A stretch of DNA of 64,000 nt from a virus: IMG/VR virus record IMGVR_UViG_3300044811_000050. One strand, written 5' to 3'. How positions within the stretch are numbered: position 1 is the stretch's first letter; every line of letters starts with the position of its first letter. This document shows, piece by piece, positions 1-64,000 of this stretch. A program made the translations under genes and the position numbers. Under the pieces are notes generated by a model. It worked only from the letters and a program-made list of their open reading frames with translations. It had not been told where the DNA came from and did not search any database.

Positions 1-58
1 GCCCGAGGGCTACGTCTGGGACCGCGACGGCCAGCGCTGGCTTCGAGAGGACTGAGCC

Positions 59-950
59 ATGCACGTCTTGCAGATCATCGGCCTGGTGCTGACCGGGGCG
101 GCCGTGCTCGCCGTGGTGGTGGCCTACTTCAGCGCTCGCTGGGTCATCCGCCGCAACGCCCGGCGGGCCCAGCAACGACGCCGTGACCATCCGTCTGTCT
201 GCCTCGTTGTCATCGACGAGGCCTCGCTTCTGTTCGGTGGTCATCCGCCCAGCCAGGACCAGACGGACGTGGCGCTGCGGTTCCTGCACGACCCCGACTC
301 CGTGGTGTGGCCCTGTGACCTCACGCAGGGCCCCGAGCTGGGGCCGTGGCCGAAGGATGAGGACGGGGGCAAGGCATGATCTGGCGATGCAGCTTCGCTG
401 ATGGGGTGTTCGCCGTCATCCTGCTCAGTCTCGTGCTGGTGGGCATGTACCGGTTCGGGCTTGCGCTCACCTTGCGGAGCCTCCGCAAGAACCGCGACTC
501 CGATAATCCATTCCTGCGGGCCACGGCGGTGAAGCGGGCGGCCGTGGCGCAGACCCAGAACACGCTGGATGTCCGGCTCGGCGCCGTCACCGTCGGCATC
601 TACCTGTTGATCCCCCTGCATGGCTGGGAGAACGTGATCCCGGCGATCGCGTCCCTGGCGATCTTCTGGGTGTTCTTCCGGATGGAAGTCCGCCGGCTGC
701 GCGAGATCGAGGCGGGGCAATGAAGTGGCTGGGGGAGCTGCGGGCTCTGCTGGTCCGGGGGTATCAGAACTGGGACGCGACCCACGTGGTCACCCGCTGC
801 CAACCCATCCGAGACGCCAGCCAGGTCGCCCGGGTGTGCGACTGCCCGTGCGAGTTCTGCCGGCAGGGGCACAAGCCGCTCCCGCTGTACGGAGTGGGCA
901 GTTGGCAGGCTGATCAGCGACGGGCGGCCGGCGAGGATTCCAGTCGGTGA
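59..950 (+). CDS. three small overlapping hypothetical genes (59-379, 376-723 membrane proteins; 720-950 Cys-containing)
   Basis: ATGA overlaps, SD sites, hydrophobic segments in the first two. Confidence 0.65.
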
Positions 951-1273
951 CCGCTGCGACCATCGCCTCCGTGCCGGCGCGTCGGGGGACCACCAACCGC
1001 AACGACCGAGGCAACACCATCGACCGGTTACGTCGCCGGGTGTGGCTCGTTGACACCTTCGGGGACGGCGAAGAGGTGAAGTGCCACTTCTGCCCGGAGA
1101 TCTTGACGGTGGACACGGTGACGGCGGATCGGATCATCCCTGGCTGCGATGGCGGCCGGTATGTGCGGGGCAACATTCGCCCCTCCTGCCTTCCCTGCGC
1201 ATCCAAGACAGGTGGCCAGCTGGGTGTCGAACGCAAGCGAGCGAGGAGGACCAATGGAAGAGCAGCCGGCTGA
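947..1273 (+). CDS. HNH-family endonuclease
   Basis: CHFC...DRIIPGCDGGRY..GNIRPSCLPC, HNH-type Zn-finger pattern typical of actinophages. Confidence 0.75.
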   Translation: MTAATIASVPARRGTTNRNDRGNTIDRLRRRVWLVDTFGDGEEVKCHFCPEILTVDTVTADRIIPGCDGGRYVRGNIRPSCLPCASKTGGQLGVERKRARRTNGRAAG

Positions 1274-2406
1274 GCCCGAGGCGTGGACCTACACCGGGAC
1301 CCGCCCGCACGAGGAGTGTCCGAAGCGCAAGCCGCACAAGCCGCACCTGTGGTCACCGACCCGGGGTCGGCACGTGGCGGAGGACGAAACGACCCCGGAC
1401 CTCCGCGCGTGCACCGGTCGCCACGGACCTCCCTACAACCCGCACGGGAGCATGATCGGATGAGCGGCCTCTACGAGGTCCCGGTCTCCGCGCTGGTGGA
1501 CCGGGAGATCGCGCTGCCCTTGCCGCCCGACCCACGCGGCACGGTGATCGAGCTGATCAACGCGGCGGGCGGCTGCGAGATGGCCTACTGGCCCACCCCG
1601 GAGGGGCTATGGCTGGCCAGCATGGGCCCGCCCACCCGGGTGCCCGAGTGGCTGGCGTTGCCCTGGAGTCAGCTGGTGGCGCAAGCCCTCGATCGGCGCC
1701 TGCGGCTGTTCGTCCGGCGGCAGGGGCCGAACTCATGAGCGGCCTCTACGAGAGCATGGCCAAGCCGATCTTCAAGCGGTGCGACGGCTCGGCGTGCCCC
1801 CGGCGGGTCTCCATCGGCCTGACCTACTGCTGCGCGTCGTGCCAGATGGCCAGCCAGCACCACTACGAGATCCACGACGACGGGCCGCTCGGGCACTCCG
1901 ACCTCTGCAACGCCCGGCACCTGGAACGGGGGCCGGCATGACCGTGCCGAAGGGAGCCTGATGGGTACCACGCGCGCCAAGGTGTCGTTTTGCGACGCTC
2001 CGGGCTGTGAGAAGGCCGAGGTCTGGCCGAACCATTCCGATCGAATCGAGATCCCGCTCGGCTACCACCTGAAGGTCACCGCGAACCTGGGCCTTGACTG
2101 GCCACAGACCTTCGCGGCCTACGCCTGCTCGATCGAGCACGTCAGCCCGGCGGTCAAGGAGGCGGAGCGTAAGGCCCGCGAGACCGAGCGCGAGGGCGAC
2201 GGGTGAAGCCGCCGCCGGGCGGCCCCAACAAGGCGTGGCTGGATGGCTGCACCCACGCCGAGCTGCGTGAGTACCGGGACTCGTTGCACCACGACCTGTC
2301 CCTCGCGCCGCTCTACGGGCAGGCCTGGCGGCTGCTGACCAGCCAGCTGGAGCAGGTGTACTCCGCGCTCTTCCGCAAGATCCACAGCCAGCCCGACCCC
2401 GACTGA
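1254..2406 (+). CDS. five small hypothetical genes (1254-1463, 1460-1738, 1735-1941, 1961-2206, 2203-2406)
   Basis: chain of overlapping start/stop codons with SD-like sites; several Cys/His-rich. Confidence 0.6.
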
Positions 2407-2419
2407 ACGGAGCGCGCCG

Positions 2420-3139
2420 ATGACCGCCACCCGCCTGAAGCTGACCCGCATCGCCGAGACCAAGCTGACCATGGACGGCGACGACTTCATGCCGTCGGTT
2501 CAGGGCTGGATGCGGGTGGATGACCAGGAGGCTGAAGACGCGGACCTGCTGGCCGAGTTCGCCGGCCGATCTTGCTACCAGTCGTTCGGCCGGCCCAACC
2601 CGGCCACCGCCGAAACTTGGACCTACCTGGCGCACATCCAGGAGGTCGAGCATTACTCGGTGCTCGCGCACGCCTCGGTGACCTACTACGTCGAAGGCGT
2701 GTCTCGCTCGCTGACTCACGAACTGATCAGGCATCGGTGGCCGGCGTTCAGCCAGCTGTCTCAGCGCTACGTGAAGCTGGTCGCCGACCTGGACTACGTG
2801 GTGCCGCCGCTGTTCCGGGGCAACGGGGTGGCCGAGGGCATGGTCGCCAAGGCCGCCCAGGACGCGCTGAACCACTACAACAACCTGCTCGGCGTGCTCG
2901 CCTCGGAGTTTCCCGACGCCACGTCCAAGCAGCTGCGCGAGGCCGCCCGGTGCGTGCTGCCCAATATGACCGAGACCCGCATCGTGGTGAGCTGCAACCT
3001 CAGGGGATGGCGGGACCTGCTGGCCCAGCGGCTGCCGAAGACGGCCGACGCGGAGATCCGGGAGCTGGCCGAGGCCCTGCTGGTCGACCTGAAGGACTAC
3101 GCGCCGAGCACCTTCCAGGACATCGAGGTGCTGACGTGA
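2420..3139 (+). CDS. thyX: FAD-dependent thymidylate synthase ThyX
   Basis: SRSLTHELIRHRWPAFSQLSQRY (RHRx7S motif), REAARCVLPN, A-DAEIRELA. Confidence 0.95.
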   Translation: MTATRLKLTRIAETKLTMDGDDFMPSVQGWMRVDDQEAEDADLLAEFAGRSCYQSFGRPNPATAETWTYLAHIQEVEHYSVLAHASVTYYVEGVSRSLTHELIRHRWPAFSQLSQRYVKLVADLDYVVPPLFRGNGVAEGMVAKAAQDALNHYNNLLGVLASEFPDATSKQLREAARCVLPNMTETRIVVSCNLRGWRDLLAQRLPKTADAEIRELAEALLVDLKDYAPSTFQDIEVLT

Positions 3140-3829
3140 TGCCCTGGGCGCGGCTCAAGCTGGACCAGGTGCTGATGCTGGTGACCGGCAGCATGCTGTT
3201 CTGTCTCGGTGTGCGGGCCACCGTCCAGGTCTGGCCCCTGTGGATGTTCTTCGTCCCGGCGCTCGGCGTCATCCTGGCGATGGACTGGGTGCATGCCTGG
3301 CTGATGCAGGAGCCCCGGCACTATGCCCGGATGAAGTTCGTGGGCGAGGTCAAGACGGTCTTCCTGCTGCTGCGCGCGAAGTACCGCGAATCCCGAGAGG
3401 AGTGATCATGGAAGGACCACAAGGCTGGGGCGACTCAGGCCCCACCGATCACAACCTGGCCGCGATGCACAGGGCGGCGGCCGGCCAGCCCCACCAGGAC
3501 CCGCGCACAGCGGCCGTGCGCGAGGTCGTGCTGGACGAGCTGAGGTCCCTGTACCGCAAGGTGCAGGCCGAGCAGGCCAAGGGCAATTACTCCCCGCAGA
3601 ATGGCTATCAGGCCCTCCTGGAGCACCTGGAGGGGCGCCTCCAGCGGTACCAGGACGTCGACTGGGCCTACTCCGGTGGCGGTGGCCTGTGATGGGCTAC
3701 CTGGCCGGCGGCGTGGTGGCCCTACTGGGCATCGTCTACGGCTGGTGCCGGCTGTCCCGACTGCGCCGAGACGTGGACCAGCGCTGGGCCGAGCTGGCCG
3801 GCGGTTTCCCCGGCGAGATGCAGCCGTGA
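3139..3829 (+). CDS. three small hypothetical genes (3139-3405 membrane, 3408-3692, 3689-3829 membrane)
   Basis: coupled starts/stops, hydrophobic stretches. Confidence 0.55.
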
Positions 3830-4356
3830 TCCGGCCGGGTCAGCTGCCCGCCTCCGAGGTTGAACGCAATGCTCTACTGGCGATGGGCTTGTCTCCCAGC
3901 CCGACGCTGCTGGCGGTGTTCCGCGCTGGCTACCAGAGTGGGGTCAACGCCCAGAAGCCGCAGCGGGAGCCGGCGCGGGTCAAGTCCGAGGCCGAGCTGG
4001 GTATCGAGCGCCTCTGGCGTGACGCCCGGGGCGAGGCCGGACATCCGATCCGGGGGCCCCGGCTGCCGATGCCCGGCACCCGGCAGGTGTTGGTGGTGCT
4101 GCGCCGGCAGGGCTCCGCGATCGGCACCGAGGTGGCTCGCCGAGCCGGGCTGAGCCAGTCCAACGTGACCGCCCTCTACCTGCCCCGGCTGCGGTTGTAC
4201 GGTTTCGTCTCGTGCCAGGACCGGCCAGACCTGGGCTCCCCCTACGGCGGCATCATGGCCCAGGAATGGGCGCTGACCGCAGCCGGCGCGGACCTGGCTG
4301 AACTGTGTGAACAACTCGACGAGCAACCGACTGAGCAGCTGGAAGACACCGGCTGA
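3826..4356 (+). CDS. winged-helix DNA-binding domain protein
   Basis: GTEVARRAGLSQSNVTALYLPRLRLYGFV...WALTAAG resembles wHTH; GTGA-coupled start at 3826. Confidence 0.55.
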   Translation: MIRPGQLPASEVERNALLAMGLSPSPTLLAVFRAGYQSGVNAQKPQREPARVKSEAELGIERLWRDARGEAGHPIRGPRLPMPGTRQVLVVLRRQGSAIGTEVARRAGLSQSNVTALYLPRLRLYGFVSCQDRPDLGSPYGGIMAQEWALTAAGADLAELCEQLDEQPTEQLEDTG

Positions 4357-4380
4357 GCCTCGCTCCCCGATTCGAGAGGC

Positions 4381-4776
4381 ATGATCATGGCCGACACACC
4401 CGATTACGAGCACGGCCAGCCCGCCCCGGTGGCGGTCGCCAACGCGGACAGCAGCCACGACCTGGCGGTGGAGGACATGCACGCGCTCTATCGCGGCGGG
4501 CAGGCCACCTCGGCGATCGCGCTGCTGATCGACCGCAAGCGCTACGGCCAGGAGAAATACGGCGTGGTGCTGCACGCCGACAACGGCCGTGACCACGCCC
4601 GGGACGCCCTGGAGGAGGCCGCCGACCTGGTGGTCTACCTGCGCACCTGGCTGACCCAGCACCGCGCCGAGAAGGGCAGCGCGCCCGACGAGTACCGCAT
4701 CGAGCGGCTCTACCAGGAGTCGATGCGGACGCTGATCATCCTGGCCGACTACCAGCACACCGGGCGGCTCTGGTAG
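4381..4776 (+). CDS. all-alpha NTP-pyrophosphatase (MazG-like) / nucleotide-modification-associated protein
   Basis: GQEKYG...DALEEAADLVVYL (EExxD-type helix), common in phages. Confidence 0.45.
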   Translation: MIMADTPDYEHGQPAPVAVANADSSHDLAVEDMHALYRGGQATSAIALLIDRKRYGQEKYGVVLHADNGRDHARDALEEAADLVVYLRTWLTQHRAEKGSAPDEYRIERLYQESMRTLIILADYQHTGRLW

Positions 4777-4789
4777 CCAGGGCAGGCGC

Positions 4790-4890
4790 CCCGGCGGGAG
4801 GGAGTTGAACCCTCACTTGCCGGACACCGGGGCACCCTAGGCGCTCGTGCACGAGTGCCCTGAACCCCCGCGTACGCCGGAGGCCGCCGG
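4790..4890 (-). ncRNA. degenerate tRNA-like element
   Basis: minus strand: 7-bp CCGGCGG/CCGCCGG acceptor-like stem adjoining T-arm GAGGG-TTCAACT-CCCTC; TATGAT -10 at 4921-4916; intergenic. Confidence 0.4.
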
Positions 4891-4936
4891 CTGGCTTGCG
4901 GGCCAACCGTCGGTCATCATAGATCAATCCAGATTG

Positions 4937-4980
4937 CCCTGACGGAAACCCTTGGTGGTGTCAGGGTGGCCGTGTAGATT
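4937..4980 (+). promoter_or_regulatory. early promoter with overlapping inverted-repeat operator, copy 1
   Basis: TTGGTG-17-TAGATT; CTGAC-N16-GTCAG brackets the -35. Confidence 0.75.
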
Positions 4981-5000
4981 GAGCCCTGTCAGCAAAACCC

Positions 5001-5016
5001 GATCGCACCGGAGATC
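5001..5016 (+). promoter_or_regulatory. SD-overlapping hairpin motif (GATC-GCACCGGA-GATC)
   Basis: one of six covarying copies just before start codons. Confidence 0.6.
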
Positions 5017-5019
5017 GAA

Positions 5020-6162
5020 ATGCCATTCACCTGTCGGGCCCGAGGCACCGAGCCCCACACCCACGAGGACGCCGAAGTCGGCCGTCAGCACTACCTGGCC
5101 GACACCTGGACCTGCGGTTGGCTGTACCAGGTCCGTGACCGCTACGGCGTCGAACGGGACGAGGACGGCCAGGAGGTCATCCTGGAGTGCTCGGGCCTGG
5201 CCTGGGAGCTGCCGAACGGGCGGGGTCACACCTGCGAGAACGGCCACGAGCACATCAACATCGAGACTCGCGTCGCGGAGCGCTGGGACTACGCCGCCGA
5301 TGCGGGCGAGGCCCGACTGCTGGCCGCTGCTGGCACCGAGCCCCGCGACATGGAGCTGGGTCGGGTGTGGGTCTGATGAGTGCCGACACCATCGTGCTCG
5401 CACTCCTACTCGGGGCGGCCCTCGGCTACCCCGTCGGTGTTCTCGTGACTCTGATCTTCGCTAGCCGGTGGCTGCGGTGGATGGAGAGGCGGGACTGGGC
5501 ACGCCGTCGGTAACGCCCAGCTAAAGACCCGGCCCGCCCGGAGCCGCCAATCCGGGCATCCAGGCGCCGTCACAGAAGGCGGCGCCCCCACCGAAAGGAG
5601 CCACCATGGCTCAGCTCAGCCCGAACGGGAAGGCCTTCACGGCCCAGATGGAGGTCTGGCGCAACCGCCGGGGCGAATGGCACGTGGTCGGCGCCGACCC
5701 GGCGTTCCGGGGCACGGACGGCCTGAACCTGCGAGTCCCCAAGGGCAGCAAGTCGGAGGCCACCGTGATCAAGGTCATCACCGACCTGGGCGGCTCGGTC
5801 CCCGACGTGGAGAACGCGCGCAAGCGCCTGTCCGAGCTGTCCGACGAGGAGGTCCTGCGCGTGGCCCGGCACCTGGACCAGGGCGTCAAGGTGAACATCT
5901 TCCGGGACGGCGCCGAGTGAGCACCAACCGCTCGGAGTCGCCCTTCACGGGCATGGACATGGGGGTCGTGCTGCACGAGCTGTCCAAGGCCAAGTTGCAG
6001 CTGCGGACCGCGACCGAGAAGCTCGCCGACGTCCCGATGACGCCGGAGCGCGCCGAGGCCGTGCGGAAGTACATCAAAGTGATCTTGGAGCGCACGCTCG
6101 GCATCATGCTCGTCATCGACCCCATGATCGACGATGAGCTGCAAGGCATGGCGAACGGCTGA
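5020..6162 (+). CDS. four small early genes (5020-5376, 5376-5513, 5606-5920, 5917-6162)
   Basis: SD sites, coupled starts, GC3-biased codons. Confidence 0.65.
5530..5557 (+). repeat. intergenic hairpin repeat CGGCCSGCCCGGA-GCCGYNA(A)-TCCGGGC, copy 1
   Basis: near-identical copies at 6174-6200 and 6835-6861. Confidence 0.75.
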
Positions 6163-6173
6163 TCCACCGCACA

Positions 6174-6200
6174 CGGCCGGCCCGGAGCCGTAATCCGGGC
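6174..6200 (+). repeat. intergenic hairpin repeat, copy 2
   Basis: cggccggcccggagccgtaatccgggc. Confidence 0.75.
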
Positions 6201-6203
6201 GCA

Positions 6204-6304
6204 GGGCCCGCAGCATGTGGTGAATGCGCCGAAGGTGGGGACCAACGACCGTGAGCGGTCGCCCCTAGCTGTAGGAGAACCCGGTTCGAATCCGGGCGGG
6301 TCCA
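6204..6304 (+). ncRNA. tRNA-like RNA with Ala identity (G3-U70, A73) and elongated anticodon arm
   Basis: acceptor GGGCCCG/CGGGTCC+A, D-arm GCAT-GTGGTGA-ATGC, T-arm CCCGG-TTCGAAT-CCGGG; ~47-nt hairpin replaces the anticodon arm. Confidence 0.7.
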
Positions 6305-6351
6305 CGCAAGATCAATTCCACATCACCGAGTCCGAACTGGAGGACCTTCAT

Positions 6352-6828
6352 ATGAGCACCACCGACTTCGTCCCGCCGCCCTTCCCGACCCCCGAGCCGC
6401 CCTCGGCCCCCGAGCCGAAGAGCAAGCGCCTGCGCTGGGCGCTGCTGGCCGGCCTGGGCGTGGCCCTCATCGGCCTGCTCGGCTGGAGCCTGACGCCGTC
6501 CACGTTCGACATGGAGGGCACCTACACCCTGGCCCAGATGGCCGCCGTGCGCACCGGCTACGCGTCCGACAACTGCACCGGCAACTTCTGGCACCCGTCG
6601 GTCGAAGCCGGCGCGGCGGTCACCGTCAAGGACGCGGACGGCAAGGTGATCGCCACCTCCGTGCTGCGCGACGGCGTGGTCACCGGCGCCCTGACTTGCG
6701 AGTTCGGGTTCACCGTCCCTGGCGTGCCCGCCGACTCGAAGTTCTACTCGATCGAGATCGCGCACACCGGCGAGGTGATCTACCCCGAGGACAAGGCCAA
6801 GACCCCGGCCCTGAGCCTGGGTTTCTGA
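6352..6828 (+). CDS. membrane-anchored protein with Pro-rich N-terminus
   Basis: GGAGG SD before ATG 6352; one TM helix followed by a beta-rich domain with two Cys. Confidence 0.75.
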   Translation: MSTTDFVPPPFPTPEPPSAPEPKSKRLRWALLAGLGVALIGLLGWSLTPSTFDMEGTYTLAQMAAVRTGYASDNCTGNFWHPSVEAGAAVTVKDADGKVIATSVLRDGVVTGALTCEFGFTVPGVPADSKFYSIEIAHTGEVIYPEDKAKTPALSLGF

Positions 6829-6834
6829 GCACGA

Positions 6835-6861
6835 CGGCCCGCCCGGAGCCGTGATCCGGGC
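6835..6861 (+). repeat. intergenic hairpin repeat, copy 3
   Basis: cggcccgcccggagccgtgatccgggc. Confidence 0.75.
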
Positions 6862-6894
6862 ACACCATCAACCATCTGACCGGAAGGAACCAAC

Positions 6895-8006
6895 ATGGCT
6901 TGCCGGAGGCACCGCTGCTGCTCGTGCTGGACGGGCGGGGAACTGCTGGTCATGGTGCTGATTTTCTTCGTGGGCGGGCCCGCGTTGGTGCTCGGGATCA
7001 AGTTCTTCAGCTGGCTCGGCTGGAGTCCGCCGGTCGCGGGCGGGGTGGTGTTCCTGGTGGGCGCGTTCGTCGCGTGGGCGTGGCACGGGTTCCCGTTGCC
7101 GTCGTTGCGCGAGTGGCTTGACGAGGAGGACTGATCACATGAAGGTCATCAAGATCAACGGGCTCCAGCTCGCCCAGCTACTCCAGGAGCTGGAGATGGT
7201 CGAGCACCGCAGCGATGGCATCCACACTCTGCGGGTGGCGTTCGACGAGGGCGGCGTCAAGTTCAAGCTCAACGAGACCGTGTGGTCCCTGCCGCTGGGT
7301 CAGGAGGAGCGATGAGCCGACCACAGCGAGCCGGCTCGTTGATCGCCCTCGGTGCGGCGGCGACCGGCGGTTTCTTCTACGCGTGGAGCACCGACGTCCA
7401 TCCGCTCGTCACCATCGCGCTGTTGGCGCTCGCGCTCCAGACGATCTTCAAGGGCCTGGCCGTGCTGAACGCGCGCCCGGCCCGGCGGGAGGTCCCCACG
7501 CTGGCTCCCGACGAGGTCTGGGTGATCCTCATCGAGACTGGTAACCCCGAGTTAGCTGAGGGTTACCTGCGTGGTAAGCGGCGCCAATGGCAGCGTGAGG
7601 GGGACACCGAACCGGAGGGCACCCGATGAGACTTCAATCCACCACCCCCACTTCCATCACCACCGACGAGGCCCAATGGATAACCATCAGCGTGGTCATC
7701 GTGCTGTTGGTGGCCATGCTGATCGTTTCGGTCCTGGGGCTCCGGGAGATAGAGGCCGTCAGCGGGGGCCGGCACCTCAACTGGCGGGAACGGAGGCTGC
7801 GCAACGCGATACTGCGCACCAAGCTGATCAACCTGTGGGATGACCCGGAGCACTATCACTCGCAGGCCGCGAGCGAGGTACGAACGGTCTGGCCTGAGCT
7901 GGCCGCCGCGTTGGACGCCCTGGTCCGCACGGCGCACAAGGGGGACCTGGACCCCCGGACGCTGGACGAGCTTTCCGACGAGACCCGCCAGCCCCCAAGT
8001 AACTGA
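6895..8006 (+). CDS. four small genes, mostly membrane proteins (6895-7134, 7139-7315, 7312-7629, 7626-8006)
   Basis: SD sites, ATGA overlaps, TM segments. Confidence 0.65.
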
Positions 8007-8044
8007 CGAAACCCCTTGATGGTGCCAGGCTCATGGCGTAATGT
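8003..8044 (+). promoter_or_regulatory. early promoter/operator, copy 2
   Basis: CTGACGAAACCCC-TTGATG-17-TAATGT; CTGAC-N16-GCCAG. Confidence 0.75.
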
Positions 8045-8083
8045 GAGTCCTGCCAGACCAACCTGTCCGAACCGGAGGACACC

Positions 8084-10892
8084 ATGAACGCCCCCCAGCC
8101 CGCCCACCTCACCTACTTCACCGCGACGCTCGACCAGCCCACCAAGCTGGCCAGCCAGTACCGGGCCAACGAGCGCGCGATCCGCCAGCTGCGCCGCAAC
8201 CTCGCGCATGCCCGCAACGCATCCACCGAGAAGGCTCTTCAGCGCCGCCTGGACGACCGCTACAAGGCCGAGGGCTCGGTGCTGGTCTTCGGCACCGAGA
8301 TGGGCAAGTACCTGGTCGGCGCCCTGGTGCAGGAGCGCAACCTGCTGGATCGCCTGGCCGTGGACCCGGACCGTCCCGAGCTGCGCTCCAGCTTGCACCA
8401 CGCCCGCGACCGCATCCGCATCTCGACCGTGGGGCGGTGACCCGGTGACCAAGGTCCGCTACGTCGACCTGGCCGGCAAGGAGGCCGTGGGCATCTTCTG
8501 GTGCCCCGGTCCCGGGCCGCGCACCCTCTGGGTGTTGCCCCGTGCCGGCGCCCGCTCGATCGACGCGGTGGTGGTGGCGTTGCCCAGCATGTTGGAGCCC
8601 CGCTACCGCCAGCGCCGCTACTACCCGACCAGCCCCGTGTGGTTCGATCAGCAGTACCACGCCGATCCCATCGCCGGGGAGTACTGGACGCCCGTGGTGA
8701 GCCGCCACCAGGCCCAGATCCGCGCCCAGGAGGCCCGACACGCCGTGGCGCTGTCCGCTAAGGACCTGGCCACTCTGGCCGACCAGGAAGGCGCTGAGCG
8801 GGCCGCGCGGCTGTCCTGGGGCGAGCGCTACACCCAGCAGCCCTACCGCACCCCGGACGGGCCGGTCTGGCTGCACCGCAAGGGCCAGCGCTGCCGCTGG
8901 CTCGATGCCAACGGCTACACCGTGGCCGAGTGCTGGAACGTCGCCCCGGCTATTGCCTACGCGCACGCGCAGGACTGGCGCAACGAACTATCTGATCAAC
9001 TGGGCGTCTCGCCCCGAGAGGAGCTGGCCAATCATGGCTGAGCAACGTGGCTGGTGGCGGTTGGATATCACCGGCGCCCGAGAACTGTCCGAGGCCGACC
9101 GCGAGCACATCGGTGAGCTGATCGCCGACGGGTTCACCGAGGGCGAGATCGTGGCGGACGAGCCGCAGGAGGGCGAGCCCAAGCTCCGCAAGGTGCACGT
9201 CCCCGGGCCGGACGTCTGCACGTTGCCGCCCCCGGTGCGGACACACAACTTTCAACACGCCACCTGCGCGCTGGAGAGCTGTGGCCATCAGTACATCTTG
9301 ATCAGCAACCCCCCGGACGCAGGTGGCACGTACTGGACGAGCCGGGTCGAGTGGGAACAGATGATTGCCCGGACGAGTCGGCCCCACAAGGAGCCGTCCT
9401 ACGAGCGGCAGCGATACATCCCGAAGGAATGGCGATGAGCAGCCTGCTGCAAGACGAGACCTGGACCACGCGCGCCGGCGCAAAGATCAAATTGGAGGAG
9501 ATGACCGAGGACCACCGCCGGCACGTGCTGGCTTACGTGCGTCGTCGCGCGGGTGCGCTCAAGAGCAACTACGACGCCGCGCTGCTGCGTTCGGTGCTCA
9601 CGCCCAAGCTGGTCCCCGATGTGATCGCCAACTACAACGACATGGACATCGAGGTCATGCGGGCACCCGTGGTCCATGACGACGTCGAGTGGATGATCGA
9701 TCAGCAGCTCAACACGCCGGCCGCCGAGTGGGTCGAGACCACCCCGCTGGTGCGTCGGCTGCGGGTGCTGGTCGGGGAGAAGGCCTGACCGTGCCCGAGT
9801 TCAACGCCGCCTCCGTTCAGCGCCGACTGGACCGCGAGCAAGTCACCCCCACCTGCCCCCGCTGCAAGGGCCCGGCCCAGGTGATCGACACCTGGTTGCC
9901 GACCGCCGCGTTCCGGCTCGGGCCTCAGACCTCGGCGATGCGTCGTCCGGCCGTTCTGGTCGAGTGTGTGGACCAGGAGGACTGCCGGTGGGCCAACGAG
10001 GTGCTCGACCTGTTGGACCTCGCCAGGCACGGCCGTAAGACCGCGTTCATGCCAGCACCAGACCTCACGACGCAGGTAGCGACCGTGCGGGAGTTCGGCC
10101 AAGAGAGGGGTTTAGATCATGCCTGAGACCACCAAGCTGTCTCCCACCCAACACGACGCGATCATGAAGTCGCCGGTCAACCGCGACGGCCAAGTGATCA
10201 CCACCGATCGCACCCTCGGGGTGCTGGTACGCGAAGGCCTGGTGACTCAGCCGCGCTACAGCTACAGCAACTTGTTCCGCTCGCGTCGGGCCACCGGCGT
10301 GCTTACCCCTGCCGGGCAGCGGTACCTCGCCAGCCACACCGAAGGGAAGGATCTCGATGCCTGAGATCACCGAGCGGATCACCTTCCGCCCCGGCCACAA
10401 GACGAAGACCATGCACATCGAAGTTGAGGGCTGCATCGTCAACATCACCGTGGGATTGCGGGACACCTACGGCCGCCGGGTTACTCGGGTGGACGTCAGC
10501 CCTGACGACGAGTCTCGGGGCGGCGACGGTATGGGCAACATCTGGCGCCAGGAGCCCGGCGACGCCCGGATCATCTGCGTCAGCGACGCGCGGAAGGACG
10601 ACGAGGGATGATCCTGACCCAGGGCATCGCCGCGATCGAAGGCATCCCGTGGAAGACCATCGTGGTGGTCTTGACGCTGACCGCCATGGCCCTGGCGATC
10701 GTCGACACGGTGATCCGTGCCTGCCAGGCCCGCGACCGGAACAAATGGCTGGAGCTGTCCTTCGGCCTGACCAAGGACATGCACGACATGCAGGGCGGGA
10801 TCCGCGAGGCGGTGGACTCGCTCAACGAGGCGGTCCTGAGCAGCGTCCAGTTCAACAACTACCCGAACAGGCGAACTGAAGGCGCCAGCTAG
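8084..10892 (+). CDS. eight early hypothetical genes (8084-8440, 8445-9041, 9034-9438, 9435-9788, 9791-10126, 10119-10364, 10357-10611, 10608-10892)
   Basis: tightly packed, SD-led, translationally coupled ORFs. Confidence 0.65.
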
Positions 10893-10940
10893 CGGGAGGC
10901 CTGGTCCGTTTGAAGCGGTCGGCTCCGTGGTAGCCAAGCT

Positions 10941-11323
10941 CGGAGCCGGGGCGCGCCCCATTCTTTGGCTGGGGAGCGGAAAGAATGGTGCAGGTCGCGC
11001 CCCGGCTCCGTCCTTCTGACCAGGGATGTTATAGAGCGGGCCGGTGTCTGGGCCAGGTCAGAATGCGCTTTGTGTGTCGAAATATGCCCGTTAGCGAACA
11101 CTCGGTCGGGGCGGCACCCACAAGGAGCTGCCCGCCGTGAGGAAGACCACCCGAATGGAGCCGTTTAGATGGAAGATGGAGCGGATTTGATCTGCCAAGA
11201 TCTTGGCGCGGGGAGGCACAGGCCAGGCACAGCGAGTTGGCCTACGCTGCTCCGCTGGAGCCGGGCTGGCGCCCCAATCTTCGCTGGGGAGCGGAAAGGT
11301 TGGCGTGGCTGCCGCCCGGCTCC
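10941..11323. ncRNA. non-coding region with two related long hairpins (10941-11010, 11257-11323)
   Basis: 15-bp and 10-bp perfect outer stems, covarying inner stems, identical apical GCTGGGGAGCG. Confidence 0.5.
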
Positions 11324-11420
11324 GCGCAGCTTCCATGGGAACCGTTCTACAGGCATGAATTTAGGGCAGGCATCTCCCCTGGGTGGTAGCCCCCGGGGTG
11401 GAAACTCCAGCTAGCATGTA

Positions 11421-11462
11421 CTGACGAAAACCCTTGTCGGTGTCAGGCTCACCGTGTAGTGT
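11421..11462 (+). promoter_or_regulatory. early promoter/operator, copy 3
   Basis: CTGACGAAAACCC-TTGTCG-17-TAGTGT; CTGAC-N16-GTCAG. Confidence 0.75.
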
Positions 11463-11503
11463 CGCACTTGACAGGCACCACCAAGACCGCACCGGAGGTC
11501 ATC

Positions 11504-12506
11504 GTGAGCACTCGCATCAACCACCGCCGTCAGGCCCGCAACCAGCTGAACCAGCTGGTCCGGGCGGGCGTGGTCACCACCCCCGCCCCCGTTGAGCTGA
11601 CCCAGCTGGAGCTGCGTCGGGGCAACCGGGCGCAGCCCATCCCGAGCCGCAAGCCGGAACACCGGGGCGGCCGGGCGGGCGAACGTCAGCGTTGGGAGCG
11701 TGACTGCGCCTGAGGCACGGTCAACCCGACACCAGGAGGGCGAGAGGTCATGTCTGGGCGCGACGAGGAACTCTCTCCGGCGGAGCGGCGCAAACGCCAT
11801 CTCATCGAGCGGTCCATCCAGCGGGCCCGGACCTGGGAGCGCGCGCCCCGCAGCGTCACCAAGCTGAACCGCGCCATCGAAGCCATGACCGATCTGCTGG
11901 ACCTGCTCGACCCCCTCGACGAGGAGGACGGGTAAGTAACCGGGCTTGGACCCGCTCGTTGTGCTTTATCGGACGCCTCGGAGGTGGAGTCGTGGACCAG
12001 TTGCCCCGTCGGGGACCAGGTGACTATTCCTTTCAACGGCTCACCTCCGAGGAGTCCACTTGGTGGGGCGTGGCGCGCTACAACCACGACAAGCCAGGAT
12101 GCTTCCTCGTGGATCGCTACGCCGATGACCGAGAGGCCGACAAGGCCGCCACCGCCCGGCCCCCGGTCACGGTCGACTGGCGTCACCCGTCCAACGGCCG
12201 GCGGGGCACCAGCACGGTCATCCCGCTGGTGATGCGCCGACGCGGCCAGGCCCGGTGGTACTTCGCGGCCACCGGCTGGGACGTGCCGCTGTGAGCTACC
12301 TGCCCCTGATCATCTTTCTGGGCTGCGTGGCGATGTTCGTCTACCGACTGGCCGACGGTCCCCAGCTGTGGGGCCCGGAGCGTGGCGTGCCGTTCTGCCG
12401 CCACCCGTTCGACCTGGCCCAGGGCCGGCGCTGGTGCTGCCCGCTATGCAGTACCGCGTTCGTGTTCGACGAGCGCGCGAACCGCTGGCTGCCGGAGCGG
12501 CGTTGA
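11504..12506 (+). CDS. four small genes (11504-11713 basic, 11750-11935, 11959-12294, 12291-12506)
   Basis: SD-led starts; start of the third gene is uncertain. Confidence 0.55.
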
Positions 12507-13847
12507 TCACGGGGCGACTTCCGAAGCGGGCCCGGTGTAGCCGGGCTTCGAGTTGTCGCTCATGCCCAGCATGTGCGGCACGTTGATCAGCTTGCAGTTG
12601 CTGATCGTGCCGCCGGTGGAGCCGTTATCGGCGCCGACCGCGTGGTCCAGACCGTCGCCGCCGGTGCCCTCGAACGTCGTGTCTTTGATCGTCCAGTTCT
12701 GCACGTCGTCGAACCAGACCGCCTGCGCGGCAACCCTGGTCTTGCAGTAGCACTTGCTGATCGTGATGTTGGTGGTGTGACCGGTGTGGTCACCATCCCC
12801 GGCGGACGAGTTCGGTCCTTCCGAGATGAGGGCCATGTTGTCGATGTTCTCCATCGAGCAGTTCTCGATCAAAATGTCGTGGGTGCGCGGGTCGCCCGCG
12901 TCCGTGGAGTAGTTCTGCATGGCGTCCGCGTGCGCGCCGGTGCTGTCATCGGTGTTCTTGAACGTGCAATGCCGGAAGGTCAGGAATGAGCCCCAGAACC
13001 GGCAGCAGTCACCGTCACCACCGGTAGGCCCGTCGATGACCACATTCTCGATCAGCATGTTGGTGCCCGTCACGGAGAGACCGGGCGCCGGGGGAGCCAC
13101 GATGTTGATGCTGTGGACCTCGATCCAGTCGCCGGTCAACTCCAGGCCGCCGATGGTGGAGTTACCGTCGCCCACGATCTTGATGGGGTTGCCGGACGCG
13201 CCGCTCCGGCTCATGGTGAGCGGGGTGGCTCCCAGGTTGCCCGATAGGAAGATCACGGAACCAGCATTGGCGGCGTTGAGCGCGGTCTGGGCCGCGCTCG
13301 CGGAAGTGGCCGTGACCGTGACCCCGGTCGGGGCCGGCGCCGGACGGACCGCGCCGGGGGAGTAGTCGCCACCGCCGCCAGCCGGTGGTCCACCGGGGGT
13401 GGTGCCGGGACTGCCGGGGTCACCGACCGGGGGAGCCGGCGCGATGTAGGGCAGGCCCGCCTCGGCTTTGCCGGACGGCTCGGACTCCACGCCGCCGACC
13501 AGAGCCGTCACCCAGTAGTGGTAGGTGCGCAGCTCGGCCGGGGCACGCGTCGTGGCGGTAGTGGTCAGCGCGGTAGCACCGACGACGCCAGTCAGAGCTT
13601 GATCTTCGTAGAGCTTGTAGGACGTGGCGCCCGGGAACCTGTCCCAGGTCAGCGCGATCGAGTTGTCGCTGTTGACCACGGCCTGCATGTGCTTCGGCCC
13701 GTTGGTGATCACTACGCCGTTCACGTCGTGCCAGGCGGTGCCATCGGAGATCAGCAGTAGCCGGCCCAGGTCAAGGTCGACGTAGGCGACCCCGTTCTGG
13801 GGACTCGGCCGCTGGGCGGTGGTGCCGCTGGGAAAGATCACGACCAT
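12507..13847 (-). CDS. FN3 + right-handed beta-helix (pectate-lyase-like) depolymerase
   Basis: N-terminal SGTTAQRP module, FN3-like domain, Pro/Gly linker, beta-helix repeats with HADAMQ and ILIENC. Confidence 0.75.
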   Translation of the reverse strand: MVVIFPSGTTAQRPSPQNGVAYVDLDLGRLLLISDGTAWHDVNGVVITNGPKHMQAVVNSDNSIALTWDRFPGATSYKLYEDQALTGVVGATALTTTATTRAPAELRTYHYWVTALVGGVESEPSGKAEAGLPYIAPAPPVGDPGSPGTTPGGPPAGGGGDYSPGAVRPAPAPTGVTVTATSASAAQTALNAANAGSVIFLSGNLGATPLTMSRSGASGNPIKIVGDGNSTIGGLELTGDWIEVHSINIVAPPAPGLSVTGTNMLIENVVIDGPTGGDGDCCRFWGSFLTFRHCTFKNTDDSTGAHADAMQNYSTDAGDPRTHDILIENCSMENIDNMALISEGPNSSAGDGDHTGHTTNITISKCYCKTRVAAQAVWFDDVQNWTIKDTTFEGTGGDGLDHAVGADNGSTGGTISNCKLINVPHMLGMSDNSKPGYTGPASEVAP

Positions 13848-13856
13848 GATTCGTCC

Positions 13857-15362
13857 TTAGGAATGGCTGCACAGCAGGCTCTTCAGCTCGACGGAGAAAT
13901 AGTCGGTGGCGGACACCCCGGAGGTGTAGCCGGACGCGGCCTGGGCGTAGCACCCGACCTTGAAATAGCTCCCTGTGCCGTACCCGGGGTGCCCGGAGTA
14001 CTTCTGCACCCCGTTGATCTTGACGGTGACCGTGCCGCTGACCACCTTGACCTCCCAGGCGATGTCGGTGCCCTTGACGTAGCCGGTGAGCAGCGGGGAG
14101 GACTGCTTGACGCCCTGGATCGACAGCATGACGTTGCCGCCCTCCACCCGGAGCTGGAGATTGTCATCGGACGCGTTGTGGATCTGGGCGATGCAGACCT
14201 CGTCCTTGGTGGAGGTGCCGTGGGTGACCCGGGTGACCCCGGACAGCAGATGGGTCCCGGAGGCGGCATCCCAGGCCGCCTTGGTGGTCCCGTCGGAGTT
14301 GTACTCGCGCAATTCGCTACGCGGGTAGTGGGTGTTGGTTGAGGTCTTCCCGCCGTCGCAGTAGACCCCGAGTTTCACCGCCGTGTTGGCCTGCGCCCGC
14401 TCGAAGTAGAACGCCCTCGTGTAGCCGCCGACCAGCTGGGCCACGGTGATGTCGACGTGGTTGGAGCCCTCCGCGTCGCCGGAGTGGAACCCGATGCCCT
14501 CGTTCCACCAGCCGCCGTTGGCCGCGCCCTTGCCGTTGATGTTCAGCACCTCGGCCGGGGTATTCCCGGTGGGCGGTGGCGGTGGGCCGCCACCCGGGGG
14601 AGTGACGACGCCACCCGGCGAGACGTAAGGCAAGATCGCTTCAGCCTTGTTGGTGGGGTCACTCTCGACGCCCGCGACCAGAGCCGTCACCCAGTAGTGG
14701 TACGTCCGCATGGTGCTCGGGGTCCGCGTGGTGGTGGTGACGGTCAGCGCGTCGGCCCCGGCCACCCCGGTGAGGCTCTGATCTTCGTAGAGCTTGTAGG
14801 ACGCGGCACCGCTCTTGGCATCCCAGCTCAATGTGATCGAGTTGTCCGAGTTCACCACGGCCCGCATGTTGCGCGCGGCGTTGGTGACCGGTTGGCCCAT
14901 CGCGTCGCGCCAGGTGGCGCCATCGGCGATGATCAGCACCTTGCCGAGATCCGTGTCTACGTAGGCCGAGCCCACGTCGGGGGTGGGCCGTTGCGCGGTG
15001 GTGCCACTAGGAATGATCACGATGGTGGCCGACGGGTTGCTGGGACCCCCGTCGTTCCCCCCTCCTGGGGTGGTGGAGTCTGTGCCGACGATTTCCAGCA
15101 GGTTGTTCTCGTGCAGCTGAGCCGTGGCCTGGGTACGGAGCCCCGAGGGAAGATCTACATTCACCAGCACCCAGGGCTTGGCCAGGACTCCGGTGAGCTG
15201 GGAAGCGTCGGCGACCCAGATCCGGCATCGGCGCGGCAGCCGGTTGTTGTCGACCCAATCGTCCGCGTCCGAGAGCCGGAGGCTGATGATCGGGATGGTG
15301 TAGCTGAAATCGGTGCGCGCGGTGGCGAACATGGCTTGCTTGTCCGCGTCGCTCATCGCCAT
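13857..15362 (-). CDS. FN3 + polysaccharide lyase family 7 (alginate-lyase-like) protein
   Basis: the three PL7 signature motifs: RSELRE, QIH, YFKVGCYAQ. Confidence 0.85.
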   Translation of the reverse strand: MAMSDADKQAMFATARTDFSYTIPIISLRLSDADDWVDNNRLPRRCRIWVADASQLTGVLAKPWVLVNVDLPSGLRTQATAQLHENNLLEIVGTDSTTPGGGNDGGPSNPSATIVIIPSGTTAQRPTPDVGSAYVDTDLGKVLIIADGATWRDAMGQPVTNAARNMRAVVNSDNSITLSWDAKSGAASYKLYEDQSLTGVAGADALTVTTTTRTPSTMRTYHYWVTALVAGVESDPTNKAEAILPYVSPGGVVTPPGGGPPPPPTGNTPAEVLNINGKGAANGGWWNEGIGFHSGDAEGSNHVDITVAQLVGGYTRAFYFERAQANTAVKLGVYCDGGKTSTNTHYPRSELREYNSDGTTKAAWDAASGTHLLSGVTRVTHGTSTKDEVCIAQIHNASDDNLQLRVEGGNVMLSIQGVKQSSPLLTGYVKGTDIAWEVKVVSGTVTVKINGVQKYSGHPGYGTGSYFKVGCYAQAASGYTSGVSATDYFSVELKSLLCSHS

Positions 15363-15386
15363 GGATCGCCCCTGGTGCTCGCCCGT

Positions 15387-15425
15387 CCCTCACCCCTTAG
15401 CTGGAGTCACTCGTGGTCGGGCAGG
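15387..15425 (-). promoter_or_regulatory. late-promoter-type motif driving the lyase pair
   Basis: minus strand CCTGCC...AAGGGGTGAGGG; matches the motif upstream of the structural genes. Confidence 0.55.
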
Positions 15426-15457
15426 CATCCCGGTGGGCGCGCCGATCTGAAACTAGG

Positions 15458-15499
15458 CTGACGAAACCCCTTTGTCATGTCAGGGTTGGATGCTACTGT
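15458..15499 (+). promoter_or_regulatory. early promoter/operator, copy 4
   Basis: CTGACGAAACCCCT-TTGTCA-16-TACTGT; CTGAC-N16-GTCAG. Confidence 0.75.
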
Positions 15500-15538
15500 C
15501 GTGTCTGTAACCACCAGACCGCACCGGAGGTCCCCCCG

Positions 15539-16633
15539 ATGGCGACAGCCACCCGCAAGCGCAGCAGCAAGCCCCAACTGAGTGAGGCCGAGAAGGCCGA
15601 GCGCGACGCCGCCCGCGAGGCGCAGGTCGCCGAGATCAAGGCCCGCTTCGACGAGCGGCTCGCTCGGATCGCCTCTAACCCCGACGAGTGGGTCACCTTC
15701 CTGGACACCGTGGCCCACTTCGGCGCCCGCTACTCCATCGGCAACCAGATGCTGCTGCTGTGGCAGGCCGAGGATCGGGGCATCGACCCGCAGTACTTCC
15801 TGCCCTACGGCTACGCGCCGTGGATCACCGACCCGAAGACCGGTCGCCGGACCGGGCGGGGCAAGGGCACCTCCGGTTGGCTCAAGGCCGGCCAGCAGGT
15901 CCGCAAGGGCGAGCACGGCTACATGATCTGGGCCGGCTACCCGGTCTGGATGAACGCCGAAGAGATCGCCGCCGCGCTGGGCGCCGGCAAGAAGCTGTCC
16001 TTCGACGACAAGGGCCGGGTGCGCAAGATGACCGGCTTCAAGATCGAGCGGACCTTCGAGCTGGGCCAGACCGAGCAGATCGACCCGGCCGCCGCGCCGT
16101 TCCAGGTGCCCACCGTCCAGCGCCGCCGGATCCAGCGGGTCGGCGGTGGCCAGCCCGAGCTACTCACCGGCGAGGACCCGACCCACGCGTTCGATGACGT
16201 GGTGAAGCTGATCATCAACCAGGGCTTCTCGTTCCACCTGGTTGACCCGGGCACCGGCCCGCTCAAGGGTCACCCGGCTGCCAACGGCGTGGCGGACTTC
16301 GGCGCCCGCGCGGTCGGGGTGCGCAACGACGTGTCCCCCGCGCAGCAGGTCAAGACCGCGCTGCACGAGCTGGCGCACATCCTGCTCGACCACGCGGCCC
16401 GCCCCGACGCCTCCCGGGGTCAGCGGGAGTGCGAGGCGGAGTCGGTGGCGCACATCGTGTCCGCCGCGCTGGGCCTGGATACCACCGCCTACACCGACAA
16501 CTACGTGCTCGGCTGGGCCGGCGGCGACATGGAGATCGTCAAGACCACCGCGTCCCGGGTGATGTCGGTGGCCAAGAAGATCCTCGCCGAGCTGGACCCG
16601 GGCGAGTCGGTTGATGAGGAGGTCGCGGCATGA
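15539..16633 (+). CDS. ArdC-like ssDNA-binding / zincin metallopeptidase anti-restriction protein
   Basis: YSIGNQMLL, W...GQQVRKGEHG, HELAH motif followed by ECEAESVAHIV; SD-led ATG at 15539. Confidence 0.8.
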   Translation: MATATRKRSSKPQLSEAEKAERDAAREAQVAEIKARFDERLARIASNPDEWVTFLDTVAHFGARYSIGNQMLLLWQAEDRGIDPQYFLPYGYAPWITDPKTGRRTGRGKGTSGWLKAGQQVRKGEHGYMIWAGYPVWMNAEEIAAALGAGKKLSFDDKGRVRKMTGFKIERTFELGQTEQIDPAAAPFQVPTVQRRRIQRVGGGQPELLTGEDPTHAFDDVVKLIINQGFSFHLVDPGTGPLKGHPAANGVADFGARAVGVRNDVSPAQQVKTALHELAHILLDHAARPDASRGQRECEAESVAHIVSAALGLDTTAYTDNYVLGWAGGDMEIVKTTASRVMSVAKKILAELDPGESVDEEVAA

Positions 16634-16857
16634 GCATCCTGGTGATGGCCATCAGCCAACTCTTGGCGGCCTTCGGGGGGCTTGTCGTCTCGATCATCTT
16701 GGTGGATGAGGGCAAGCTGCCCGAGTTCTGGGGCCCGGTGGGGGTGCCCACGATCGTCTTCCTCGTCGGGGCGATCGTCGGCATGTTGATCGGATCGGCT
16801 ATTGAGGCCGTGATCGCCAAGTTCTGGCTGCATAAGTTCTGGGGGAAGAACGACTGA
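16630..16857 (+). CDS. small two-TM membrane protein
   Basis: ATGA overlap, two hydrophobic helices. Confidence 0.65.
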   Translation: MSILVMAISQLLAAFGGLVVSIILVDEGKLPEFWGPVGVPTIVFLVGAIVGMLIGSAIEAVIAKFWLHKFWGKND

Positions 16858-16864
16858 CCGACCG

Positions 16865-16895
16865 GCGGCGGGGGTTTCCGAGCCCCCGCCGCTTT
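16865..16895 (+). terminator. intrinsic terminator-like hairpin
   Basis: GCGGCGGGGG/CCCCCGCCGC stem followed by TTT. Confidence 0.6.
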
Positions 16896-16929
16896 CCCGC
16901 CCGATTGACTCGACCGCACCGGAGGTCCG

Positions 16930-17558
16930 ATGAGCGCCCACACCTACGCCCTACGCGGGCCCTGTCACAACTGCCCGTTCCGCAATGATCGCTTCTTTTA
17001 CCTGGGTACCGACCGGGCCCGTCAGATTGCCCGCACCATTCGTTCCGGCGGCTCGTTCTCCTGCCACAAAACCACCGAGTACCAAGAGATCGACGAGAAC
17101 GGCAACGAGGACATGGTGGCCACCTCGAAGAGCAAGTCTGCGGCGGGGTACTGGCCACCCTGGAACGCGAGGGTCAGCCGAATCAGATCATGCGCATCGC
17201 CGACCGGCTGGGCCTCTACGACCCGACCAAGCTGGACCCGGACGCGCCGGTGTTCGACTCGCTGGACGAGTGGCTGGCCCAATACGACGAGGACGTGCCG
17301 ACCGTGACCGACCCGGAGACCGGCGAGACCGTGCCCTACGACCATTGCGAGGTGGTCGCTGAGGACTGCGAGGACCCGGCCGGTTACGCGGCGGGTGGCG
17401 GCGCCTACCGCTCGGCCGACCCGCCGACCTGCAACCCGCTAGAGGACGTGTGCGCCGGCTGCGGCCGGATGGCCTGCGCCTCGTGTCGATCCGATCAATG
17501 GGACGACGAGATCAAGCTCTGCGTCGTCTGCGCGGCCGACGAAGACCCGGAGGACTGA
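16930..17558 (+). pseudogene. Cys-rich protein split by a 1-nt frameshift near 17137 (pseudogene or sequence error)
   Basis: PCHNCPFR..FSCHKT in one frame continues as CGGVLATLEREGQPNQIMRIADRLG in another. Confidence 0.6.
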
Positions 17559-17561
17559 ACC

Positions 17562-20500
17562 GTGACCATCGACCAGGCCCGCGCGGCGATCGGCCGGCGG
17601 GTGATCTACCGCCCCGGCTATGCCGAGGCCCCGCCGGAATATGGCGTGATCACCAGCGTGAACACCAAGTACGTGTTCGTCCGCTACGGCTCGGCCGTGC
17701 AGTCGGCGGCTACCGACCCGACAGATTTGGAGCTGGACTCATGACCGAGCTGCTGCCGCGCTACTACCTGGCCCACGACACCCCCGCCGGCCCGCGCTAC
17801 GCCTACCCCACCCCGAAGCTGCCGGAGCTGAAGCAGTTCGGGTACTCCTGGAGGGGCGACGTGGAATGGGTGCCCACCCCGGACGCCGCGATCGAGGTGG
17901 GCGACAAGTGGATCATCTCGGACACGATGCTTCAGGTCGTCACCGCAACCTGGCGGCCGACCCCCGCGCGGGGCGACTGGACAAAGCGCCCTGAGCCGCC
18001 CGAGGGCGAGATCGAACGGAAGTTCTGGGAGTTGTCCATGGTCACTCCACTCGCCGAGGACGTGGAGCACTACGGCGGCTACGGCTGTGACTACGACAGC
18101 TGCCTGCGCTGCCGGACCCTGCGGGTGGTCTATTACCGCCCGGAGATCGAGCAGCCACTAGAGCGCCGCCCCTTCGACCTGTCCACCTGGCTGCCGCTGC
18201 CCGGCGAGCTGGAGCCGGACCAGGAGAGCACCTGGGTGGTCGACGACGACAGCCTGACGGCCATCTACGGGACGCACACCGCGCACCTGTGGCCCGGTCG
18301 CCTGATGGGCCTGCGGGACGCGGTGTATCACACCCTGAAGGGGGATCCCCGGGTCTCCCACGTCTGGACCTCCGCCGCCGGCCAGGTCCCGCGCGGGCAC
18401 CTGGAGGTGGTGGTCCCGATCGCCTGGGAGGCCCCGCGTACGGCCCTGGTGGACCGCTACGGCGTTCGTGGCCGCAAGCTGCGGGGCAAGGAACGGGTGC
18501 CGCGCACGATCGCACACAGCGAGCACACCACGCTGCTGGTCCCCGAGGGGCTGCACGCGGCCACCAAGAATCAGGCCCTGGACGCCTGGGCCGACGCGAT
18601 CGACGCCTGGGTGGATCGGTTCATCCCTGGGCCCCGGGTGGTCGCTTGCGATGCCTGCGACGGGCACGGTTACAAGATCGACAACCGAGAGGACCAGAAA
18701 TGATCGAATCGCGGAGCCCCGTCGAGCTTGTGCTGAGCACGGGCGGCGCGTTCGCGCCGGAGACCGGGCTGGTCGAGGCCGCCACCAAGCTGGGCGTCGC
18801 CGACCCGGAGAAGCTCGGCGACTGGCTCCGGCTGGTCAGCACGGCGGTGGAGGTCGAGACCTACAACCGGGTGGCCCAGCTGGTCGCCGAGCAGCAGAGG
18901 GACGGGGTGTTGCCGGCCCGGGACTTCCTGGTGGTGATCCTCAACTGGCTGACCGTCGCCCAGGAACGGGCCACCGCCGGGGCGTTCACCATCGGCCTGG
19001 GCGAGCTGGCCGACGCGTTCAAGGACGGGAGGACCAAGCCGTGACCGTGCAGGAGAACTTCCCGCGCCCGGAAACGGGCTCAGAGCGATTCTCCCGGCTG
19101 CTCGGCCAGGGCAAGGAGAAGTGGCGGGCCAAGCGCGAAGAGCGCCGCCACGGCCGGCTGTGGGCCAACGCGGAGGGTTTTGAGGACCTCTGTGAGCTGA
19201 CCGCCCAGTTCTGCGAGGGCCTCTTGAGCTTCACCCCGGACCACGGCGGGCCGCGCGAGCAGGAGACCGAGGAGATCGCCGACGAACTGGCACATGCCAA
19301 TAGAGCGGGTTTCCTCACCACGAACTCCCAACCGGGGGAGACAGCTGCCCCGGAAGAGGGCTACTACGAGCAGCGCGCCTGGGTGGAGGGTTTCGCCCAG
19401 GAGGACGTGGCGGAGCGGCTGGAGCGGCTGGTGGGCCGGACCCGACTGGTCATCCAGGCGCGACGGATGCACCGCTGGCGCGGTCAGCGGGTGCTCAACC
19501 AGGACGAGGTGATCACTCGGGATGCCCACCATGAGTACACCGGCATCGGCCGGCTGCCCTCGCAACACAACGTGCGTTCCGGGATCAGCTTCGGCGGCAT
19601 CTGCACCCGTAACGCGGTCAGCGAAGTTGCCGATTCCTACTCTGTTTTGATCTATGACCCGAAGTGGGGCGCCAACCGGCTGCTCTGGGACACCCTGGCC
19701 CGGCTCTGAAGGGGATATGAACCGTGCGGCTCTACCTGATGACCGGCAAGCGCGAGGCGCCCCCGCCGGACTTGCTCAATCCGCCGGCCTGGGTTGGCTA
19801 CGCCCTGGAGGGGTACAGCACCCCGGTCGCGCGCCTGCTGGCCGCGCGAGATGCCGTAGCGGAGTGCGGGCGCTACGTCCGCCAGGGCCGGAGTCGGGAG
19901 CTGATGGGTCTGCTCTGGGTCAAGCTGCGGCGCCGCTTCCGCCGCAAGGCTCGGCCGTGCTGCACGCACGCCTGGGAGTTGGGGCGCAGCCAGAAGCCGT
20001 TCGACATGAACGGCTGGCCCGCCGGCTACCACGAGTACTGCGCCGGCTGCGGGCTCCTGCTGCGCACGGTCACGGCCCAGTCGTGACCGTGCCGTCGGAG
20101 CCGCCGGCCTTACCCCTGTTCAGGGTGCGCTCGCTGGACGAGGAGGCCCGCTGCGAGCGGCTCAACTCGGTGGCCACCGTCGCGCTGGTGGTGCCGTTGG
20201 TCATCGTCGGGGACATGTTCTGGGACCAAGGCGACTGGCTCTCCGTGGCCATGGTCGGGGTGCCCGCGATGGGCAATCTGTTCGGCGTGCTGATCCGGGA
20301 GAGATCCGTCTTCCCGTTGGTCGTCAAGTCGAGCAGGCAGCGCAAGTGGAGGAGGCCCACATGAAGATCACGCTGGAGGCCAAGGACTACGACGAGATCC
20401 GGGACGAGGCCCGGGGCAACATTCCGTTCGTGCCCACCAACGATCAGATCGACGCGGCGCTGGCCGCTCACCCAGAGCTGTTCGGTCTGGCCGTCGCCTG

Positions 20501-20567
20501 GGGTTGGGGCGACACCGAGGTGCGCGAGCTGCTGTGCGCGGCGCTGGAGAAGCTGGTCCGGGTATGA
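17562..20567 (+). CDS. seven hypothetical genes (17562-17744, 17741-18703, 18700-19044, 19041-19709 DUF6919-like, 19724-20086, 20083-20364, 20361-20567)
   Basis: coupled ORFs; 19041-19709 contains NRAGFLTTNSQPG...QRAWVEGF. Confidence 0.6.
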
Positions 20568-20676
20568 CCAAGGATCGGTTCGCCGGGCACACCTGGCGGG
20601 AGCTGGCCGCGCACGTGTACCGGCGGCTGCGCCACATCCACTACCGGCGCCGCGCCCGGCGCATCCTGCGTCGTCG

Positions 20677-21588
20677 TTAGGCCCCGGCGAACGCCGCCCA
20701 GAGCCGCGTCACGGCCCGGCCCAGAACGGTAGCCACTACCCCCGGTCCGATGAACGCGCCGATCACCGAGAGCGCCGCGCAGACCCCGAGGGTCGGCGCG
20801 ATGATGACCTTCTCCACCCCGTGGTTGACCTTGAAACGCATCGGCTCCCAGAGCCCCATCCGGGGGTAGCGCCGGCCGGCCCAGGCCTTCGGGAACCACG
20901 GGATCTCCGCGCCGCCGACCGTGTTGCTGTCCGGCCAGCGGATCACCGGCGCCCACGGGCTCACCCCGAAGTCGGTGCACCCGTCCCCGCCGATGTGGCT
21001 GATCATGCCCAGCGCCATCGTCTCGGCGAGCAGCAGCGGTGCACCGTCGGTGCCCAGCAGCGGGTGCAGCGCCGGCCACATCCCGGGCCGCCAGGCACCG
21101 AGCGCGGCGAAGATCCCGAACCAGATGCACCCGGTGATCAGGGCGCACCACACCGAGTGGGCGAAGCCCCGGTGCACCCGGAAGCTGGGTCCAAACTTCC
21201 GGGTGGAGTCCCGCTTGTCCGCCGGGGTGGCCCACCGGTCATAGATGCACTCGGACAGCCGGCACATGAACCGGTGCACCTGCCAGCTCGGGAAGTAGTA
21301 GCGCTTGACCATCGGGCGGCCCTTGGTGTCCTTGAACGGGCCCCAGCCCTTGCCGGTCGGCTTGGACAGCCGGACCTCGCCGTCCTTGGTGCGCCGCGTC
21401 TCGATGCGGTACGGGATCCACTTGAGCATCTTGGTGATCGTCGCGCCCTCGTGGTCGATGTCGGGCCAGTCGCAGGTGTGCGCGCCCAGCGCACCCAGCG
21501 CCAGGCAGCCGATCGGGGGCACGCCCGAGGCCGCCGCCCACGTGGTCACCACCGCGAATCCGGACAGCTCGTGGTTGGGACCGAGCAC
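20677..21588 (-). CDS. membrane metal-dependent hydrolase (YdjM/DUF457-like)
   Basis: PDIDH, HRGFAHS, SHIGGDGCT.FG motifs with TM helices. Confidence 0.8.
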   Translation of the reverse strand: MLGPNHELSGFAVVTTWAAASGVPPIGCLALGALGAHTCDWPDIDHEGATITKMLKWIPYRIETRRTKDGEVRLSKPTGKGWGPFKDTKGRPMVKRYYFPSWQVHRFMCRLSECIYDRWATPADKRDSTRKFGPSFRVHRGFAHSVWCALITGCIWFGIFAALGAWRPGMWPALHPLLGTDGAPLLLAETMALGMISHIGGDGCTDFGVSPWAPVIRWPDSNTVGGAEIPWFPKAWAGRRYPRMGLWEPMRFKVNHGVEKVIIAPTLGVCAALSVIGAFIGPGVVATVLGRAVTRLWAAFAGA

Positions 21589-21622
21589 GGCTACCGCCCC
21601 CTTCCGGTCACAGCGAGTGACT

Positions 21623-21736
21623 CTGGCGCCAGCTGGCGCCGGTCATGCACCCCGGGCGAGGGTGTCTCCCTACGGGGTTTTGACGATCATGAAAATAGGC
21701 CCGCTGGCGCCAGTAAGTGGCGCCACCTGGCGCCAG
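21623..21736. repeat. five TGGCGCC(A) palindromes downstream of traB (candidate clt or operator)
   Basis: copies at 21623, 21633, 21704, 21717, 21727. Confidence 0.6.
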
Positions 21737-21754
21737 CGAGTCGATCACTCTGTG

Positions 21755-23974
21755 TTACCGGGGGCCGGAGCCCGGGGTGGCCTTCGCCGGCCGGGCGTAG
21801 AAGCCCGTGTCCGGCTTGATGACCTTGCCGTCGCGGATCTGGACCCGCAGCGCCTCGGAGTACCAGCTCGGGCTGCGCTTCAGCGTCTCCCGCATCTGGG
21901 CGATGGTGATGCCTCCGGGCGGGGCCGCGTCCAGCATCCTGTTGAGCAACCGGATGGCGTCCGCCGGGCTGATGCTCTGGTCGTCGAACAGGGCGTAGTA
22001 GGCGATGCGTTCCGCCTCCTGCTGCACGGCCTCGGCGTCGTTGCGCGGGGCAACGAGCTGATCGAGCTGACTGGGGTCCATAGATGCGGTGTCCTCTCTC
22101 CAAGGGGTGAACCCGGGTGCGGGTGCACCCGGGAACGGTTCATCGGAGTCCGCATGTGCACGCGGACTCAGGTCAGGCAGGTGCACCCGCTCGTGCACCG
22201 GTGCACCGTTCGTGCCGGGTGCACCGAATCCATTGCGGTGCACCGGGTGCCCGTTGATGGGTGCACCGGCGGGATCGGGTGCACTCGGGTGCATCGGCGG
22301 TGCAGGCTCGGTCTCCACCCGCTCACCGGTGATGTCATCGGCGTTGTCGCCCACCCATTCGTCCGGCGGGATGGCGTCGCTCACCGTCCAGATCCGCCGC
22401 TCGCGGTAGTAGCACTCGCCGGTCTCCGCATCCACCGAGCCGGCGATGGCCGCCCGCACCGAGATCTGATCCAGCGTGGAGCCGTTCGGCCGCTTCGTCG
22501 GGTCGGAGCCGACCTCCAGCACCAACCGGTAGACGTCGGACGGGGTGACGTAGCGGACCCGCCCGGACAGCTCGGAGATCAGCCCGCCCTCGGAGGCGTA
22601 GAACGTGCCGACGAACTGCTTGCCGATCGGGATGGAGGTGGCATCGAAGATGTCGGTGCTCTTGGGGATGACCGCCCGCTGGGCCGCCGCGTCCTCGACG
22701 CTGAAGCAGAACCGGCGTCGTACGTTCTTCATCAACTGGGTGCTCCCGAGCGCTTCCATGGTCGGGTACTGGGTGGCCAGCAGGAACACCACGCCGGTCG
22801 CCCGGCCCATCCGGGCCACGCTGGAGGCCAGCTCGTTGATGTCGAACTGACTCAGCCCGAACACCTCGGCCGCCTCGTCCACGAACAGCACCAAGATCGG
22901 GTGCAGCGCGTCGGGCTTCCACACGTCCCAACCGCGCTCGGCGGAGTACTTGGATCGCGCCTTCAGGACATCGTGGATCGCCTGCATCATGAAGACCGAC
23001 TGATCCACGTCGTCGATCATCCAGTCGAACAGCGACGCCCACGGGCGCAGCGCCATGCCACCCTTCGCGTCGATGCCCCAGCGGACCATGTCCGGGCAGC
23101 GCGCGCTCTCGGCCAGCACCAGGTGGTACAGGCCGCTCTTCCCCGAGCCGGGTGACCCGGCGGCCAAGGTGTGCATGCCACCGAAGCCACGCTCGAACCA
23201 GCACACCTCGTGGCGGCTGCCGTCCTCCTTCAGCCCGACGAACATCATGTCGGTGAAGGAGTTCATGGTCGGCTGGTCGAACGAGACGACCTGTTCCAAG
23301 ATCGGGCTCTTGGTGTTCTCGGTGACCCAGCACGCGTTGGGGTCACTCATCCCCGGGCCGGCCGGGATCTCCTCGAACCGGATCCGCATCGGCGGGATGT
23401 CCAGCGCGCTTTCCAGCCCCCGGGCGGCGGCCTTGAACTGCGCCAGGGTGAAATCGCCCTTGGACCACCAGAACCGCCACCGCCGGCCGGTGTCGGTCTT
23501 CTTCTCCGGGCCCCGGCGGACCTGCGGCATGTGCAGCTTCTCGGCCAGGATCGGCCACCGCTCCATGTCCCTTTCGATCTTTACCCGGTGCCGGTTGTAC
23601 TCGTCGAACCACCACAGTCCACCGAGGACGGCCAGACACACGCCCAGCGCGGAGAACACCCAGACCAGGGGGATCACCTGCATGCGCACCATCAGGACGA
23701 AGGCGCCCCAGGTGGCCAGCACGCCCCACATGAAGTTGCACATCCCCCGGTCGCGCTTGGGGTTCCACTTCGCGTAGATGGTCAGACCACCGACCCCGCA
23801 GAACGCCAGCACCGCCAGGAAGACCTGCTGGGGGGTGCCCAGAAAGCTGCACCCGGCGCAAATGCAGGCAAACAAGGTCGCGTAGATGGGCGTCATGCCC
23901 ACCCGGCGACGCCACCACCAGGGTGCTTGAGGCACCCCGGTGGCGGCAGCCGGTGTTGACGTTCTGCGGTTCAT
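21755..23974 (-). CDS. traB: FtsK/SpoIIIE-family conjugative DNA translocase (TraB-like)
   Basis: N-terminal TM helices, Walker A GSPGSGKS, Walker B LFVDEAAE, ATQYP, Pro-rich linker, C-terminal wHTH-like domain. Confidence 0.85.
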   Translation of the reverse strand: MNRRTSTPAAATGVPQAPWWWRRRVGMTPIYATLFACICAGCSFLGTPQQVFLAVLAFCGVGGLTIYAKWNPKRDRGMCNFMWGVLATWGAFVLMVRMQVIPLVWVFSALGVCLAVLGGLWWFDEYNRHRVKIERDMERWPILAEKLHMPQVRRGPEKKTDTGRRWRFWWSKGDFTLAQFKAAARGLESALDIPPMRIRFEEIPAGPGMSDPNACWVTENTKSPILEQVVSFDQPTMNSFTDMMFVGLKEDGSRHEVCWFERGFGGMHTLAAGSPGSGKSGLYHLVLAESARCPDMVRWGIDAKGGMALRPWASLFDWMIDDVDQSVFMMQAIHDVLKARSKYSAERGWDVWKPDALHPILVLFVDEAAEVFGLSQFDINELASSVARMGRATGVVFLLATQYPTMEALGSTQLMKNVRRRFCFSVEDAAAQRAVIPKSTDIFDATSIPIGKQFVGTFYASEGGLISELSGRVRYVTPSDVYRLVLEVGSDPTKRPNGSTLDQISVRAAIAGSVDAETGECYYRERRIWTVSDAIPPDEWVGDNADDITGERVETEPAPPMHPSAPDPAGAPINGHPVHRNGFGAPGTNGAPVHERVHLPDLSPRAHADSDEPFPGAPAPGFTPWREDTASMDPSQLDQLVAPRNDAEAVQQEAERIAYYALFDDQSISPADAIRLLNRMLDAAPPGGITIAQMRETLKRSPSWYSEALRVQIRDGKVIKPDTGFYARPAKATPGSGPR
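22121..22305. repeat. cluster of GTGCAC/GGTGCACC palindromes inside the traB linker
   Basis: 9 exact GTGCAC in 22123-22284 plus variants, in two reading frames. Confidence 0.8.
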
Positions 23975-23978
23975 GGGC

Positions 23979-24836
23979 CTAGGCCGTCCCTACGTCCGTC
24001 CAGATCTTCTCGTCCGGCTTGTACTGCTCGTTCTGCTGGTACGCGATGCGGTCCGCGTAGATCGTCTTGAAGGCGGTCATCGCGGCGGTGAACTGGTGCG
24101 CGAGGCTGGCCATCTCATCGGCGGCTTGGTTGATGGGCGCGGCCACCGCCGGGTTGATCCGCCGGCTCACCAGCTGGTTGGCGAACTCGTGGATGGCCGA
24201 CGCGCCGGAGTTCATCGCCGACTCCATCCCGTTCAGGTGCTGCTCCAGATCGGCCACCGTCTCGGGCGTGTGCGATGCCCAGCCGCCGATGGAGCTGGCT
24301 ACAGCTGCTCCCGAACCCCCTCCGCCCCTTCCGTTCCCTCGTGCTCCTGCCATTGGTTTCCCCTTCCGTTGGTGCTGACCGCCGGCTTGGCCGGTGGGCT
24401 TCGGGCCCGGCATGGGTGCCGGGCTGCCGTTCGTGGGGGCCGGTGAAGGCCCCGGGTTGGGTCGGTTGGGCTGGTTGGCCGGTCGGCCCGCCGGGGCGGT
24501 GCCCTTCTGCTGGGCGTGCCGGAAGTTGTGCTCTTCGGCGCGCCGGTAGAGCACGTCGCGCCCGCACTCCTTGCAGATGTAGGAACCGCCGAGGTTGTCG
24601 GTGAACCGCCGGGTCTGGGTGCGGGCCCAGCGCCAGGCCGTCTTGGTCCGGTGCTTCATCCGCCGGACCCGTCGCACCCCGTTGCGGGTCAGCGCGAACC
24701 AGCGCTTGGTGGTGCCCCAGATCTTCTTGGACTTCCCCGGCACCTTGACCGGCTTGCGTTTGGCCGTCGTCCGCGCCGTCTGATCACTCGGCGACGGTGG
24801 CTTGCGCGCCGCCGGCCTCGGTTGTGCCGTCTTCAT
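23979..24836 (-). CDS. plasmid transfer accessory protein (TraA-like), with possible in-frame internal start at 24353
   Basis: position directly upstream of traB; basic N-terminus, CxxC..H..H finger, helical C-terminal domain with its own SD. Confidence 0.5.
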   Translation of the reverse strand: MKTAQPRPAARKPPSPSDQTARTTAKRKPVKVPGKSKKIWGTTKRWFALTRNGVRRVRRMKHRTKTAWRWARTQTRRFTDNLGGSYICKECGRDVLYRRAEEHNFRHAQQKGTAPAGRPANQPNRPNPGPSPAPTNGSPAPMPGPKPTGQAGGQHQRKGKPMAGARGNGRGGGGSGAAVASSIGGWASHTPETVADLEQHLNGMESAMNSGASAIHEFANQLVSRRINPAVAAPINQAADEMASLAHQFTAAMTAFKTIYADRIAYQQNEQYKPDEKIWTDVGTA

Positions 24837-25707
24837 GTGCCCCCTCTCGCTCGCTCAGGTACCGCGTCCGGAATCCATCCATCCGGCCGGACACCTTGCT
24901 GGTCCCCGGGCGAACCTTCGCCCGGTCATCCACCGCCTTGGGCGCGATGTCGAAGATCGAGCCCCCTGCGGCCAACGTTTCATCGGCCAGCTCCCGAAAC
25001 GCCCGCTCGGCGCGCTCCTTGAGGGACCTGGGCGCGTCCAGGTCGTCCGGGGCGGCTTCGCCCACCGGAACGGGCCCTGGTGCCTCCACGGCCTGCTGAG
25101 CGGCCTTCCTGGGCCGTTCCTGGGTCATCGGCTTGCCCTTGGTCTGCCCACCGAGCCCGTCCACCACGAGGGTCAGCACGGTGCGCTGTTGCACCAGCGC
25201 CTCGGCGGCCAGGAACACCAACGCCACCGGGATCGAATGCTTGAAGATCTCGTCGGGCGCCTTGCTGGTCCAGGCCACCCAGGTGTTCATCACGTAAGTG
25301 ATCAATAGAGCGGTCCATCGGGTGAACCGCACCCAGCCGCCGGCCTTCTCGCCGTAGCGGTTGGCGATCTGCTCACCGCGCAGCAGCACCAACATCAGGC
25401 CCATCACCATCGGTTCGACCAGCCAGGCGGTGATCCAAGTCAGGCTCCAGGCCGGCGCCGTACCGGCTACAAAGGACTGGACGTTAACGATCGTGAACGC
25501 CAGCCCGCAGGACAGGAAGGTCCAGCCCCACCGGTCCAGCACGTCGCGGGTGCGCTCGATGCCCAGCGCGGCCACGTTCGGGTCAGAGCGGTACGCGCGC
25601 AGTCGGGCCGCCGACTGGGCGTCGGTGACCAACCGCAGCGCGGCCACGTCCAGCTCGGCCGCCGGCTTGGCGGCCCACCTCTTCAGCGTCCCCGACCAGC
25701 TCTTCAC
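24784..25707 (-). CDS. SpdB/DUF2637-like multi-pass membrane spread protein
   Basis: four TM segments followed by a low-complexity linker and helical C-terminus; in tra operon. Confidence 0.55.
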   Translation of the reverse strand: MKSWSGTLKRWAAKPAAELDVAALRLVTDAQSAARLRAYRSDPNVAALGIERTRDVLDRWGWTFLSCGLAFTIVNVQSFVAGTAPAWSLTWITAWLVEPMVMGLMLVLLRGEQIANRYGEKAGGWVRFTRWTALLITYVMNTWVAWTSKAPDEIFKHSIPVALVFLAAEALVQQRTVLTLVVDGLGGQTKGKPMTQERPRKAAQQAVEAPGPVPVGEAAPDDLDAPRSLKERAERAFRELADETLAAGGSIFDIAPKAVDDRAKVRPGTSKVSGRMDGFRTRYLSEREGAHEDGTTEAGGAQATVAE

Positions 25708-26000
25708 GTCGTGCCCTCTCGTCGATGCCAGGCCGCCCATCGGCTCTGGAGGGTGGCGTCAGAGATCCCCGCCCCGTCCGCGATCTCCGCCCATGAGTGG
25801 GTGGTGCGGACCCAGGCCAGTCCGGCGTCCCGACACCACAGGGACAGCTCCGCGATCTCGGCCAGCTCTCGGACAACGATCACGTCCGAGGGGGTTTTCG
25901 CAGCTAGCGCGGCCTGGATCTGGCCGCGTAGGTTAGTGAGCGCGTCGAGGGCCGGCCGGACATTCGGTTGGTCTACCAATTTTCGGCCCCTCCCCGCCAT
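25704..26000 (-). CDS. small HTH regulator heading the tra operon
   Basis: SWAEIADGAGISDATLQSRW. Confidence 0.65.
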   Translation of the reverse strand: MAGRGRKLVDQPNVRPALDALTNLRGQIQAALAAKTPSDVIVVRELAEIAELSLWCRDAGLAWVRTTHSWAEIADGAGISDATLQSRWAAWHRREGTT

Positions 26001-26011
26001 TTCCGATAGTT

Positions 26012-26045
26012 CGGTACAGTTAAACTGATCATACCGGATTGTCAA
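26012..26045 (-). promoter_or_regulatory. tra-operon promoter/operator region
   Basis: TTGACA on the minus strand at 26045-26040; imperfect palindrome CGGTA-CAGTTAAACTG-ATCA-TACCG. Confidence 0.5.
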
Positions 26046-26067
26046 CCGCCACAGAGAGGAGGAGGCG

Positions 26068-27779
26068 ATGGACCACAGAGACAAGGCTGCCTGGGATCAC
26101 GTTTCGAGACTCGTTCTGCGCACCCTGCGACCCTTCGCTGACTTCTTCGCCATGTTTGTTTCCTGCGTGGCCGGCGGGGGGTTACTGACCGTGTGGGTCA
26201 TGGTGGACGCCCATCACCTTGTGTGGCAGGTCGCCGCGATACTCTCGCTGCCCTGCTTCTTCTTCGCGTGGCTCTCCGAGGCGCTCCGCCGGAGGTACCT
26301 GCGCCTAATCCAGATCGCCCCCTATCCGCGTAGCCGGGAGCCGGTCTGAGGTTGAACGCTCCGCTCGGCTGTGCCACCGTTAGTTCCGGGTCCAGGGTCA
26401 GCGCCCTCCAGTCTTGTGCCGCCGCCGGTTCTTCCCCCCTCAAGGTCGGTGCGGCATAAGAGCCCATCGCCTCGTCGCGGTCGTCAGGGTCGGAGCCTTC
26501 CGACCGCGACGAGGCCCCTTCTTGGAAGGACCCCGCCGATGACCTCCCCGAACTCGGCCGCCGCCAGCGTCGCCGCGTTGATCTCCAACTACTGCGGCCG
26601 TGATCCTGGCTCCGGTCAACTGCGTGCCTGTGCCCACGACCATTCCGGCGACGGCCAGGCGCTCACCGACTCGATTCGCCGCGAGCTGCTGATCGAGCTG
26701 CAAGAGGGCCTCAACCCGGGCACCGGGGACGACATCATCATCGCCGAGCGAGTCCGCGACGAGCTGGCCAAGCTGCCAGCCCCCGAGGTGTCGGCCCGGT
26801 GACTCAGCAGCCAGATCGCCACGACCCCTACCGGTCCTGCCAGCTCGATGTGGAGGGCCCGGACGCCGGCAAGCTGACCGAGCAGGCCATCCGGCAGGCG
26901 GCGGTGTTCCTGGTGGAGTCCGAGGCCGACCTCTACGCCGCGCACGTCGGCATGGCCCACCCGGTGGCCCGCAGCAAGTACCGCCCGCACCTGGGTGTGG
27001 AAGGGGCGATCACTCGGTGGCGGGCGACGATCACGGTCCGGCTGCTGCCGCACATCGTGGAGGAGCGCCGCAAGACCGCCAAGCGGGACAAGCCGCCCGA
27101 CAAGACGCGGAGCCGGGGACTGCACGTGGTGCCCTTCGACGCGTCATAGCCCCAACTCGTGATTGATCAATTTCGCATCCCACCGGGTGGTCTCCTCGTT
27201 TGACAGGCCATGATCGGACTGCCCGAGTCGGCCTGGACCGTTGCCGACGAGACCTTCGACTACCTGGCCAGCGACTCGACCGACGGCGATGAGCTGTATC
27301 AGGCCCTGCTCGCGGCGATGCCGCACATCCGCGCCGATGAGCTGGCCGACGCCCTGGCGGAGCTGACCCGTTGTCGGGCCCGCGTGGGCAGGTGCCTGCG
27401 CGGCGGATACGACCTGGCCATCCGGATCCTCGTCACCCGAAAGAGTGCCCTGGAAAACTCCGCGCGTCCTCCTTCTTGATCACTCGTTGACCATCGCATG
27501 AGCATCCAGGGCTGCGCCTGGCCATGCTGTCCCGCTCGATTCCCCCGGTCGAGCGGTCCCACCACCTTCGGCTGGCGGCTCTTCACCTACGGCGACGGGG
27601 CGGTGGTCGCGTTGTGCCCGTTCCACTCCCCCAACGGCCACTCACCGTTGATCATCAGCACGAACGGCAGGGACCGGCCGACGCGGATGGGGTGTTCCTG
27701 CAAAGACTGGGTCAGCGACCCCATCGAGAGCTTCATCGGCGGTATCCGGGAATGGCAGACCCACGTCGGGGATAGATAG
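26068..27779 (+). CDS. five hypothetical genes (26068-26349 membrane, 26539-26802, 26799-27149, 27210-27479, 27498-27779)
   Basis: SD-led ORFs resuming + strand transcription. Confidence 0.55.
26469..26515. terminator. perfect 15-bp intergenic hairpin
   Basis: GCCTCGTCGCGGTCG/CGACCGCGACGAGGC. Confidence 0.5.
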
Positions 27780-28041
27780 CCGTTTCAAACGGTGTTTGAT
27801 CTTTGGTGGCATCATCTGATCTAATCCCCCGATCTTGACAAAGATCTTCGGAGGAGGTCTTCGGTGCGCTTCGCTCCCCAGCCCCGCACGAAAAAGCCAC
27901 CTTATGTACCATATTCGGTGTGCTGAATGTGGGCACGTCGGTCCGTATAATATCATTCTGTTGACCGAGGACTACCTTGTTCTCGGTTGCCCTCATTGTG
28001 AACACGAAACAACGCTCCCCGTAGGAATGGATGGAGATTAA

Positions 28042-28248
28042 ATGGGCAACAATGACCTGATCGGTAAATGGGAGCGGGTTCTGGGGGATGAGCGGGTTCA
28101 GCTCAGCGAGCGGCTGGCTGCCCTGTACCAGGATGAACACCTGTCGATCCGTCAGATCGCGGAACGCACCGGGCGTTCCTACGGCGCCGTGTACCAGCTG
28201 CTCACCGAAGCCGAGGTGACTTTCCGGCCCCGAGGTCGAGTTGGATGA
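28042..28248 (+). CDS. helix-turn-helix DNA-binding protein
   Basis: LY....LSIRQIAERTGRSYGAVYQLLTEAEVTFRPRG, a typical actinobacterial HTH. Confidence 0.8.
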   Translation: MGNNDLIGKWERVLGDERVQLSERLAALYQDEHLSIRQIAERTGRSYGAVYQLLTEAEVTFRPRGRVG

Positions 28249-28326
28249 CCGCATTCCCTGGGTGGTCATCGGTTGAGGCGGTATGGTGGGCTCCTCCGAC
28301 ATTTGATCATTGAGGGGTCCCACACC

Positions 28327-29470
28327 ATGAACAATCCCGAACCTGAGGGTGCCGAGCCTTCAACCGACATTCTGGAGCCGGATAGCGCGGCGGCCCTCGC
28401 CGACATGCGCAGGCTGGCTGGTCAGCAGCCCGAGCTGCCCTCCACCGAGCAGATGCTGGACGAGATCCAGGCCGGCATCGACGCCCAGTACGGGCCGCTG
28501 ACCACCCCCGTCGTGGATTACGACCGCTACGAGCTGGCTACCTGGCGCGAGATCAGGGAGCGCATCGAGCGGGACAAGAACGCCATCCCCGCCGCGCCTC
28601 CCGCGACGACACCCTCTAAGAGGCCGCCACCGCGCAGGGCACCGCGCCGTACGACCGTCTCGAAGGAGGGCTGATGGGCTACCAGAGCCGGTTCGGCATC
28701 GACCCGAAGAGCCTGACCAACACCGAGCCGCCGATGGCGCCCAAGTGCAACCCCTGCACCGAGGGCGACCACGGCCGGTGCGCCACGGTGCTCGGCCCGG
28801 AGCACGGCGACGTCATCGACACCGACTACCGATGCCCCTGCTACTACGCCGACGAGGAGACGCACCAGGGCGACTTCGACGAGCGACAAGAGCGCAAGTA
28901 CGAGCGGGACGACTGGTCCCCGGAGTGGGACTGATGACCTACCAGGCCCCGCACCCCGAGCTGGCCGGGGTGAAGTGCGAGATCTCCGGCAACGAGAATC
29001 ATCCGGAATGCACCGGCTGGTCAGAGGCCCACGGCGACTACGTGGACTGGCCGAATCCCAGCCACGTGCCCACCAAGAAAACCACCAACGGCAAGGCCCA
29101 GATCAAAGAAATGGCCGGCCGGGTGGCCCCGGCGCCCCGCGTTGCCGAGCTGGAGGGCTTTCCCGCAGGTGAAGCCGGCAGTCAACGCGCCGCGACACGG
29201 TGGACCGACGAGCAGAAGGCCCTGGTGGACGCGGCGATTCTGTCCGTGGCTCAAGACCACCGGGGCGGTGGAGAGTTCACCTCCGATGCCATCTGGGACA
29301 AGCTGAATGGCGCGGTGCCGGTGACCAAGGGCCTGACCTCCCGGCTGATGGTCGCTTCCCGCGCCGGGATCCTCGACACCACGGGCAAGACGGTCATCTC
29401 CGATCGTGGTGGTCACCACGACCACGGCCAGCGGCTGAGCGTTTGGTACTCGCTGATCCTCAAGGCCTGA
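28327..29470 (+). CDS. three hypothetical genes (28327-28674, 28674-28934, 28934-29470)
   Basis: TGATG-coupled ORFs. Confidence 0.65.
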
Positions 29471-29488
29471 CCGCGCGGGCCTAAACGG

Positions 29489-29530
29489 TCCTGTCCCTAG
29501 AGAACCCTCCCCGACAGAAGTAGTGAAAGG
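29489..29530 (+). promoter_or_regulatory. late promoter motif
   Basis: TCCTGTC-N22-AAGTAGTGAAAGG at the start of the structural region. Confidence 0.65.
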
Positions 29531-29553
29531 CTGTCGGAGGAGGAGAACGCGTC

Positions 29554-31137
29554 ATGGTGCTATCCGCTCACGCGGCGAAAGAGCACACCATGACGTGCCC
29601 ACAATGTGGTCAGCGCGTGAAAATGCAGCTCACCTATGGCGGTTACCGCTGCCCATTGTGCGGACATGTCTCCGGCGGCCCCCAGTCAAAGGAAGGCCGT
29701 GGAATGGCACCGGAACCCGCCGATGTGACGCGCCTGCTCCAGGAAGCGGCGCGTACCGATGACCCGACCCGGCGCGATGCGCTGGTGGCGCAAGCCGAGG
29801 ACGGCCGCGCTCAAATCACCGCCGCGCTCCAGGGCGCCAACGACGTGGACCTGGCGCGGGCCATCGTCGCCGAGCGGCTCACCCCGGTGCGGGTGCACGA
29901 GCACCACACCGCCGCCACCGACTGGCTGGGCGACATCGACACCGCCGCGCCGGCCGACGTCGAACGCGAGATGATCGCCCAGGGCTCGGTCTGGTACTCC
30001 CGGCTGCCCGAGCTGGTCAAGCAGCACCCCGACGAGCTGGTCCAGCAGGCCCTGGGCAAGGCCGCCCGGCTGGCCGGCTCGTACGGCATCGGCGCGGACG
30101 CCGCCGAGAAGGCCTTCCTCGATCACGTCGGCGCGCTGCACGCCCGGGACGTCTCCGGTGGGCTGGTCATCGTGGCCGCCGCCGATTCCCGCGAGCCCTA
30201 CGAGCTGGGCGGCCCCGCCACCAGCAACGGGCTGCCCGGCGAGCTGACCTCCTCCGAGCGGGCCCCGGCCATGCAGGACCTGCGCAACAACACCGCTGGT
30301 GGCTCGGTGAGCGACACGGAATGGCCGGACCCTCTCCAGCTGCCCCAGCAGGACGTGGACGCCGCCAACGGCGACTCAGGCACCCAACGGGTGGCTTCTC
30401 AGCAGCACGACAGCACCACCGACAACGAAAGGACCGCGTCCATGCCACAGCACACGGCCGCCTGCCCGGAGTGCTCCGGGTGCCAGGCGTGCGGGGGCAC
30501 GCACCGGGTGGCCGTGCGCGCACCTCGGACCGCCGCCTCGGGGCTCGATCAGGTTGACCAGGTCGTAGACCCGCACGACAACCCGAAGGCGACCCCCTAC
30601 CCGGAGGATGTGGCGTTCCCGTGGGAGATGCCTGAGGACTCCAGCCAGGCCATCGGGGAGACCGAGGACCAGCTCAAGCAGCGCGAGCAGCTGCGCGGCG
30701 CGTCCCGTCGGCAGCGGGCCGAGCAGGTGGCCCGGGAGGCCGCCCGCCAGGCCTACATCCGGGCCATGGGTGGCCAGGACGACTCGGGCTGGATGGGGGA
30801 CATGGGCGCCGGTGGGGTTGCGCCGGGCCAGCAGGACGGTGGCAACCCGGGCACCACCTACCCGGGCAACATCGCCGACGCGGACCCGGTGTACGGCCAG
30901 GGCGGGGACAACGGCAACCAGCCGCTGAAGCCCTACGGCGCCGACGAGGCCAACGACGTCACCAACAACCCGGGGATGAACTACCAGCCGGGCCAGCCCA
31001 CCCAGTACGACCAGGGCGGGCGAGCCAACCAGGTGGGCCAGCCCACCGCCGGGCGCCGGGCCGAGGACGACGCGCAGATTCAGCAGGCGTTGGCGTTCGT
31101 CCGCCAACGTCGGGCCCTCTTGGAGAGCCAGCGCTGA
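29554..31137 (+). CDS. head-region acidic/Gly-Pro-rich protein (putative internal/core protein)
   Basis: first late gene; CxxC fingers; low-complexity acidic segments. Confidence 0.6.
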   Translation: MVLSAHAAKEHTMTCPQCGQRVKMQLTYGGYRCPLCGHVSGGPQSKEGRGMAPEPADVTRLLQEAARTDDPTRRDALVAQAEDGRAQITAALQGANDVDLARAIVAERLTPVRVHEHHTAATDWLGDIDTAAPADVEREMIAQGSVWYSRLPELVKQHPDELVQQALGKAARLAGSYGIGADAAEKAFLDHVGALHARDVSGGLVIVAAADSREPYELGGPATSNGLPGELTSSERAPAMQDLRNNTAGGSVSDTEWPDPLQLPQQDVDAANGDSGTQRVASQQHDSTTDNERTASMPQHTAACPECSGCQACGGTHRVAVRAPRTAASGLDQVDQVVDPHDNPKATPYPEDVAFPWEMPEDSSQAIGETEDQLKQREQLRGASRRQRAEQVAREAARQAYIRAMGGQDDSGWMGDMGAGGVAPGQQDGGNPGTTYPGNIADADPVYGQGGDNGNQPLKPYGADEANDVTNNPGMNYQPGQPTQYDQGGRANQVGQPTAGRRAEDDAQIQQALAFVRQRRALLESQR

Positions 31138-31508
31138 TGGACTTCCGGGCGGCGGCCAGGAAGAGCGCGGCATCGAGCCTGACGGACTCGAATCTGTCGA
31201 GCGATCTCTCGATGGATCCGACCATGCAGGACACGCACGATCCCCGCTCGACGATTCCGCACGGCCAAGGCCCGGTGCACACCGACGGTCAGGACCCGGC
31301 CTCATCGGGCGGCTCCGCTCCCTACAACGGGGTGGAGCCGTTCGGTGAGCCGGCGGTGGATGACCCGCTCTGGCGCGATCCCTCCGAGGACGACCCCGGC
31401 CGAGGTGGCCCGATGCCACACGTCGATGGGCCGGACGAGGACAAGACCACCCTGCACAACGCCCGGCTGGCCAGCTACGCGGCCAAAGCCGACCGCTACG
31501 GAAGGTAG
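31137..31508 (+). CDS. small acidic head-region protein
   Basis: TGATG-coupled; D/P-rich. Confidence 0.65.
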   Translation: MDFRAAARKSAASSLTDSNLSSDLSMDPTMQDTHDPRSTIPHGQGPVHTDGQDPASSGGSAPYNGVEPFGEPAVDDPLWRDPSEDDPGRGGPMPHVDGPDEDKTTLHNARLASYAAKADRYGR

Positions 31509-31514
31509 AAGCCC

Positions 31515-33263
31515 GTGCTGGATCTTTGGACGGAGGCGTCCGCCGACATCGAAGGCGAGCGCACCGCGCTGCGGATGGCCAACGCCAAGGTCGCGGTCGC
31601 CGGCCTGTGGCCATTCCTGACCCTGGCCGCGAGCACGAGCGAGTTCGAGCACCGGCTGGCCCTGGCCTGGGACCACATCGCCAACGCGGTGCCGGTGGAC
31701 CTACTCCAGCCGATCACCGACAGCCTGCGCAGCGACTACGCCGTGGTCACCGAGGCGGCCAAGAACGCCGAGGGCGAGGAGGAGGCGGAGGATGCCCAGC
31801 CGCCGGGCGGCGACATGCCTGACTGGCTGGAAACCAAGATCAAAGGTGAGGGCGCCTACTACCACCGGGGTCGCCGCGAGTGGGTCACCCCGGCGCAGCC
31901 CGAGCCTCAGACGGTGGAGTTCTGGCACGAGGGCTCGCGTCGCTGGGTGACCGCCGCCGTGGACACCGAGGACGCCGCTGGGGGCGGCAACCCGTACTAC
32001 TTCACCGGCGGCCCGGAGGCCGGCCCGGCGACCGGGATGACCGACCAGTTCGCCCCGCACCCGACCGGTTCGGATCCGGTGGACCCGCTCAACCAGATGT
32101 TCCCGATGCAGCCCACCCCCTGGACTGTCCCACCGGGTGGGGAGTGGAAGGAAAACCCGATGCAGTTCAACCCGCCCGGGGGCGGTTCAGACCAGCAGCA
32201 CTCGGCGGCGCACCACGCCGCGCAGATCGGTGACACCGGCACCTGCACCGAGTGCGGGGGCAACATCAAGTACTCGGCGCACGAGCACGGTCGGGAGTGG
32301 AACCACACCGGATCCAACTCCTGGCTGCTGGACGACGCGCACGTGCCGGCGCCCACCCGCAACAGCCGCTCGGCGGCCGAGCAGAACCCGAACTACTTCT
32401 CCGGCGGCGGCGAGGGCGTGACCGGGGACCCGCAGTCGAGCTTCCCGGCCGATGAGGCCCAGGAAGATCCGGATGACCGGGTCAACGAGCTGTACGGGGA
32501 GAGCCCGATCTCGGCCGGCAGCGTCGACAACGGCTACCGGGTGGCCCGGCGCGCGGCGGCCAGCCCCGACAATCCACCGCCGGATTCCGATCCGCTCCAG
32601 GGCACCGAGTTCGACTCCCCCGAGGAGCGTGACCGGTGGGGAAAAGCTGAGCGCGGAGAGCAGCAGACCAGCCGCGACTCCTCCGCGTTGATCGGCATGC
32701 GGCACGGCGCGCGACGGGGTTTCTACGACCCGAGCGACCCGGGACTGCGCTCGGTAGCCATTGGAGATCAGTTCGGCTCGGACAACCCATTCAGCATGGG
32801 CCCGAACCCGACTCCGCCGGCCGGCGCGGGACAGCAGGATTCGAACGTCCCGACTCCGCCCACGGCGAACATCCCGCAGACCACCCCGCCCCGGCAGACC
32901 CCGGGCGGTGGGCCGGGGAGCATGCCTGGCGAGGGCGGGCCCGGCACCGACGCCTCGGATAGCGCGGCGAAGAACAACCTGCCGCCGTCGATGGGTCGGC
33001 GGGTGGCCGCCGAGACCTACGAGCGGCCCGACGACGACGACCCGACCGGGGCCGGTGACGAGTACGTGCACAACACCTGGGGCGGGCCGATTACGACCCG
33101 GCCGCGCCAGACCTCCGAGGACCGCAGGATCAACACCCCGCAGCGTCCGCGCGCTCCAATCCCGACGATCAGCTCACCCGGTCCGGGGGCGGACAACGAA
33201 GACGACCGGCGCGAGGCCTCTCGGGTGGCGGACCGGCTGATCCGAGAGCTGGTGGGTGCCTGA
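31515..33263 (+). CDS. large low-complexity head-region protein
   Basis: SD-led GTG; repeated NPxYFxGG segments. Confidence 0.65.
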   Translation: MLDLWTEASADIEGERTALRMANAKVAVAGLWPFLTLAASTSEFEHRLALAWDHIANAVPVDLLQPITDSLRSDYAVVTEAAKNAEGEEEAEDAQPPGGDMPDWLETKIKGEGAYYHRGRREWVTPAQPEPQTVEFWHEGSRRWVTAAVDTEDAAGGGNPYYFTGGPEAGPATGMTDQFAPHPTGSDPVDPLNQMFPMQPTPWTVPPGGEWKENPMQFNPPGGGSDQQHSAAHHAAQIGDTGTCTECGGNIKYSAHEHGREWNHTGSNSWLLDDAHVPAPTRNSRSAAEQNPNYFSGGGEGVTGDPQSSFPADEAQEDPDDRVNELYGESPISAGSVDNGYRVARRAAASPDNPPPDSDPLQGTEFDSPEERDRWGKAERGEQQTSRDSSALIGMRHGARRGFYDPSDPGLRSVAIGDQFGSDNPFSMGPNPTPPAGAGQQDSNVPTPPTANIPQTTPPRQTPGGGPGSMPGEGGPGTDASDSAAKNNLPPSMGRRVAAETYERPDDDDPTGAGDEYVHNTWGGPITTRPRQTSEDRRINTPQRPRAPIPTISSPGPGADNEDDRREASRVADRLIRELVGA

Positions 33264-34213
33264 TGGCCTCCTACACGGTCAAGTGCTTCAGCTGCCAGAA
33301 CGTGGGCGTGATCAACAAGATCAGCGCGCAGCTGACCTGCACCTGCGGATCCCGGGACATCGACCTGATCGACCCGGCCGAGATCACCTTCCTGGAGTTC
33401 ATGGGGGTGACCGCCAGCTCCGGCGGCACCGGCTGGAACCACACGATGCCCGACCCGCTGGACGGCTGGGACGAGTACGCCGGCCCGCCGCCGGGGGCCA
33501 ACCCGTTCTCGGCCCCCGCCCCGAACAACCCCTTTGCCTGCCAGGAGTGCCAGGGCACCAAGGTCGACGTCCGGGACGGCGGCACCTGCCGGGCGTGCAA
33601 GGGCACCGGCACTCGGACCCCCACCACGGCGGAAGCACCCGAGCCCATGGTCAAGCGGCATGACTACCCGAGCACCCAGACCAAGATCCCGTTCATGGGA
33701 CGCCATCGCAGCGCCGCGCCGGAGCGCACCCTCCGTTCCCCGGAGGAGGTGATCAAGCACACGACACCTGGCTGGGCAGGCAACAGCAGCGATCCGGGCC
33801 TATGGAATGTCTCGCCCCACCTGAAGACCCGCGATGACAACGCGGCGGCCGAGCGGTACTCCGACGAGGGCCTGGCCTCGGCCCGGGAGAAGGGCTACCC
33901 GATGCACGAGGCGAGCTGCCCGGAATGCGGGCACGCCCCGACGCACCTGGTCAACTCGCCCACCGGTGCCTGGTGGCATTGCCCGAACTGCGGGCCGCTG
34001 GAGAACATCGACAAGCACCCGGAGGTCGACCCGTACAACCCGCCGACCGACTTCAAGCCCAACCCCCGCTCGTTCAAGGCCAGCGGCCGGCGCCGCAAGC
34101 CGACCGTCCGGGTGTTCGAGATGGTCACCGTGGTAGCCGGCAACAACCCCGGCCTGAGCAATCGAGAAGTGGTCACCCTGGTTCGGCGCACCGCACAGAA
34201 ATACCCGGAGTGA
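33263..34213 (+). CDS. multi-Zn-ribbon head-region protein
   Basis: multiple CxxC pairs including a DnaJ-like CxxCxGxG. Confidence 0.65.
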   Translation: MASYTVKCFSCQNVGVINKISAQLTCTCGSRDIDLIDPAEITFLEFMGVTASSGGTGWNHTMPDPLDGWDEYAGPPPGANPFSAPAPNNPFACQECQGTKVDVRDGGTCRACKGTGTRTPTTAEAPEPMVKRHDYPSTQTKIPFMGRHRSAAPERTLRSPEEVIKHTTPGWAGNSSDPGLWNVSPHLKTRDDNAAAERYSDEGLASAREKGYPMHEASCPECGHAPTHLVNSPTGAWWHCPNCGPLENIDKHPEVDPYNPPTDFKPNPRSFKASGRRRKPTVRVFEMVTVVAGNNPGLSNREVVTLVRRTAQKYPE

Positions 34214-34216
34214 TCG

Positions 34217-34720
34217 GTGACCAACTACCCGCGTGAAGGTGCTCGGATCAGCTACGTCGGCAATGGCAACGACGGGCGAGTCCTTGGCGAGCGCGGGCGG
34301 TTGCTGGCCAGGGATCACCGCAGCGGACACGTGAAGTGGGCCGACAATTCGATCACCATGGTGGACCTGGAGGACATCGCGGCGGTGGCCTCCACCTACG
34401 GCGCCGCCCGCGCGCAGCCACGTGACGAGTTGGATGACTCGCTGGCGGTCGGTCCCATCCAAGCGGTGGGGCTACGCCAGGTGCTCGACACCGAGGGTCA
34501 GGCCGGGGTGCTCAACGCGCTGGCCGCCGCCGGCCAGCTCGGTGGGTTGGTCGGCATCGCCGAGGAGTCGCTGAGCTTCACCGCGCAGCGCATCCGCCAG
34601 GAGCCGGCGTTCCGGGAGGCGGTCGCCCAGCTTGACGACGACGAGGTGGACGCCCTGATCCAACTCGCCGCCCAGGTGCTGCTGCGTGATGCGCTTCGGG
34701 AGGGCCCCGATGCCGATTAG
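34217..34720 (+). CDS. hypothetical head-region protein
   Basis: SD-led GTG, codon bias. Confidence 0.65.
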   Translation: MTNYPREGARISYVGNGNDGRVLGERGRLLARDHRSGHVKWADNSITMVDLEDIAAVASTYGAARAQPRDELDDSLAVGPIQAVGLRQVLDTEGQAGVLNALAAAGQLGGLVGIAEESLSFTAQRIRQEPAFREAVAQLDDDEVDALIQLAAQVLLRDALREGPDAD

Positions 34721-36569
34721 ATCATGTGAGAAATGCGGCGGCCGGATGTCGCCGCGCTGGCCCCGGGCCCGGCAGCCCGACGGTCAGATGTGGTGCCCGA
34801 GCTGCGTGCAGGGCCAGTCCCACGTGCAGACCACGGCGGCGGTCAGCGACCGGCACCCCGACATCAACTGGAAGGTGGCGCGCTTCGGCGTCGCCAACAC
34901 CTCGCTGGGTCGCGCCAGCTTCCAGCTGCCCTTCATCACCGGGGCCACCCAGGACGAGCAGGAGCAGCGGCTGGCCCGACCGGAAGGCTGGGATCACTCC
35001 GGGACCGGATTCCAGCCGGTGCGCTTCGCCATCGAAGGCGCCCGCAGCTACGCCCACAAGCTGCACCTGCCCGACCCGCACGAGCACGACTACAGCCAGA
35101 TCCACCAGAACGCCGACACGGTGCGCACCGTCGGGCGGCTCTACGACAAGCTGCCCGAGCACGACCCGCACGCGATCCCGCACTTCGAGGTCATGCGCGA
35201 CGAGGTGGGTCACCAGTTCCACCACCTGACCCACACCATGGGTGTGCACGTGGAGACCACCGACCACGACCCGTACGCCAACGTGCACGAGATGACCAAG
35301 GACGTGGCCGACAACAAGCGGCTGAAGGTGCTGGGCACTCACGTCACCGGCGCCCACCCGTTCTTCTCCAACCACGAGAACGACCAGTTCCGCGCGGTGC
35401 ACGACTTCTTCGGCCATGCCGCCACCGGGCGGGACTTCTCCCGCCACGGCGAGCAGGCCGCGTTCCTGGCGCACTCCCGGATGTTCTCCGACCGCGCCCG
35501 GCCGGCGATGGCCAGCGAGACCAAGGGGCAGAACACCAGCCTGATCCTCAATGGTCACTTCAGCCCGCAGAAGATCGCGCTGCTGCCCAAGCAGCATTGG
35601 GCGGTCCGCCGTAACGCCGCCGGCTGGTCCGGTGAGGACGTGATCCGGCACGAGCTGGGCCGGCAGAAGGTGCACCAGGTCTACATCGACGGGCACCACG
35701 CCGCCGAGCTGTGCCCCGAGCACCTGCGGATGAAACGGAAGATCAGCGACTTCGCCACCGGCTTGGCCCGGCAGGTGGGCTTGTCCACCCGTTACCCGAC
35801 TATCCAGGCCAGCCCGCCCACCGAGGGCCGCTGCACCGAATGCACCCGGGTATCCGGTACCCAGTCGTTGGAGCATCCGTGGAACCCCCGCGAGCAGCCG
35901 GGCGCGATCCCCACCCAGGAGGAGAAAGTGCCGAATGGGCGCAGCCTGCTGCACCGCCAGCACCGGCCGTACGTGGACGAGTACGCCGAGGTGAAGCCGC
36001 AGATCCAGAGCTACAACCGGCGGATCGCGCTGGCCCACAAGATGGGCAAGCTCGACCGGATGAACGGGCCCGGCCCGATCCGCATCCAGGCACACGACTC
36101 CGGCGACGGCGAGACGATCTTCCATTGCCCGTTCTGCGGCTCCGGTCAGGTCATCGCCCGCAGCGACGGCACGGTGGAGTGCGAGTTCTGCTCGACCGCG
36201 TTCACCGTGCAGGTGCAACCGCAGATGCCGGCGTTCCCGCAGACCATCGACGGGGTGCCCGTGGACGTGCCTGGGATGCCCGCAGGCGGGGCGAACGCCA
36301 ACGTGCCACCCGGAACCGCCCCCGGGGCCGATCCGGGCGCTGAGGGCGATCTGGAGGCTAACAGCGGGCCCCCTGGCGCCGATGATCAGGACGACGGCTC
36401 CGATGGCGGGGACGACGACAAACCGGCGTTCCTGAAGGGCTCCACGCTGCGCACCGCCCAGGGTCAGGAGCTGCCCCGCGAGCACTACATGCAGCACCTG
36501 GCGCTCGCTCACGCCCGCGACCGTGACGCGGTGCTCGCCCAGGTCCGCGTAGAGAACGGGAGAGGCTGA
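34710..36569 (+). CDS. multidomain head-region protein with inserted HDxxGH (zincin-like) domain and Zn ribbons
   Basis: NDQFRAVHDFFGH..GE..AF..H..MFS..A..AM..ETKGQN; C-terminal CPFCGSG..CEFC. Confidence 0.6.
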   Translation: MPIRSCEKCGGRMSPRWPRARQPDGQMWCPSCVQGQSHVQTTAAVSDRHPDINWKVARFGVANTSLGRASFQLPFITGATQDEQEQRLARPEGWDHSGTGFQPVRFAIEGARSYAHKLHLPDPHEHDYSQIHQNADTVRTVGRLYDKLPEHDPHAIPHFEVMRDEVGHQFHHLTHTMGVHVETTDHDPYANVHEMTKDVADNKRLKVLGTHVTGAHPFFSNHENDQFRAVHDFFGHAATGRDFSRHGEQAAFLAHSRMFSDRARPAMASETKGQNTSLILNGHFSPQKIALLPKQHWAVRRNAAGWSGEDVIRHELGRQKVHQVYIDGHHAAELCPEHLRMKRKISDFATGLARQVGLSTRYPTIQASPPTEGRCTECTRVSGTQSLEHPWNPREQPGAIPTQEEKVPNGRSLLHRQHRPYVDEYAEVKPQIQSYNRRIALAHKMGKLDRMNGPGPIRIQAHDSGDGETIFHCPFCGSGQVIARSDGTVECEFCSTAFTVQVQPQMPAFPQTIDGVPVDVPGMPAGGANANVPPGTAPGADPGAEGDLEANSGPPGADDQDDGSDGGDDDKPAFLKGSTLRTAQGQELPREHYMQHLALAHARDRDAVLAQVRVENGRG

Positions 36570-37104
36570 TGACCACCACGGTGTACGCCCTGATCGAGTT
36601 CAAGCACACCGACGGGAACACCTACGAGCCAGGTGACCCGGCGGAGCTGCCCGACGAGACCGACGCGGACAAGGCCGAGCTGGCCAAGCTGCTCGACTAC
36701 GGCATGGTCACCAAGAGCGCTTCGCGGGGCCAGAAGGTCGCCGAGAAGGCCGCCGAGCCGGGCGACTCCCCGCAGCGCACCTCCCGGCGGAGGAGTTGAC
36801 CGTGCCGTTCCCCCGCGCCATCGCCCTGGCGCTGCGGGACATCGACCCGAGTACGTTGCCCGGTCGGCCAGCCACCGACGAGCCGTGTGAGGGCGCGAAG
36901 TTCCACAGCCCCACCCCGCTGATCCTGCACGACGTCCACCTGTCCAACGGCCGGGTGGTGAGCCTGTGCGGCTGCTGCCGGGACAACGCCGACGTGCTCG
37001 CCGCCCTGCTGGCCCAGTTCGCCCAGGACCTGGAGTGGCCGGTTCGCCGAGAGTTCGGTAATAAGTTAAGGGCGCTTTTGATTCCTAGGGAAGAGGATGA
37101 ATGA
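36569..37104 (+). CDS. two small genes upstream of portal (36569-36799, 36796-37104)
   Basis: coupled ORFs. Confidence 0.65.
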
Positions 37105-37712
37105 CGCTGGCGTTGGCCGAGCCTGAAACGGAGTGCTCGGCGGAGAGATGCGGGAAGGTGCAACCCAACGGGATGTGCCGCTCGCACTATCAGCGCGCCT
37201 GGCGTAAGGCGAACGCGGAGCACCTCAAGGCCAAGAAGGCTGAGTGGTATCAGCAGAACCGCGAGACAGTCATTCAGCGCAGTCGGGTCAGGCAAGATGC
37301 TGACCCAGAACGTGCGGCGGCTTACCGCAGAAGGTGGGCGGTTGAGAACGCCGAGCACAAGGCCCAGCTGGACCGGGCGTGGGTAGTGGCGAACCGTGAC
37401 CGCTACCTGCTGCATATGAAGAGCGGTCGGGCTCGGCGGAAGGCACGTATGGCCGCAGCGCCAGTCTGTGACTTCACCTCGTCTGACTGGCTGGAGCTAC
37501 TAGAGGAGCACGAGCACCGCTGCTACTACTGCGGCTCAGATGAGGATCTTCAACAGGAACACAAGATCCCCATCGTCCGAGGTGGATCCCACACGAAGTC
37601 GAACATTGTTCCGGGTTGCAAACGGTGCAACCTGCGCAAGGGAAGACTCACGGACGGCGAATTCGGCAACAAGCTCCGCGCCCTGTTGATCCCGAGGGAG
37701 ACCGATGGCTGA
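37101..37712 (+). CDS. free-standing HNH homing endonuclease
   Basis: GMCRSHY N-terminus; CYYCG..EHKIPIVRGGSHTKSNIVPGCKRCNLRKG. Confidence 0.9.
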   Translation: MTLALAEPETECSAERCGKVQPNGMCRSHYQRAWRKANAEHLKAKKAEWYQQNRETVIQRSRVRQDADPERAAAYRRRWAVENAEHKAQLDRAWVVANRDRYLLHMKSGRARRKARMAAAPVCDFTSSDWLELLEEHEHRCYYCGSDEDLQQEHKIPIVRGGSHTKSNIVPGCKRCNLRKGRLTDGEFGNKLRALLIPRETDG

Positions 37713-39948
37713 GGACCAGCCGAAGATCACCGATCGGCGTGGGGCCCGGCGAGGCGGCCCGAGTGGGTTGATCGTGCCCACCTCGGCCCAGGTGACGGCC
37801 GCGACCCGGGGGCGACTGCCCGCCGAGGGTGTCACCATGCCGGCGCCGGGCTATGCCCCGCGCCGTGACGGGCTCGGTCCCGACGGCGTGATCGAGGAGA
37901 TGCGCCGCAACCGGGCGGTCAACCGGCGCACCGGGATCCGGCGGACCGGCACGATGGTCGGCGGCGGTGGCGCGGCCGGATTCGGCGGCGGGGCGGACGT
38001 CACCTTCGCCACCGGGCGCCCGCGCGACCCGATGTTTTACTGGCGACAGAACAACATTCCTTACGACGTCACCAAGGACGACGAACTCAAGAAGATCCGG
38101 GCATTCTGTCGGCTGCTCTATTTGACCCACCCCATTGTTTCCGCCTGCATCGACATCTTCTCCAAGTTCCCCTTGCAGGGCATGACGTTCGAATGCAAGG
38201 ACGACCAGCTCACCGATTTCTACGGCGAGTTGTTCTTCGATGAGCTGAATTACGAGGAATACCTGCTCGACATCGGCCGGGAATATTGGTTGACCGGCGA
38301 GGCGTGGCCGCTGGGGTCTTGGAACGCCCAGCTCGGCGTGTGGGACGGCGACGAGCTGCTCCAGCCCGACGACGTGGAGGTGGAGCGCTCCCCGTTCCTG
38401 AAGGACCCCCGGTTCCTGATCCGGCTGCCGGCGACCCTGCGCAAGGTGCTCCAGGAGCGGAGCCCGCGCTGGGAGTACGACGCGCTGATGAAGGCCTACC
38501 CGGAGCTGGCCGCCTACGCGGGCGAGAACGCGCTGATGCCGGTCAGCAACATTTTGCTCAAGCAGATGAAGTTCAAGGGCGACACCTTCCACAAGCGCGG
38601 CCTGCCGATCCTGATGCGCGGCTTCCGGGCCATCGTGCAGGAGGAGATGCTCAACGCCGCGATGGATGCCGTGGCCGACCGGCTCTACACCCCGCTGGTG
38701 CTGGCCAAGCTCGGCGCGTCCGCCTCCGATCTGGGCACCGAGGCGCCGTGGATCCCCACCAAGGGGGACCTGGAGGACTTCGAGGAGGCCCTGGACGCCG
38801 CGCTGGCCGGCGACTTCCGGGTACTGACCCACCACTTCGCCATCGACATGGAGCCGGTGTTCGGCCGGGAGAACATGCCCGACATGAGCCCGGACTTCGA
38901 GCGCATCGAGGACCGGATCCTCCAGGTGTTCGGGCTGAGCCGGACCATCCTGCAAGGCGCCGACCGGGGCGAGACCTACGCCGCCGACGCGCTCAACCGC
39001 GACGTGGTCACCCAGCTGCTGACCCACTACCAGCGGGTGCTGGTCTCCTTCTATAAGGACCGGGCCATGATCGTGGCCGAGGCCCAGGAGCACTTCGACT
39101 ACGACGTCCGCAACGGCCAGCGCTACGTCAAGATGGAAGAGATCCTGGAGGTCGACGAGGAGACCGGGGAAGAGCGCATCGTCGAGCAGCCCAAGCTGCT
39201 CATCCCGGACCTGAAGTTCGACACCATGACCCTCCAGGACGAGTCCACCGAGCGGCAGTTCATCGAAGCGCTGCGCGAGTCCGGCATGCCGCTGTCCAAC
39301 AAGCGCCGGCTGCTGGGCACCGGGATCGACTTCGACGAAGAGGTGGAGGCGCTCTCCCAGGAGCAGGTGCAGCTGGCCGTCGCCGAGCAGGAGAACCGCC
39401 GGGAGACCTTCAAGGGGTTGCGCGATCAGGGCCTGCCGATCCCCGACGATCTGGCCGCCGACTTCCAGCCCAAGGCCGTCCAAGCCACCCAGACCCTCGG
39501 GGCCGGCGGTCAGGACGAGGTCATTCCCGCGCTCGGCCAGCAACCGCAGGACCTGCCCGCGTTGGCCCCCACCCAAGAGGATCTGGCGGCCGGCGAGGAG
39601 GACGGCTCGGCCGACCCGGGCGCGGCCATGGGCCAGCTGGTGCCGATGCCCATGGCGATGGCGCCGCCGAGTCGCCCGCCGGAGTCCGACGAACAGAGGA
39701 GCGGCATGCCCAAGCCGGCCAAGCTCGCCAAGCACGCAGTCAAGTTGGGGATCCGGGAGGCCACCCGCAAGCACTACGAGGCCCCGGACAACTCGATCGA
39801 GGACACCCAGAACGACGACGGCAGCGTGACGCGGCGGCCGGAGAACTACCGGCCCACCGGCCGTTTCGGCCCGCCGCAACACGTCGGGATGCGCCGACAT
39901 GTGGAGATCGACGAGCGCGCCAAGGCGCCCCGAGAGGAATCAGCCTGA
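37705..39948 (+). CDS. portal protein
   Basis: FCRLLYLTHPIVSACIDIFSKFPL, EYWLTGEAWP, RGLPILMRGFR; size and position as in Bxz1-like phages. Confidence 0.8.
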   Translation: MAEDQPKITDRRGARRGGPSGLIVPTSAQVTAATRGRLPAEGVTMPAPGYAPRRDGLGPDGVIEEMRRNRAVNRRTGIRRTGTMVGGGGAAGFGGGADVTFATGRPRDPMFYWRQNNIPYDVTKDDELKKIRAFCRLLYLTHPIVSACIDIFSKFPLQGMTFECKDDQLTDFYGELFFDELNYEEYLLDIGREYWLTGEAWPLGSWNAQLGVWDGDELLQPDDVEVERSPFLKDPRFLIRLPATLRKVLQERSPRWEYDALMKAYPELAAYAGENALMPVSNILLKQMKFKGDTFHKRGLPILMRGFRAIVQEEMLNAAMDAVADRLYTPLVLAKLGASASDLGTEAPWIPTKGDLEDFEEALDAALAGDFRVLTHHFAIDMEPVFGRENMPDMSPDFERIEDRILQVFGLSRTILQGADRGETYAADALNRDVVTQLLTHYQRVLVSFYKDRAMIVAEAQEHFDYDVRNGQRYVKMEEILEVDEETGEERIVEQPKLLIPDLKFDTMTLQDESTERQFIEALRESGMPLSNKRRLLGTGIDFDEEVEALSQEQVQLAVAEQENRRETFKGLRDQGLPIPDDLAADFQPKAVQATQTLGAGGQDEVIPALGQQPQDLPALAPTQEDLAAGEEDGSADPGAAMGQLVPMPMAMAPPSRPPESDEQRSGMPKPAKLAKHAVKLGIREATRKHYEAPDNSIEDTQNDDGSVTRRPENYRPTGRFGPPQHVGMRRHVEIDERAKAPREESA

Positions 39949-39990
39949 TCCTGTCCTGACATTCCGGGGCACCAGGTAAAAGGTGAGGAG
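39949..39990 (+). promoter_or_regulatory. late promoter motif
   Basis: TCCTGTC-N22-AAAAGGTGAGGAG. Confidence 0.65.
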
Positions 39991-39997
39991 GTGCACC

Positions 39998-41056
39998 ATG
40001 GGATTGGGTAACAGGAATGCTCGGCACCACGACACCGAGGCCGTGCGTCGGCACGCCGTGAATAGCGAGGATTACGCCGATTTCCGGGCCGATCAGCGGG
40101 TCATGACGGCGGACGGCATCCTCGGCACGGTGACCGCCGTGGAGGACGGCCCCTACCCCGGCACCGAGGGGTATCTGGTCACCCTGGACCACGGCTTGGG
40201 TGGCGGGCTGTACCGCACTTCCGACCTGCGTGACGCCAGCACCACCACGGCCAGCACCGAGCACCAGGCTTCGGAGGATTACCCCGAACTCGGCGACATC
40301 CTGACCCGTCGGCCCGACATCGCTCAGGGGTAGGCGCCATGCACACCACCTGGAAAGACGGCGTCTGGGTCGACATCGGGTGCGGCGTGGGGATCACCGA
40401 GTACTTCGAGGACGGTTCCGATCACGCCGCCGGCCTACTGGAGCGCCATGAGTGTGTCGATGGGACCTACATCAGCTCGATCCCCTTCCGGCGGAAGGGT
40501 CAGGCCGCGCACGGCCCGCGCTGGCTGGTCAAGCAGCGGGACCCGTGGACGCTGTACCCCTCGATCCTGTGCCCGCGCTGCGGGCTGATCGGCTACATCC
40601 AAGAGGGCAAATGGATGTCTGCCGATGGCTCTGATGTCTGATCAGCTGAACACGAACCAGGCGCCATTCCCCGAGGAGCTGGCCAGCCTGGTCGACAGGT
40701 GTGCCTACCGGCCTGGCTGGACGGTCGTGTTGAGCGACTTCGACCGAGGCCAGGGCAGCTCCGGGCTCACCCTGGTGATCACCACGAGCACGGTTAACAC
40801 CTACCGCCCGGACGAGCCGATCAGGGTCAACCACCTGTTCCCGGTCCCACCGGCCGCCTACGACGAGCGCTCCTGGCGGCGGTGGCTGTTCGAGCAGTTC
40901 CGCCTGGTCGAGTCGCACGAGTGCGCGGAGTTCTTCCAGATCGACGGCGAGCGTCCTTTCGCTCCGAGCCACGGGCCGGGGAATGATCCCTATCTGATCC
41001 GTGAGCTGGGGACCGATCTCGATCGCAGGACCACTTTCCGGGGCGAGGTGCGATGA
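39998..41056 (+). CDS. three small genes (39998-40333; 40339-40641 DUF6527-like; 40625-41056)
   Basis: SD-led; second has W..TLYPSILC..CG..GYI..GKW. Confidence 0.6.
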
Positions 41057-44000
41057 CCTTCGATGCCTGGGCCGCGCTGGACGACGAGGCCCCCGAGCAG
41101 GGATCCACGTCACCCACGGCCCCCTCCGCGTGCTCGTACTGCGGCGGGGCCGAGTTCGACGCGCCCACCGACAACGGCAAGGTGTCCCGGGCCACCTGCA
41201 CGGCGTGCCAGGGCACCATGGTCAGCCACGACGGGGTCTACTGGCAGCCGGACCTGATCGGCCAGCCGGACAACCACCCGAGCACCCAGGCCGACCCGCG
41301 CTCCGGCGGGGTGGGCGGCATCGGGGACGTCCCGGTGGTGCGCCGCGAGGAGGACCTCAACAGCCGCACCGCCGGCTTCGAGAACCGCATCACCTTCCGC
41401 CAGTACCTGCCCGGGGAAGACGAGCACGCCGACCTGGACAGCCACGACCCCGGCTGGGCGCATGGCCTGCTGGAGGCCCACGGCAACGCGGCCGAGCCGA
41501 TCGGGCGGATGGAGTTCTCCGCCGGCCCGGACACCGTCAAGATCCACGAGACCCGGGTGCACCAGGACCACCGCCGCCAAGGCGTCGCCACCGCGTTGAA
41601 TGACCGGCTGACCCAGCTGTTCCCGCACCACGAGATCGACCGGGGCGCCGCCACCGAGGACGGCGAGAAGTTCCGTCAGAGCCTGGCCGGGGTGGACTGG
41701 TGCCGGCACCGACGCGGCGAGCATTGCTGGCTGCCCCGCAACGACTCGCAGAGCGGCGGCTTCGCGCTCTACACCCCGCAGGACCGAGGAGTCTGCCCAT
41801 GGACCACGGCCAGCATGCAGCAGATCAACTGCCCGATGTCTGAGCCCGGACCGATGGCCGGCATGGAGCGCGCGGGCGTCCTGACCGACCCGGAGATGCG
41901 TTTCCACGTGCTCGCGGCGTGGCGCGACGTGCGGGCCAAGGCCAAGCGGATCCGCGCCGAGGGCGGCGTGTCCATCGTCTCGGTGCTCGCCGACGGGATC
42001 ACCGGGCACGTCAACGGGGACACCGGCGTCTACGAGAGCCAGATCAACTACGTGCCCGGCTCGTTCAAGATCGGGCATTGGCAATGCGGCTGCGCCTGGG
42101 CCAGCTACGCCTGGGGCCGCAGCCCCGCCTTCAAGAGGTTCGAGGGCCGGATGTGCTCGCACGCGCTGGCACTCCAGTACGAGGCGCAGAGCCGGGGCAT
42201 GTTCGGCAAGGAGGTCGCCGAGGACACCACCCGGCCCGGCTGGATGCGGGACAAGGTCCGGGTCCGCCACGACCGGGTGACCCGTGATCACGACGTGCGC
42301 GCGGCCAGCCTCCAATCCGGGTTGGACCCGGACGGGGTGTATCCAACGGGCCACGGCCTGGACTTGGAGGGTGCGCCGATCCACGCGTTCGCCAGCGAGG
42401 CCTTCGCCGCGCGCCGCGACCCGGCCGACGCCATGCGGGTGTTCCTGGCCGCCGGCATCGAACACACCGACGCGCGCCGCATGCTGGACGCCATCGCGGT
42501 CGGCGATCAGAGCCTCCACATGGAGGTTCAGCGCACCTTCGACAAGGTGCACGACGACTACCGGGAGCGGCACCAGGACGACCACGAGCTGGCCGAGACC
42601 TACGAGCCGCTGAAGAAGTCGGACCTGCCCGAGGAGCACCACGCCGGCTGGCGGTTCAACTCCAACGCCGACGCGGCGCCGAAGAATCAGTTCCACGAGC
42701 TGTTCTCCACCATGCCGGGCGGCTGGGACGGGCCGACCCACGACACCGACGCCCACCACGCGCCGGTCGCGCTGACCAAGTACCGGCACCCGTCCGGCAT
42801 CGAGCCGCTGCACCTGGACGAGCACGGCCAGGCCTGGGCCCGGCACTTCACCTCCCGGCCGCGCCAGGACGGCGCGCACAGCCCGGTCTTCGATCATTGG
42901 TCCGGGCCACACTCGGCGATGGATGTGATCCACAGCCACCCGACGTTCAGCCAGCGCGACGGGAAGGTCAACTGGCGTTCCCACGCCGAGCGGATGCAGC
43001 TGTCCAGCACGCTGCCCGAGGAGTCCTACCAGGACGTCCACCAGCGGAAGATGCGCAAGCTGCGCGACGCCGGCTGGGGTGTGGTCGGAGCCAAGGGGGA
43101 CGACGAGGCACCCAGCGAGCCGACCCACGCGGGCGTGGTGCTCAAGGCCGCCGACACCGGCCGGATCCTGATGATCCAACGCAGCCATCAGGACGAGACC
43201 GACCCGGCCGCCGGCACCTGGGAGTTCCCGGGAGGCGGGCGGGAGGACGGTGACCATACCTCGCTGCACTCCGGGATCCGGGAATTTGAGGAGGAAGTCG
43301 GCCAGGAATTCCCGACCGGCGGGCACGTCAGCCACGTCTGGCAGTCCCCGAACGGGGTGTACCAAGGCCACGTGGTGGTGGTGCCCAGCGAGAGCGCGAT
43401 CGACTTCAGCAACGGCCGCCGCACCACCAACCCGGACGACCCGGACGGCGACGACCACGAGCAGTCCGCCTGGTGGGATCCCGACCACGCCCGGAAGAAC
43501 CCGGCCTTGCGCCCGGAGTGCAAGGCGAGCCCCTGGGACAAGATCAAGACAGCCAGCCTGGGTACCGAGGCGGGCATCTTCACCCGCAAGCCGGTCGGGC
43601 CGGACACCCGGCCGCCGGTGGACCCCGCCGACGAGAAGCCGATGCGGGCCTGCGACGGGTGCAAGGGCTGCGCGGTATGTGGCGACAAGTCGGTGGCTGT
43701 GGACACCCTGTGGGACCACGGGTTCTGCCCCCAGCACCTGCACGAGCGCCAGAGCGGGCAGGACCCGATCCGTGACGGCGGTCGGCTGAAGCCCGTATTG
43801 GCCGGCGCCCACCACGTCGGGCGGAGGCACGTCACCGGCGAGTATGCCTCCGGTGACTACCTGGAAGACATCGGGGTGGACCCGCGCCCGAATCCCCCGC
43901 CGAAGCGCCCTGAGCCCGACCAGGCCGCCAATCCCGGCTCCACGGGCTGGGCGAGCGGCCAGGACCCGCCGGAGTGGGACGGGGCCGCTCAGAACCCCGG

Positions 44001-44475
44001 AACCATGTCCCTGACGTCCTGGTCGACCCTCCATGACGAGCCAGAGCCCGCGCTGCCGTCCACCGACGGGGCGGAGGAGACCGAGGGTGAGCGCTACCGG
44101 GCCCAGATGCGCCCGGAGATCGACCCCACCGAAGACTCAGCGCCCAGCGACGGGCGGACCGCCAGCGTCACCGACATCGTCGAACGCTTCCAGGCCACCG
44201 CCGGAGCGCGAGCACTCCAGCAGCAGAGAGGATCAGAGGCCATGGACATCGCCAGCGCCGCGCGAGCGCACCTGGAGGACGGCGGCATCCGCCGGACCGC
44301 GCTGAAGGAGTTCAGCTCGGCCGAGCAGGCCGCGCTCATCACCGAGGGTGCCGGGGGCACGCCCGCCCGCAACTTCGACGATCTTAAGATCGAGGGCACC
44401 CACTACGCCGACCTGGCGGCGGCTCTGGCCAGCGAGCAGAGCCTGACCGAGGCCGCCGACGAGCTGTTCAGCTAA
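41053..44475 (+). CDS. 1140-aa polyprotein: Zn ribbon, GNAT, SWIM finger, NUDIX hydrolase
   Basis: VHQDHRRQGVATAL (GNAT motif A); CGC..x..CSH (SWIM); WEFPGGGREDGD......IREFEEEVG (Nudix box). Confidence 0.8.
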   Translation: MTFDAWAALDDEAPEQGSTSPTAPSACSYCGGAEFDAPTDNGKVSRATCTACQGTMVSHDGVYWQPDLIGQPDNHPSTQADPRSGGVGGIGDVPVVRREEDLNSRTAGFENRITFRQYLPGEDEHADLDSHDPGWAHGLLEAHGNAAEPIGRMEFSAGPDTVKIHETRVHQDHRRQGVATALNDRLTQLFPHHEIDRGAATEDGEKFRQSLAGVDWCRHRRGEHCWLPRNDSQSGGFALYTPQDRGVCPWTTASMQQINCPMSEPGPMAGMERAGVLTDPEMRFHVLAAWRDVRAKAKRIRAEGGVSIVSVLADGITGHVNGDTGVYESQINYVPGSFKIGHWQCGCAWASYAWGRSPAFKRFEGRMCSHALALQYEAQSRGMFGKEVAEDTTRPGWMRDKVRVRHDRVTRDHDVRAASLQSGLDPDGVYPTGHGLDLEGAPIHAFASEAFAARRDPADAMRVFLAAGIEHTDARRMLDAIAVGDQSLHMEVQRTFDKVHDDYRERHQDDHELAETYEPLKKSDLPEEHHAGWRFNSNADAAPKNQFHELFSTMPGGWDGPTHDTDAHHAPVALTKYRHPSGIEPLHLDEHGQAWARHFTSRPRQDGAHSPVFDHWSGPHSAMDVIHSHPTFSQRDGKVNWRSHAERMQLSSTLPEESYQDVHQRKMRKLRDAGWGVVGAKGDDEAPSEPTHAGVVLKAADTGRILMIQRSHQDETDPAAGTWEFPGGGREDGDHTSLHSGIREFEEEVGQEFPTGGHVSHVWQSPNGVYQGHVVVVPSESAIDFSNGRRTTNPDDPDGDDHEQSAWWDPDHARKNPALRPECKASPWDKIKTASLGTEAGIFTRKPVGPDTRPPVDPADEKPMRACDGCKGCAVCGDKSVAVDTLWDHGFCPQHLHERQSGQDPIRDGGRLKPVLAGAHHVGRRHVTGEYASGDYLEDIGVDPRPNPPPKRPEPDQAANPGSTGWASGQDPPEWDGAAQNPGTMSLTSWSTLHDEPEPALPSTDGAEETEGERYRAQMRPEIDPTEDSAPSDGRTASVTDIVERFQATAGARALQQQRGSEAMDIASAARAHLEDGGIRRTALKEFSSAEQAALITEGAGGTPARNFDDLKIEGTHYADLAAALASEQSLTEAADELFS

Positions 44476-44484
44476 AGGAGCGCG

Positions 44485-44961
44485 ATGACCACCCCGACCT
44501 CCGACGAGCCGTTCCCGCCGCAGGCTCCCTTCATCCAGGACGCGCCGCCACCGTTCGAGGACCAGGCCAGCTTCTCGCTGACCAAGGTGGTCAACCTCGG
44601 CCAGCTCGGCGACGAGATCAGCGCGGCGTTGCACCGGCAGGTCAGCTTCGCCCAGCTCGGTCCCGAGGACCCGGCCGCGCCGATCTCGGAGACCAATCAG
44701 GCGACCCTGGCGATCAGCCCCGGTTCGGTGGATCAGGCCGCCGTGCAGGAGGTCATCGACGCGCACGTCCCCGAGGCCGGCTACGGCGTGCCGACCTACA
44801 TCAAGGAGTTCGACGACCTGATCTACCAGGTGTCCAACAACCCGGACGCGGCGTTGAGCGCGGACGACGTGGAGATCGGGGTACGGGGTCTATTGCTGCG
44901 GGAATCCGGCCGGCGTTCCACCGAACAGCCGACTGGCCCGCCGGTGATTGGTCCTGTGTAG
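44485..44961 (+). CDS. hypothetical virion-region protein
   Basis: AAGGAG SD, codon bias. Confidence 0.7.
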   Translation: MTTPTSDEPFPPQAPFIQDAPPPFEDQASFSLTKVVNLGQLGDEISAALHRQVSFAQLGPEDPAAPISETNQATLAISPGSVDQAAVQEVIDAHVPEAGYGVPTYIKEFDDLIYQVSNNPDAALSADDVEIGVRGLLLRESGRRSTEQPTGPPVIGPV

Positions 44962-44995
44962 ACCCTCAGTTCCACTCATTCAAGAGATGAAGAGG
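44952..44995 (+). promoter_or_regulatory. late promoter motif (variant)
   Basis: TCCTGTG-N23-AAGAGATGAAGAGG. Confidence 0.5.
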
Positions 44996-45026
44996 CTGTT
45001 CCGTCTCTCTTGAAGGAGTGGGTTCT

Positions 45027-47139
45027 ATGATCGCCGGCTCGGGTCTCTTGATCATCATCATGCTCATCCTCGCGCTGCTGCTGGCGGTGCTGGATGTCGC
45101 GCTGGGCTTTGGCACCCGCCGGGTGGCGTTCCTGCTGCCCGCCGCCGTGATCCTGACGATCATCGCGGTGTTGCTGGTCGTGATCGGGCACTAGTCCCTG
45201 GGGACCGCAACCTGATCTTTCTCCTGTCGTTGGTCTGAATGCCGGGAGGGGGTGGGCGATGCCTTCACAGGCCGCGACGCGGGACGCGCCGCCCTTTATT
45301 AGGTGGACGCTGATCACATTCGCCATCGCCTTGGGGTGCGTGTACGCCTTCGGGCCGGACGTCTGGTCCAGCTCTCGCTCGCTCACGGTGCTGAAGAGCA
45401 TCTCCTGGTTCCCCATCCGGGCCTGGGGATTCGTGTTCATCTTCATCGGCATGCTGATGATGGTCACCAAGTTGTGGGGCCACGCCCTGGCGATGATCGC
45501 CTGGGGTACCTGGTGGATGGGCCTGGTGGCCACCGCGTTCACCGGCGACCTGACCGGCGGGGGCGGTCTGGTCTGGCCGTTGCTCTTCCTGGCGATCAAC
45601 GGCTACGAGGTCTACCGCTGGGGGCAGAAACGGATGCTCAAGGTTCGCAAGAACCACACGACCAGCTTCCGCTGGCATCAGCGTGGACGAGTCGGTGGAT
45701 AACCGTCTGGTCGACGCGTACTTCCTGGCGACCGCGCTGACGGCGGATGACACCGCACCCGCCGCTTCGTCTTCGCAGGGCCCGATCATTGTTGTCATCC
45801 TGGCGGTGATCGCGTTGGTGGGTACCGGGCTGACCGCGATCGGTCCCTCCTTGGTGGAGATAGCCAAGAACCGGGGCTCCCGGCAGAAGGTGATCCCCGT
45901 CAACGGGGCTCCGGAGCCCCCGCCCGCCGCGCCGGAACCCACTCCGGCGTCCACCCAGATGGTCCAGTCCGCGCAGAGCGGTTTGGCGATGATCGAATCA
46001 GCCGTGATGGACGCCCGCACTCAACGCGACGCCGTCATGCGCCACGCTGGGCAACTCCGCCGCGAGCTGGAGGAGGAGCGCGACGTCATCCGCCGGCAGG
46101 CCGTCTACATTGCCCAGCTCGAAGGCCGCTTCAATAACCAGGGCTACGGGGCGCACACCGCGCCGCAGGCTCCTCATCCGCCTCAAGGCTGGGAACGCCG
46201 ATGACCGCACCCACGCACGATCGTCTCGAAGACGGGATGGGTCAGCTCCGCGACGCGCTGGACCAGGCTCCGCAGGCGGCCCGCGAGGAGGTCAAGCAGA
46301 GTCTCGCGGATACCGTGACGGCCCTCGGGCGGCAGCAGAAGATCTACATGCGGGTCACCCTGGCCCTGGTCACCGTGTTGCTGCTGATCTTCGCCGGGGG
46401 CATGATCATCGTGTTCAACCGGATCAACACCCAGGACCGGGCGCTGACCCGGACCGAGGGCACTATCCAGGCCTTCCAGGCCCAGCTGGACGCGGCTAAC
46501 AAGAAGCTGATCGCCTCGGGCCTACCGCCGGTACAGGCCGCTCGGGATCCCGTCCCGGGCAGCGTTGATGACGCCAGGCTGAGCACGGCCGCCGCGACCG
46601 CCACCACCCTGGCCGCGCTGCCCAAAGAGGTGCTGATCAAACCCACCGCCACCGAGCTGGCCCAGGCGGTGGCCAGCTACATGCTGGCCAACCCGGTCAC
46701 CGTGTCCTCAGATCAGATCATCTCCTCGTTGGCCACTTACCTGGCGGCCCATCCGATTCCGCCGGGGCTGGCCGGCCCCATGGGTCCACCGGGGCGCACC
46801 CCGACCGCCGAGGAGATCAGCGCGGCGTTCCGCCAGGAGGTCGCCGCCAACCCGCAGATCCTCTGCCCGCTCGGTGGCACCTACGGCAACCGGGACGTGC
46901 TGCTGGTCGGCGGCGGTAGCACCCAGCAGTTTGGCTGCTTCGGCACCGACCAGCCCGCTCCCCCGCCGGACACCGGCGGGACGACGACCACCCCGCCGGA
47001 CACCTCCGTGACCCCGACCCCCACGCCGAGCCCCCAGGCGCCACCGAGCGGCTCCGGGGGCACCACCCCCTCGCCCAGCTCGACCGGCTCCCCGTCGTCC
47101 ACCAGCGGCCCGCTGGGCGGCCTTCTCGGGGGCCCGTGA
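45027..47139 (+). CDS. membrane protein cluster, holin-like (45027-45194 two-TM 55 aa; 45259-45702 four-TM; 45683-46204 TM+coiled coil; 46201-47139 TM+coiled coil+Pro/Thr tail)
   Basis: TM helices in all four; behind a late promoter motif. Confidence 0.55.
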
Positions 47140-47363
47140 TGGGCTGGCGGGGACGCGGCGGACGCACCGTCTGGACGATCCAGGTCAACCAGGACGGCAC
47201 CGCCGAGGTACTGCGCAACGGGCGGCGGGTCCAGGGCGACCGGTCGCGGGAGGAGGCGCTGCGCTACATCCGGCGCCGCTGGAGCGCTGAGCACCAGGTA
47301 ATCCAAGAAGATCCCGACGGCGCCCGCCGCGACATCACACGGCGGGTACGCGCGACTGTCTAA
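47136..47363 (+). CDS. small basic hypothetical protein
   Basis: coupled to upstream gene. Confidence 0.55.
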   Translation: MMGWRGRGGRTVWTIQVNQDGTAEVLRNGRRVQGDRSREEALRYIRRRWSAEHQVIQEDPDGARRDITRRVRATV

Positions 47364-47395
47364 CCCCCGGTGACCCCTTCCCAAGAAGTGAAGGG
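47355..47395 (+). promoter_or_regulatory. late promoter motif
   Basis: ACTGTC-N22-AAGAAGTGAAGGG. Confidence 0.65.
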
Positions 47396-47409
47396 TAGGA
47401 GGTCACACG

Positions 47410-49224
47410 GTGCTTCAGAAGTTCGCTGTCACGCAGATTCTCGGGGCGCGGCTCGCTGACGGCCATTCCCCGGCCCTAATGCGGACCGCTCATCGCGCTC
47501 AGTTCAACTACACGCCCCGCCCGGGGTATCTCTATGTGCGTTCCCGAATGATTTCGTCGCGGTGCAACGACAACTACGACGAATTCCCGGCCGAGGAAAT
47601 CGAGCGAGGTTACCGCTCTTTCATCGGCAAGCCGGTATTCGTCAACCACCACAATGAAGATCACCGGCGGGCGCGCGGGGTGATCATCGACGCGGTGTTG
47701 CACAAGGACGCCAACCCGGACGGCTCCCCGGACAGCTGGGTCGAAGGCTTGCAGGAGATCGACGCGCTGACCTACCCACGGTTGGCCAAGGCGATCATCG
47801 CCGGGGACATCGACCGGACCTCGATGGGCGTGGACGTGGCCTACTCGATCTGCTCGGTGTGCGCCAACAAGGCCACCACCCCGCTGGAGTACTGCCGACA
47901 CATCCCGGCCATGAAGGGGATGAAGGTGCTGCGCCGGACCGCCGACGGGAGCAGCCGCTCCGAGCTGGTCCGGGAGCGCTGTCACGGGCTGAGCTTCTTC
48001 GAGAACTCCCTATTGGTAGAGGAGCCGGCCGATCCGACGGCGTACTTCCTCGGCCAGGTGGAACGCGGCCCCGGGCTGGAGCACCTGGGCCAGCGCAGCG
48101 CCACCCACACCACCGCCGCGCCTGCGCGGGTGTACATGCACCGGGGCGGGCCGGCGTACACCCAGAACACCACCGCCGCCGGTGTCCAGCGGCTTTCCGT
48201 GACCCACGGCGGCATCTGCCGGTCCTGCCATGGTGAGGACACGCTGCGGTTCCAGGGCTCCACCGAGTGCCTGGACTGCGGTGTGGTCACCGGGCCGATC
48301 ACCCACGACGCCTCGCTGACCGCGCCGTCCATGGCGCGCGAAGGCAAGTATTCCTTCGACATGCGCAAGAACCCGGAATGGAAATCCGACCCGGGCAGCC
48401 ATCCGATCTGGCACGACCTCGGGGCCAGCGTCAATCACATCGTTCACCATTGGGACCAGGCCAGACCGCCGGAAAAGGCCGACGGCAAACGCTGGTACCC
48501 CGACGCGCACCTGGTCGCCCATCACTTCGCCCAGTCCACCGGGCATTCCACCCATCAGGCCGCTGGGGTGCTCTCCGCTTATTCGCCGAAGATGGAGTGG
48601 GGACAGAACCTTCACCACGCCATCCGCTCTCTGCACGAGGGCCGCGCGATCACCTCGGCCGAGGGCGCCAACGTCATGGCGCTGCACACCAACGCCGCCC
48701 AGCGGATCATGGATGGTGAAGACCACCAGCAGGTGTTGAAGGGGCCGAAGACCAACGCCTTCGCCCACACCATCGAGCACGGGGGCCGGGATCCCCAGAC
48801 CGGCGGGCCCTCCCATCGGGTGGTGGTGGACACTCACGCCGTCTCGGTCATGTGTGGTCGCCGGTTGAGCAAGGAAGAGAAAGCGGACGCCGCCAGCGCC
48901 ATTGGCCATCCGCATTTCTATCAGCACGCGCAATCTCTCTACCAGCAGGCCGCCGCGCACCTTTCCGCGAGGGAAGGTCGAGAAATCGCCCCGCACGAAG
49001 TGCAGGCCACCACTTGGGGTGTGCGCAAGCGGATCAACGACGAGGACGAAGACTTCAAGAACAAGGGCAATCAGACCCTTGAACGCAAGAACCGCGAGAA
49101 GTGGCAGGACTACCACAAAGAGCACACGGACAGCGGATTCGCCAGCGAATCCGCCGAGCCGGGCATGCGGAATATGCACGCCCGGCGGAACGCGTCCTCC
49201 CGGGGCCGCCGGGGGCGACGCTGA
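47410..49224 (+). CDS. capsid maturation protease fused to a DUF7178/HhH-glycosylase-like domain
   Basis: FIGKPVFVNH, TSMGVDVAYSICSVC, FFENSLLVEEPADPTA; C-terminal WY..A..AAGVLSAYSP..W..N..GPKT.AF..VVVDTHA..VQATTW. Confidence 0.75.
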   Translation: MLQKFAVTQILGARLADGHSPALMRTAHRAQFNYTPRPGYLYVRSRMISSRCNDNYDEFPAEEIERGYRSFIGKPVFVNHHNEDHRRARGVIIDAVLHKDANPDGSPDSWVEGLQEIDALTYPRLAKAIIAGDIDRTSMGVDVAYSICSVCANKATTPLEYCRHIPAMKGMKVLRRTADGSSRSELVRERCHGLSFFENSLLVEEPADPTAYFLGQVERGPGLEHLGQRSATHTTAAPARVYMHRGGPAYTQNTTAAGVQRLSVTHGGICRSCHGEDTLRFQGSTECLDCGVVTGPITHDASLTAPSMAREGKYSFDMRKNPEWKSDPGSHPIWHDLGASVNHIVHHWDQARPPEKADGKRWYPDAHLVAHHFAQSTGHSTHQAAGVLSAYSPKMEWGQNLHHAIRSLHEGRAITSAEGANVMALHTNAAQRIMDGEDHQQVLKGPKTNAFAHTIEHGGRDPQTGGPSHRVVVDTHAVSVMCGRRLSKEEKADAASAIGHPHFYQHAQSLYQQAAAHLSAREGREIAPHEVQATTWGVRKRINDEDEDFKNKGNQTLERKNREKWQDYHKEHTDSGFASESAEPGMRNMHARRNASSRGRRGRR

Positions 49225-49957
49225 CGCCGTAGGCCCCCGGCTGGCTTACGGCGAGACCAAGGCGCCCGCCGAGGTGGACACTTTGCGGGACGAGAGCTGC
49301 CCGGTGTGCGGGGAGGACTCCGCCTGGGACGGCGATGAGTGCAAGGTCTGTGGCTTCGTCGCGCCGCCGGACAAGTTCGGTGACCCCGACGTCGACATGC
49401 ACAAGAAGCTCGACCTGCGCAACAACGACGACCTGGACGGTGGCGACGTCGCCGACCTCAACGCCGATACCAACGACCGGGACGGCGACGGGTTCGACGA
49501 CAACACCGGCGAGCCGATCACCGACGAGGACCAGGCCGGCGCCGACGACGTACAGCCGATGCTGTCCTGCCCGAGCTGCGGCTACGAGGTGGAGGCCGGC
49601 GAGCCGGTCAGCACCAACACCGCCGACCCGACGATGGGCGACGCCGGAGCCGGCCCGGCCGCCGGGGACCTGTGCCCGAACTGCGGCAAGGCCCCGCTGG
49701 AATCCCCCGGCGAGCTGACCGAGGAGGGCATGCCGGCACCGGAGGACGCCGAGCAAGACCCGGCTGAGCTGGATGCCGAGTTGGATGCCGAGGAAAACCC
49801 GGAGCAAGACCCGAACGCCATTCCCGACAATGACGACGAAGCGCCGGGAGAAAAGCCCTTCGCCGACGATGGGGATGAAGAAGAGGACGACGAGGAAGAC
49901 GGCCAGGACGACGAAGAGCCGCCTGCCAAGAAGCCCTTCCCACCACGGAAGAAATGA
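49225..49957 (+). CDS. acidic Zn-ribbon protein without a clear start; probable frameshifted C-terminus of the protease
   Basis: strong coding bias from ~49240 (AYGETKAP..CPVCG..CKVCG); no SD-led start. Confidence 0.55.
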
Positions 49958-49994
49958 AACACCCCGTCCCGCATGACGAAGGAGCAGATTAGTC

Positions 49995-50930
49995 ATGTCC
50001 CGTCCCGCGCTCGCCGCCCTCGCGGAGCAGCAGCAACTGATCAATGCCCAGGCCCAGAGGATCACCGCCCAGGACCGCCAGCTCGCGGCCCAGAGCCAGA
50101 TCATCGGGCAGTTCAAGCGAGCCTTCGCCAGCCAGCGCAACGAGATCGTCGCGCTCGGTCGGGGGCTGCGGGCCATCGCCCAGGCGGCCGGCATCGAGGG
50201 CCATGTGCGCACCGCGATGCTGCGTACCGCCGACGAGCAGAACCCGGCCGAGCCGGTGCCCGAGCCGCCGGCCGTGCCGCCGACCCAGACCACCCAGGAC
50301 GCCAAGACCCCGGAGGCCTTCGGCGACGTGCAGGCGCCGGGGTTGGTGCCGGGCTCGACTAACGACGTGGCGGCGGACGCGACCAGCACCGTCTACACCC
50401 CGGGGGACGACATCCCGGGCCCGGCGGTGAAGAACCTCCAGGACGTCACCGCCCCGGTGGACGGCACCCAGAACCCCCGGCCGCTGAACGAGGTGCGCAC
50501 CCTGACCGACGTGCGGGTGGGTGACCCGATGAACCCGCAGACGGCGTTCCCGCTGCGTGGTGACTTCGCCAACGCCCAGCGGCTGGGGGCCAAGGAGGCC
50601 GCCGGCAACCGCACCATGGCCGCGCTGCGACTGGCTCGGCTGCGGATGCAGGCCGGGGTGGCCCAGGGTGACTCCGACTTCGAGGTGGCCGCCGGCATCG
50701 AGCGGGACGCCGCGATGACCACCGAGACGATCGAGGCCGAGATCAGGACCCTGGACGGGGTCAGCAAGGCCGCCGCCGCCAAGCAACAGCGCCCGGCTGG
50801 TCTGGTGCCCCGCGCGGCTTCGGCCAACGGCGGGCGCAGCGTGCCGTCCATGCAGCAGGTGACCGCCGGCAACGGCGGCGCGGCGGCCACCGACGACGAC
50901 GTGGCCGACGCGGACCTGTTCCTGAGCTGA
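49995..50930 (+). CDS. putative scaffolding protein
   Basis: coiled-coil N-terminus; position between protease and capsid genes. Confidence 0.55.
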   Translation: MSRPALAALAEQQQLINAQAQRITAQDRQLAAQSQIIGQFKRAFASQRNEIVALGRGLRAIAQAAGIEGHVRTAMLRTADEQNPAEPVPEPPAVPPTQTTQDAKTPEAFGDVQAPGLVPGSTNDVAADATSTVYTPGDDIPGPAVKNLQDVTAPVDGTQNPRPLNEVRTLTDVRVGDPMNPQTAFPLRGDFANAQRLGAKEAAGNRTMAALRLARLRMQAGVAQGDSDFEVAAGIERDAAMTTETIEAEIRTLDGVSKAAAAKQQRPAGLVPRAASANGGRSVPSMQQVTAGNGGAAATDDDVADADLFLS

Positions 50931-50972
50931 GCTTGCCCCCTCCCCTCCCGGACCCGGGGGAGGGAGCGACGG

Positions 50973-51009
50973 GGACCCCGGTCGTATCGCCCGACGGCCG
51001 GGGTCCTTT
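50973..51009 (+). terminator. intrinsic terminator-like hairpin
   Basis: GGACCCCGGTCGT/ACGGCCGGGGTCC then TTT. Confidence 0.6.
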
Positions 51010-51015
51010 CCATCT

Positions 51016-51519
51016 CTAGGCAACAGCCTGGGCGCGGGCCGCTTCGATGTAGTCGGCCAGCGCGCGCAGCACGTCCACGTTGTCTGCCAAAAGCCCGATG
51101 GCGCGGTTGCAGTTCGGGCAGAGAATGCCTCGGTTCACGTTGGTCTCATGGCAATGATCAACGGGGAACCGTTTTCCTTCAGCGCGCGAGCGAGGGATCG
51201 CTCTACCGCACTTGCACTTCCACTCCTGGGCAGCCGCCATCTCGTCGTACTCCTCGGGCGTGATGCCGTAGGCCTTCAGCAAGGCCTTCCGCTGGGCATA
51301 CCCCTCGGTACGAGCGTGGTAGTCCTTCTGCCAGGCCGTATATCGCTCCCTGTGACCTGGCTGTTGACGACGAGCCAGCTCTCTGCGCACCGCCGCCGTT
51401 CCGCAACGGAACGACCCCGACCGGCCGTCACTTTTCACCTTGACCGGGCCACAGCTCGCGCAGACCGCTGTCCGCGCTTCCCGGTTCAGCTCCGAGAGCC
51501 GATGGACGTGTTTTCCCAT
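51016..51519 (-). CDS. endonuclease VII-family (homing) endonuclease
   Basis: YGITPEEYDEM..Q..KC, VDHCHET..NRGILCPNCNRAIGLLADN. Confidence 0.9.
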   Translation of the reverse strand: MGKHVHRLSELNREARTAVCASCGPVKVKSDGRSGSFRCGTAAVRRELARRQQPGHRERYTAWQKDYHARTEGYAQRKALLKAYGITPEEYDEMAAAQEWKCKCGRAIPRSRAEGKRFPVDHCHETNVNRGILCPNCNRAIGLLADNVDVLRALADYIEAARAQAVA

Positions 51520-51566
51520 GAGGCCGAATATAACGGCCGAATGTCACGGCTTGATCACAAGGGCGG

Positions 51567-51609
51567 TCCTGTCATTTTTGTCCCGAGACCCCGGCTAAGA
51601 GGTGAAGGG
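51567..51609 (+). promoter_or_regulatory. late promoter motif upstream of capsid genes
   Basis: TCCTGTC-N23-AAGAGGTGAAGGG. Confidence 0.7.
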
Positions 51610-51662
51610 ACAGGGCACTCCAGAAGGGGCCCTCCGCATTCTCGGAGAATGGAGGAAGAAAA

Positions 51663-52178
51663 GTGCTCCGAGTGCCACTTAACAAGTCCTACATTAAGCG
51701 GACTATCCGTCCATTGTATGGATGGACCCAGGCGACCCCGAAGAGTCAGTTCATCGACCCGGCGTGGAACAGCGCGGTAGATATCTACCCGGGCATGGTG
51801 ATGATGAAGACCGTCGGGGAGTCGGTGTCGCTGATCGACGCGGTCGGCAAGCCGATGGGCCTCGCCGCGTTCTACATGGCGCCGGTCTACGGCATCGACG
51901 AGATCACCGAGCAGGGCGTCAACGCCGCTGCGGTGTGGGTGCTGGACCCAGACGCGGAGTTCGAGGTGCTGGACCCGGCCTTCGACAGCACGTTGTCCTG
52001 GGTGGAGCCCACCGACGGCACCACGCTGCTGATCGGTGCCTACACCTCCGGCGCGAAGCGCGGCCGACTGTGCCCGATGGGTACCGCCGGCGCGACCGCC
52101 AAGGCCGTCGCCAAGCTGATCAAGGTCAGCTCGGCGACCAAGATCACTATCGGTGGTCTTTCGCCGAGCGATCTCTAA
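51663..52178 (+). CDS. capsid decoration / minor head protein
   Basis: directly precedes MCP; IYPGMVM, beta-rich. Confidence 0.6.
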   Translation: MLRVPLNKSYIKRTIRPLYGWTQATPKSQFIDPAWNSAVDIYPGMVMMKTVGESVSLIDAVGKPMGLAAFYMAPVYGIDEITEQGVNAAAVWVLDPDAEFEVLDPAFDSTLSWVEPTDGTTLLIGAYTSGAKRGRLCPMGTAGATAKAVAKLIKVSSATKITIGGLSPSDL

Positions 52179-52206
52179 CCCACAACCAGCGAAGAGGAGG
52201 AAGTAC

Positions 52207-53193
52207 ATGAGCGCACCTGTCCTCGCTGGTGGGGGTTTGAGGCCCCGGCAGGCGAAGAAGAGCGACGACTACGTCAGCAAGATCCTTGCGCGGCAGCAGA
52301 ACGGCCAGGGCCTCACCCACGAGGGCAAGGTCGACAAGATGGCCCTGATCCTCTCCGACGAGGTCAGCGGCATCAAGCGGCTCGGCGTGGGCATGATCGG
52401 CCCGATCCAGCTGAAGCTGCGTTACCAGGGCATCACCCGCAACGTGCTGATCGAGGACCCGGTCACCCCCGGTACCCCGGTCGAGTACGACGTGTGGGAC
52501 GACCTGGGCCAGGCCTACATCATGTCGGGCCACGAGGGTGAAGTTCGGATCACGCCCTTCGAGGGCAAGCGCGTCCCGGTGCGGTTCTTCCGCATCGCCT
52601 CGCGCCCGGCGATCCGCAAGGAGGACCTGCTCTACCTGCGCATCAACGCGGTCGAGCAGGCCCAGGACGAGACCAAGCAGGCGATCCTCAAGCAGGAGGA
52701 CGCCCGGCTGATGGTGCTGCTCCAGGCGGCGGTGAACGACTACGCCACCCGGGCCGACCACATCGTCACGCCCAACCACAACGTCACGGAGACCTCGGGC
52801 TACTACACCCCGGCGTCGCTCTACACCGCCGTGGCGCAGACGGACATGCACGAGCTTCAGTCCGCCCGGCTGATGGTCAACCCGTATGACTACCGGGACT
52901 TCTTCCGGTGGGACATCAACACCACCGGCTGGGCCTTCAAGGACCGCGTGGTGGCCGGCGAGACCATCACCACGTTCGGCGAATTCCAGATCCAGCGCTC
53001 GATCATGGTCCCGCAGAAGACGATGTTCCTGACGCCGGAGCCGAACTTCCTGGGTGTCTTCCCGGTTCTCTACTCCCTGGACGTGGAGGAGAACCACAAC
53101 GTGGAGGCGTTCTGGAAGGGCTGGGTCTTCGACGAGATGGTGTCGATGGCGATCCTCAATCCGAGAGGAATTGCCACCATCACGAAGCCCTGA
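52207..53193 (+). CDS. major capsid protein (HK97-like, Bxz1 type)
   Basis: MIGPIQLKLRYQGITRNVL..DP, C-terminal KGWVFDEMVSMAILNPRGI; strong SD. Confidence 0.9.
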   Translation: MSAPVLAGGGLRPRQAKKSDDYVSKILARQQNGQGLTHEGKVDKMALILSDEVSGIKRLGVGMIGPIQLKLRYQGITRNVLIEDPVTPGTPVEYDVWDDLGQAYIMSGHEGEVRITPFEGKRVPVRFFRIASRPAIRKEDLLYLRINAVEQAQDETKQAILKQEDARLMVLLQAAVNDYATRADHIVTPNHNVTETSGYYTPASLYTAVAQTDMHELQSARLMVNPYDYRDFFRWDINTTGWAFKDRVVAGETITTFGEFQIQRSIMVPQKTMFLTPEPNFLGVFPVLYSLDVEENHNVEAFWKGWVFDEMVSMAILNPRGIATITKP

Positions 53194-53700
53194 TCAACTC
53201 AGGTGACCCCACCGCTTCCTGGTGACGATCCGAGACACCTGGGACTGCGCGATCCCGTAGACGGCGGCGAGGGCCTTCTGGCTCTCGCCGCCGTTCGCGT
53301 ACCGATGGATCAGCTCTCGGACCAGGGTCTCAGTCATTACAGCGGCGGGGTTCTTGGCGCCATTCATGACAGTTCCATGGGCAATCTTGTCGAACTGATT
53401 GTCTGAGGGCGTTCCCCAGCGGAGATTGGAGCGAGCGTTGTGAGAGGGATCCCCGTCACGGTGCCGGGCCTCCTCGCCCCTTCGCCGAGGTCTGTCAAAG
53501 GCATCCAGTACGAGCTTGTGCACCGTCACCGTGCGCCGGACACCTCGACCAGACAGCACGACGATCCGGTATCCCTTCGGCATCACGCCGGGGGTGAGTC
53601 TTCGCTTGGTCGACGTGCGGCGCACCAGTCCGAGATCGCACACCTCGTACAAGTCTTCGAAGTCGCGTTCCACAACCGGGCGCCAAGTTTCTTTAATCAT
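53194..53700 (-). CDS. NUMOD4-HNH homing endonuclease
   Basis: ETWRPV..YEV.DLG.VR (NUMOD4), VHKLVLDAF, RHRDGDPSHNARSNLRWGTPSDN. Confidence 0.9.
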   Translation of the reverse strand: MIKETWRPVVERDFEDLYEVCDLGLVRRTSTKRRLTPGVMPKGYRIVVLSGRGVRRTVTVHKLVLDAFDRPRRRGEEARHRDGDPSHNARSNLRWGTPSDNQFDKIAHGTVMNGAKNPAAVMTETLVRELIHRYANGGESQKALAAVYGIAQSQVSRIVTRKRWGHLS

Positions 53701-53738
53701 GCGGGGAATAGTACCGCACATCATTCACGGAGGACGGA

Positions 53739-54110
53739 ATGGCCCACAGCGTTCGTACCAACCTGCCACTCACCCAGCTCCCGCTCGGTAGCGGGTCCGC
53801 CACCCAACGCGTTGAAGCGGTTGACACCGTAGTGCTGCTGACCGACGACGAGTTCGCTCGGCTGCCCAGCAACGTCTTCTCCAACGGCACGCTTGATGAT
53901 CTCGGCGCGCTGCCCTCTAGCGGCGACGCGGTGACCGTCCAGTCGGCGGTGGTAGCCGCCCCGGCCGCGCTCACCTCCTCCGTCGCCGTCGCGGCGCCCA
54001 CCAAGGCCGAGTACGACGCGCTGCGCGCCGACGTCTCCGCGTTGCGCACCACCGTGGCGAACCTGCTGGTGGCGCTCAAGGGCACCGGCCTGCCGATGTC
54101 GCCGACCTGA
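53739..54110 (+). CDS. head fibre-like small virion protein
   Basis: AAPTKAEYDALRAD..LL.ALK..G C-terminus typical of head fibres. Confidence 0.55.
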   Translation: MAHSVRTNLPLTQLPLGSGSATQRVEAVDTVVLLTDDEFARLPSNVFSNGTLDDLGALPSSGDAVTVQSAVVAAPAALTSSVAVAAPTKAEYDALRADVSALRTTVANLLVALKGTGLPMSPT

Positions 54111-54156
54111 TCGGAGCCGTGAGATCGCGGGGTTGTCATAGCGGAGGGCCGGTGGA

Positions 54157-56019
54157 ATGACCAAGCACGACACCCCCGTTGTCCTGCTGCCCGGCGCGGC
54201 GCCCACCGGCCCTACCCACGCCACACCCAAGTCCTACGTGGACACCCGGGCCGCGCCGGCCGGCGGCACCCTCGGGCAGGCCCTCACCAAGAACAGCTCC
54301 ACCGACTACGACTACAGCTGGGTCGCCATCGGTGGCGGGTCGCCGAGCGGGGCGGCCGGCGGCAGCCTGGCCGGCACCTACCCCAACCCCACCATCGCGG
54401 CCGGGGTGATCGACGGCGCCGCCATCGCCTCGGCCATCAAGGACGCCGCCGCCGCCACCGCGTCGCTGCGCACCCTGGGCACCGGCCCGACCCAGGCGGC
54501 GGCCGGCAACGACGGCCGGCTCACCGATGCCCGGACCCCGCTCGCGCACGCGTCCAGCCATGCTTCCGGCGGCTCGGACGCGATCACTCCGGCGGCCATC
54601 GGGGCCGCCCCGCGACTCACCGTCACCGCCGTCAAGACGGCCGACTACACCGCCGTGGCCGGGGACTACGTGCTCGTGGACGCCTCGGGGGCATCCCGCA
54701 CGGTGACCCTGCCGGCCGCCGCCGTCGGGCTGGCCATCGGAGTCCGGAAGACCGACACCAGCGCCAACACGGTCACCGTCGCGCCGAACGGTTCCGACAC
54801 CTTCCAGGGCGGCGCGTCGGCCAACCCGGTGATCCGGATCCAGGACGGGTCCCGCACCCTCATCGGGGTCTCCGGTGGCTGGGTGACCATGGAGCAGTAC
54901 CGGGCCGCCACCACCACCACGGACGGCGCGATCGTCCTGGCCGGTGACCTGGGCGGCACGGCTGTCTCGCCCACCGTGCCGGGCCTGGCCGGCAAGCAGG
55001 CGTCGAGCGCCCACCTGTCCGCCATCTCGGGACTCACCCCGGTAGCCAACGACACCCTCCAGTACAAGGCCGGTGCCTGGGCCAACCGGACCATGGCGCA
55101 GCTGAAGTCCGACCTGGCCCTGGTGGCCGGGGACATCACCTCCGGCACGTTCGCCATCGGCCAGATCCCCACCGGCACCACGTCGACCACGGTGCCGCTG
55201 GGCAACGACGCGCGGCTCTCCGACGCCCGGACCCCCACCGCGCACGCCAGCTCGCACGCGGTCGGCGGCGGCGACGTGCTCACCCCCTCCGCCATCGGCG
55301 CGTTCCCCAAGCTGACCCCGACCGCTAACAAGACCTCGGCCTACACGGCGGTGGACGGCGACCTGGTGATGTGCGACGACACCGGTGGCTCGTTCACCGT
55401 CACGTTGCCGGCGGCCACCCTCGGCAGGGTGGTCGGGATCAAGAAGTTGGCCAGCTCCAGCAACACGGTCACCATCTCCCGCGCCGGCACCGACACCATC
55501 GGCGCGGCGGCGGCCACCTCGGTCTCCGTCAAGCTGACCGACGAGACGACCACGCTGCAATGCAGCGCGACGGGGGTCTGGACACCGGTCTGGAACTGGA
55601 TCTCCCTGCCGGGGATGGACGCCCGGTATGGCCGCCTGAGTGGCGCCACCACATGGACCGCCGTTCAGACGTTCTCCACGGCGATCATCAACACCCCGGT
55701 GGTGCTCACCGACGCGGCCACCGTGGCGATCAACGCCGCGCTGGGCAACCACTTCCGGCTGACCGCGACCTCGGGCATCGGTGCCACCCGGGCCCTCGGC
55801 GCGCCGACCAACGCCGCGGATGGCCAGAAGATCTTGATTGAGTATGTCCAGGATGGCACCGGCTCGCGGGCATTGACCTTTAACGCGATCTACAACTTCG
55901 GCACCGATGTGGCTTCCCCGACATTGAGCACCGCCGCGAGCAAGCGGGACTACATGGGGTTTGTCTACAACGGCACATCCTCCAAGTGGGACCTCATCGC
56001 CGTGGCCCGGGGGTACTGA
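54157..56019 (+). CDS. fibre protein with internal domain duplication
   Basis: two copies of GND.RL.DARTP.AHASSHA.GG.D..KT..YTAV.GD....D..G...TVTLPAA (~54505-54880 and ~55200-55590). Confidence 0.7.
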   Translation: MTKHDTPVVLLPGAAPTGPTHATPKSYVDTRAAPAGGTLGQALTKNSSTDYDYSWVAIGGGSPSGAAGGSLAGTYPNPTIAAGVIDGAAIASAIKDAAAATASLRTLGTGPTQAAAGNDGRLTDARTPLAHASSHASGGSDAITPAAIGAAPRLTVTAVKTADYTAVAGDYVLVDASGASRTVTLPAAAVGLAIGVRKTDTSANTVTVAPNGSDTFQGGASANPVIRIQDGSRTLIGVSGGWVTMEQYRAATTTTDGAIVLAGDLGGTAVSPTVPGLAGKQASSAHLSAISGLTPVANDTLQYKAGAWANRTMAQLKSDLALVAGDITSGTFAIGQIPTGTTSTTVPLGNDARLSDARTPTAHASSHAVGGGDVLTPSAIGAFPKLTPTANKTSAYTAVDGDLVMCDDTGGSFTVTLPAATLGRVVGIKKLASSSNTVTISRAGTDTIGAAAATSVSVKLTDETTTLQCSATGVWTPVWNWISLPGMDARYGRLSGATTWTAVQTFSTAIINTPVVLTDAATVAINAALGNHFRLTATSGIGATRALGAPTNAADGQKILIEYVQDGTGSRALTFNAIYNFGTDVASPTLSTAASKRDYMGFVYNGTSSKWDLIAVARGY

Positions 56020-56022
56020 CCG

Positions 56023-56721
56023 GTGGCCGTCGCGTTCGGCTCCGTGGGCAGCTATCCCGCCAGCCCGTTCACCGCCGCGCCTGCCACCAGCATGGCGGTG
56101 CCCTATCCCAGCGGGATCGTGGCTAACGAGCCGTTGCTGCTGGTCGCGCTGAACAACAACCCATCGGGCACCACGACCTTCACCACGCCCGGCACCTGGT
56201 TGCTGAAGGAATCCGGCACAGCGATCAATAATGACCTTTCGGCCTACGTGTGGGTCAAGCAAGCGGTGGGGACGGAATCGGGCACGTTGACCGTGACCGC
56301 ATCGCAAAGCTCGATCTTGGCTGGCGCCATCGTGCGCTATACCGGCGCGGCGGCGGCCTCGTTCGGAGACACCGCGAGCGCGGTTAGCGCTAGCGCTGGC
56401 ACGGGTTCGCCACCCGCCGGCACGCTCAGCCCGGCACCTGGCGCGAGCGACATGGTGGTCCGCTTCTACTGCTGGTCCGAGGACAGCGCGTCTACCGGCG
56501 CGACGATGACTAACCCGGGCGGTACCTGGACTACCCGACTGAACCTGGTCACCAATAACTCCAGCAACTTCAACGGCGGACTAGTAATCGCCGACAAGAT
56601 CGCCGGCACAGACAACCAGACGGTGAGCACCAACTCCAAGAGTGGCGGCTGGCTGGTGGTGGACGTAGCGATCAAGCCCGCCGCCACCGCCACCGACAAG
56701 TTCATGCCGTTTTTCGTGTGA
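56023..56721 (+). CDS. Ser/Thr/Gly-rich virion (fibre-associated) protein
   Basis: beta-rich composition; follows fibre gene. Confidence 0.6.
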   Translation: MAVAFGSVGSYPASPFTAAPATSMAVPYPSGIVANEPLLLVALNNNPSGTTTFTTPGTWLLKESGTAINNDLSAYVWVKQAVGTESGTLTVTASQSSILAGAIVRYTGAAAASFGDTASAVSASAGTGSPPAGTLSPAPGASDMVVRFYCWSEDSASTGATMTNPGGTWTTRLNLVTNNSSNFNGGLVIADKIAGTDNQTVSTNSKSGGWLVVDVAIKPAATATDKFMPFFV

Positions 56722-56735
56722 GGAGACAATCGACC

Positions 56736-57251
56736 ATGGGCAATCCATTCACGTTTAATACTGAGGATTTTTCTAACAACATAGCTGAATGGGGACCGGG
56801 ACGCGCCATTTATCTTGTACCGCCAGCGACAGGTCCTGGCGTCTCCTTAAAACAACTTACGATCGACTGCCCGATTGATCCCACTCGTCTGGCTTGGAAT
56901 CCCGTACTGAGCGCAGGTGTAAAACTTGGTACAAGCGTTCCAGATCTTTCAGGGTTTTTGGGGCCATTCAGCCCATTTCCGATGCACAGCGGCGCAATGA
57001 CGCCTGCCACCCAGGTGTATTTTGGTCCATTAATCAGTCATTTTAATCCATACATTCTTACTCTACAGGCAACCCCCGATATGAATGCTAGCCGTATCTT
57101 GCTCGACTTTACCAGGGTCGGTAACTTTCGAGCGGAGCCCGGCCATTATATGGCTATCCAATTTATGCCTGGGATATCTGGCGAGGGAGACGGTCAGAAC
57201 AACCTCTGGTTGTTCGACGGCTTCCGGGGACAGTTCTATCTGGACGAGTAG
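56736..57251 (+). CDS. low-GC hypothetical protein
   Basis: AGGAG SD; visibly AT-richer codons than flanks. Confidence 0.6.
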   Translation: MGNPFTFNTEDFSNNIAEWGPGRAIYLVPPATGPGVSLKQLTIDCPIDPTRLAWNPVLSAGVKLGTSVPDLSGFLGPFSPFPMHSGAMTPATQVYFGPLISHFNPYILTLQATPDMNASRILLDFTRVGNFRAEPGHYMAIQFMPGISGEGDGQNNLWLFDGFRGQFYLDE

Positions 57252-57267
57252 GGGCTTCTTGGGTTCA

Positions 57268-57309
57268 TCCTGTCTTGCTTTCTCCGATCCCCGGAGAAGA
57301 GGTGAAGGG
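57268..57309 (+). promoter_or_regulatory. late promoter motif
   Basis: TCCTGTC-N22-AAGAGGTGAAGGG. Confidence 0.7.
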
Positions 57310-57328
57310 TCCGAACTGAGGAGAACAA

Positions 57329-58388
57329 ATGGCGACACCCACGATGGTGCGAAACACCGCAGCGGGACCAACCGTGTTCAGCGACCGGGGCGAAGCGGTG
57401 GAATGGGCCGGTGCGAACGATCCCATGGGCGGGGATCTTCAGCCGGTCCCAGATTCATTCCTGGACAGCGTGCAGTTCCACCGGATGACGGCCCGGGGCA
57501 TCCTCGTGGTCGAGCAGGCCGAGGAGGCCGTGGCCGCAGCGTTGGCCGCGCACCGGGCCGACTGGGAGCAGCGGCTGGCCAACCAGCGCAACGCCAGCGC
57601 GGCGGCGATCGACGAGGCGCCCCGCAACGACTCGTTGGTCAAGACGTGCATCGGCCCTTCCGGGAAGGGTATGGACCAGCTCTGCGGGGTAGACGTTCCT
57701 ATCAAGGCCGCGAAGCTGGCCGAGCAGCCCCCGCTCTGTTCCGCGCACAGCGGCATGGCGGGTCAGTTCATCGCCCAAGAGAGCGATCGAATTGTCGATG
57801 GGAAACCAGAGGTTGTCTGGCTCAAGGCCGGTATGGCGGCCCCCGCTAGGCAGGACTAAGGACAAGGAGACCGAGATCATGGCCGAGAAGACTTCCACCC
57901 CCGAGCTGAGCGACCTGGTCAAGCCAGCGCCGGATCGCTACGTCGAGGACGAGAGCTACCTGCCCAACCCGTACTTCCAGTACGGCACGGTGGACACCTC
58001 CGACACCGCCGGGGGCGCGCACCAGTCCGTCGCCGAGGTGTCCCCGGTGTTCGCGCTGGCTCGCGCGGCAAACCTGGTCACGGCCGCGCGGGCGCTGGAC
58101 CCTGAGGACGATGGCGTGGGCGCTGAGCTGGTCACCCTGCCGGAGAGCACCACCACCGTGGTCGGCCCGGCCAAGACCGCCGACGAGGCCCGCGAGGAGG
58201 TCGCCACCGCGCTGAGCACGCTGGCGGCGGATCCGGTGTTGCTGGGTGGCCCGACCGAGCAGCAGAAGCTGGCCGCCGAAGAGCGCGACGACGAGGAGGA
58301 CTCGGGGGTCACCACGACCACCGCGCCCAACCGCGCCACCACTTCGACGACCGCCAGCACCACCCGGCCGTCGCGCGCCAGCAAGTAG
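57329..58388 (+). CDS. two virion-region proteins (57329-57859, 57879-58388)
   Basis: strong SD sites, codon bias. Confidence 0.7.
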
Positions 58389-58417
58389 CCCCACCACCTC
58401 AATCGGCTACCGCCGAT

Positions 58418-58460
58418 CAACGAACCGCACGGGTCCAGCCGCGTCCCGTGCGGTTCGTTG
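58418..58460 (+). terminator. perfect 16-bp hairpin, terminator-like
   Basis: CAACGAACCGCACGGG/CCCGTGCGGTTCGTTG. Confidence 0.6.
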
Positions 58461-58462
58461 TG

Positions 58463-58504
58463 TCCTGTCCCCATTCCGGCCAGGCCGCTGGAAGAAGTGA
58501 AGGG
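58463..58504 (+). promoter_or_regulatory. late promoter motif
   Basis: TCCTGTC-N22-AAGAAGTGAAGGG. Confidence 0.7.
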
Positions 58505-58521
58505 CTGATGGAAGGACCGGG

Positions 58522-59175
58522 ATGACCGCTAGCAAGACTTCTCGCTTGGCTTTGATGAGTCCGGTCGGTTCGGACGCTTTTGCGACGGCGGATTTCGCCA
58601 CCACATTCGGCATTCTTGACACAAACCCCGGGATTCTTCCGGTACCGAATGCGGCGAGCCGGCCCGTCAACTACACCGCCGCGCAGCACGGGTCGCTGGT
58701 CTACCAGACCGATCTGAACATCGTCTGGAGCTGGAACCAGCCCACCTCGGGCTCGGCCGGGTCCTGGCGGCGGGTCGGCTGCGCCGGGTTGCTCGGTCAG
58801 TCCGCCGCGTCCGGCCTGGTGACCACCACCACGACGAACTACTCGACCGGCGCCCAGGTGGCCGCGTTGACCGTGACCGTGCCCGGCGGCCGGCCGATCG
58901 CGGTCAACATCGACTGGGACGTGCTGGGCAACTACTACGTCAAGGCGGTGGCCTCCTACTGGGAGAACAACGTCCTGATCTCCTCCCGGACGTTCCTCGG
59001 CTACCAGCCGCCCAACGCCTCCGGTGGTCAATGGACCTTCGCTCGGGATGTCGCGCCTAACTCGGCGCTCACCCTGAACGCCAAGGTCACCGTGGCGGCC
59101 TTCAACGCCGCCCCCTCCAATGGTGGCGGCCAGACCAGCGCCCAGGGTGTGAGCCTCACTATCTGGGAGATCTGA
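58522..59175 (+). CDS. virion structural protein (minor tail/fibre-like)
   Basis: G.LVYQTD motif, beta-rich. Confidence 0.55.
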   Translation: MTASKTSRLALMSPVGSDAFATADFATTFGILDTNPGILPVPNAASRPVNYTAAQHGSLVYQTDLNIVWSWNQPTSGSAGSWRRVGCAGLLGQSAASGLVTTTTTNYSTGAQVAALTVTVPGGRPIAVNIDWDVLGNYYVKAVASYWENNVLISSRTFLGYQPPNASGGQWTFARDVAPNSALTLNAKVTVAAFNAAPSNGGGQTSAQGVSLTIWEI

Positions 59176-60038
59176 TGCTGACCGGGGAGCGGCAGTACGT
59201 CAGCCAGTACGCGGCCGACGTGCTCGGATTGATCATTATGGTCGGTGGCGTCCCCGCCGACCCGGACGACAACGCCGTGACCACCTCGCTGATCAATATC
59301 GACACCCAGGCGGTGGTCTTCACCCGGGCCGCCACCCGGGCCGCCGAGGGCGACTACCGGGTCACCCTGGACGCCGCCGAGTCCGCCCAGCCGGGCGACT
59401 ACCAGGTGCGCTGGGACTACCTGTTGGACGGGGTGTCCAACGCGCATGACACCTTCGTGCAGATCGGCGTGGCCAGCCAGGCCTACGACACGCTGGCCCC
59501 GGGCATGAAGGAAGTGGTCGACCAGGTCTGGATGCGCTTCGCCGACCTGTTCGACTCGCCGATGGGCGGCCCGCACCTCCAGAGCTACTTCCAGTCCGCG
59601 TTCGGCCGGGGCCGGGTGGCCCAGCTGCTGCGGGTGGCGGTGGGCCGGCTGAACACGATCGCCCAGCCGTTTCAGACCTACACCGTGGACGGCGACGGCG
59701 GCGCGAGCTTCCCGATCACCAGCTGGGGCCCGCTGCTGGAGCAGGCCCTGTACGTCGAAGTGATCAAACACCTGCGCCGGTCCTACGTCGAGCAGCCTGA
59801 GTTCCAGGGCTCGGCGGTGGCCCGGCTGGACCGACGCGACTACCTGGAGCGCTGGGGTGAGATCCTGGAGCAGGAAGAGGAGGACCTGAAGAGCCGGCTG
59901 AGCGTGTTCAAGCTGGCGAACATGGGCCTCGGCCGGCCCTCGGTGCTGGTTTCCGGCGGCGTGTACGGCCGGTACGCGCCCACCCGCTACGCAGGAAGCG
60001 CCGCAGCACGCGGACGTTTCTGGTCCCGGATGTACTAA
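59175..60038 (+). CDS. head-tail adaptor / neck protein (putative)
   Basis: Ig-like N-terminus plus helical domain; position after head genes. Confidence 0.55.
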   Translation: MLTGERQYVSQYAADVLGLIIMVGGVPADPDDNAVTTSLINIDTQAVVFTRAATRAAEGDYRVTLDAAESAQPGDYQVRWDYLLDGVSNAHDTFVQIGVASQAYDTLAPGMKEVVDQVWMRFADLFDSPMGGPHLQSYFQSAFGRGRVAQLLRVAVGRLNTIAQPFQTYTVDGDGGASFPITSWGPLLEQALYVEVIKHLRRSYVEQPEFQGSAVARLDRRDYLERWGEILEQEEEDLKSRLSVFKLANMGLGRPSVLVSGGVYGRYAPTRYAGSAAARGRFWSRMY

Positions 60039-60751
60039 TGCCGCCGCCGAGCCAAGCCCTCACCACCACCCGGCTGCTTTTTCCGGAAGACCGCATGACG
60101 TTCGTCTTCGGCGAGCCGGGCAGCCCGATTCTCACCCCTCCTCGGTCCGGGTTGAAGATCTTCACCGATGAGGCGGGAACCACCCCGGCCAACATTCATG
60201 ACCTCAACGGGGTCACCGTCCCGTATTCCACGCTCTACACCGACGCGGACAGCCTGATTCCGGAGTTTTACGGGCCCGCCGGTTTCGTCACCACCCTTTA
60301 CGCCCGGGTGGTCGGCAACATGTCCCGCAGCTACAAGCTGGTCGCGCAATACATTGACCAGCTGGTGAATATGCCCACGCTGGCTTTCGGGAACGGTCCG
60401 CCCTCGTCAAGTACTGGCGGCATCGGCAGCTTTTATCTCGACCGGGGCCTTTCGAATGACCCGAATGTGCCCGACACTCCGGTCATTTACGGTCCGCGCA
60501 CCCTGTCTGGCTGGCCTTCTACCGGTATTCCTTTGCGGGGCCCACAGGGCATTCCGGGGTCCAACTTCATCTGGACCCAGGACGCCCCGTCGGACACCTG
60601 GACGATGGATCATCCGCTGACTTACCACCCGTCGGTGACATTGATTGATTCAAACAATGAGGAGTTCCACGGGGACCTGTCCTATCCGTATGTGGGTCGG
60701 GTGATCGCGCGGCTGGGCGCGCCCGAGACCGGACGAGGAGTCATGACGTGA
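60038..60751 (+). CDS. virion protein with GxGPP/YGP and short collagen-like motif
   Basis: FGNGPPSSSTGGIGSFYLD..IYGPR..GPQGIPG..WTMDHPL. Confidence 0.6.
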   Translation: MPPPSQALTTTRLLFPEDRMTFVFGEPGSPILTPPRSGLKIFTDEAGTTPANIHDLNGVTVPYSTLYTDADSLIPEFYGPAGFVTTLYARVVGNMSRSYKLVAQYIDQLVNMPTLAFGNGPPSSSTGGIGSFYLDRGLSNDPNVPDTPVIYGPRTLSGWPSTGIPLRGPQGIPGSNFIWTQDAPSDTWTMDHPLTYHPSVTLIDSNNEEFHGDLSYPYVGRVIARLGAPETGRGVMT

Positions 60752-60761
60752 GGACCCCGCG

Positions 60762-62270
60762 ATGCTGATCAAGAACAACGTCCGGTTCCAGGGCTACCAG
60801 GCCCAGCAGATGAAGCTGCACGTGCTGGGCGGGGACCCGAGCCTGACCGGCACCGACGGTGGCCGGGTCTGGTGGGACTCCTCCACCGGCCGGTTCCGGG
60901 GCTGGGACGGCTCGGCGATGACCACGCTGACCAACCTGGTCGAGTCGGTCAGCGGTGACGGCACGATCGGCGCCTCGCTCGCCAATAAGATCGTTTCGTT
61001 GTCCATCCCGGCGGCCACCGGTTCCGCCCGAGGCACCATGTCCTCGGCGGACAAGACCAAGCTGGACGCGGCCACCAACGCGTCGACCCCCAACACGCTG
61101 GCGTTGCGGGACGGCAACGGGGACTTCGCCGCCGCCAACATCACCGCGCACCTGGTGGGCACCGCCGACAACGCCACCGCGCTGGGCGGGCAGACCCTGG
61201 CCCAGGTCCGCGATTTCGCCCAGACCACCGGGCAACGCGGCTCGCGCTCGGCGCTCAACGACATCGACACGGTCATCCAGGGCACCCGCCTGGACCAGAT
61301 GACCCCGCCGACCGCCAACGTCTCGTTCAACAGCCAGCGGCTGGTCAGCCTGGCCGACCCGGTCAACCCGACGGACGGCGCGAACAAGCAGTACGTCGAC
61401 TCGGTGGCCTCCGGCCTGGACGTCAAGGCCTCGGTCCGGTTCGCCACCACCGGCGGGCTGACCGCCACCTACGCCAACGGCACCGCCGGGGTCGGCGCGA
61501 CCCTCACCGCGACCTCCAACGGCGCCTGGCCGGTCACCGATGGCGTCACCGCCGTGCTCAACGACCGGGTGCTACTCAAGAACCAGAGCACCCAGAACCG
61601 CAACGGCATCTACCGGATCAGCGACCTCGGATCCGGTTCGACCCCCTGGATCCTCACCCGGGCCATCGACGCCGATCAGGCCGCCGAGGTCACCCCTGGC
61701 ATGTTCGTCTTCGTCGAGGAAGGCACCACCCTCGGCAGGACCGGCTGGGTGCTCAGCTCGACCGGTGCTACCACCATCGGTACCACCTCGCTGCCCTTCA
61801 CCCAGTTCTCCGGCGCGGGCACTTACCTCAACGGCAACGGCCTGAGCCTGACCGGCACCACGTTCGCGGTGGTCGGCACCACCAACCGGATCGCGGTCGG
61901 GGCCGGCGGGGTGGACATCGACGCCGCCTACGTGGGCCAGACCTCGATCACCACGCTGGGCACCATCGGCGCCGGCACCTGGCAGGGCACGGCGGTCGCG
62001 GTGCTCTACGGCGGCACAGGGGCGACCACCCCGGCCGCCGCGCGGACCAACCTGGGCGCCACTACCAAGCAGTCCGCCGACATCCCGGCCGGCACCAGCT
62101 ACACCTTCAACCACGGTCTGGGCACCCGGGACGTGATCGCGGCGGTGCAGGACACCGCCACCCACGAGTACGTCTACGTCGATGTGGTGGCCACCGACGC
62201 CAACAACGTCACCGTGACCTTCGGCGAGACGGTGGCCTCGGCCGCCTATCGCGTGATCGTCATCGGCTGA
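60762..62270 (+). CDS. fibre-like virion protein
   Basis: LADPVNPTDGANKQYVD, DRVLLKNQSTQNRNGIY, VLYGGTGATT, FNHGLGTRDV. Confidence 0.7.
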   Translation: MLIKNNVRFQGYQAQQMKLHVLGGDPSLTGTDGGRVWWDSSTGRFRGWDGSAMTTLTNLVESVSGDGTIGASLANKIVSLSIPAATGSARGTMSSADKTKLDAATNASTPNTLALRDGNGDFAAANITAHLVGTADNATALGGQTLAQVRDFAQTTGQRGSRSALNDIDTVIQGTRLDQMTPPTANVSFNSQRLVSLADPVNPTDGANKQYVDSVASGLDVKASVRFATTGGLTATYANGTAGVGATLTATSNGAWPVTDGVTAVLNDRVLLKNQSTQNRNGIYRISDLGSGSTPWILTRAIDADQAAEVTPGMFVFVEEGTTLGRTGWVLSSTGATTIGTTSLPFTQFSGAGTYLNGNGLSLTGTTFAVVGTTNRIAVGAGGVDIDAAYVGQTSITTLGTIGAGTWQGTAVAVLYGGTGATTPAAARTNLGATTKQSADIPAGTSYTFNHGLGTRDVIAAVQDTATHEYVYVDVVATDANNVTVTFGETVASAAYRVIVIG

Positions 62271-62287
62271 CCTACCAGGGAGAACGA

Positions 62288-62638
62288 ATGAGCCAGCCGC
62301 AGATCCCGGCACAGCCGGAGCCGCACTTCGCCGTCGCCGCGCTGCAAGAGGAGAACCACCGGCAGCGGCAGCTGGCGGCGGACGCCGACGACCGGGCCGT
62401 CTACCTGCGCGCGATGCTGCTTCAGACCGAGGCACAGGCCGCACACACCCAGAGCCTGCACCTGGGCGAGATCGAGACCCTGAAGGCCGAGGTCGAACAG
62501 CTGCGCCGCAAGCTGTTCCAGGACGGCGATACCGAGGCCCAGGACAACGCTGAGGACCCGGAGCTGCTGACCCTGAACATGGACACCCCCGAATCCCTGG
62601 CGCCCGCTCAGGGCCGGAATGGCACCAGGGAGGACTGA
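62288..62638 (+). CDS. coiled-coil hypothetical protein
   Basis: SD-led, heptad pattern. Confidence 0.6.
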   Translation: MSQPQIPAQPEPHFAVAALQEENHRQRQLAADADDRAVYLRAMLLQTEAQAAHTQSLHLGEIETLKAEVEQLRRKLFQDGDTEAQDNAEDPELLTLNMDTPESLAPAQGRNGTRED

Positions 62639-62641
62639 CCC

Positions 62642-63367
62642 ATGCCGATCCCCATCCCGGCTGGTTCCGGTGGGGCGGGGATCCAGCCTCGTGTCCCGCA
62701 CTACTACCTGCGCCACCGGCAGGACTGGGCCATCGAGCAGGAGCGGCTGCGGCACAACGAGGCGCTCTACCACCTCGGTGAATGGATCTTCCTGATCCTG
62801 ATGTGGACCCAGCTGGACCACGACCGAGGGCTGGTCGCGCGGTGCACCCGGTGCTGGGGCACCGGCGGGCACAAGGCCCGGGTCGCCGAGGCCTACAAGC
62901 AGCCCACCCAGAACGAGTGCCCGACCTGCTTCGGCACCACCTTCGAGGGTGGCTTCCGGGCCCGGATCATCCGGCCGGCGATGATCACCGACGTGGAGGA
63001 GACCGAGCGGCAGGACCGGCGTGGCTCGGCGCACCCGGCCGGCGTGACGGTGCAGACCACGGTGGACTTCCGCACCCGGCCCGGCGACTTCATGATCCGG
63101 GCGGACGGCTCGCGCTGGCGGCTGACCGACGCCCAACGGCTTCAGGTGCACCAGGGCTACGAGCACACCAACCAGGTCGAGCTGGGCACCTCCTACACGC
63201 TGCGCGCGGGGGTGGAGGAGATCGGCTCGGTGGCCTACTTGCTGCCGCCGGCCACCGCGACGGCGAAGACGTTGCTGTCGCGTCCCATGCAGCTGCCCAG
63301 CGACTTCAGCTTCACCCCCTACGAGCAGATCGTCGGGCCGCTTGTGCCAGAGAGCCTGATCGACTGA
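62642..63367 (+). CDS. head-tail/neck protein with CxxC pairs (putative)
   Basis: RCTRCW..CPTCFGTTFEGGF; structural position. Confidence 0.55.
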   Translation: MPIPIPAGSGGAGIQPRVPHYYLRHRQDWAIEQERLRHNEALYHLGEWIFLILMWTQLDHDRGLVARCTRCWGTGGHKARVAEAYKQPTQNECPTCFGTTFEGGFRARIIRPAMITDVEETERQDRRGSAHPAGVTVQTTVDFRTRPGDFMIRADGSRWRLTDAQRLQVHQGYEHTNQVELGTSYTLRAGVEEIGSVAYLLPPATATAKTLLSRPMQLPSDFSFTPYEQIVGPLVPESLID

Positions 63368-64000
63368 TGCTGACCGCGCCCGAAGTCAAGATCGCGGCCG
63401 GCACCCCGGACCGCATGATCATGCTGTTCCGTGACCTGTCCGAGGAGGACGCGGTCCACCTGTCCGAGGACGCCATGTGGCGGGCCCGCCAGCGGATGCC
63501 CCGGGTGACCGGGCTGACCGCCAGCCGGGTGCTGCCGATCTCCGGGCGGCGTTGGTTCGGGCTGTACTTCGACGCGACGGCGTGGCGACTGGAGCGCGGC
63601 ACCGGGCCGCACACCATGCGTTCCCTGGCCGGCAAGACCGTCCCCATGTGGATAACCGATGTGGACGGCTCGGAGCGCCGCAACAACCCGAAGGCCAAGG
63701 TGCGCCGCACCGAGGACGGCCGGGTCCAAGTGCTGATCTTCCGGAAGGCCGCCAAGATGGGGGCCCGGCGCACCGTGAAAAGCCGCTGGGGGACGACGTA
63801 TCAGGCCCCGGCGTCCTACCCGGGCGCGCCGGGCCGGATCAACCGGCGCACCCCCGGCATGCCGTGGACCCCGATCGGGCTCAAGGGCGGGGCCATCGCG
63901 GCCGGCAACGTCGGGGTGCGCTGGCGGCACCCGGGCATCCGGGGCATGCAGTTCCTCAACTCCGCGCTGGCCGAGGCCGCGTTCGACGCCGGGCTAATCA
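63367..64000 (+). CDS. virion morphogenesis protein, truncated by window end
   Basis: TGATG-coupled start; open to end of window; GTGPHTMRSLAGKTVPMW, WRHPGI. Confidence 0.55.
   Translation, partial: MLTAPEVKIAAGTPDRMIMLFRDLSEEDAVHLSEDAMWRARQRMPRVTGLTASRVLPISGRRWFGLYFDATAWRLERGTGPHTMRSLAGKTVPMWITDVDGSERRNNPKAKVRRTEDGRVQVLIFRKAAKMGARRTVKSRWGTTYQAPASYPGAPGRINRRTPGMPWTPIGLKGGAIAAGNVGVRWRHPGIRGMQFLNSALAEAAFDAGLI

Follow-up and report, generated by a model that had tools for sequence, protein, structure and literature searches.

A TraB-like DNA translocase operon with a repeat array resembling a clt site in a lineage of large uncultured actinomycete phages

In Streptomyces plasmids such as pSVH1, pWTY27 and those of the pSN22 type (NF041214), the TraB/clt and Spd system combines a membrane-anchored FtsK-type pump that has a winged helix at its C-terminus, a set of short repeats located at the 3' end of the pump gene or behind it, and a DUF2637/SpdB-type partner with four transmembrane (4-TM) helices. 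TraB reads 8-bp repeats via helix alpha-3 of the winged helix, and the clt site of pWTY27 comprises the 3' end of tra together with the following 159 bp and has two protected blocks of 7-bp repeats (PMC3583192). The phage locus described here resembles the plasmid system in its predicted pump, in the position of its repeats and in its partner protein, and its more distant (clade-B) phage relatives carry a divergent GntR regulator, as in plasmids. It differs from the plasmid system in that the pump is only ~24% identical to plasmid TraB over the motor, scores far under the family cut-off and falls in a separate clade. Furthermore, the intervening protein cannot be recognised as TraA, the module includes a YdjM hydrolase, and the carrier is a phage of ~157 kb, not a plasmid.

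Phage precedents exist as well. The Streptomyces plasmid-phage pZL12/phiZL12 (GQ919031; Zhong et al. 2010 J Bacteriol 192:3747, as cited in PMC3583192 and PMC5431353) has the genome of a tailed phage, with a GntR regulator gene set divergently to an operon for a membrane protein, a large protein and an FtsK-like Tra. It is, however, a 90-kb temperate plasmid-phage carrying ParAB and an integrase, and its module proteins show faint sequence similarity to those of the present module. Cultured Streptomyces phages, including those of the BE cluster (e.g., LukeCage and Coruscant) and Gilgamesh, are large actinophages with a lone FtsK-type ATPase, but these FtsK-like proteins are at most 28% identical over about one third of the protein and belong to different clades, and, judged by annotations only, no DUF2637 partner or TraA-position protein lies beside their genes. 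Virion-free hyphal spread is a published hypothesis and not a new idea, being preceded by pZL12, by SpdB2 homologues noted on actinophages and by Thoma et al. 2015 (PMC4447253).

The window, which is the whole 64-kb stretch of DNA that was analysed, contains five co-directional minus-strand genes at 20677-26000 by third-position GC (Table 1), confirming the operon of the original prediction at its coordinates. The portal, head protease and major head protein, also named there, are encoded in the same window. Contigs of the window's clade are ~150-157 kb and cluster-C-like, and are of the myovirus type by similarity of portal and head proteins. Among ~30 ORFs scanned in the window, most of the larger ones included, no integrase, ParAB or rep was found. 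This agrees with the prediction that neither rep nor integrase flanks the module, while the phage-plasmid state, which had also been suggested, has nothing pointing to it in these ORFs. The carrier is apparently a large, non-temperate or virulent myovirus. The neighbouring gene described as ArdC-like scored below the Pfam threshold in the window itself, and the label stands for its orthologue in the relative L001, which carries ArdcN. The carriers were shown to be a lineage of large uncultured actinomycete phages with a conserved operon, and the DNA-pump gene set, like that of Streptomyces plasmids, is an inherited part of the phage genome. A filamentous soil actinomycete is the presumed host, its mycelial growth being deduced solely from the distribution of the partner protein's relatives.

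Table 1. Genes and repeat arrays of the module, with positions in the window
Feature	Position	Strand	Basis or content
First operon gene, 98-aa protein, probable C-terminal helix-turn-helix	25704..26000	-	Translation, orthologues
318-aa membrane protein, four hydrophobic helices, remote DUF2637 (SpdB-type) superfamily member	24784..25740	-	hhalign, reciprocal HMM
285-aa protein in TraA position	23979..24836	-	Translation, C-terminal domain conservation
TraB-like dsDNA translocase, 739 aa	21755..23974	-	NCBIfam/Pfam matches, structure model
Nine GTGCAC sites, six as GGTGCACC, within traB linker	22122..22284	.	Read in two codon phases
Candidate clt-like site after traB stop	21589..21754	.	Three CTGGCGCC/TGGCGCCA sites, conserved core (CATGATC...GTAGGGAGACACC), two further sites
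YdjM-family membrane-bound putative metal-dependent hydrolase, 303 aa	20677..21588	-	Pfam YdjM E 1.8e-13

The TraB-like protein has membrane helices at residues 19-146, followed by the FtsK-type motor at ~260-490, then a linker (542-637) that is disordered and finally the winged helix at ~670-727; the public gene call for traB begins 26 codons later and gives 713 aa. The N-terminal part is modelled as four long hydrophobic helices (pLDDT ~80-89) that are conserved across the family, and the Walker A (GSPGSGKSG) and Walker B (VDEAAE) motifs are invariant in it. The best NCBIfam match is plasmid_TraB (E 6e-22), above EccC and FtsK, and the same model is matched by 13 of 14 family members (best E 3e-34), while Pfam gives a weak match to FtsK_SpoIIIE. 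The score of 77.9 bits falls below the curated NF041214 cut-off of 800 bits, and by sequence the protein is a best-matching relative, not an equivalog. A PDB profile search matched FtsK, TcpA and EccC, and Foldseek retrieved TcpA and FtsK at E ~1e-8. The winged-helix domain is modelled with a pLDDT of 85.7 in the order helix-helix-helix-strand-strand, and most of its top PDB matches are winged helices (SelB, MarR, ArsR, Rpa2) at 1.4-2.5 A over ~60 residues, with weak E values of 0.03-0.2. No match to the FtsK gamma domain was found in the protein. The linker houses the GTGCAC array of Table 1; the L050 linker has 13 copies of GGTGCA, spread over all three phases, and the L001 linker has 7.

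In a tree built on chromosomal FtsK, canonical TraB, FtsK-like proteins of Streptomyces phages and the TraB-like family, EccC not among them, this family made up a clade by itself (SH-aLRT 99), with deep nodes that lack resolution. The predicted FtsK-type TraB with membrane, ATPase and winged-helix domains holds for all three domains and for the best curated match, but not for nesting within canonical TraB; of the non-conjugative FtsK families whose grouping with the ATPase had been named as evidence against it, chromosomal FtsK did not group with it in this tree. A genome-contig scan with the TraB alignment gave no relative in 185,579 species genomes, and a metagenome-contig scan gave distant relatives only.

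The 4-TM protein matched nothing in Pfam, PHROGs or NCBIfam, and neither it nor 39 relatives matched DUF2637 (PF10935) of Pfam even at E 0.1. Its link to DUF2637 is made by profile-profile comparison only, in which hhalign against DUF2637 proteins of Streptomyces plasmids gave a probability of 96.5% and E 8e-10 over 133 columns. HMM matches between the two families are reciprocal, and a Kitasatospora plasmid protein bridges both. The SpdB-like label is thus borne out as remote homology over the 4-TM core. A profile search with this protein collected 596 cluster representatives, and its relatives adjoin FtsK/TraB-type or T4CP ATPases in plasmids and chromosomes; proteins of this kind also neighbour TraB-type pumps in AICEs. 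In 70 of 80 loci from genomes of Amycolatopsis, Lentzea, Pseudonocardia, Actinomadura and other genera, the ORF right after the 4-TM relative is of the FtsK superfamily, and Pfam FtsK_SpoIIIE was matched by five of eight such neighbouring genomic ORFs that were checked. Taken as homology, the reading holds: a membrane dsDNA translocase of the TraB type, accompanied by a DUF2637/SpdB-type partner.

Two of the remaining genes are less firmly assigned. An ATG start gives the first gene 98 aa; beginning it with the TTG at 26084 would probably make it too long. The gene is kept in clade-A relatives, with orthologues in L001 and L012 by tblastn and in L002 and L049 at the same position. Sub-threshold helix-turn-helix matches at residues ~64-91 recur at the same place in three orthologues, which lends weak support to the predicted label of helix-turn-helix regulator. 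The 285-aa protein has a basic N-terminus, a zinc-ribbon-like CxxC...H...H motif, a linker rich in proline and, at the C-terminus, a conserved helical domain, the last being found directly upstream of traB in every phage locus tested. Its description as TraA-like could not be established: similarity was sub-threshold by three routes, including the NCBIfam TraA model NF041213 (14.6 bits against a cut-off of 80, E 0.025) and hhalign against TraA (probability 13.7%), and the common feature is only the position upstream of traB. The membrane hydrolase predicted at the operon end was recovered as a YdjM protein; its gene is the last conserved module gene in clade A, with orthologues in L001, L002, L049 and L050.

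Within ~150 bp past the traB stop, a locus-specific array of 7-8-bp repeats with the same layout was found in all 13 loci, i.e., the window and 12 relatives. It ranks in the top ~3.5% of sequence windows in 8 of 12 loci and is weak in L002 and L049. In several loci the repeat motif is found nowhere else, and it is absent from two GntR-module intergenic regions that were inspected. Across these 13 loci only, and with motifs defined by eye, the class of repeat goes with the class of recognition helix (helix 3) in the TraB winged helix, and two such pairings recur in both motor clades: CTGGCG[CA] with SW.S[ED].L, and CTCCGGA with W[MV]H[AE]R. The sister pair L016 and L051 differs accordingly, HER going with CTCCGGA and HEQ with CTCCAG. 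As winged helix and array lie next to each other, joint inheritance could mimic such covariation. A hairpin seen by eye in the core between the arrays was dropped, as RNAalifold gave no consensus structure there, which is because the two clades do not align. In repeats and position the post-traB array resembles a clt site; this is a new finding, and such candidate repeats varying with the winged helix give the transfer-module homology a support that the original prediction did not have.

A mechanism can be proposed from these features, in which the winged helix would dock a hexameric pump on the array in the phage's own DNA, as TraB does on clt, while the 4-TM partner would form a membrane or septal channel. 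Pump and partner could then move double-stranded phage DNA across hyphal cross-walls to neighbouring compartments or, by an alternative route, across fused walls into neighbouring hyphae, so that one infection could spread through the mycelium without virions. It is put forward tentatively, as a plausible account falling somewhat short of an even chance, that the pump docks on its own array and moves phage dsDNA between compartments or hyphae in this way. The features that support it are the TraB architecture, the DUF2637 partner, the ancestral gene set of the phages, the clade-B GntR regulators, the repeat arrays and the helix-3 covariation; the TraB score far under the curated cut-off and the separate clade count against it, as do a possible operator role of the repeats, the adjacency of winged helix and array, the small number of loci and the weak arrays of L002 and L049. 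Spd-type spread between the compartments of an infected mycelium suits a large, apparently non-temperate myovirus no less well than mating-type conjugation. A wider proposal is more doubtful, namely that the whole lineage passes its replicating genomes between hyphal compartments by means of a TraB/DUF2637 pump and a clt-like site of its own, a virion-independent route of infection specific to multicellular bacteria, with helix 3 and the repeats diversifying as a pair like the TraB/TRS pairs of plasmids.

Other explanations of the locus have to be weighed. The module genes run opposite to their neighbours and have relatives in plasmids and AICEs, as might be expected of an independent conjugative element (AICE or plasmid) inserted in the phage, or of a mis-assembly join. 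Either origin is exceedingly improbable. Gene order is kept in 12 independent phage contigs at 31-57% protein identity, and the same flanking gene context is found in independent assemblies from ENA, JGI, Logan and IMG/VR. GC content is uniform over the module region, no integrase or rep gene lies at the flanks, and the TraB family is without relatives in the species genomes scanned. AICE insertion and chimeric assembly were therefore rejected: because it is syntenic in these 12 contigs, the module is neither a chimera nor an att-bounded insertion, the outcomes that the original prediction had listed against itself.

Different functions for an inherited module come into question too. As FtsK/SpoIIIE do with chromosomes, the pump might partition phage genomes into the compartments that become spores or through septa as these close, making spores a carrier state with no lateral spread. 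The motor is FtsK-type and membrane-anchored with a predicted sequence-reading winged helix, SsgA-like sporulation genes lie near the module in relatives (L051 and the plasmid-like L010), and ~100 Streptomyces phages carry FtsK-like translocases. This role is nevertheless unlikely, as the partner protein and gene layout are those of transfer or spread modules and not of chromosome segregation, no FtsK gamma domain was matched, and the family stands apart from chromosomal FtsK. It is also conceivable, if improbable, that the module acts on host or competitor DNA, either excluding superinfecting phages or plasmids or disturbing host septation; the winged helix or another module protein would then bind the array as an operator of the downstream gene. 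The repeats could be an operator because the array flanks a conserved core that lies upstream of the next gene and is its possible promoter; plasmid traB-type genes are toxic 'kil' functions under GntR control (PMC4447253), and clade-B loci carry GntR regulators. Against this, the core motif is unique in the window, with no reuse as a promoter, a sigma-70 consensus scan found no promoter at the core, and the repeat specificity follows helix 3 of TraB.

For transfer of phage DNA between compartments, the preferred reading, a defined pair is now in hand, made up of a winged helix of ~60 residues and a repeat site of ~150 bp, with natural specificity variants across 13 phage genomes. Since the candidate docking site adjoins the pump gene, virion-free hyphal spread of such phages has become testable. 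A large protein family without a Pfam match was also delineated; its members are the 4-TM partners of pumps of the TraB type in Pseudonocardiales and Streptosporangiales. In conclusion, if the pump moves phage DNA over cross-walls, lysis and re-adsorption would not be the only means by which phages spread in filamentous bacteria, and plaques, burst sizes and multicellular defence in actinomycetes would call for reinterpretation.

Five co-directional minus-strand genes were picked out by third-position GC in a window of about 68% GC, which bears out the five-gene operon of the original prediction. The last encodes a YdjM-family hydrolase (Pfam, E 1.8e-13), the membrane hydrolase anticipated there, while for the supposed HTH regulator, the 98-aa first protein, HTH matches fell at one shared position in three orthologues and were all sub-threshold. 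Portal, major head protein and head protease were matched downstream in the window, so that the module does share its contig with these phage genes as claimed; the portal is ~40% identical to portals of Gordonia, Rhodococcus and Mycobacterium cluster-C-type myoviruses, and the public record of the TraB-like protein is a contig of 157.3 kb. Other genes of the window are those for a ThyX thymidylate synthase (E 4e-44) and, among the structural genes, a 1140-aa GNAT and NUDIX protein. Two further minus-strand genes carry beta-helix and alginate-lyase (PL7-like) domains, and their products are probably depolymerases because both N-termini are tail-protein-like.

Coordinates of features in the window
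Feature	Position	Strand
Five-gene module	20677-26000	minus
98-aa protein	25704-26000	minus
4-TM protein, 318 aa	24784-25740	minus
285-aa protein	23979-24836	minus
TraB-like pump, 739 aa	21755-23974	minus
YdjM-family hydrolase	20677-21588	minus
Post-traB array (candidate clt-like site)	21589-21754	
Linker array (GTGCAC)	22122-22284	
Ten GGTGCACC copies	20974-22267	
GGTGCACC sites in ydjM	20974-21280	
CTGGCGCC copies away from traB	10542/10544, 10881, 11266	
Non-coding region, ~530 bp	10893-11420	
Two putative depolymerase genes	12507-15362	minus
ThyX	2420-3139	
GNAT and NUDIX protein	41053-44475	

The 739-aa protein has both Walker motifs, GSPGSGKSG for A and VDEAAE for B. Of the curated models, NCBIfam plasmid_TraB fits it best (E 6e-22, 77.9 bits against a cut-off of 800), followed by EccC (32 bits) and FtsK (18 bits), and Pfam FtsK_SpoIIIE was slightly below threshold. 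Furthermore, plasmid_TraB was matched by 13 of 14 family members (best E 3e-34), and a pairwise alignment with a canonical TraB ran collinearly between the pre-motor region and the winged helix. In an AlphaFold model built with 14 homologues (pLDDT 66.5), four long N-terminal helices (residues 19-146) are followed by a beta-rich region, a RecA-like motor, a disordered linker (residues 542-637) and a C-terminal unit in the order H-H-H-strand-strand. According to Foldseek, the structural neighbours of the motor are TcpA, a coupling protein of conjugation, and FtsK (E ~1e-8), and a PDB profile search concurred. The last 110 residues, modelled alone (pLDDT 85.7), gave mostly winged helices as leading PDB matches (SelB, MarR, ArsR, Rpa2; 1.4-2.5 A over ~60 residues, with weak E-values). 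A 40-sequence tree, in which deep nodes lack resolution, recovered the phage TraB-like family as a single clade (SH-aLRT 99) apart from canonical TraB, chromosomal FtsK and the FtsK-like proteins of cultured Streptomyces phages Gilgamesh and LukeCage. Based on the NCBIfam match, tree and model, the pump has TraB architecture and TraB as its nearest named family, yet it is no equivalog. One relative, P0034 (1158 aa), contains homing-endonuclease/intein Pfam domains (PF05204, PF14528), which suggests an intein inside its pump gene.

No match to the 318-aa 4-TM protein was found in Pfam, PHROG or NCBIfam, and a profile search with it gathered 596 cluster representatives, none with a PF10935 match. 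Profile-profile comparison connected its 4-TM core with DUF2637 proteins (PF10935, SpdB-type) of small Streptomyces conjugative plasmids (probability 96.5%, E 8e-10), and with reciprocal HMM matches this supports the SpdB-like character foreseen for it. One protein from a Kitasatospora plasmid forms a bridge between the two families, and ESM Atlas neighbours, as leads only, agree on the transfer-module link. Close relatives (40-52% identity) reside in chromosomes of Amycolatopsis, Lentzea, Pseudonocardia, Actinophytocola, Actinomadura, Streptosporangium and similar mycelial genera; an FtsK-superfamily ORF directly follows in 70 of 80 chromosomal loci, with Pfam FtsK_SpoIIIE in five of the eight genomic ORFs checked. 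On Pseudonocardia plasmid pFRP1-2 (its positions 8998-12116), the gene of the 4-TM family extends into the start of one for a VirD4/TraG-type coupling protein, with no TraB-type pump as partner, so that this family is paired with DNA-transfer ATPases of either kind. On a plasmid-like JGI contig of 18.8 kb, a relaxase and ParA are encoded along with a divergent GntR regulator, a member of the 4-TM family, SsgA and an FtsK-like ATPase of 733 aa, so that transfer genes of the relaxase and TraB types occur together. The 285-aa protein, in which a zinc-ribbon-like motif is combined with a conserved helical domain at the C-terminus, gave three weak signals to TraA but an hhalign probability of just 13.7%, and is best treated as a positional analogue only, so that the proposed TraA-like identity was not sustained.

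Full-length relatives of the TraB-like protein (31-57% identity) lie on contigs of 74-158 kb, and synteny was compared over 12 independent loci from ENA, JGI, Logan and IMG/VR. Clade A, the closer one, is arranged as small protein, 4-TM protein, ~240-300-aa protein, TraB-like protein and YdjM, and its flanking genes agree too, among them the ArdC-like gene already noted nearby. The more distant clade (B) retains the protein upstream of the TraB-like gene with the same C-terminal domain, and two loci (L051, L052) add a divergently transcribed GntR/UTRA regulator, as in the TraR/KorA layout of Streptomyces plasmids. The synteny across the 12 loci, together with flat GC across the module region, speaks strongly against an insertion or a chimeric junction, which had been raised as a check and is now extremely improbable. 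Among genomes representing 185,579 species, one per species, the TraB-like family had no relative, so that no prophage is known to carry it.

Two repeat arrays were found, of which the post-traB array is the conserved one; the linker array is a DNA-level feature of one subclade. GGTGCACC was counted 15 times over the 64 kb, where 2.8 would be expected, with ten copies clustered and six of these in the traB linker, where nine GTGCAC sites use two codon phases; the L050 linker carries GGTGCA 13 times in all three. Four GGTGCACC sites also lie in ydjM of the window in all three phases, two of them on conserved V-H codons, and ydjM of L001 likewise has four GTGCAC sites. Within ~150 bp past the traB stop, all 13 loci show 2-4 copies of a 7-8-mer, a conserved core and 1-3 further copies, with motifs, defined by eye, that are locus-specific: CTGGCGCC, CTGGCGA, CTCCGGA(G), CTCCAG, CTCCCCA, CCAGAACC, CCAGCACC and TGGCCAG. 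Scored by exact 7-mer repeats against all 170-bp windows, this stretch falls within the top ~3.5% in eight of 12 loci; all copies are confined to it in L015, L016 and L050, the arrays of L002 and L049 are weak, and neither of the two GntR-module intergenic regions inspected contains the motif. In the window, 10 of 14 CTGGCGCC copies fall in two clusters, one post-traB and one at 10542-11266 around the ~530-bp non-coding region, and the latter may be a second binding locus of the same protein.

In pSVH1, TraB reads 8-bp repeats via winged-helix helix alpha-3, and the clt of pWTY27 takes in the final 16 bp of tra and a further 159 bp downstream, its 7-bp repeats lying in two protected blocks (PMC3583192). 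On a motor-core-only tree, repeat class tracked winged-helix helix 3, not clade, over just 13 loci in which helix 3 and array are adjacent in DNA. SW[YA]S[ED].L is paired with CTGGCG[CA] by the window, L001 and L050 of clade A and by L013 of clade B; the pairing of W[MV]H[AE]R with CTCCGGA likewise spans the two clades (L002 in A, L016 in B). Of the sisters L016 and L051, the former has HER/CTCCGGA and the latter HEQ/CTCCAG. Both the homology and this cis-site pattern are direct observations.

From them we infer that the module transfers phage DNA: the pump would dock onto the post-traB array and, with its 4-TM partner, carry phage DNA in double-stranded form through hyphal cross-walls or through walls that have fused, a reading put forward tentatively, at slightly under even confidence. 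The host would be mycelial, to judge solely from the genera in which relatives of the 4-TM partner sit. Delivery of phage DNA into spores by the same pump is unlikely. The conserved core between the repeats could be a promoter, which would turn the post-traB repeats into an operator; that the array is an operator and the module acts on host or competitor DNA is quite improbable.

This proposed transfer of phage DNA has precedents in Thoma et al. 2015 (PMC4447253), in SpdB2 homologues known from actinophages and in pZL12/phiZL12, a published plasmid-phage whose transfer requires tra and two neighbouring genes (PMC3583192). Its GntR regulator is divergent from an operon of a membrane protein, a 766-aa protein and an FtsK-like Tra, with faint sequence similarity at most to the window module. 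FtsK-like translocases also occur in ~100 cultured Streptomyces phages. Different from these precedents, and from pZL12 with its ParAB and integrase, no integrase, ParAB or rep gene was seen among the roughly 30 ORFs of the window that were scanned. In conclusion, a divergent TraB clade is fixed within a lineage of large phages, and its repeat site varies with the recognition helix among relatives, both of which set the module apart from the precedents.

Follow-up and report, generated by a model that had tools for sequence, protein, structure and literature searches.

Basic-x-Ala motifs in the head-region polyvalent proteins of an uncultured actinophage as likely cutting sites of a herpesvirus-like head protease

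Why does a short motif, a basic residue followed by any residue and alanine (basic-x-Ala), recur in large phage head-region proteins that also carry enzyme domains, and might it mark the places at which these proteins are cut? The question is raised by the window analyzed here, a stretch of 64,000 nucleotides from IMG/VR virus record IMGVR_UViG_3300044811_000050. A first-pass annotation of positions 29554 to 50930 had proposed that enzyme cargo is fused to head proteins, released by a protease, and delivered with the DNA to counter host defense. All 13 motif instances that it listed exist in the sequence.

The head-assembly block and its multidomain proteins

The region lies in the head-assembly block of an uncultured actinophage (high GC, ∼150 kb). 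This block comprises the portal, scaffold, and minor and major capsid proteins, plus several large multidomain "polyvalent" proteins. Sequence comparison relates the phage distantly to the Bxz1/Myrna-type (cluster C) mycobacteriophages; gene order and lineage agree with Myrna and Pupper, and the portal has about 40% identity to its counterparts in cluster C mycobacteriophages and Gordonia phage Pupper. The Myrna capsid is T=16, with gp98 as its minor capsid protein (PMC7150772). A literature search on cluster C phages found no proteomic or biochemical data. The genes for the portal and capsid proteins are as follows.

37705..39948, plus strand: portal protein (phrog_2833 at 1e-149)
51663..52178, plus strand: minor capsid protein, homologue of Myrna gp98 (phrog_2783 at 9e-40; 37% identity to Myrna gp98)
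52207..53193, plus strand: major capsid protein (phrog_2522 at 9e-101)

Upstream of the portal gene lie the pre-portal genes.

29554..31137, plus strand: 527-aa pre-portal protein with an N-terminal Zn ribbon (open reading frame, GC3 0.89)
31137..33263, plus strand: two open reading frames of 123 aa and 582 aa, with seven basic-x-Ala sites
33263..34720, plus strand: 316-aa Zn-ribbon protein (RTA near its C terminus) and 167-aa protein, both conserved upstream of the portal in relatives
34686..36569, plus strand: 627-aa protein (phrog_3170 at 1e-75)
34821-35603, plus strand: His-rich enzyme-like domain of the 627-aa protein, residues 46 to 306 (phrog_3170, AF2)
36075-36566, plus strand: conserved C-terminal Zn-ribbon module of the 627-aa protein, residues 464 to 627

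No similarity of the pre-portal proteins to any known virion protein was detected by Pfam, PHROG, and sequence comparison, and profile comparison with Pfam and PHROG matched no family to the 527-aa protein. In relatives, the 123-aa and 582-aa open reading frames correspond to a single protein of 660 to 780 aa (fused in L009, L010, L011, L012, L015, and L017). The Zn-ribbon C-module of the 627-aa protein is a standalone 206-aa protein in five relatives and is attached to other N-terminal domains in others.

The portal gene is followed by a second group of polyvalent features.

39983..40333, plus strand: 116-aa protein with a basic-x-Ala site near its N terminus (open reading frame and alignment)
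41053..44475, plus strand: 1140-aa polyvalent protein, from N to C terminus a Zn ribbon, GNAT, SWIM-like core, NUDIX, and C-module
41437-41655, plus strand: GNAT, residues 129 to 201 (PF00583; 23.4 bits against a cutoff of 20.7, a marginal pass)
41842-42252, plus strand: SWIM-like core (CxC...CxH pattern)
43126-43500, plus strand: NUDIX, residues 692 to 816 (PF00293; 39.8 bits against a cutoff of 21.1)
44155-44472, plus strand: conserved C-terminal module with an acidic Leu-Phe tail (alignment)

In the relatives L007 to L012, L016, and L019, the 116-aa protein is fused to the large polyvalent protein as its N-terminal domain. The GNAT and NUDIX domains that had been noticed in the head-region genes both pass the Pfam cutoffs: GNAT motif A (R/Q-x-x-G-x-A/G) is present as R-R-Q-G-V-A, with a GNAT score of 32.8 bits in the L004 homologue, and the Nudix box contains R-E-F-E-E-E-V-G, with the first Glu of G-x5-E replaced by His. 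The SWIM assignment holds as a C-x-C-x(n)-C-x-H pattern but not at the family level (PF04434, 12.5 bits against a cutoff of 19.6; E value of 0.11). The SWIM-like core and the C-module are common to the 1140-aa protein, Myrna gp96, and Pupper gp93.

The third group contains the putative protease and scaffold.

47410..49224, plus strand: prohead protease polyprotein (phrog_18299, phrog_2774, AF2)
47506-48069, plus strand: predicted assemblin-fold protease domain (AF2 and structure comparison)
48427-49050, plus strand: DUF7178, DNA-glycosylase-like helical domain, residues 340 to 538 (127.8 bits against a cutoff of 27)
49205-49219, plus strand: candidate +1 frameshift site GCCGCCGGGGGCGAC (GC3 and frame analysis)
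49205..49957, plus strand: +1-frame extension with R-L-A-YGETKAP, two Zn ribbons, and an acidic linker
49995..50930, plus strand: scaffold-like protein with a coiled coil, Pro/Ala-rich sequence, and an acidic Leu-Phe tail (sequence features)

The last of these is not the capsid protein: comparison of the 49995-50930 protein with capsid proteins gave no match, its features are scaffold-like, and the capsid protein is encoded at 52207-53193.

Judged by their sequences, the polyvalent proteins appear to be built from constant head-associated modules that bear variable enzyme modules (GNAT, NUDIX, DUF7178, and the His-rich domain). At least two unrelated enzyme domains lie in one polypeptide (GNAT with NUDIX; protease with DUF7178), the genes lie beside those for the portal and other head proteins in a tailed phage, and domain architecture differs between relatives, all of which recalls the polyvalent proteins of Iyer et al. 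2017 (PMC5512222) and the MuF polymorphic toxins of Jamet et al. 2017 (PMC5576092). A solo GNAT among the late genes of cluster C phage Alice was already described (PMC5512222). Unlike the Iyer class, the window's own proteins contain no Pfam polyvalent-protein domain, and none of their Pfam matches is a zincin-like MPTase, ART-PolyVal, or LPD domain.

Order bias and conservation of the basic-x-Ala motif

The tripeptide RTA occurs 12 times in the head-region proteins against 3.2 expected, a count reached in none of 500 shuffles, and twice elsewhere against 5.0 expected. In a screen of all 8,000 tripeptides, RTA ranked first (P = 1.5e-4), which alone fails correction for multiple testing, and the non-head genes contain an equally extreme tripeptide, FDE (P = 6e-5). 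These two values are what would be expected if the recurrence reflected composition, shared ancestry, and post hoc selection with no function, and many relatives indeed share sites by descent. Permuted residue orders, which control for composition, argue decisively otherwise: in the head polyproteins, [RK][TVSN]A is found 27 times and its five permuted orders 6 to 9 times each, the corresponding counts for RTA being 12 and 0 to 1, whereas all six orders of [RK][TVSN]A are flat, at 20 to 24, in the non-head genes, such that the permuted orders are 3 to 4 times rarer only in the polyproteins. The 12 RTA sites lie in eight different 9-mers, and the signal is therefore at the protein level. Myrna gp87/96/97 (26 against 2 to 14) and Pupper gp86/93/94 (17 against 5 to 12) show the same bias; identity is only ∼40% in the few modules that align, and the pre-portal proteins are nonhomologous. 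Across 141 polyprotein homologues the motif order was counted 618 times against 292 to 365 for the permuted orders, with unmatched open reading frames flat, and it was the most frequent of the six orders in 38 of 58 related loci and not the top one in 20. We therefore confirm the proposed enrichment of [RK]-[TVSN]-A above the Arg/Ala-rich background, which is confined to the large head-module proteins. Neighboring positions are biased as well, with A, S, or G at P1' in 51% of sites (28% background) and Arg at P4 in 21% (6% background). An absence of function, most improbable in our view, is largely refuted by the order control, the 58-locus count, and the conservation of sites at which the middle residue is free.

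This conservation extends to the capsid protein: behind a leader of variable sequence come G-L-R-x-[RK]-x-A and [RK]-K-S-D-D-Y in turn, and 61 of 62 distinct sequences have the [RK]-x-A. In the window, it is R-Q-A at nt 52246 to 52254, beyond the 29554-50930 range considered earlier, and cluster C capsid proteins have G-L-G-R-F-[AS]-K. The same [RK]-x-A motif thus marks both the capsid propeptide region and the leader of the protease, where basic-x-Ala was found in 32 of 35 sequences; the L/I-x-E or A/S/G-x-E motif of T4 and phiKZ is not the enriched one. The scaffold site, [RK]-x-A-D-x-x-N-P at residue 77 (nt 50223 to 50231), is kept as basic-x-Ala in 37 of 46 sequences and retains Ala in 48 of 49. 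Capsid N terminus, protease leader, and scaffold are all places at which a prohead protease would be anticipated to act. A further conserved site lies at the junction before YGETKAP.

Among the polyvalent proteins, RTA1081 of the 1140-aa protein is retained as [RK]-x-A by the whole family, and this gp96-type C-module site reaches cluster C. K25-V-A of the 31137..33263 unit is kept as K-[VIM]-A in all eight homologues. The 527-aa protein has a cluster of four R-[TV]-A sites within residues 279 to 328, of which R293 is basic-x-A/S in five of seven homologues and R318 in four of seven. The site in the C-module of the 34686 protein reads Y-R-T-x-S-G, and its Ala is not conserved. Searches of relatives for conservation of R16 and R496 of the 31515 protein, R309 of the 34686 protein, and R176 of the protease, which lies inside the fold, found none. 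Several of the sites listed in the first-pass annotation, R176, R309, and R16, are thus unconserved, and its description of the motifs as domain boundaries applies to some sites (RTA105, KTA832, and RTA1035 flank the GNAT, NUDIX, and C-module of the 1140-aa protein) but not to every one. A three-residue motif with one free position is a weak predictor of single sites.

A putative head protease and the reading of the sites

The protease polyprotein comprises a disordered leader with R25-T-A, the protease, a linker starting from R229-S-A, a Zn ribbon, and DUF7178. The AF2 model of residues 34 to 220 matched T4 gp21 (5jbl) with a Z score of 10.4 (rmsd of 2.7, 127 residues aligned) and the VZV, PRV, HSV, and HCMV proteases with Z scores of 7 to 9.2, which assigns the modeled domain to the T4 gp21/herpesvirus assemblin fold. 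Among 25 or more sequences, at least 97% retain H80 (V-N-H) and S138 (T-S-M-G). The gene is located between those for the portal and the capsid protein, and it is fused to the scaffold in relatives, where protease genes encode 489 to 2,043 aa. In the window, a +1 frameshift at 49205-49219 is probable from the sequence, as the +1 frame has a GC3 of 0.93 to 0.97 and no start codon upstream of the conserved YGETKAP peptide; the same layout was found in L004 and L021 to L024, and the extension module is in frame in seven other relatives.

Basic-x-Ala is most likely the cutting site of this predicted herpesvirus-like protease. Its assemblin-fold serine protease domain, with His80 and Ser138, would recognize basic-x-Ala, in many cases preceded by Arg at P4 and followed by a small P1' residue, and would cut after Ala, as herpesvirus assemblin does; this position of the scissile bond is suggested purely by analogy. 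The protease would trim the capsid leader and its own leader, free itself from DUF7178 and the scaffold, and separate the modules of the polyvalent proteins. We consider it improbable that the motif is instead a short signal, common to head-assembling proteins, by which they dock on or are recognized by a partner such as the portal, the coat shell, a chaperone, or a modifying enzyme. Enrichment and conservation indicate selection and not cutting, and some conserved sites lie inside conserved modules (R1081 in the gp96-type C-module, the scaffold site before an invariant D-x-x-N-P, and the protease site before an invariant H-R). Docking is, however, harder to reconcile with the capsid site, which follows a leader of variable length and sequence in the usual layout of a propeptide, or with protease sites 25, 229, and 593, which lie at disordered domain borders in segments with a pLDDT below 50 in the AF2 model; four sites within 50 residues of the 527-aa protein fit degradative processing better, and the neighboring genes include one for a protease of suitable fold.

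The reading as cutting sites can be compared with known head-processing systems. Like T4 gp21, the enzyme would be a prohead serine protease of the same fold, and as in T4, phiKZ, and SPN3US, the tripeptide site recurs across many head proteins, with the protease and the capsid protein among them. The SPN3US protease also processes itself, and its sites, with several per propeptide, all conform to A-x-E (PMC10052503). The T4 (IPI-III, Alt), phiKZ gp175, and SPN3US gp245 systems carry enzymes in the head, as is proposed here from genes alone. Unlike in T4 and phiKZ, the motif is basic-x-Ala rather than L/I-x-E or A/S/G-x-E, and the cargo is located inside giant multidomain proteins and the protease-scaffold gene, whereas theirs consists of small proteins with an N-terminal targeting peptide.

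The herpesvirus assemblin-scaffold pair UL26/UL26.5 has release and maturation sites of the form (V/L/I)-x-A|S. Besides the fold, the phage resembles this pair in that the protease is fused upstream of the scaffold in many relatives, the scaffold-like sequence being the C-terminal part of their 1,000- to 2,000-aa protease genes. An in-frame AAGGAG ahead of the scaffold Met suggests a nested scaffold gene. Ala would occupy P1 with small residues at P1', R-V-A-A lies ∼14 residues from the scaffold C terminus in Myrna and Pupper, similar to the herpesvirus M site, and the lineage shares the T=16 capsid (PMC7150772). In contrast to herpesviruses, P3 is basic and not hydrophobic, enzyme domains lie between protease and scaffold, and in the window the unit is split over three reading frames.

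For polyvalent and MuF proteins, autoprocessing by an embedded metallopeptidase or no processing was proposed (PMC5512222 and PMC5576092). The family-wide site shared here by capsid protein and scaffold suggests the prohead protease instead. Self-cutting by the His-rich phrog_3170 domain as a zincin-like metallopeptidase, with the prohead protease uninvolved, is very improbable, even though autoprocessing by an MPTase domain was suggested by Iyer et al. (PMC5512222). The domain noticed in the first-pass annotation is real (phrog_3170; AF2 pLDDT of 90.6), with H200, D201, G204, H205, H215, G216, E217, and H224 invariant in 45 sequences, but its motif does not bear out the zincin label. Comparison of the model with solved structures found no fold above a Z score of 3, and the weak matches, although mostly zincin-like (CapP, YbeY, abylysin, ArdC, and PprI), have Z scores of 2.1 to 2.8, in the noise range; structure-atlas rows gave Peptidase_M78 at a weak TM of 0.28 to 0.31. 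The invariant motif, H-D-F-F-G-H (H-D-x-x-G-H), has four residues between its His residues and does not match zincin HExxH. In the five relatives without the His-rich domain, the syntenic pre-portal protein is the 206-aa C-module only, and basic-x-Ala also marks the capsid protein, scaffold, and protease.

Enzyme modules and their possible fate

If the sites are cut by the head protease, the polyvalent proteins would enter the procapsid via conserved modules, as their shared motifs suggest. For the GNAT-NUDIX protein, this module would be the acidic Leu-Phe C-terminal tail, which is identical in kind to that of the scaffold; 41 of 45 scaffolds carry such a tail, as do 11 of 20 polyvalent proteins, compared with 7 of 996 other open reading frames. 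From these sequence features, loading into proheads and cutting after Ala are rather probable. A head protease code of Arg/Lys-x-Ala on polyvalent proteins would, if true, extend both the internal proteins of T4 and phiKZ and the Iyer-type polyvalent proteins.

Some released enzyme modules may remain in the head and exit with the DNA, and we put forward such injection, and anti-defense roles of the cargo, only tentatively. Somewhat more doubtful is that the modules are loaded and cut yet are not injected anti-defense effectors, acting instead in the producing cell or the head (DNA care or modification by the glycosylase-like domain, nucleotide cleanup by NUDIX, or acetylation of head proteins by GNAT) or being discarded with the scaffold. 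DUF7178, noticed in the earlier reading and confirmed as a family by its Pfam score, rides on the protease, an enzyme that normally either exits the head or remains there in inert form. The folds closest to DUF7178 belong to DNA glycosylases and a queuosine nucleoside glycosylase (MjOgg, Z score of 9.5 with 175 residues aligned and rmsd of 4.0; AGOG, 7.9; MagIII, 7.3; DUF2419, 7.9), although helical domains can attain such scores by chance; at least 95% of sequences retain K447, D474, and H476. No ejection mark was seen in the sequence. NUDIX, found in 8 of 9 relatives, is near constant, unlike typical arms-race cargo, and is therefore not freely exchanged; it may be a core function instead.

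Injection, on the other hand, is favored by the company that these domains keep. In unrelated phages, NUDIX likewise appears in fusions with portal/MuF and with a capsid protease. The same domains occur in MuF/portal fusions and with ART-PolyVal, the partners of the His-rich domain elsewhere including GNAT, glutaredoxin, zeta-toxin/AAA_33, HPr, ART-PolyVal (PF18760), MuF (PF04233), and DUF7178, and delivery into the host is predicted for such architectures (Iyer et al. 2017, PMC5512222; Jamet et al. 2017, PMC5576092). The expected swapping of cargo was borne out by alignment of homologues, except for NUDIX: enzyme modules are exchanged among relatives while head-associated modules stay constant, and GNAT (2 of 9 relatives), ParB-like (1 of 9), and other modules vary between close relatives.

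Head genes of the window and its relatives

The window has a G+C content of 65 to 72% and a coding signal that is clear in GC3. Its head genes are syntenic with those of the mycobacteriophage Myrna and the Gordonia phage Pupper, in the order large pre-portal protein, portal, large gp96-type protein, "capsid maturation protease," small protein, and major head protein. The portal shows ∼40% identity to those of cluster C (Bxz1/Myrna-type) mycobacteriophages, Pupper, and Rhodococcus phages; for the pre-portal proteins, BLAST detected no similarity to Myrna gp87 or Pupper gp86. About 200 related contigs were found in IMG/VR, several of them 150 to 165 kb long, and 98 loci were taken for analysis. 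The following features are referred to below.

37705-39948, portal (phrog_2833 at 1e-149)
44440-44475 and 50895-50930, acidic Leu/Ile-Phe tails (DADLFLS and ADELFS)
51663-52178, minor capsid protein, Myrna gp98-like, just beyond the polyprotein region (29554-50930)
52207-53193, capsid protein (phrog_2522 at 9e-101), also just beyond that region

The capsid gene probably starts with the ATG at 52207, since the longest open reading frame (ORF) has a start (52153) that probably lies too far 5′. Among solved capsid proteins, the nearest is PDB 6wkk. The Myrna capsid has T=16 geometry, with gp98 as the minor capsid protein (PMC7150772). The ORF at 49995-50930 was rejected as a capsid protein; its product is coiled-coil, Pro/Ala rich, and scaffold-like, with no capsid match.

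Two gene arrangements near the head genes were also observed. An HNH endonuclease gene (37101-37712; PF14279, 44.5 bits) lies immediately 5′ of the portal gene and overlaps its start; L003 and L004, the closest relatives, lack it and have a 102-amino-acid gene abutting the portal. Between the gp96-type gene and the protease gene, a block of small membrane-protein genes (44985-47363) comprises 45018-45194 (58 amino acids, two transmembrane segments), 45683-46204, and 46201-47139. Similar small ORFs occur in two relatives (L022 and L023), and the block may be a lysis-type cassette outside the head system.

A recurring basic-x-Ala motif in the head polyproteins

The first-pass annotation had read the head-region proteins as polyproteins with R/K/H-x-A motifs at which enzyme cargo is released. 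This reading is partly supported: the recurrence of the motif in the head polyproteins is confirmed, and all 13 motif instances that it listed were found. By within-protein shuffling, RTA occurs 12 times in the head region (3.2 expected) and twice outside it (5.0 expected). Because the motif had been picked after inspection of the data, three further controls were applied. RTA tops an unbiased screen of the 8,000 tripeptides in the window (P = 1.5e-4), which is not significant after correction; permuted-order controls and independent genomes were therefore used. Permuted orders, in which the same motif residues are scrambled, keep composition identical, local composition included.

That the motif recurs by chance is the rival explanation to which these counts speak. 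The window polyproteins contain 27 copies of [RK][TVSN]A, versus 6 to 9 for each other order, and 12 of RTA, versus 0, 0, 0, 1, and 1 for its permutations. The non-head genes of the window gave 20 to 24 for every order, and the excess was likewise absent from portal, capsid, and tail-side proteins. Among cultured phages, the motif order was counted 26 times, versus 2 to 14, in Myrna gp87/96/97 (gp96 from annotated coordinates) and 17 times, versus 5 to 12, in Pupper gp86/93/94. In 141 homologues from uncultured relatives, it reached 618, versus 292 to 365, and was the largest of the six orders in 38 of 58 loci (∼10 expected), while a further 806 unmatched ORFs were flat across orders. Tripeptide counts pooled over relatives, which conserved portal motifs dominate, were left out.

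A motif at the level of the DNA was rejected because eight different 9-mers encode the 12 RTA sites. Because codons vary among sites, the signal lies at the protein level; the Thr of all 12 sites is encoded by ACC, which makes up 70 to 74% of Thr codons anyway. Around the presumed cut, P1′ is Ala, Ser, or Gly at 51% of sites (28% background), and P4 is Arg at 21% (6% background).

Individual sites were also followed across relatives.

Conserved basic-x-Ala sites in head proteins
Capsid protein, N terminus: a leader variable in length and sequence, then G-L-R-x-[RK]-x-A, then [RK]-K-S-D-D-Y; basic-x-Ala kept in 61/62 distinct sequences, middle residue V, I, T, A, Q, or S; in Myrna and Pupper, G-L-G-R-F-[AS]-K occupies the equivalent position
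Protease leader: [RK]-x-A immediately before the fold in 32/35 sequences, with eleven middle residues
Scaffold: [RK]-x-A-D-x-x-N-P in 37/46 sequences; Myrna and Pupper have R-V-A-A-N-D-P ∼14 residues before the C terminus
GNAT-NUDIX protein (41053-44475, 1,140 amino acids, gp96 type), C-module: [RK]-x-A at residue 1081, family-wide, extending to Myrna gp96 and Pupper gp93
Module after DUF7178: starts [RK]-x-[AS]-Y-G-E-T-K-A-P in most relatives

Some of the sites listed by the first-pass annotation lacked conservation in relatives, namely, protease R176 (inside the fold), R309 of the 34686 protein (34686-36569, 627 amino acids), and R16 and R496 of the 31515 protein. The site in the C-module of the 34686 protein reads Y-R-T-x-S-G, with Ala not kept. 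With a basic residue and an Ala retained, and the residue between them free to vary, at no fewer than five unrelated places, the conserved sites have the appearance of P3/P1 recognition sites. Basic-x-Ala might alternatively be a docking motif and not a cleavage motif. A literature search for N-terminal or proteomic data on processing in Bxz1, Myrna, and Rhodococcus phage E3 found none. The most parsimonious reading, which we consider reasonably probable, is that the prohead protease cuts head-loaded multidomain proteins at basic-x-Ala, with the scissile bond probably following the Ala. The arrangement would be similar to that of T4 and phiKZ, in another lineage and with another cleavage code. 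If basic-x-Ala is the cutting code, it would be the first head processing rule for cluster C-type actinophages, a group represented by hundreds of isolates grown on Mycobacterium smegmatis, and the mature ends of capsid, scaffold, and cargo proteins would become predictable from sequence.

Protease, scaffold, and a candidate frameshift

The protease gene (47410-49224) encodes a disordered leader (residues 1 to 30), an assemblin-type domain (residues 34 to 220), a disordered linker, a Zn ribbon, and the helical DUF7178. A search of the protease sequence against solved structures found nothing; structurally, the assemblin-type domain matched T4 gp21 (Z 10.4) and herpesvirus proteases (Z 7 to 9.2), and His80 and Ser138 are invariant. 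DUF7178, which had been named from the sequence, passes its Pfam cutoff (127.8 bits). In structure it comes closest to HhH-GPD glycosylases and to DUF2419, a queuosine glycosylase, with Z values of 7.3 to 9.5 that are suggestive of a glycosylase-like fold for the modeled domain and not decisive for a helical domain; Lys447, Asp474, and His476 are conserved in ≥95% of sequences. In relatives, protease genes encode 489 to 2,043 amino acids; the spacing between the protease domain and DUF7178 varies, NUDIX is present in one, and a C-terminal scaffold is present in many.

The protease frame stops at 49224, directly 3′ of the 15-mer GCCGCCGGGGGCGAC (49205-49957 region), which is identical in L004, L021, L022/L023, and L024 despite differing flanks. 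The +1 frame keeps a GC3 of 0.93 to 0.97 as far as 49957, and its translation contains R-L-A-YGETKAP, two Zn ribbons, and an acidic linker; no start codon lies in this frame upstream of the conserved YGETKAP peptide. Seven other relatives encode the YGETKAP/Zn-ribbon module in frame, which makes a programmed +1 frameshift likely; on the nucleotide sequence, this frameshift would place GGG in the P site and the rare CGA in the A site.

An acidic Leu/Ile-Phe C-terminal tail was present in 41/45 members of the scaffold family, 11/20 of the gp96-type family, and 7/996 other ORFs, and is a candidate signal for coat binding or capsid targeting. In other systems, scaffold tails bind the coat shell; the scaffold-type tail of the GNAT-NUDIX protein is thus the best available hint that this protein is built into proheads.

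In fused protease-scaffold ORFs of three relatives (L044, L056, and L082), K-E-Q precedes the scaffold Met. The counterpart in the window (49975-49997) reads AAGGAGCAG, which would be an in-frame Shine-Dalgarno sequence and suggests a nested, separately translated scaffold gene, resembling herpesvirus UL26/UL26.5.

Enzyme modules and their possible delivery

Of the enzyme domains proposed earlier, NUDIX passes its Pfam cutoff (39.8 bits) and GNAT does so marginally (23.4 bits), whereas SWIM, at 12.5 bits, is under its cutoff of 19.6, with the Cys/His pattern present. The proposed swapping of cargo among homologues was seen, in gp96-type proteins, for GNAT (present in 2/9) and a ParB-like nuclease (present in 1/9) and not for NUDIX (present in 8/9). 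The gp96-type proteins of relatives range from 657 to 1,643 amino acids. In five relatives, the last 160 residues of the 34686 protein occur as a protein of their own, and in others they follow different N-terminal domains. The 116-amino-acid gene at 39983-40333 corresponds to a domain that gp96-type proteins elsewhere carry at the N terminus.

By analogy with Alt, MuF fusions, and the polyvalent proteins of Iyer (PMC5512222; PMC5576092; PMC10052503), any enzyme modules loaded into the head might be injected to counter host defense, a possibility that we consider less likely than not; the rival explanation is that the enzymes act before or inside the head. More tentative still, and unlikely as it stands, is a single, simple and reusable capsid cargo system throughout a lineage of ∼150-kb actinophages, including the cultured Bxz1 and Myrna. 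An enzyme module of any kind, bounded by basic-x-Ala linkers and joined to a scaffold-like acidic Leu-Phe tail (or to the protease-scaffold gene), would be loaded into the prohead, cut by an assemblin-type protease whose Ala specificity resembles that of herpesviruses, and expelled along with the DNA, with a conserved +1 frameshift setting the ratio of short to long protease. If basic-x-Ala is indeed the cutting code, the "polyvalent protein" idea, to date a computational one only, would be linked to a specific loading signal and a specific protease, and a further parallel between T=16 phages and herpesviruses would lie in the fusion of protease and scaffold, the nesting of the scaffold gene, and the Ala at P1. 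Such a code would also suggest a possible route for loading foreign proteins into mycobacteriophage heads.

The "HDxxGH" region of the 34686 protein is a well-defined domain, with a phrog_3170 match, invariant His/Asp/Glu, and an AF2 pLDDT of 90.6. Earlier labeled zincin-like, it is not an HExxH zincin, and no solved relative is convincing. Foldseek gave no PDB match with an E value of 0.001 or better; in VIA-align, none of 48,161 chains scored above Z 3 (the weak rows, Z 3.0 or less, being mostly zincin-like proteins), and an Atlas feature search gave nothing. Autoprocessing of the polyproteins by this His-rich domain is a rival to cutting by the prohead protease. The domain is also present in the cluster C phage LinStu and, in public data, is fused to GNAT, glutaredoxin, zeta-toxin/AAA_33, HPr, ART-PolyVal with Arr, MuF, DUF7178, and inteins.

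Three proteins that contain the His-rich domain (P0014, P0029, and P0037) also carry intein domain PF14528, accompanied in two of them by PF14890. The GNAT-SWIM-NUDIX protein of the closest relative (L004:13243-17322, residues ∼347 to 768) appears to carry a LAGLIDADG intein inside its SWIM-like core, with Pfam intein matches under their cutoffs. Cys4-type Zn ribbons recur in the window (29590-29665, 33280-33350, 34725-34810, 41130-41215, 48200-48295, and 36105-36180), located at or near the N termini of four polyproteins; they also separate the protease from DUF7178 and form part of the conserved C-module of the 34686 protein.
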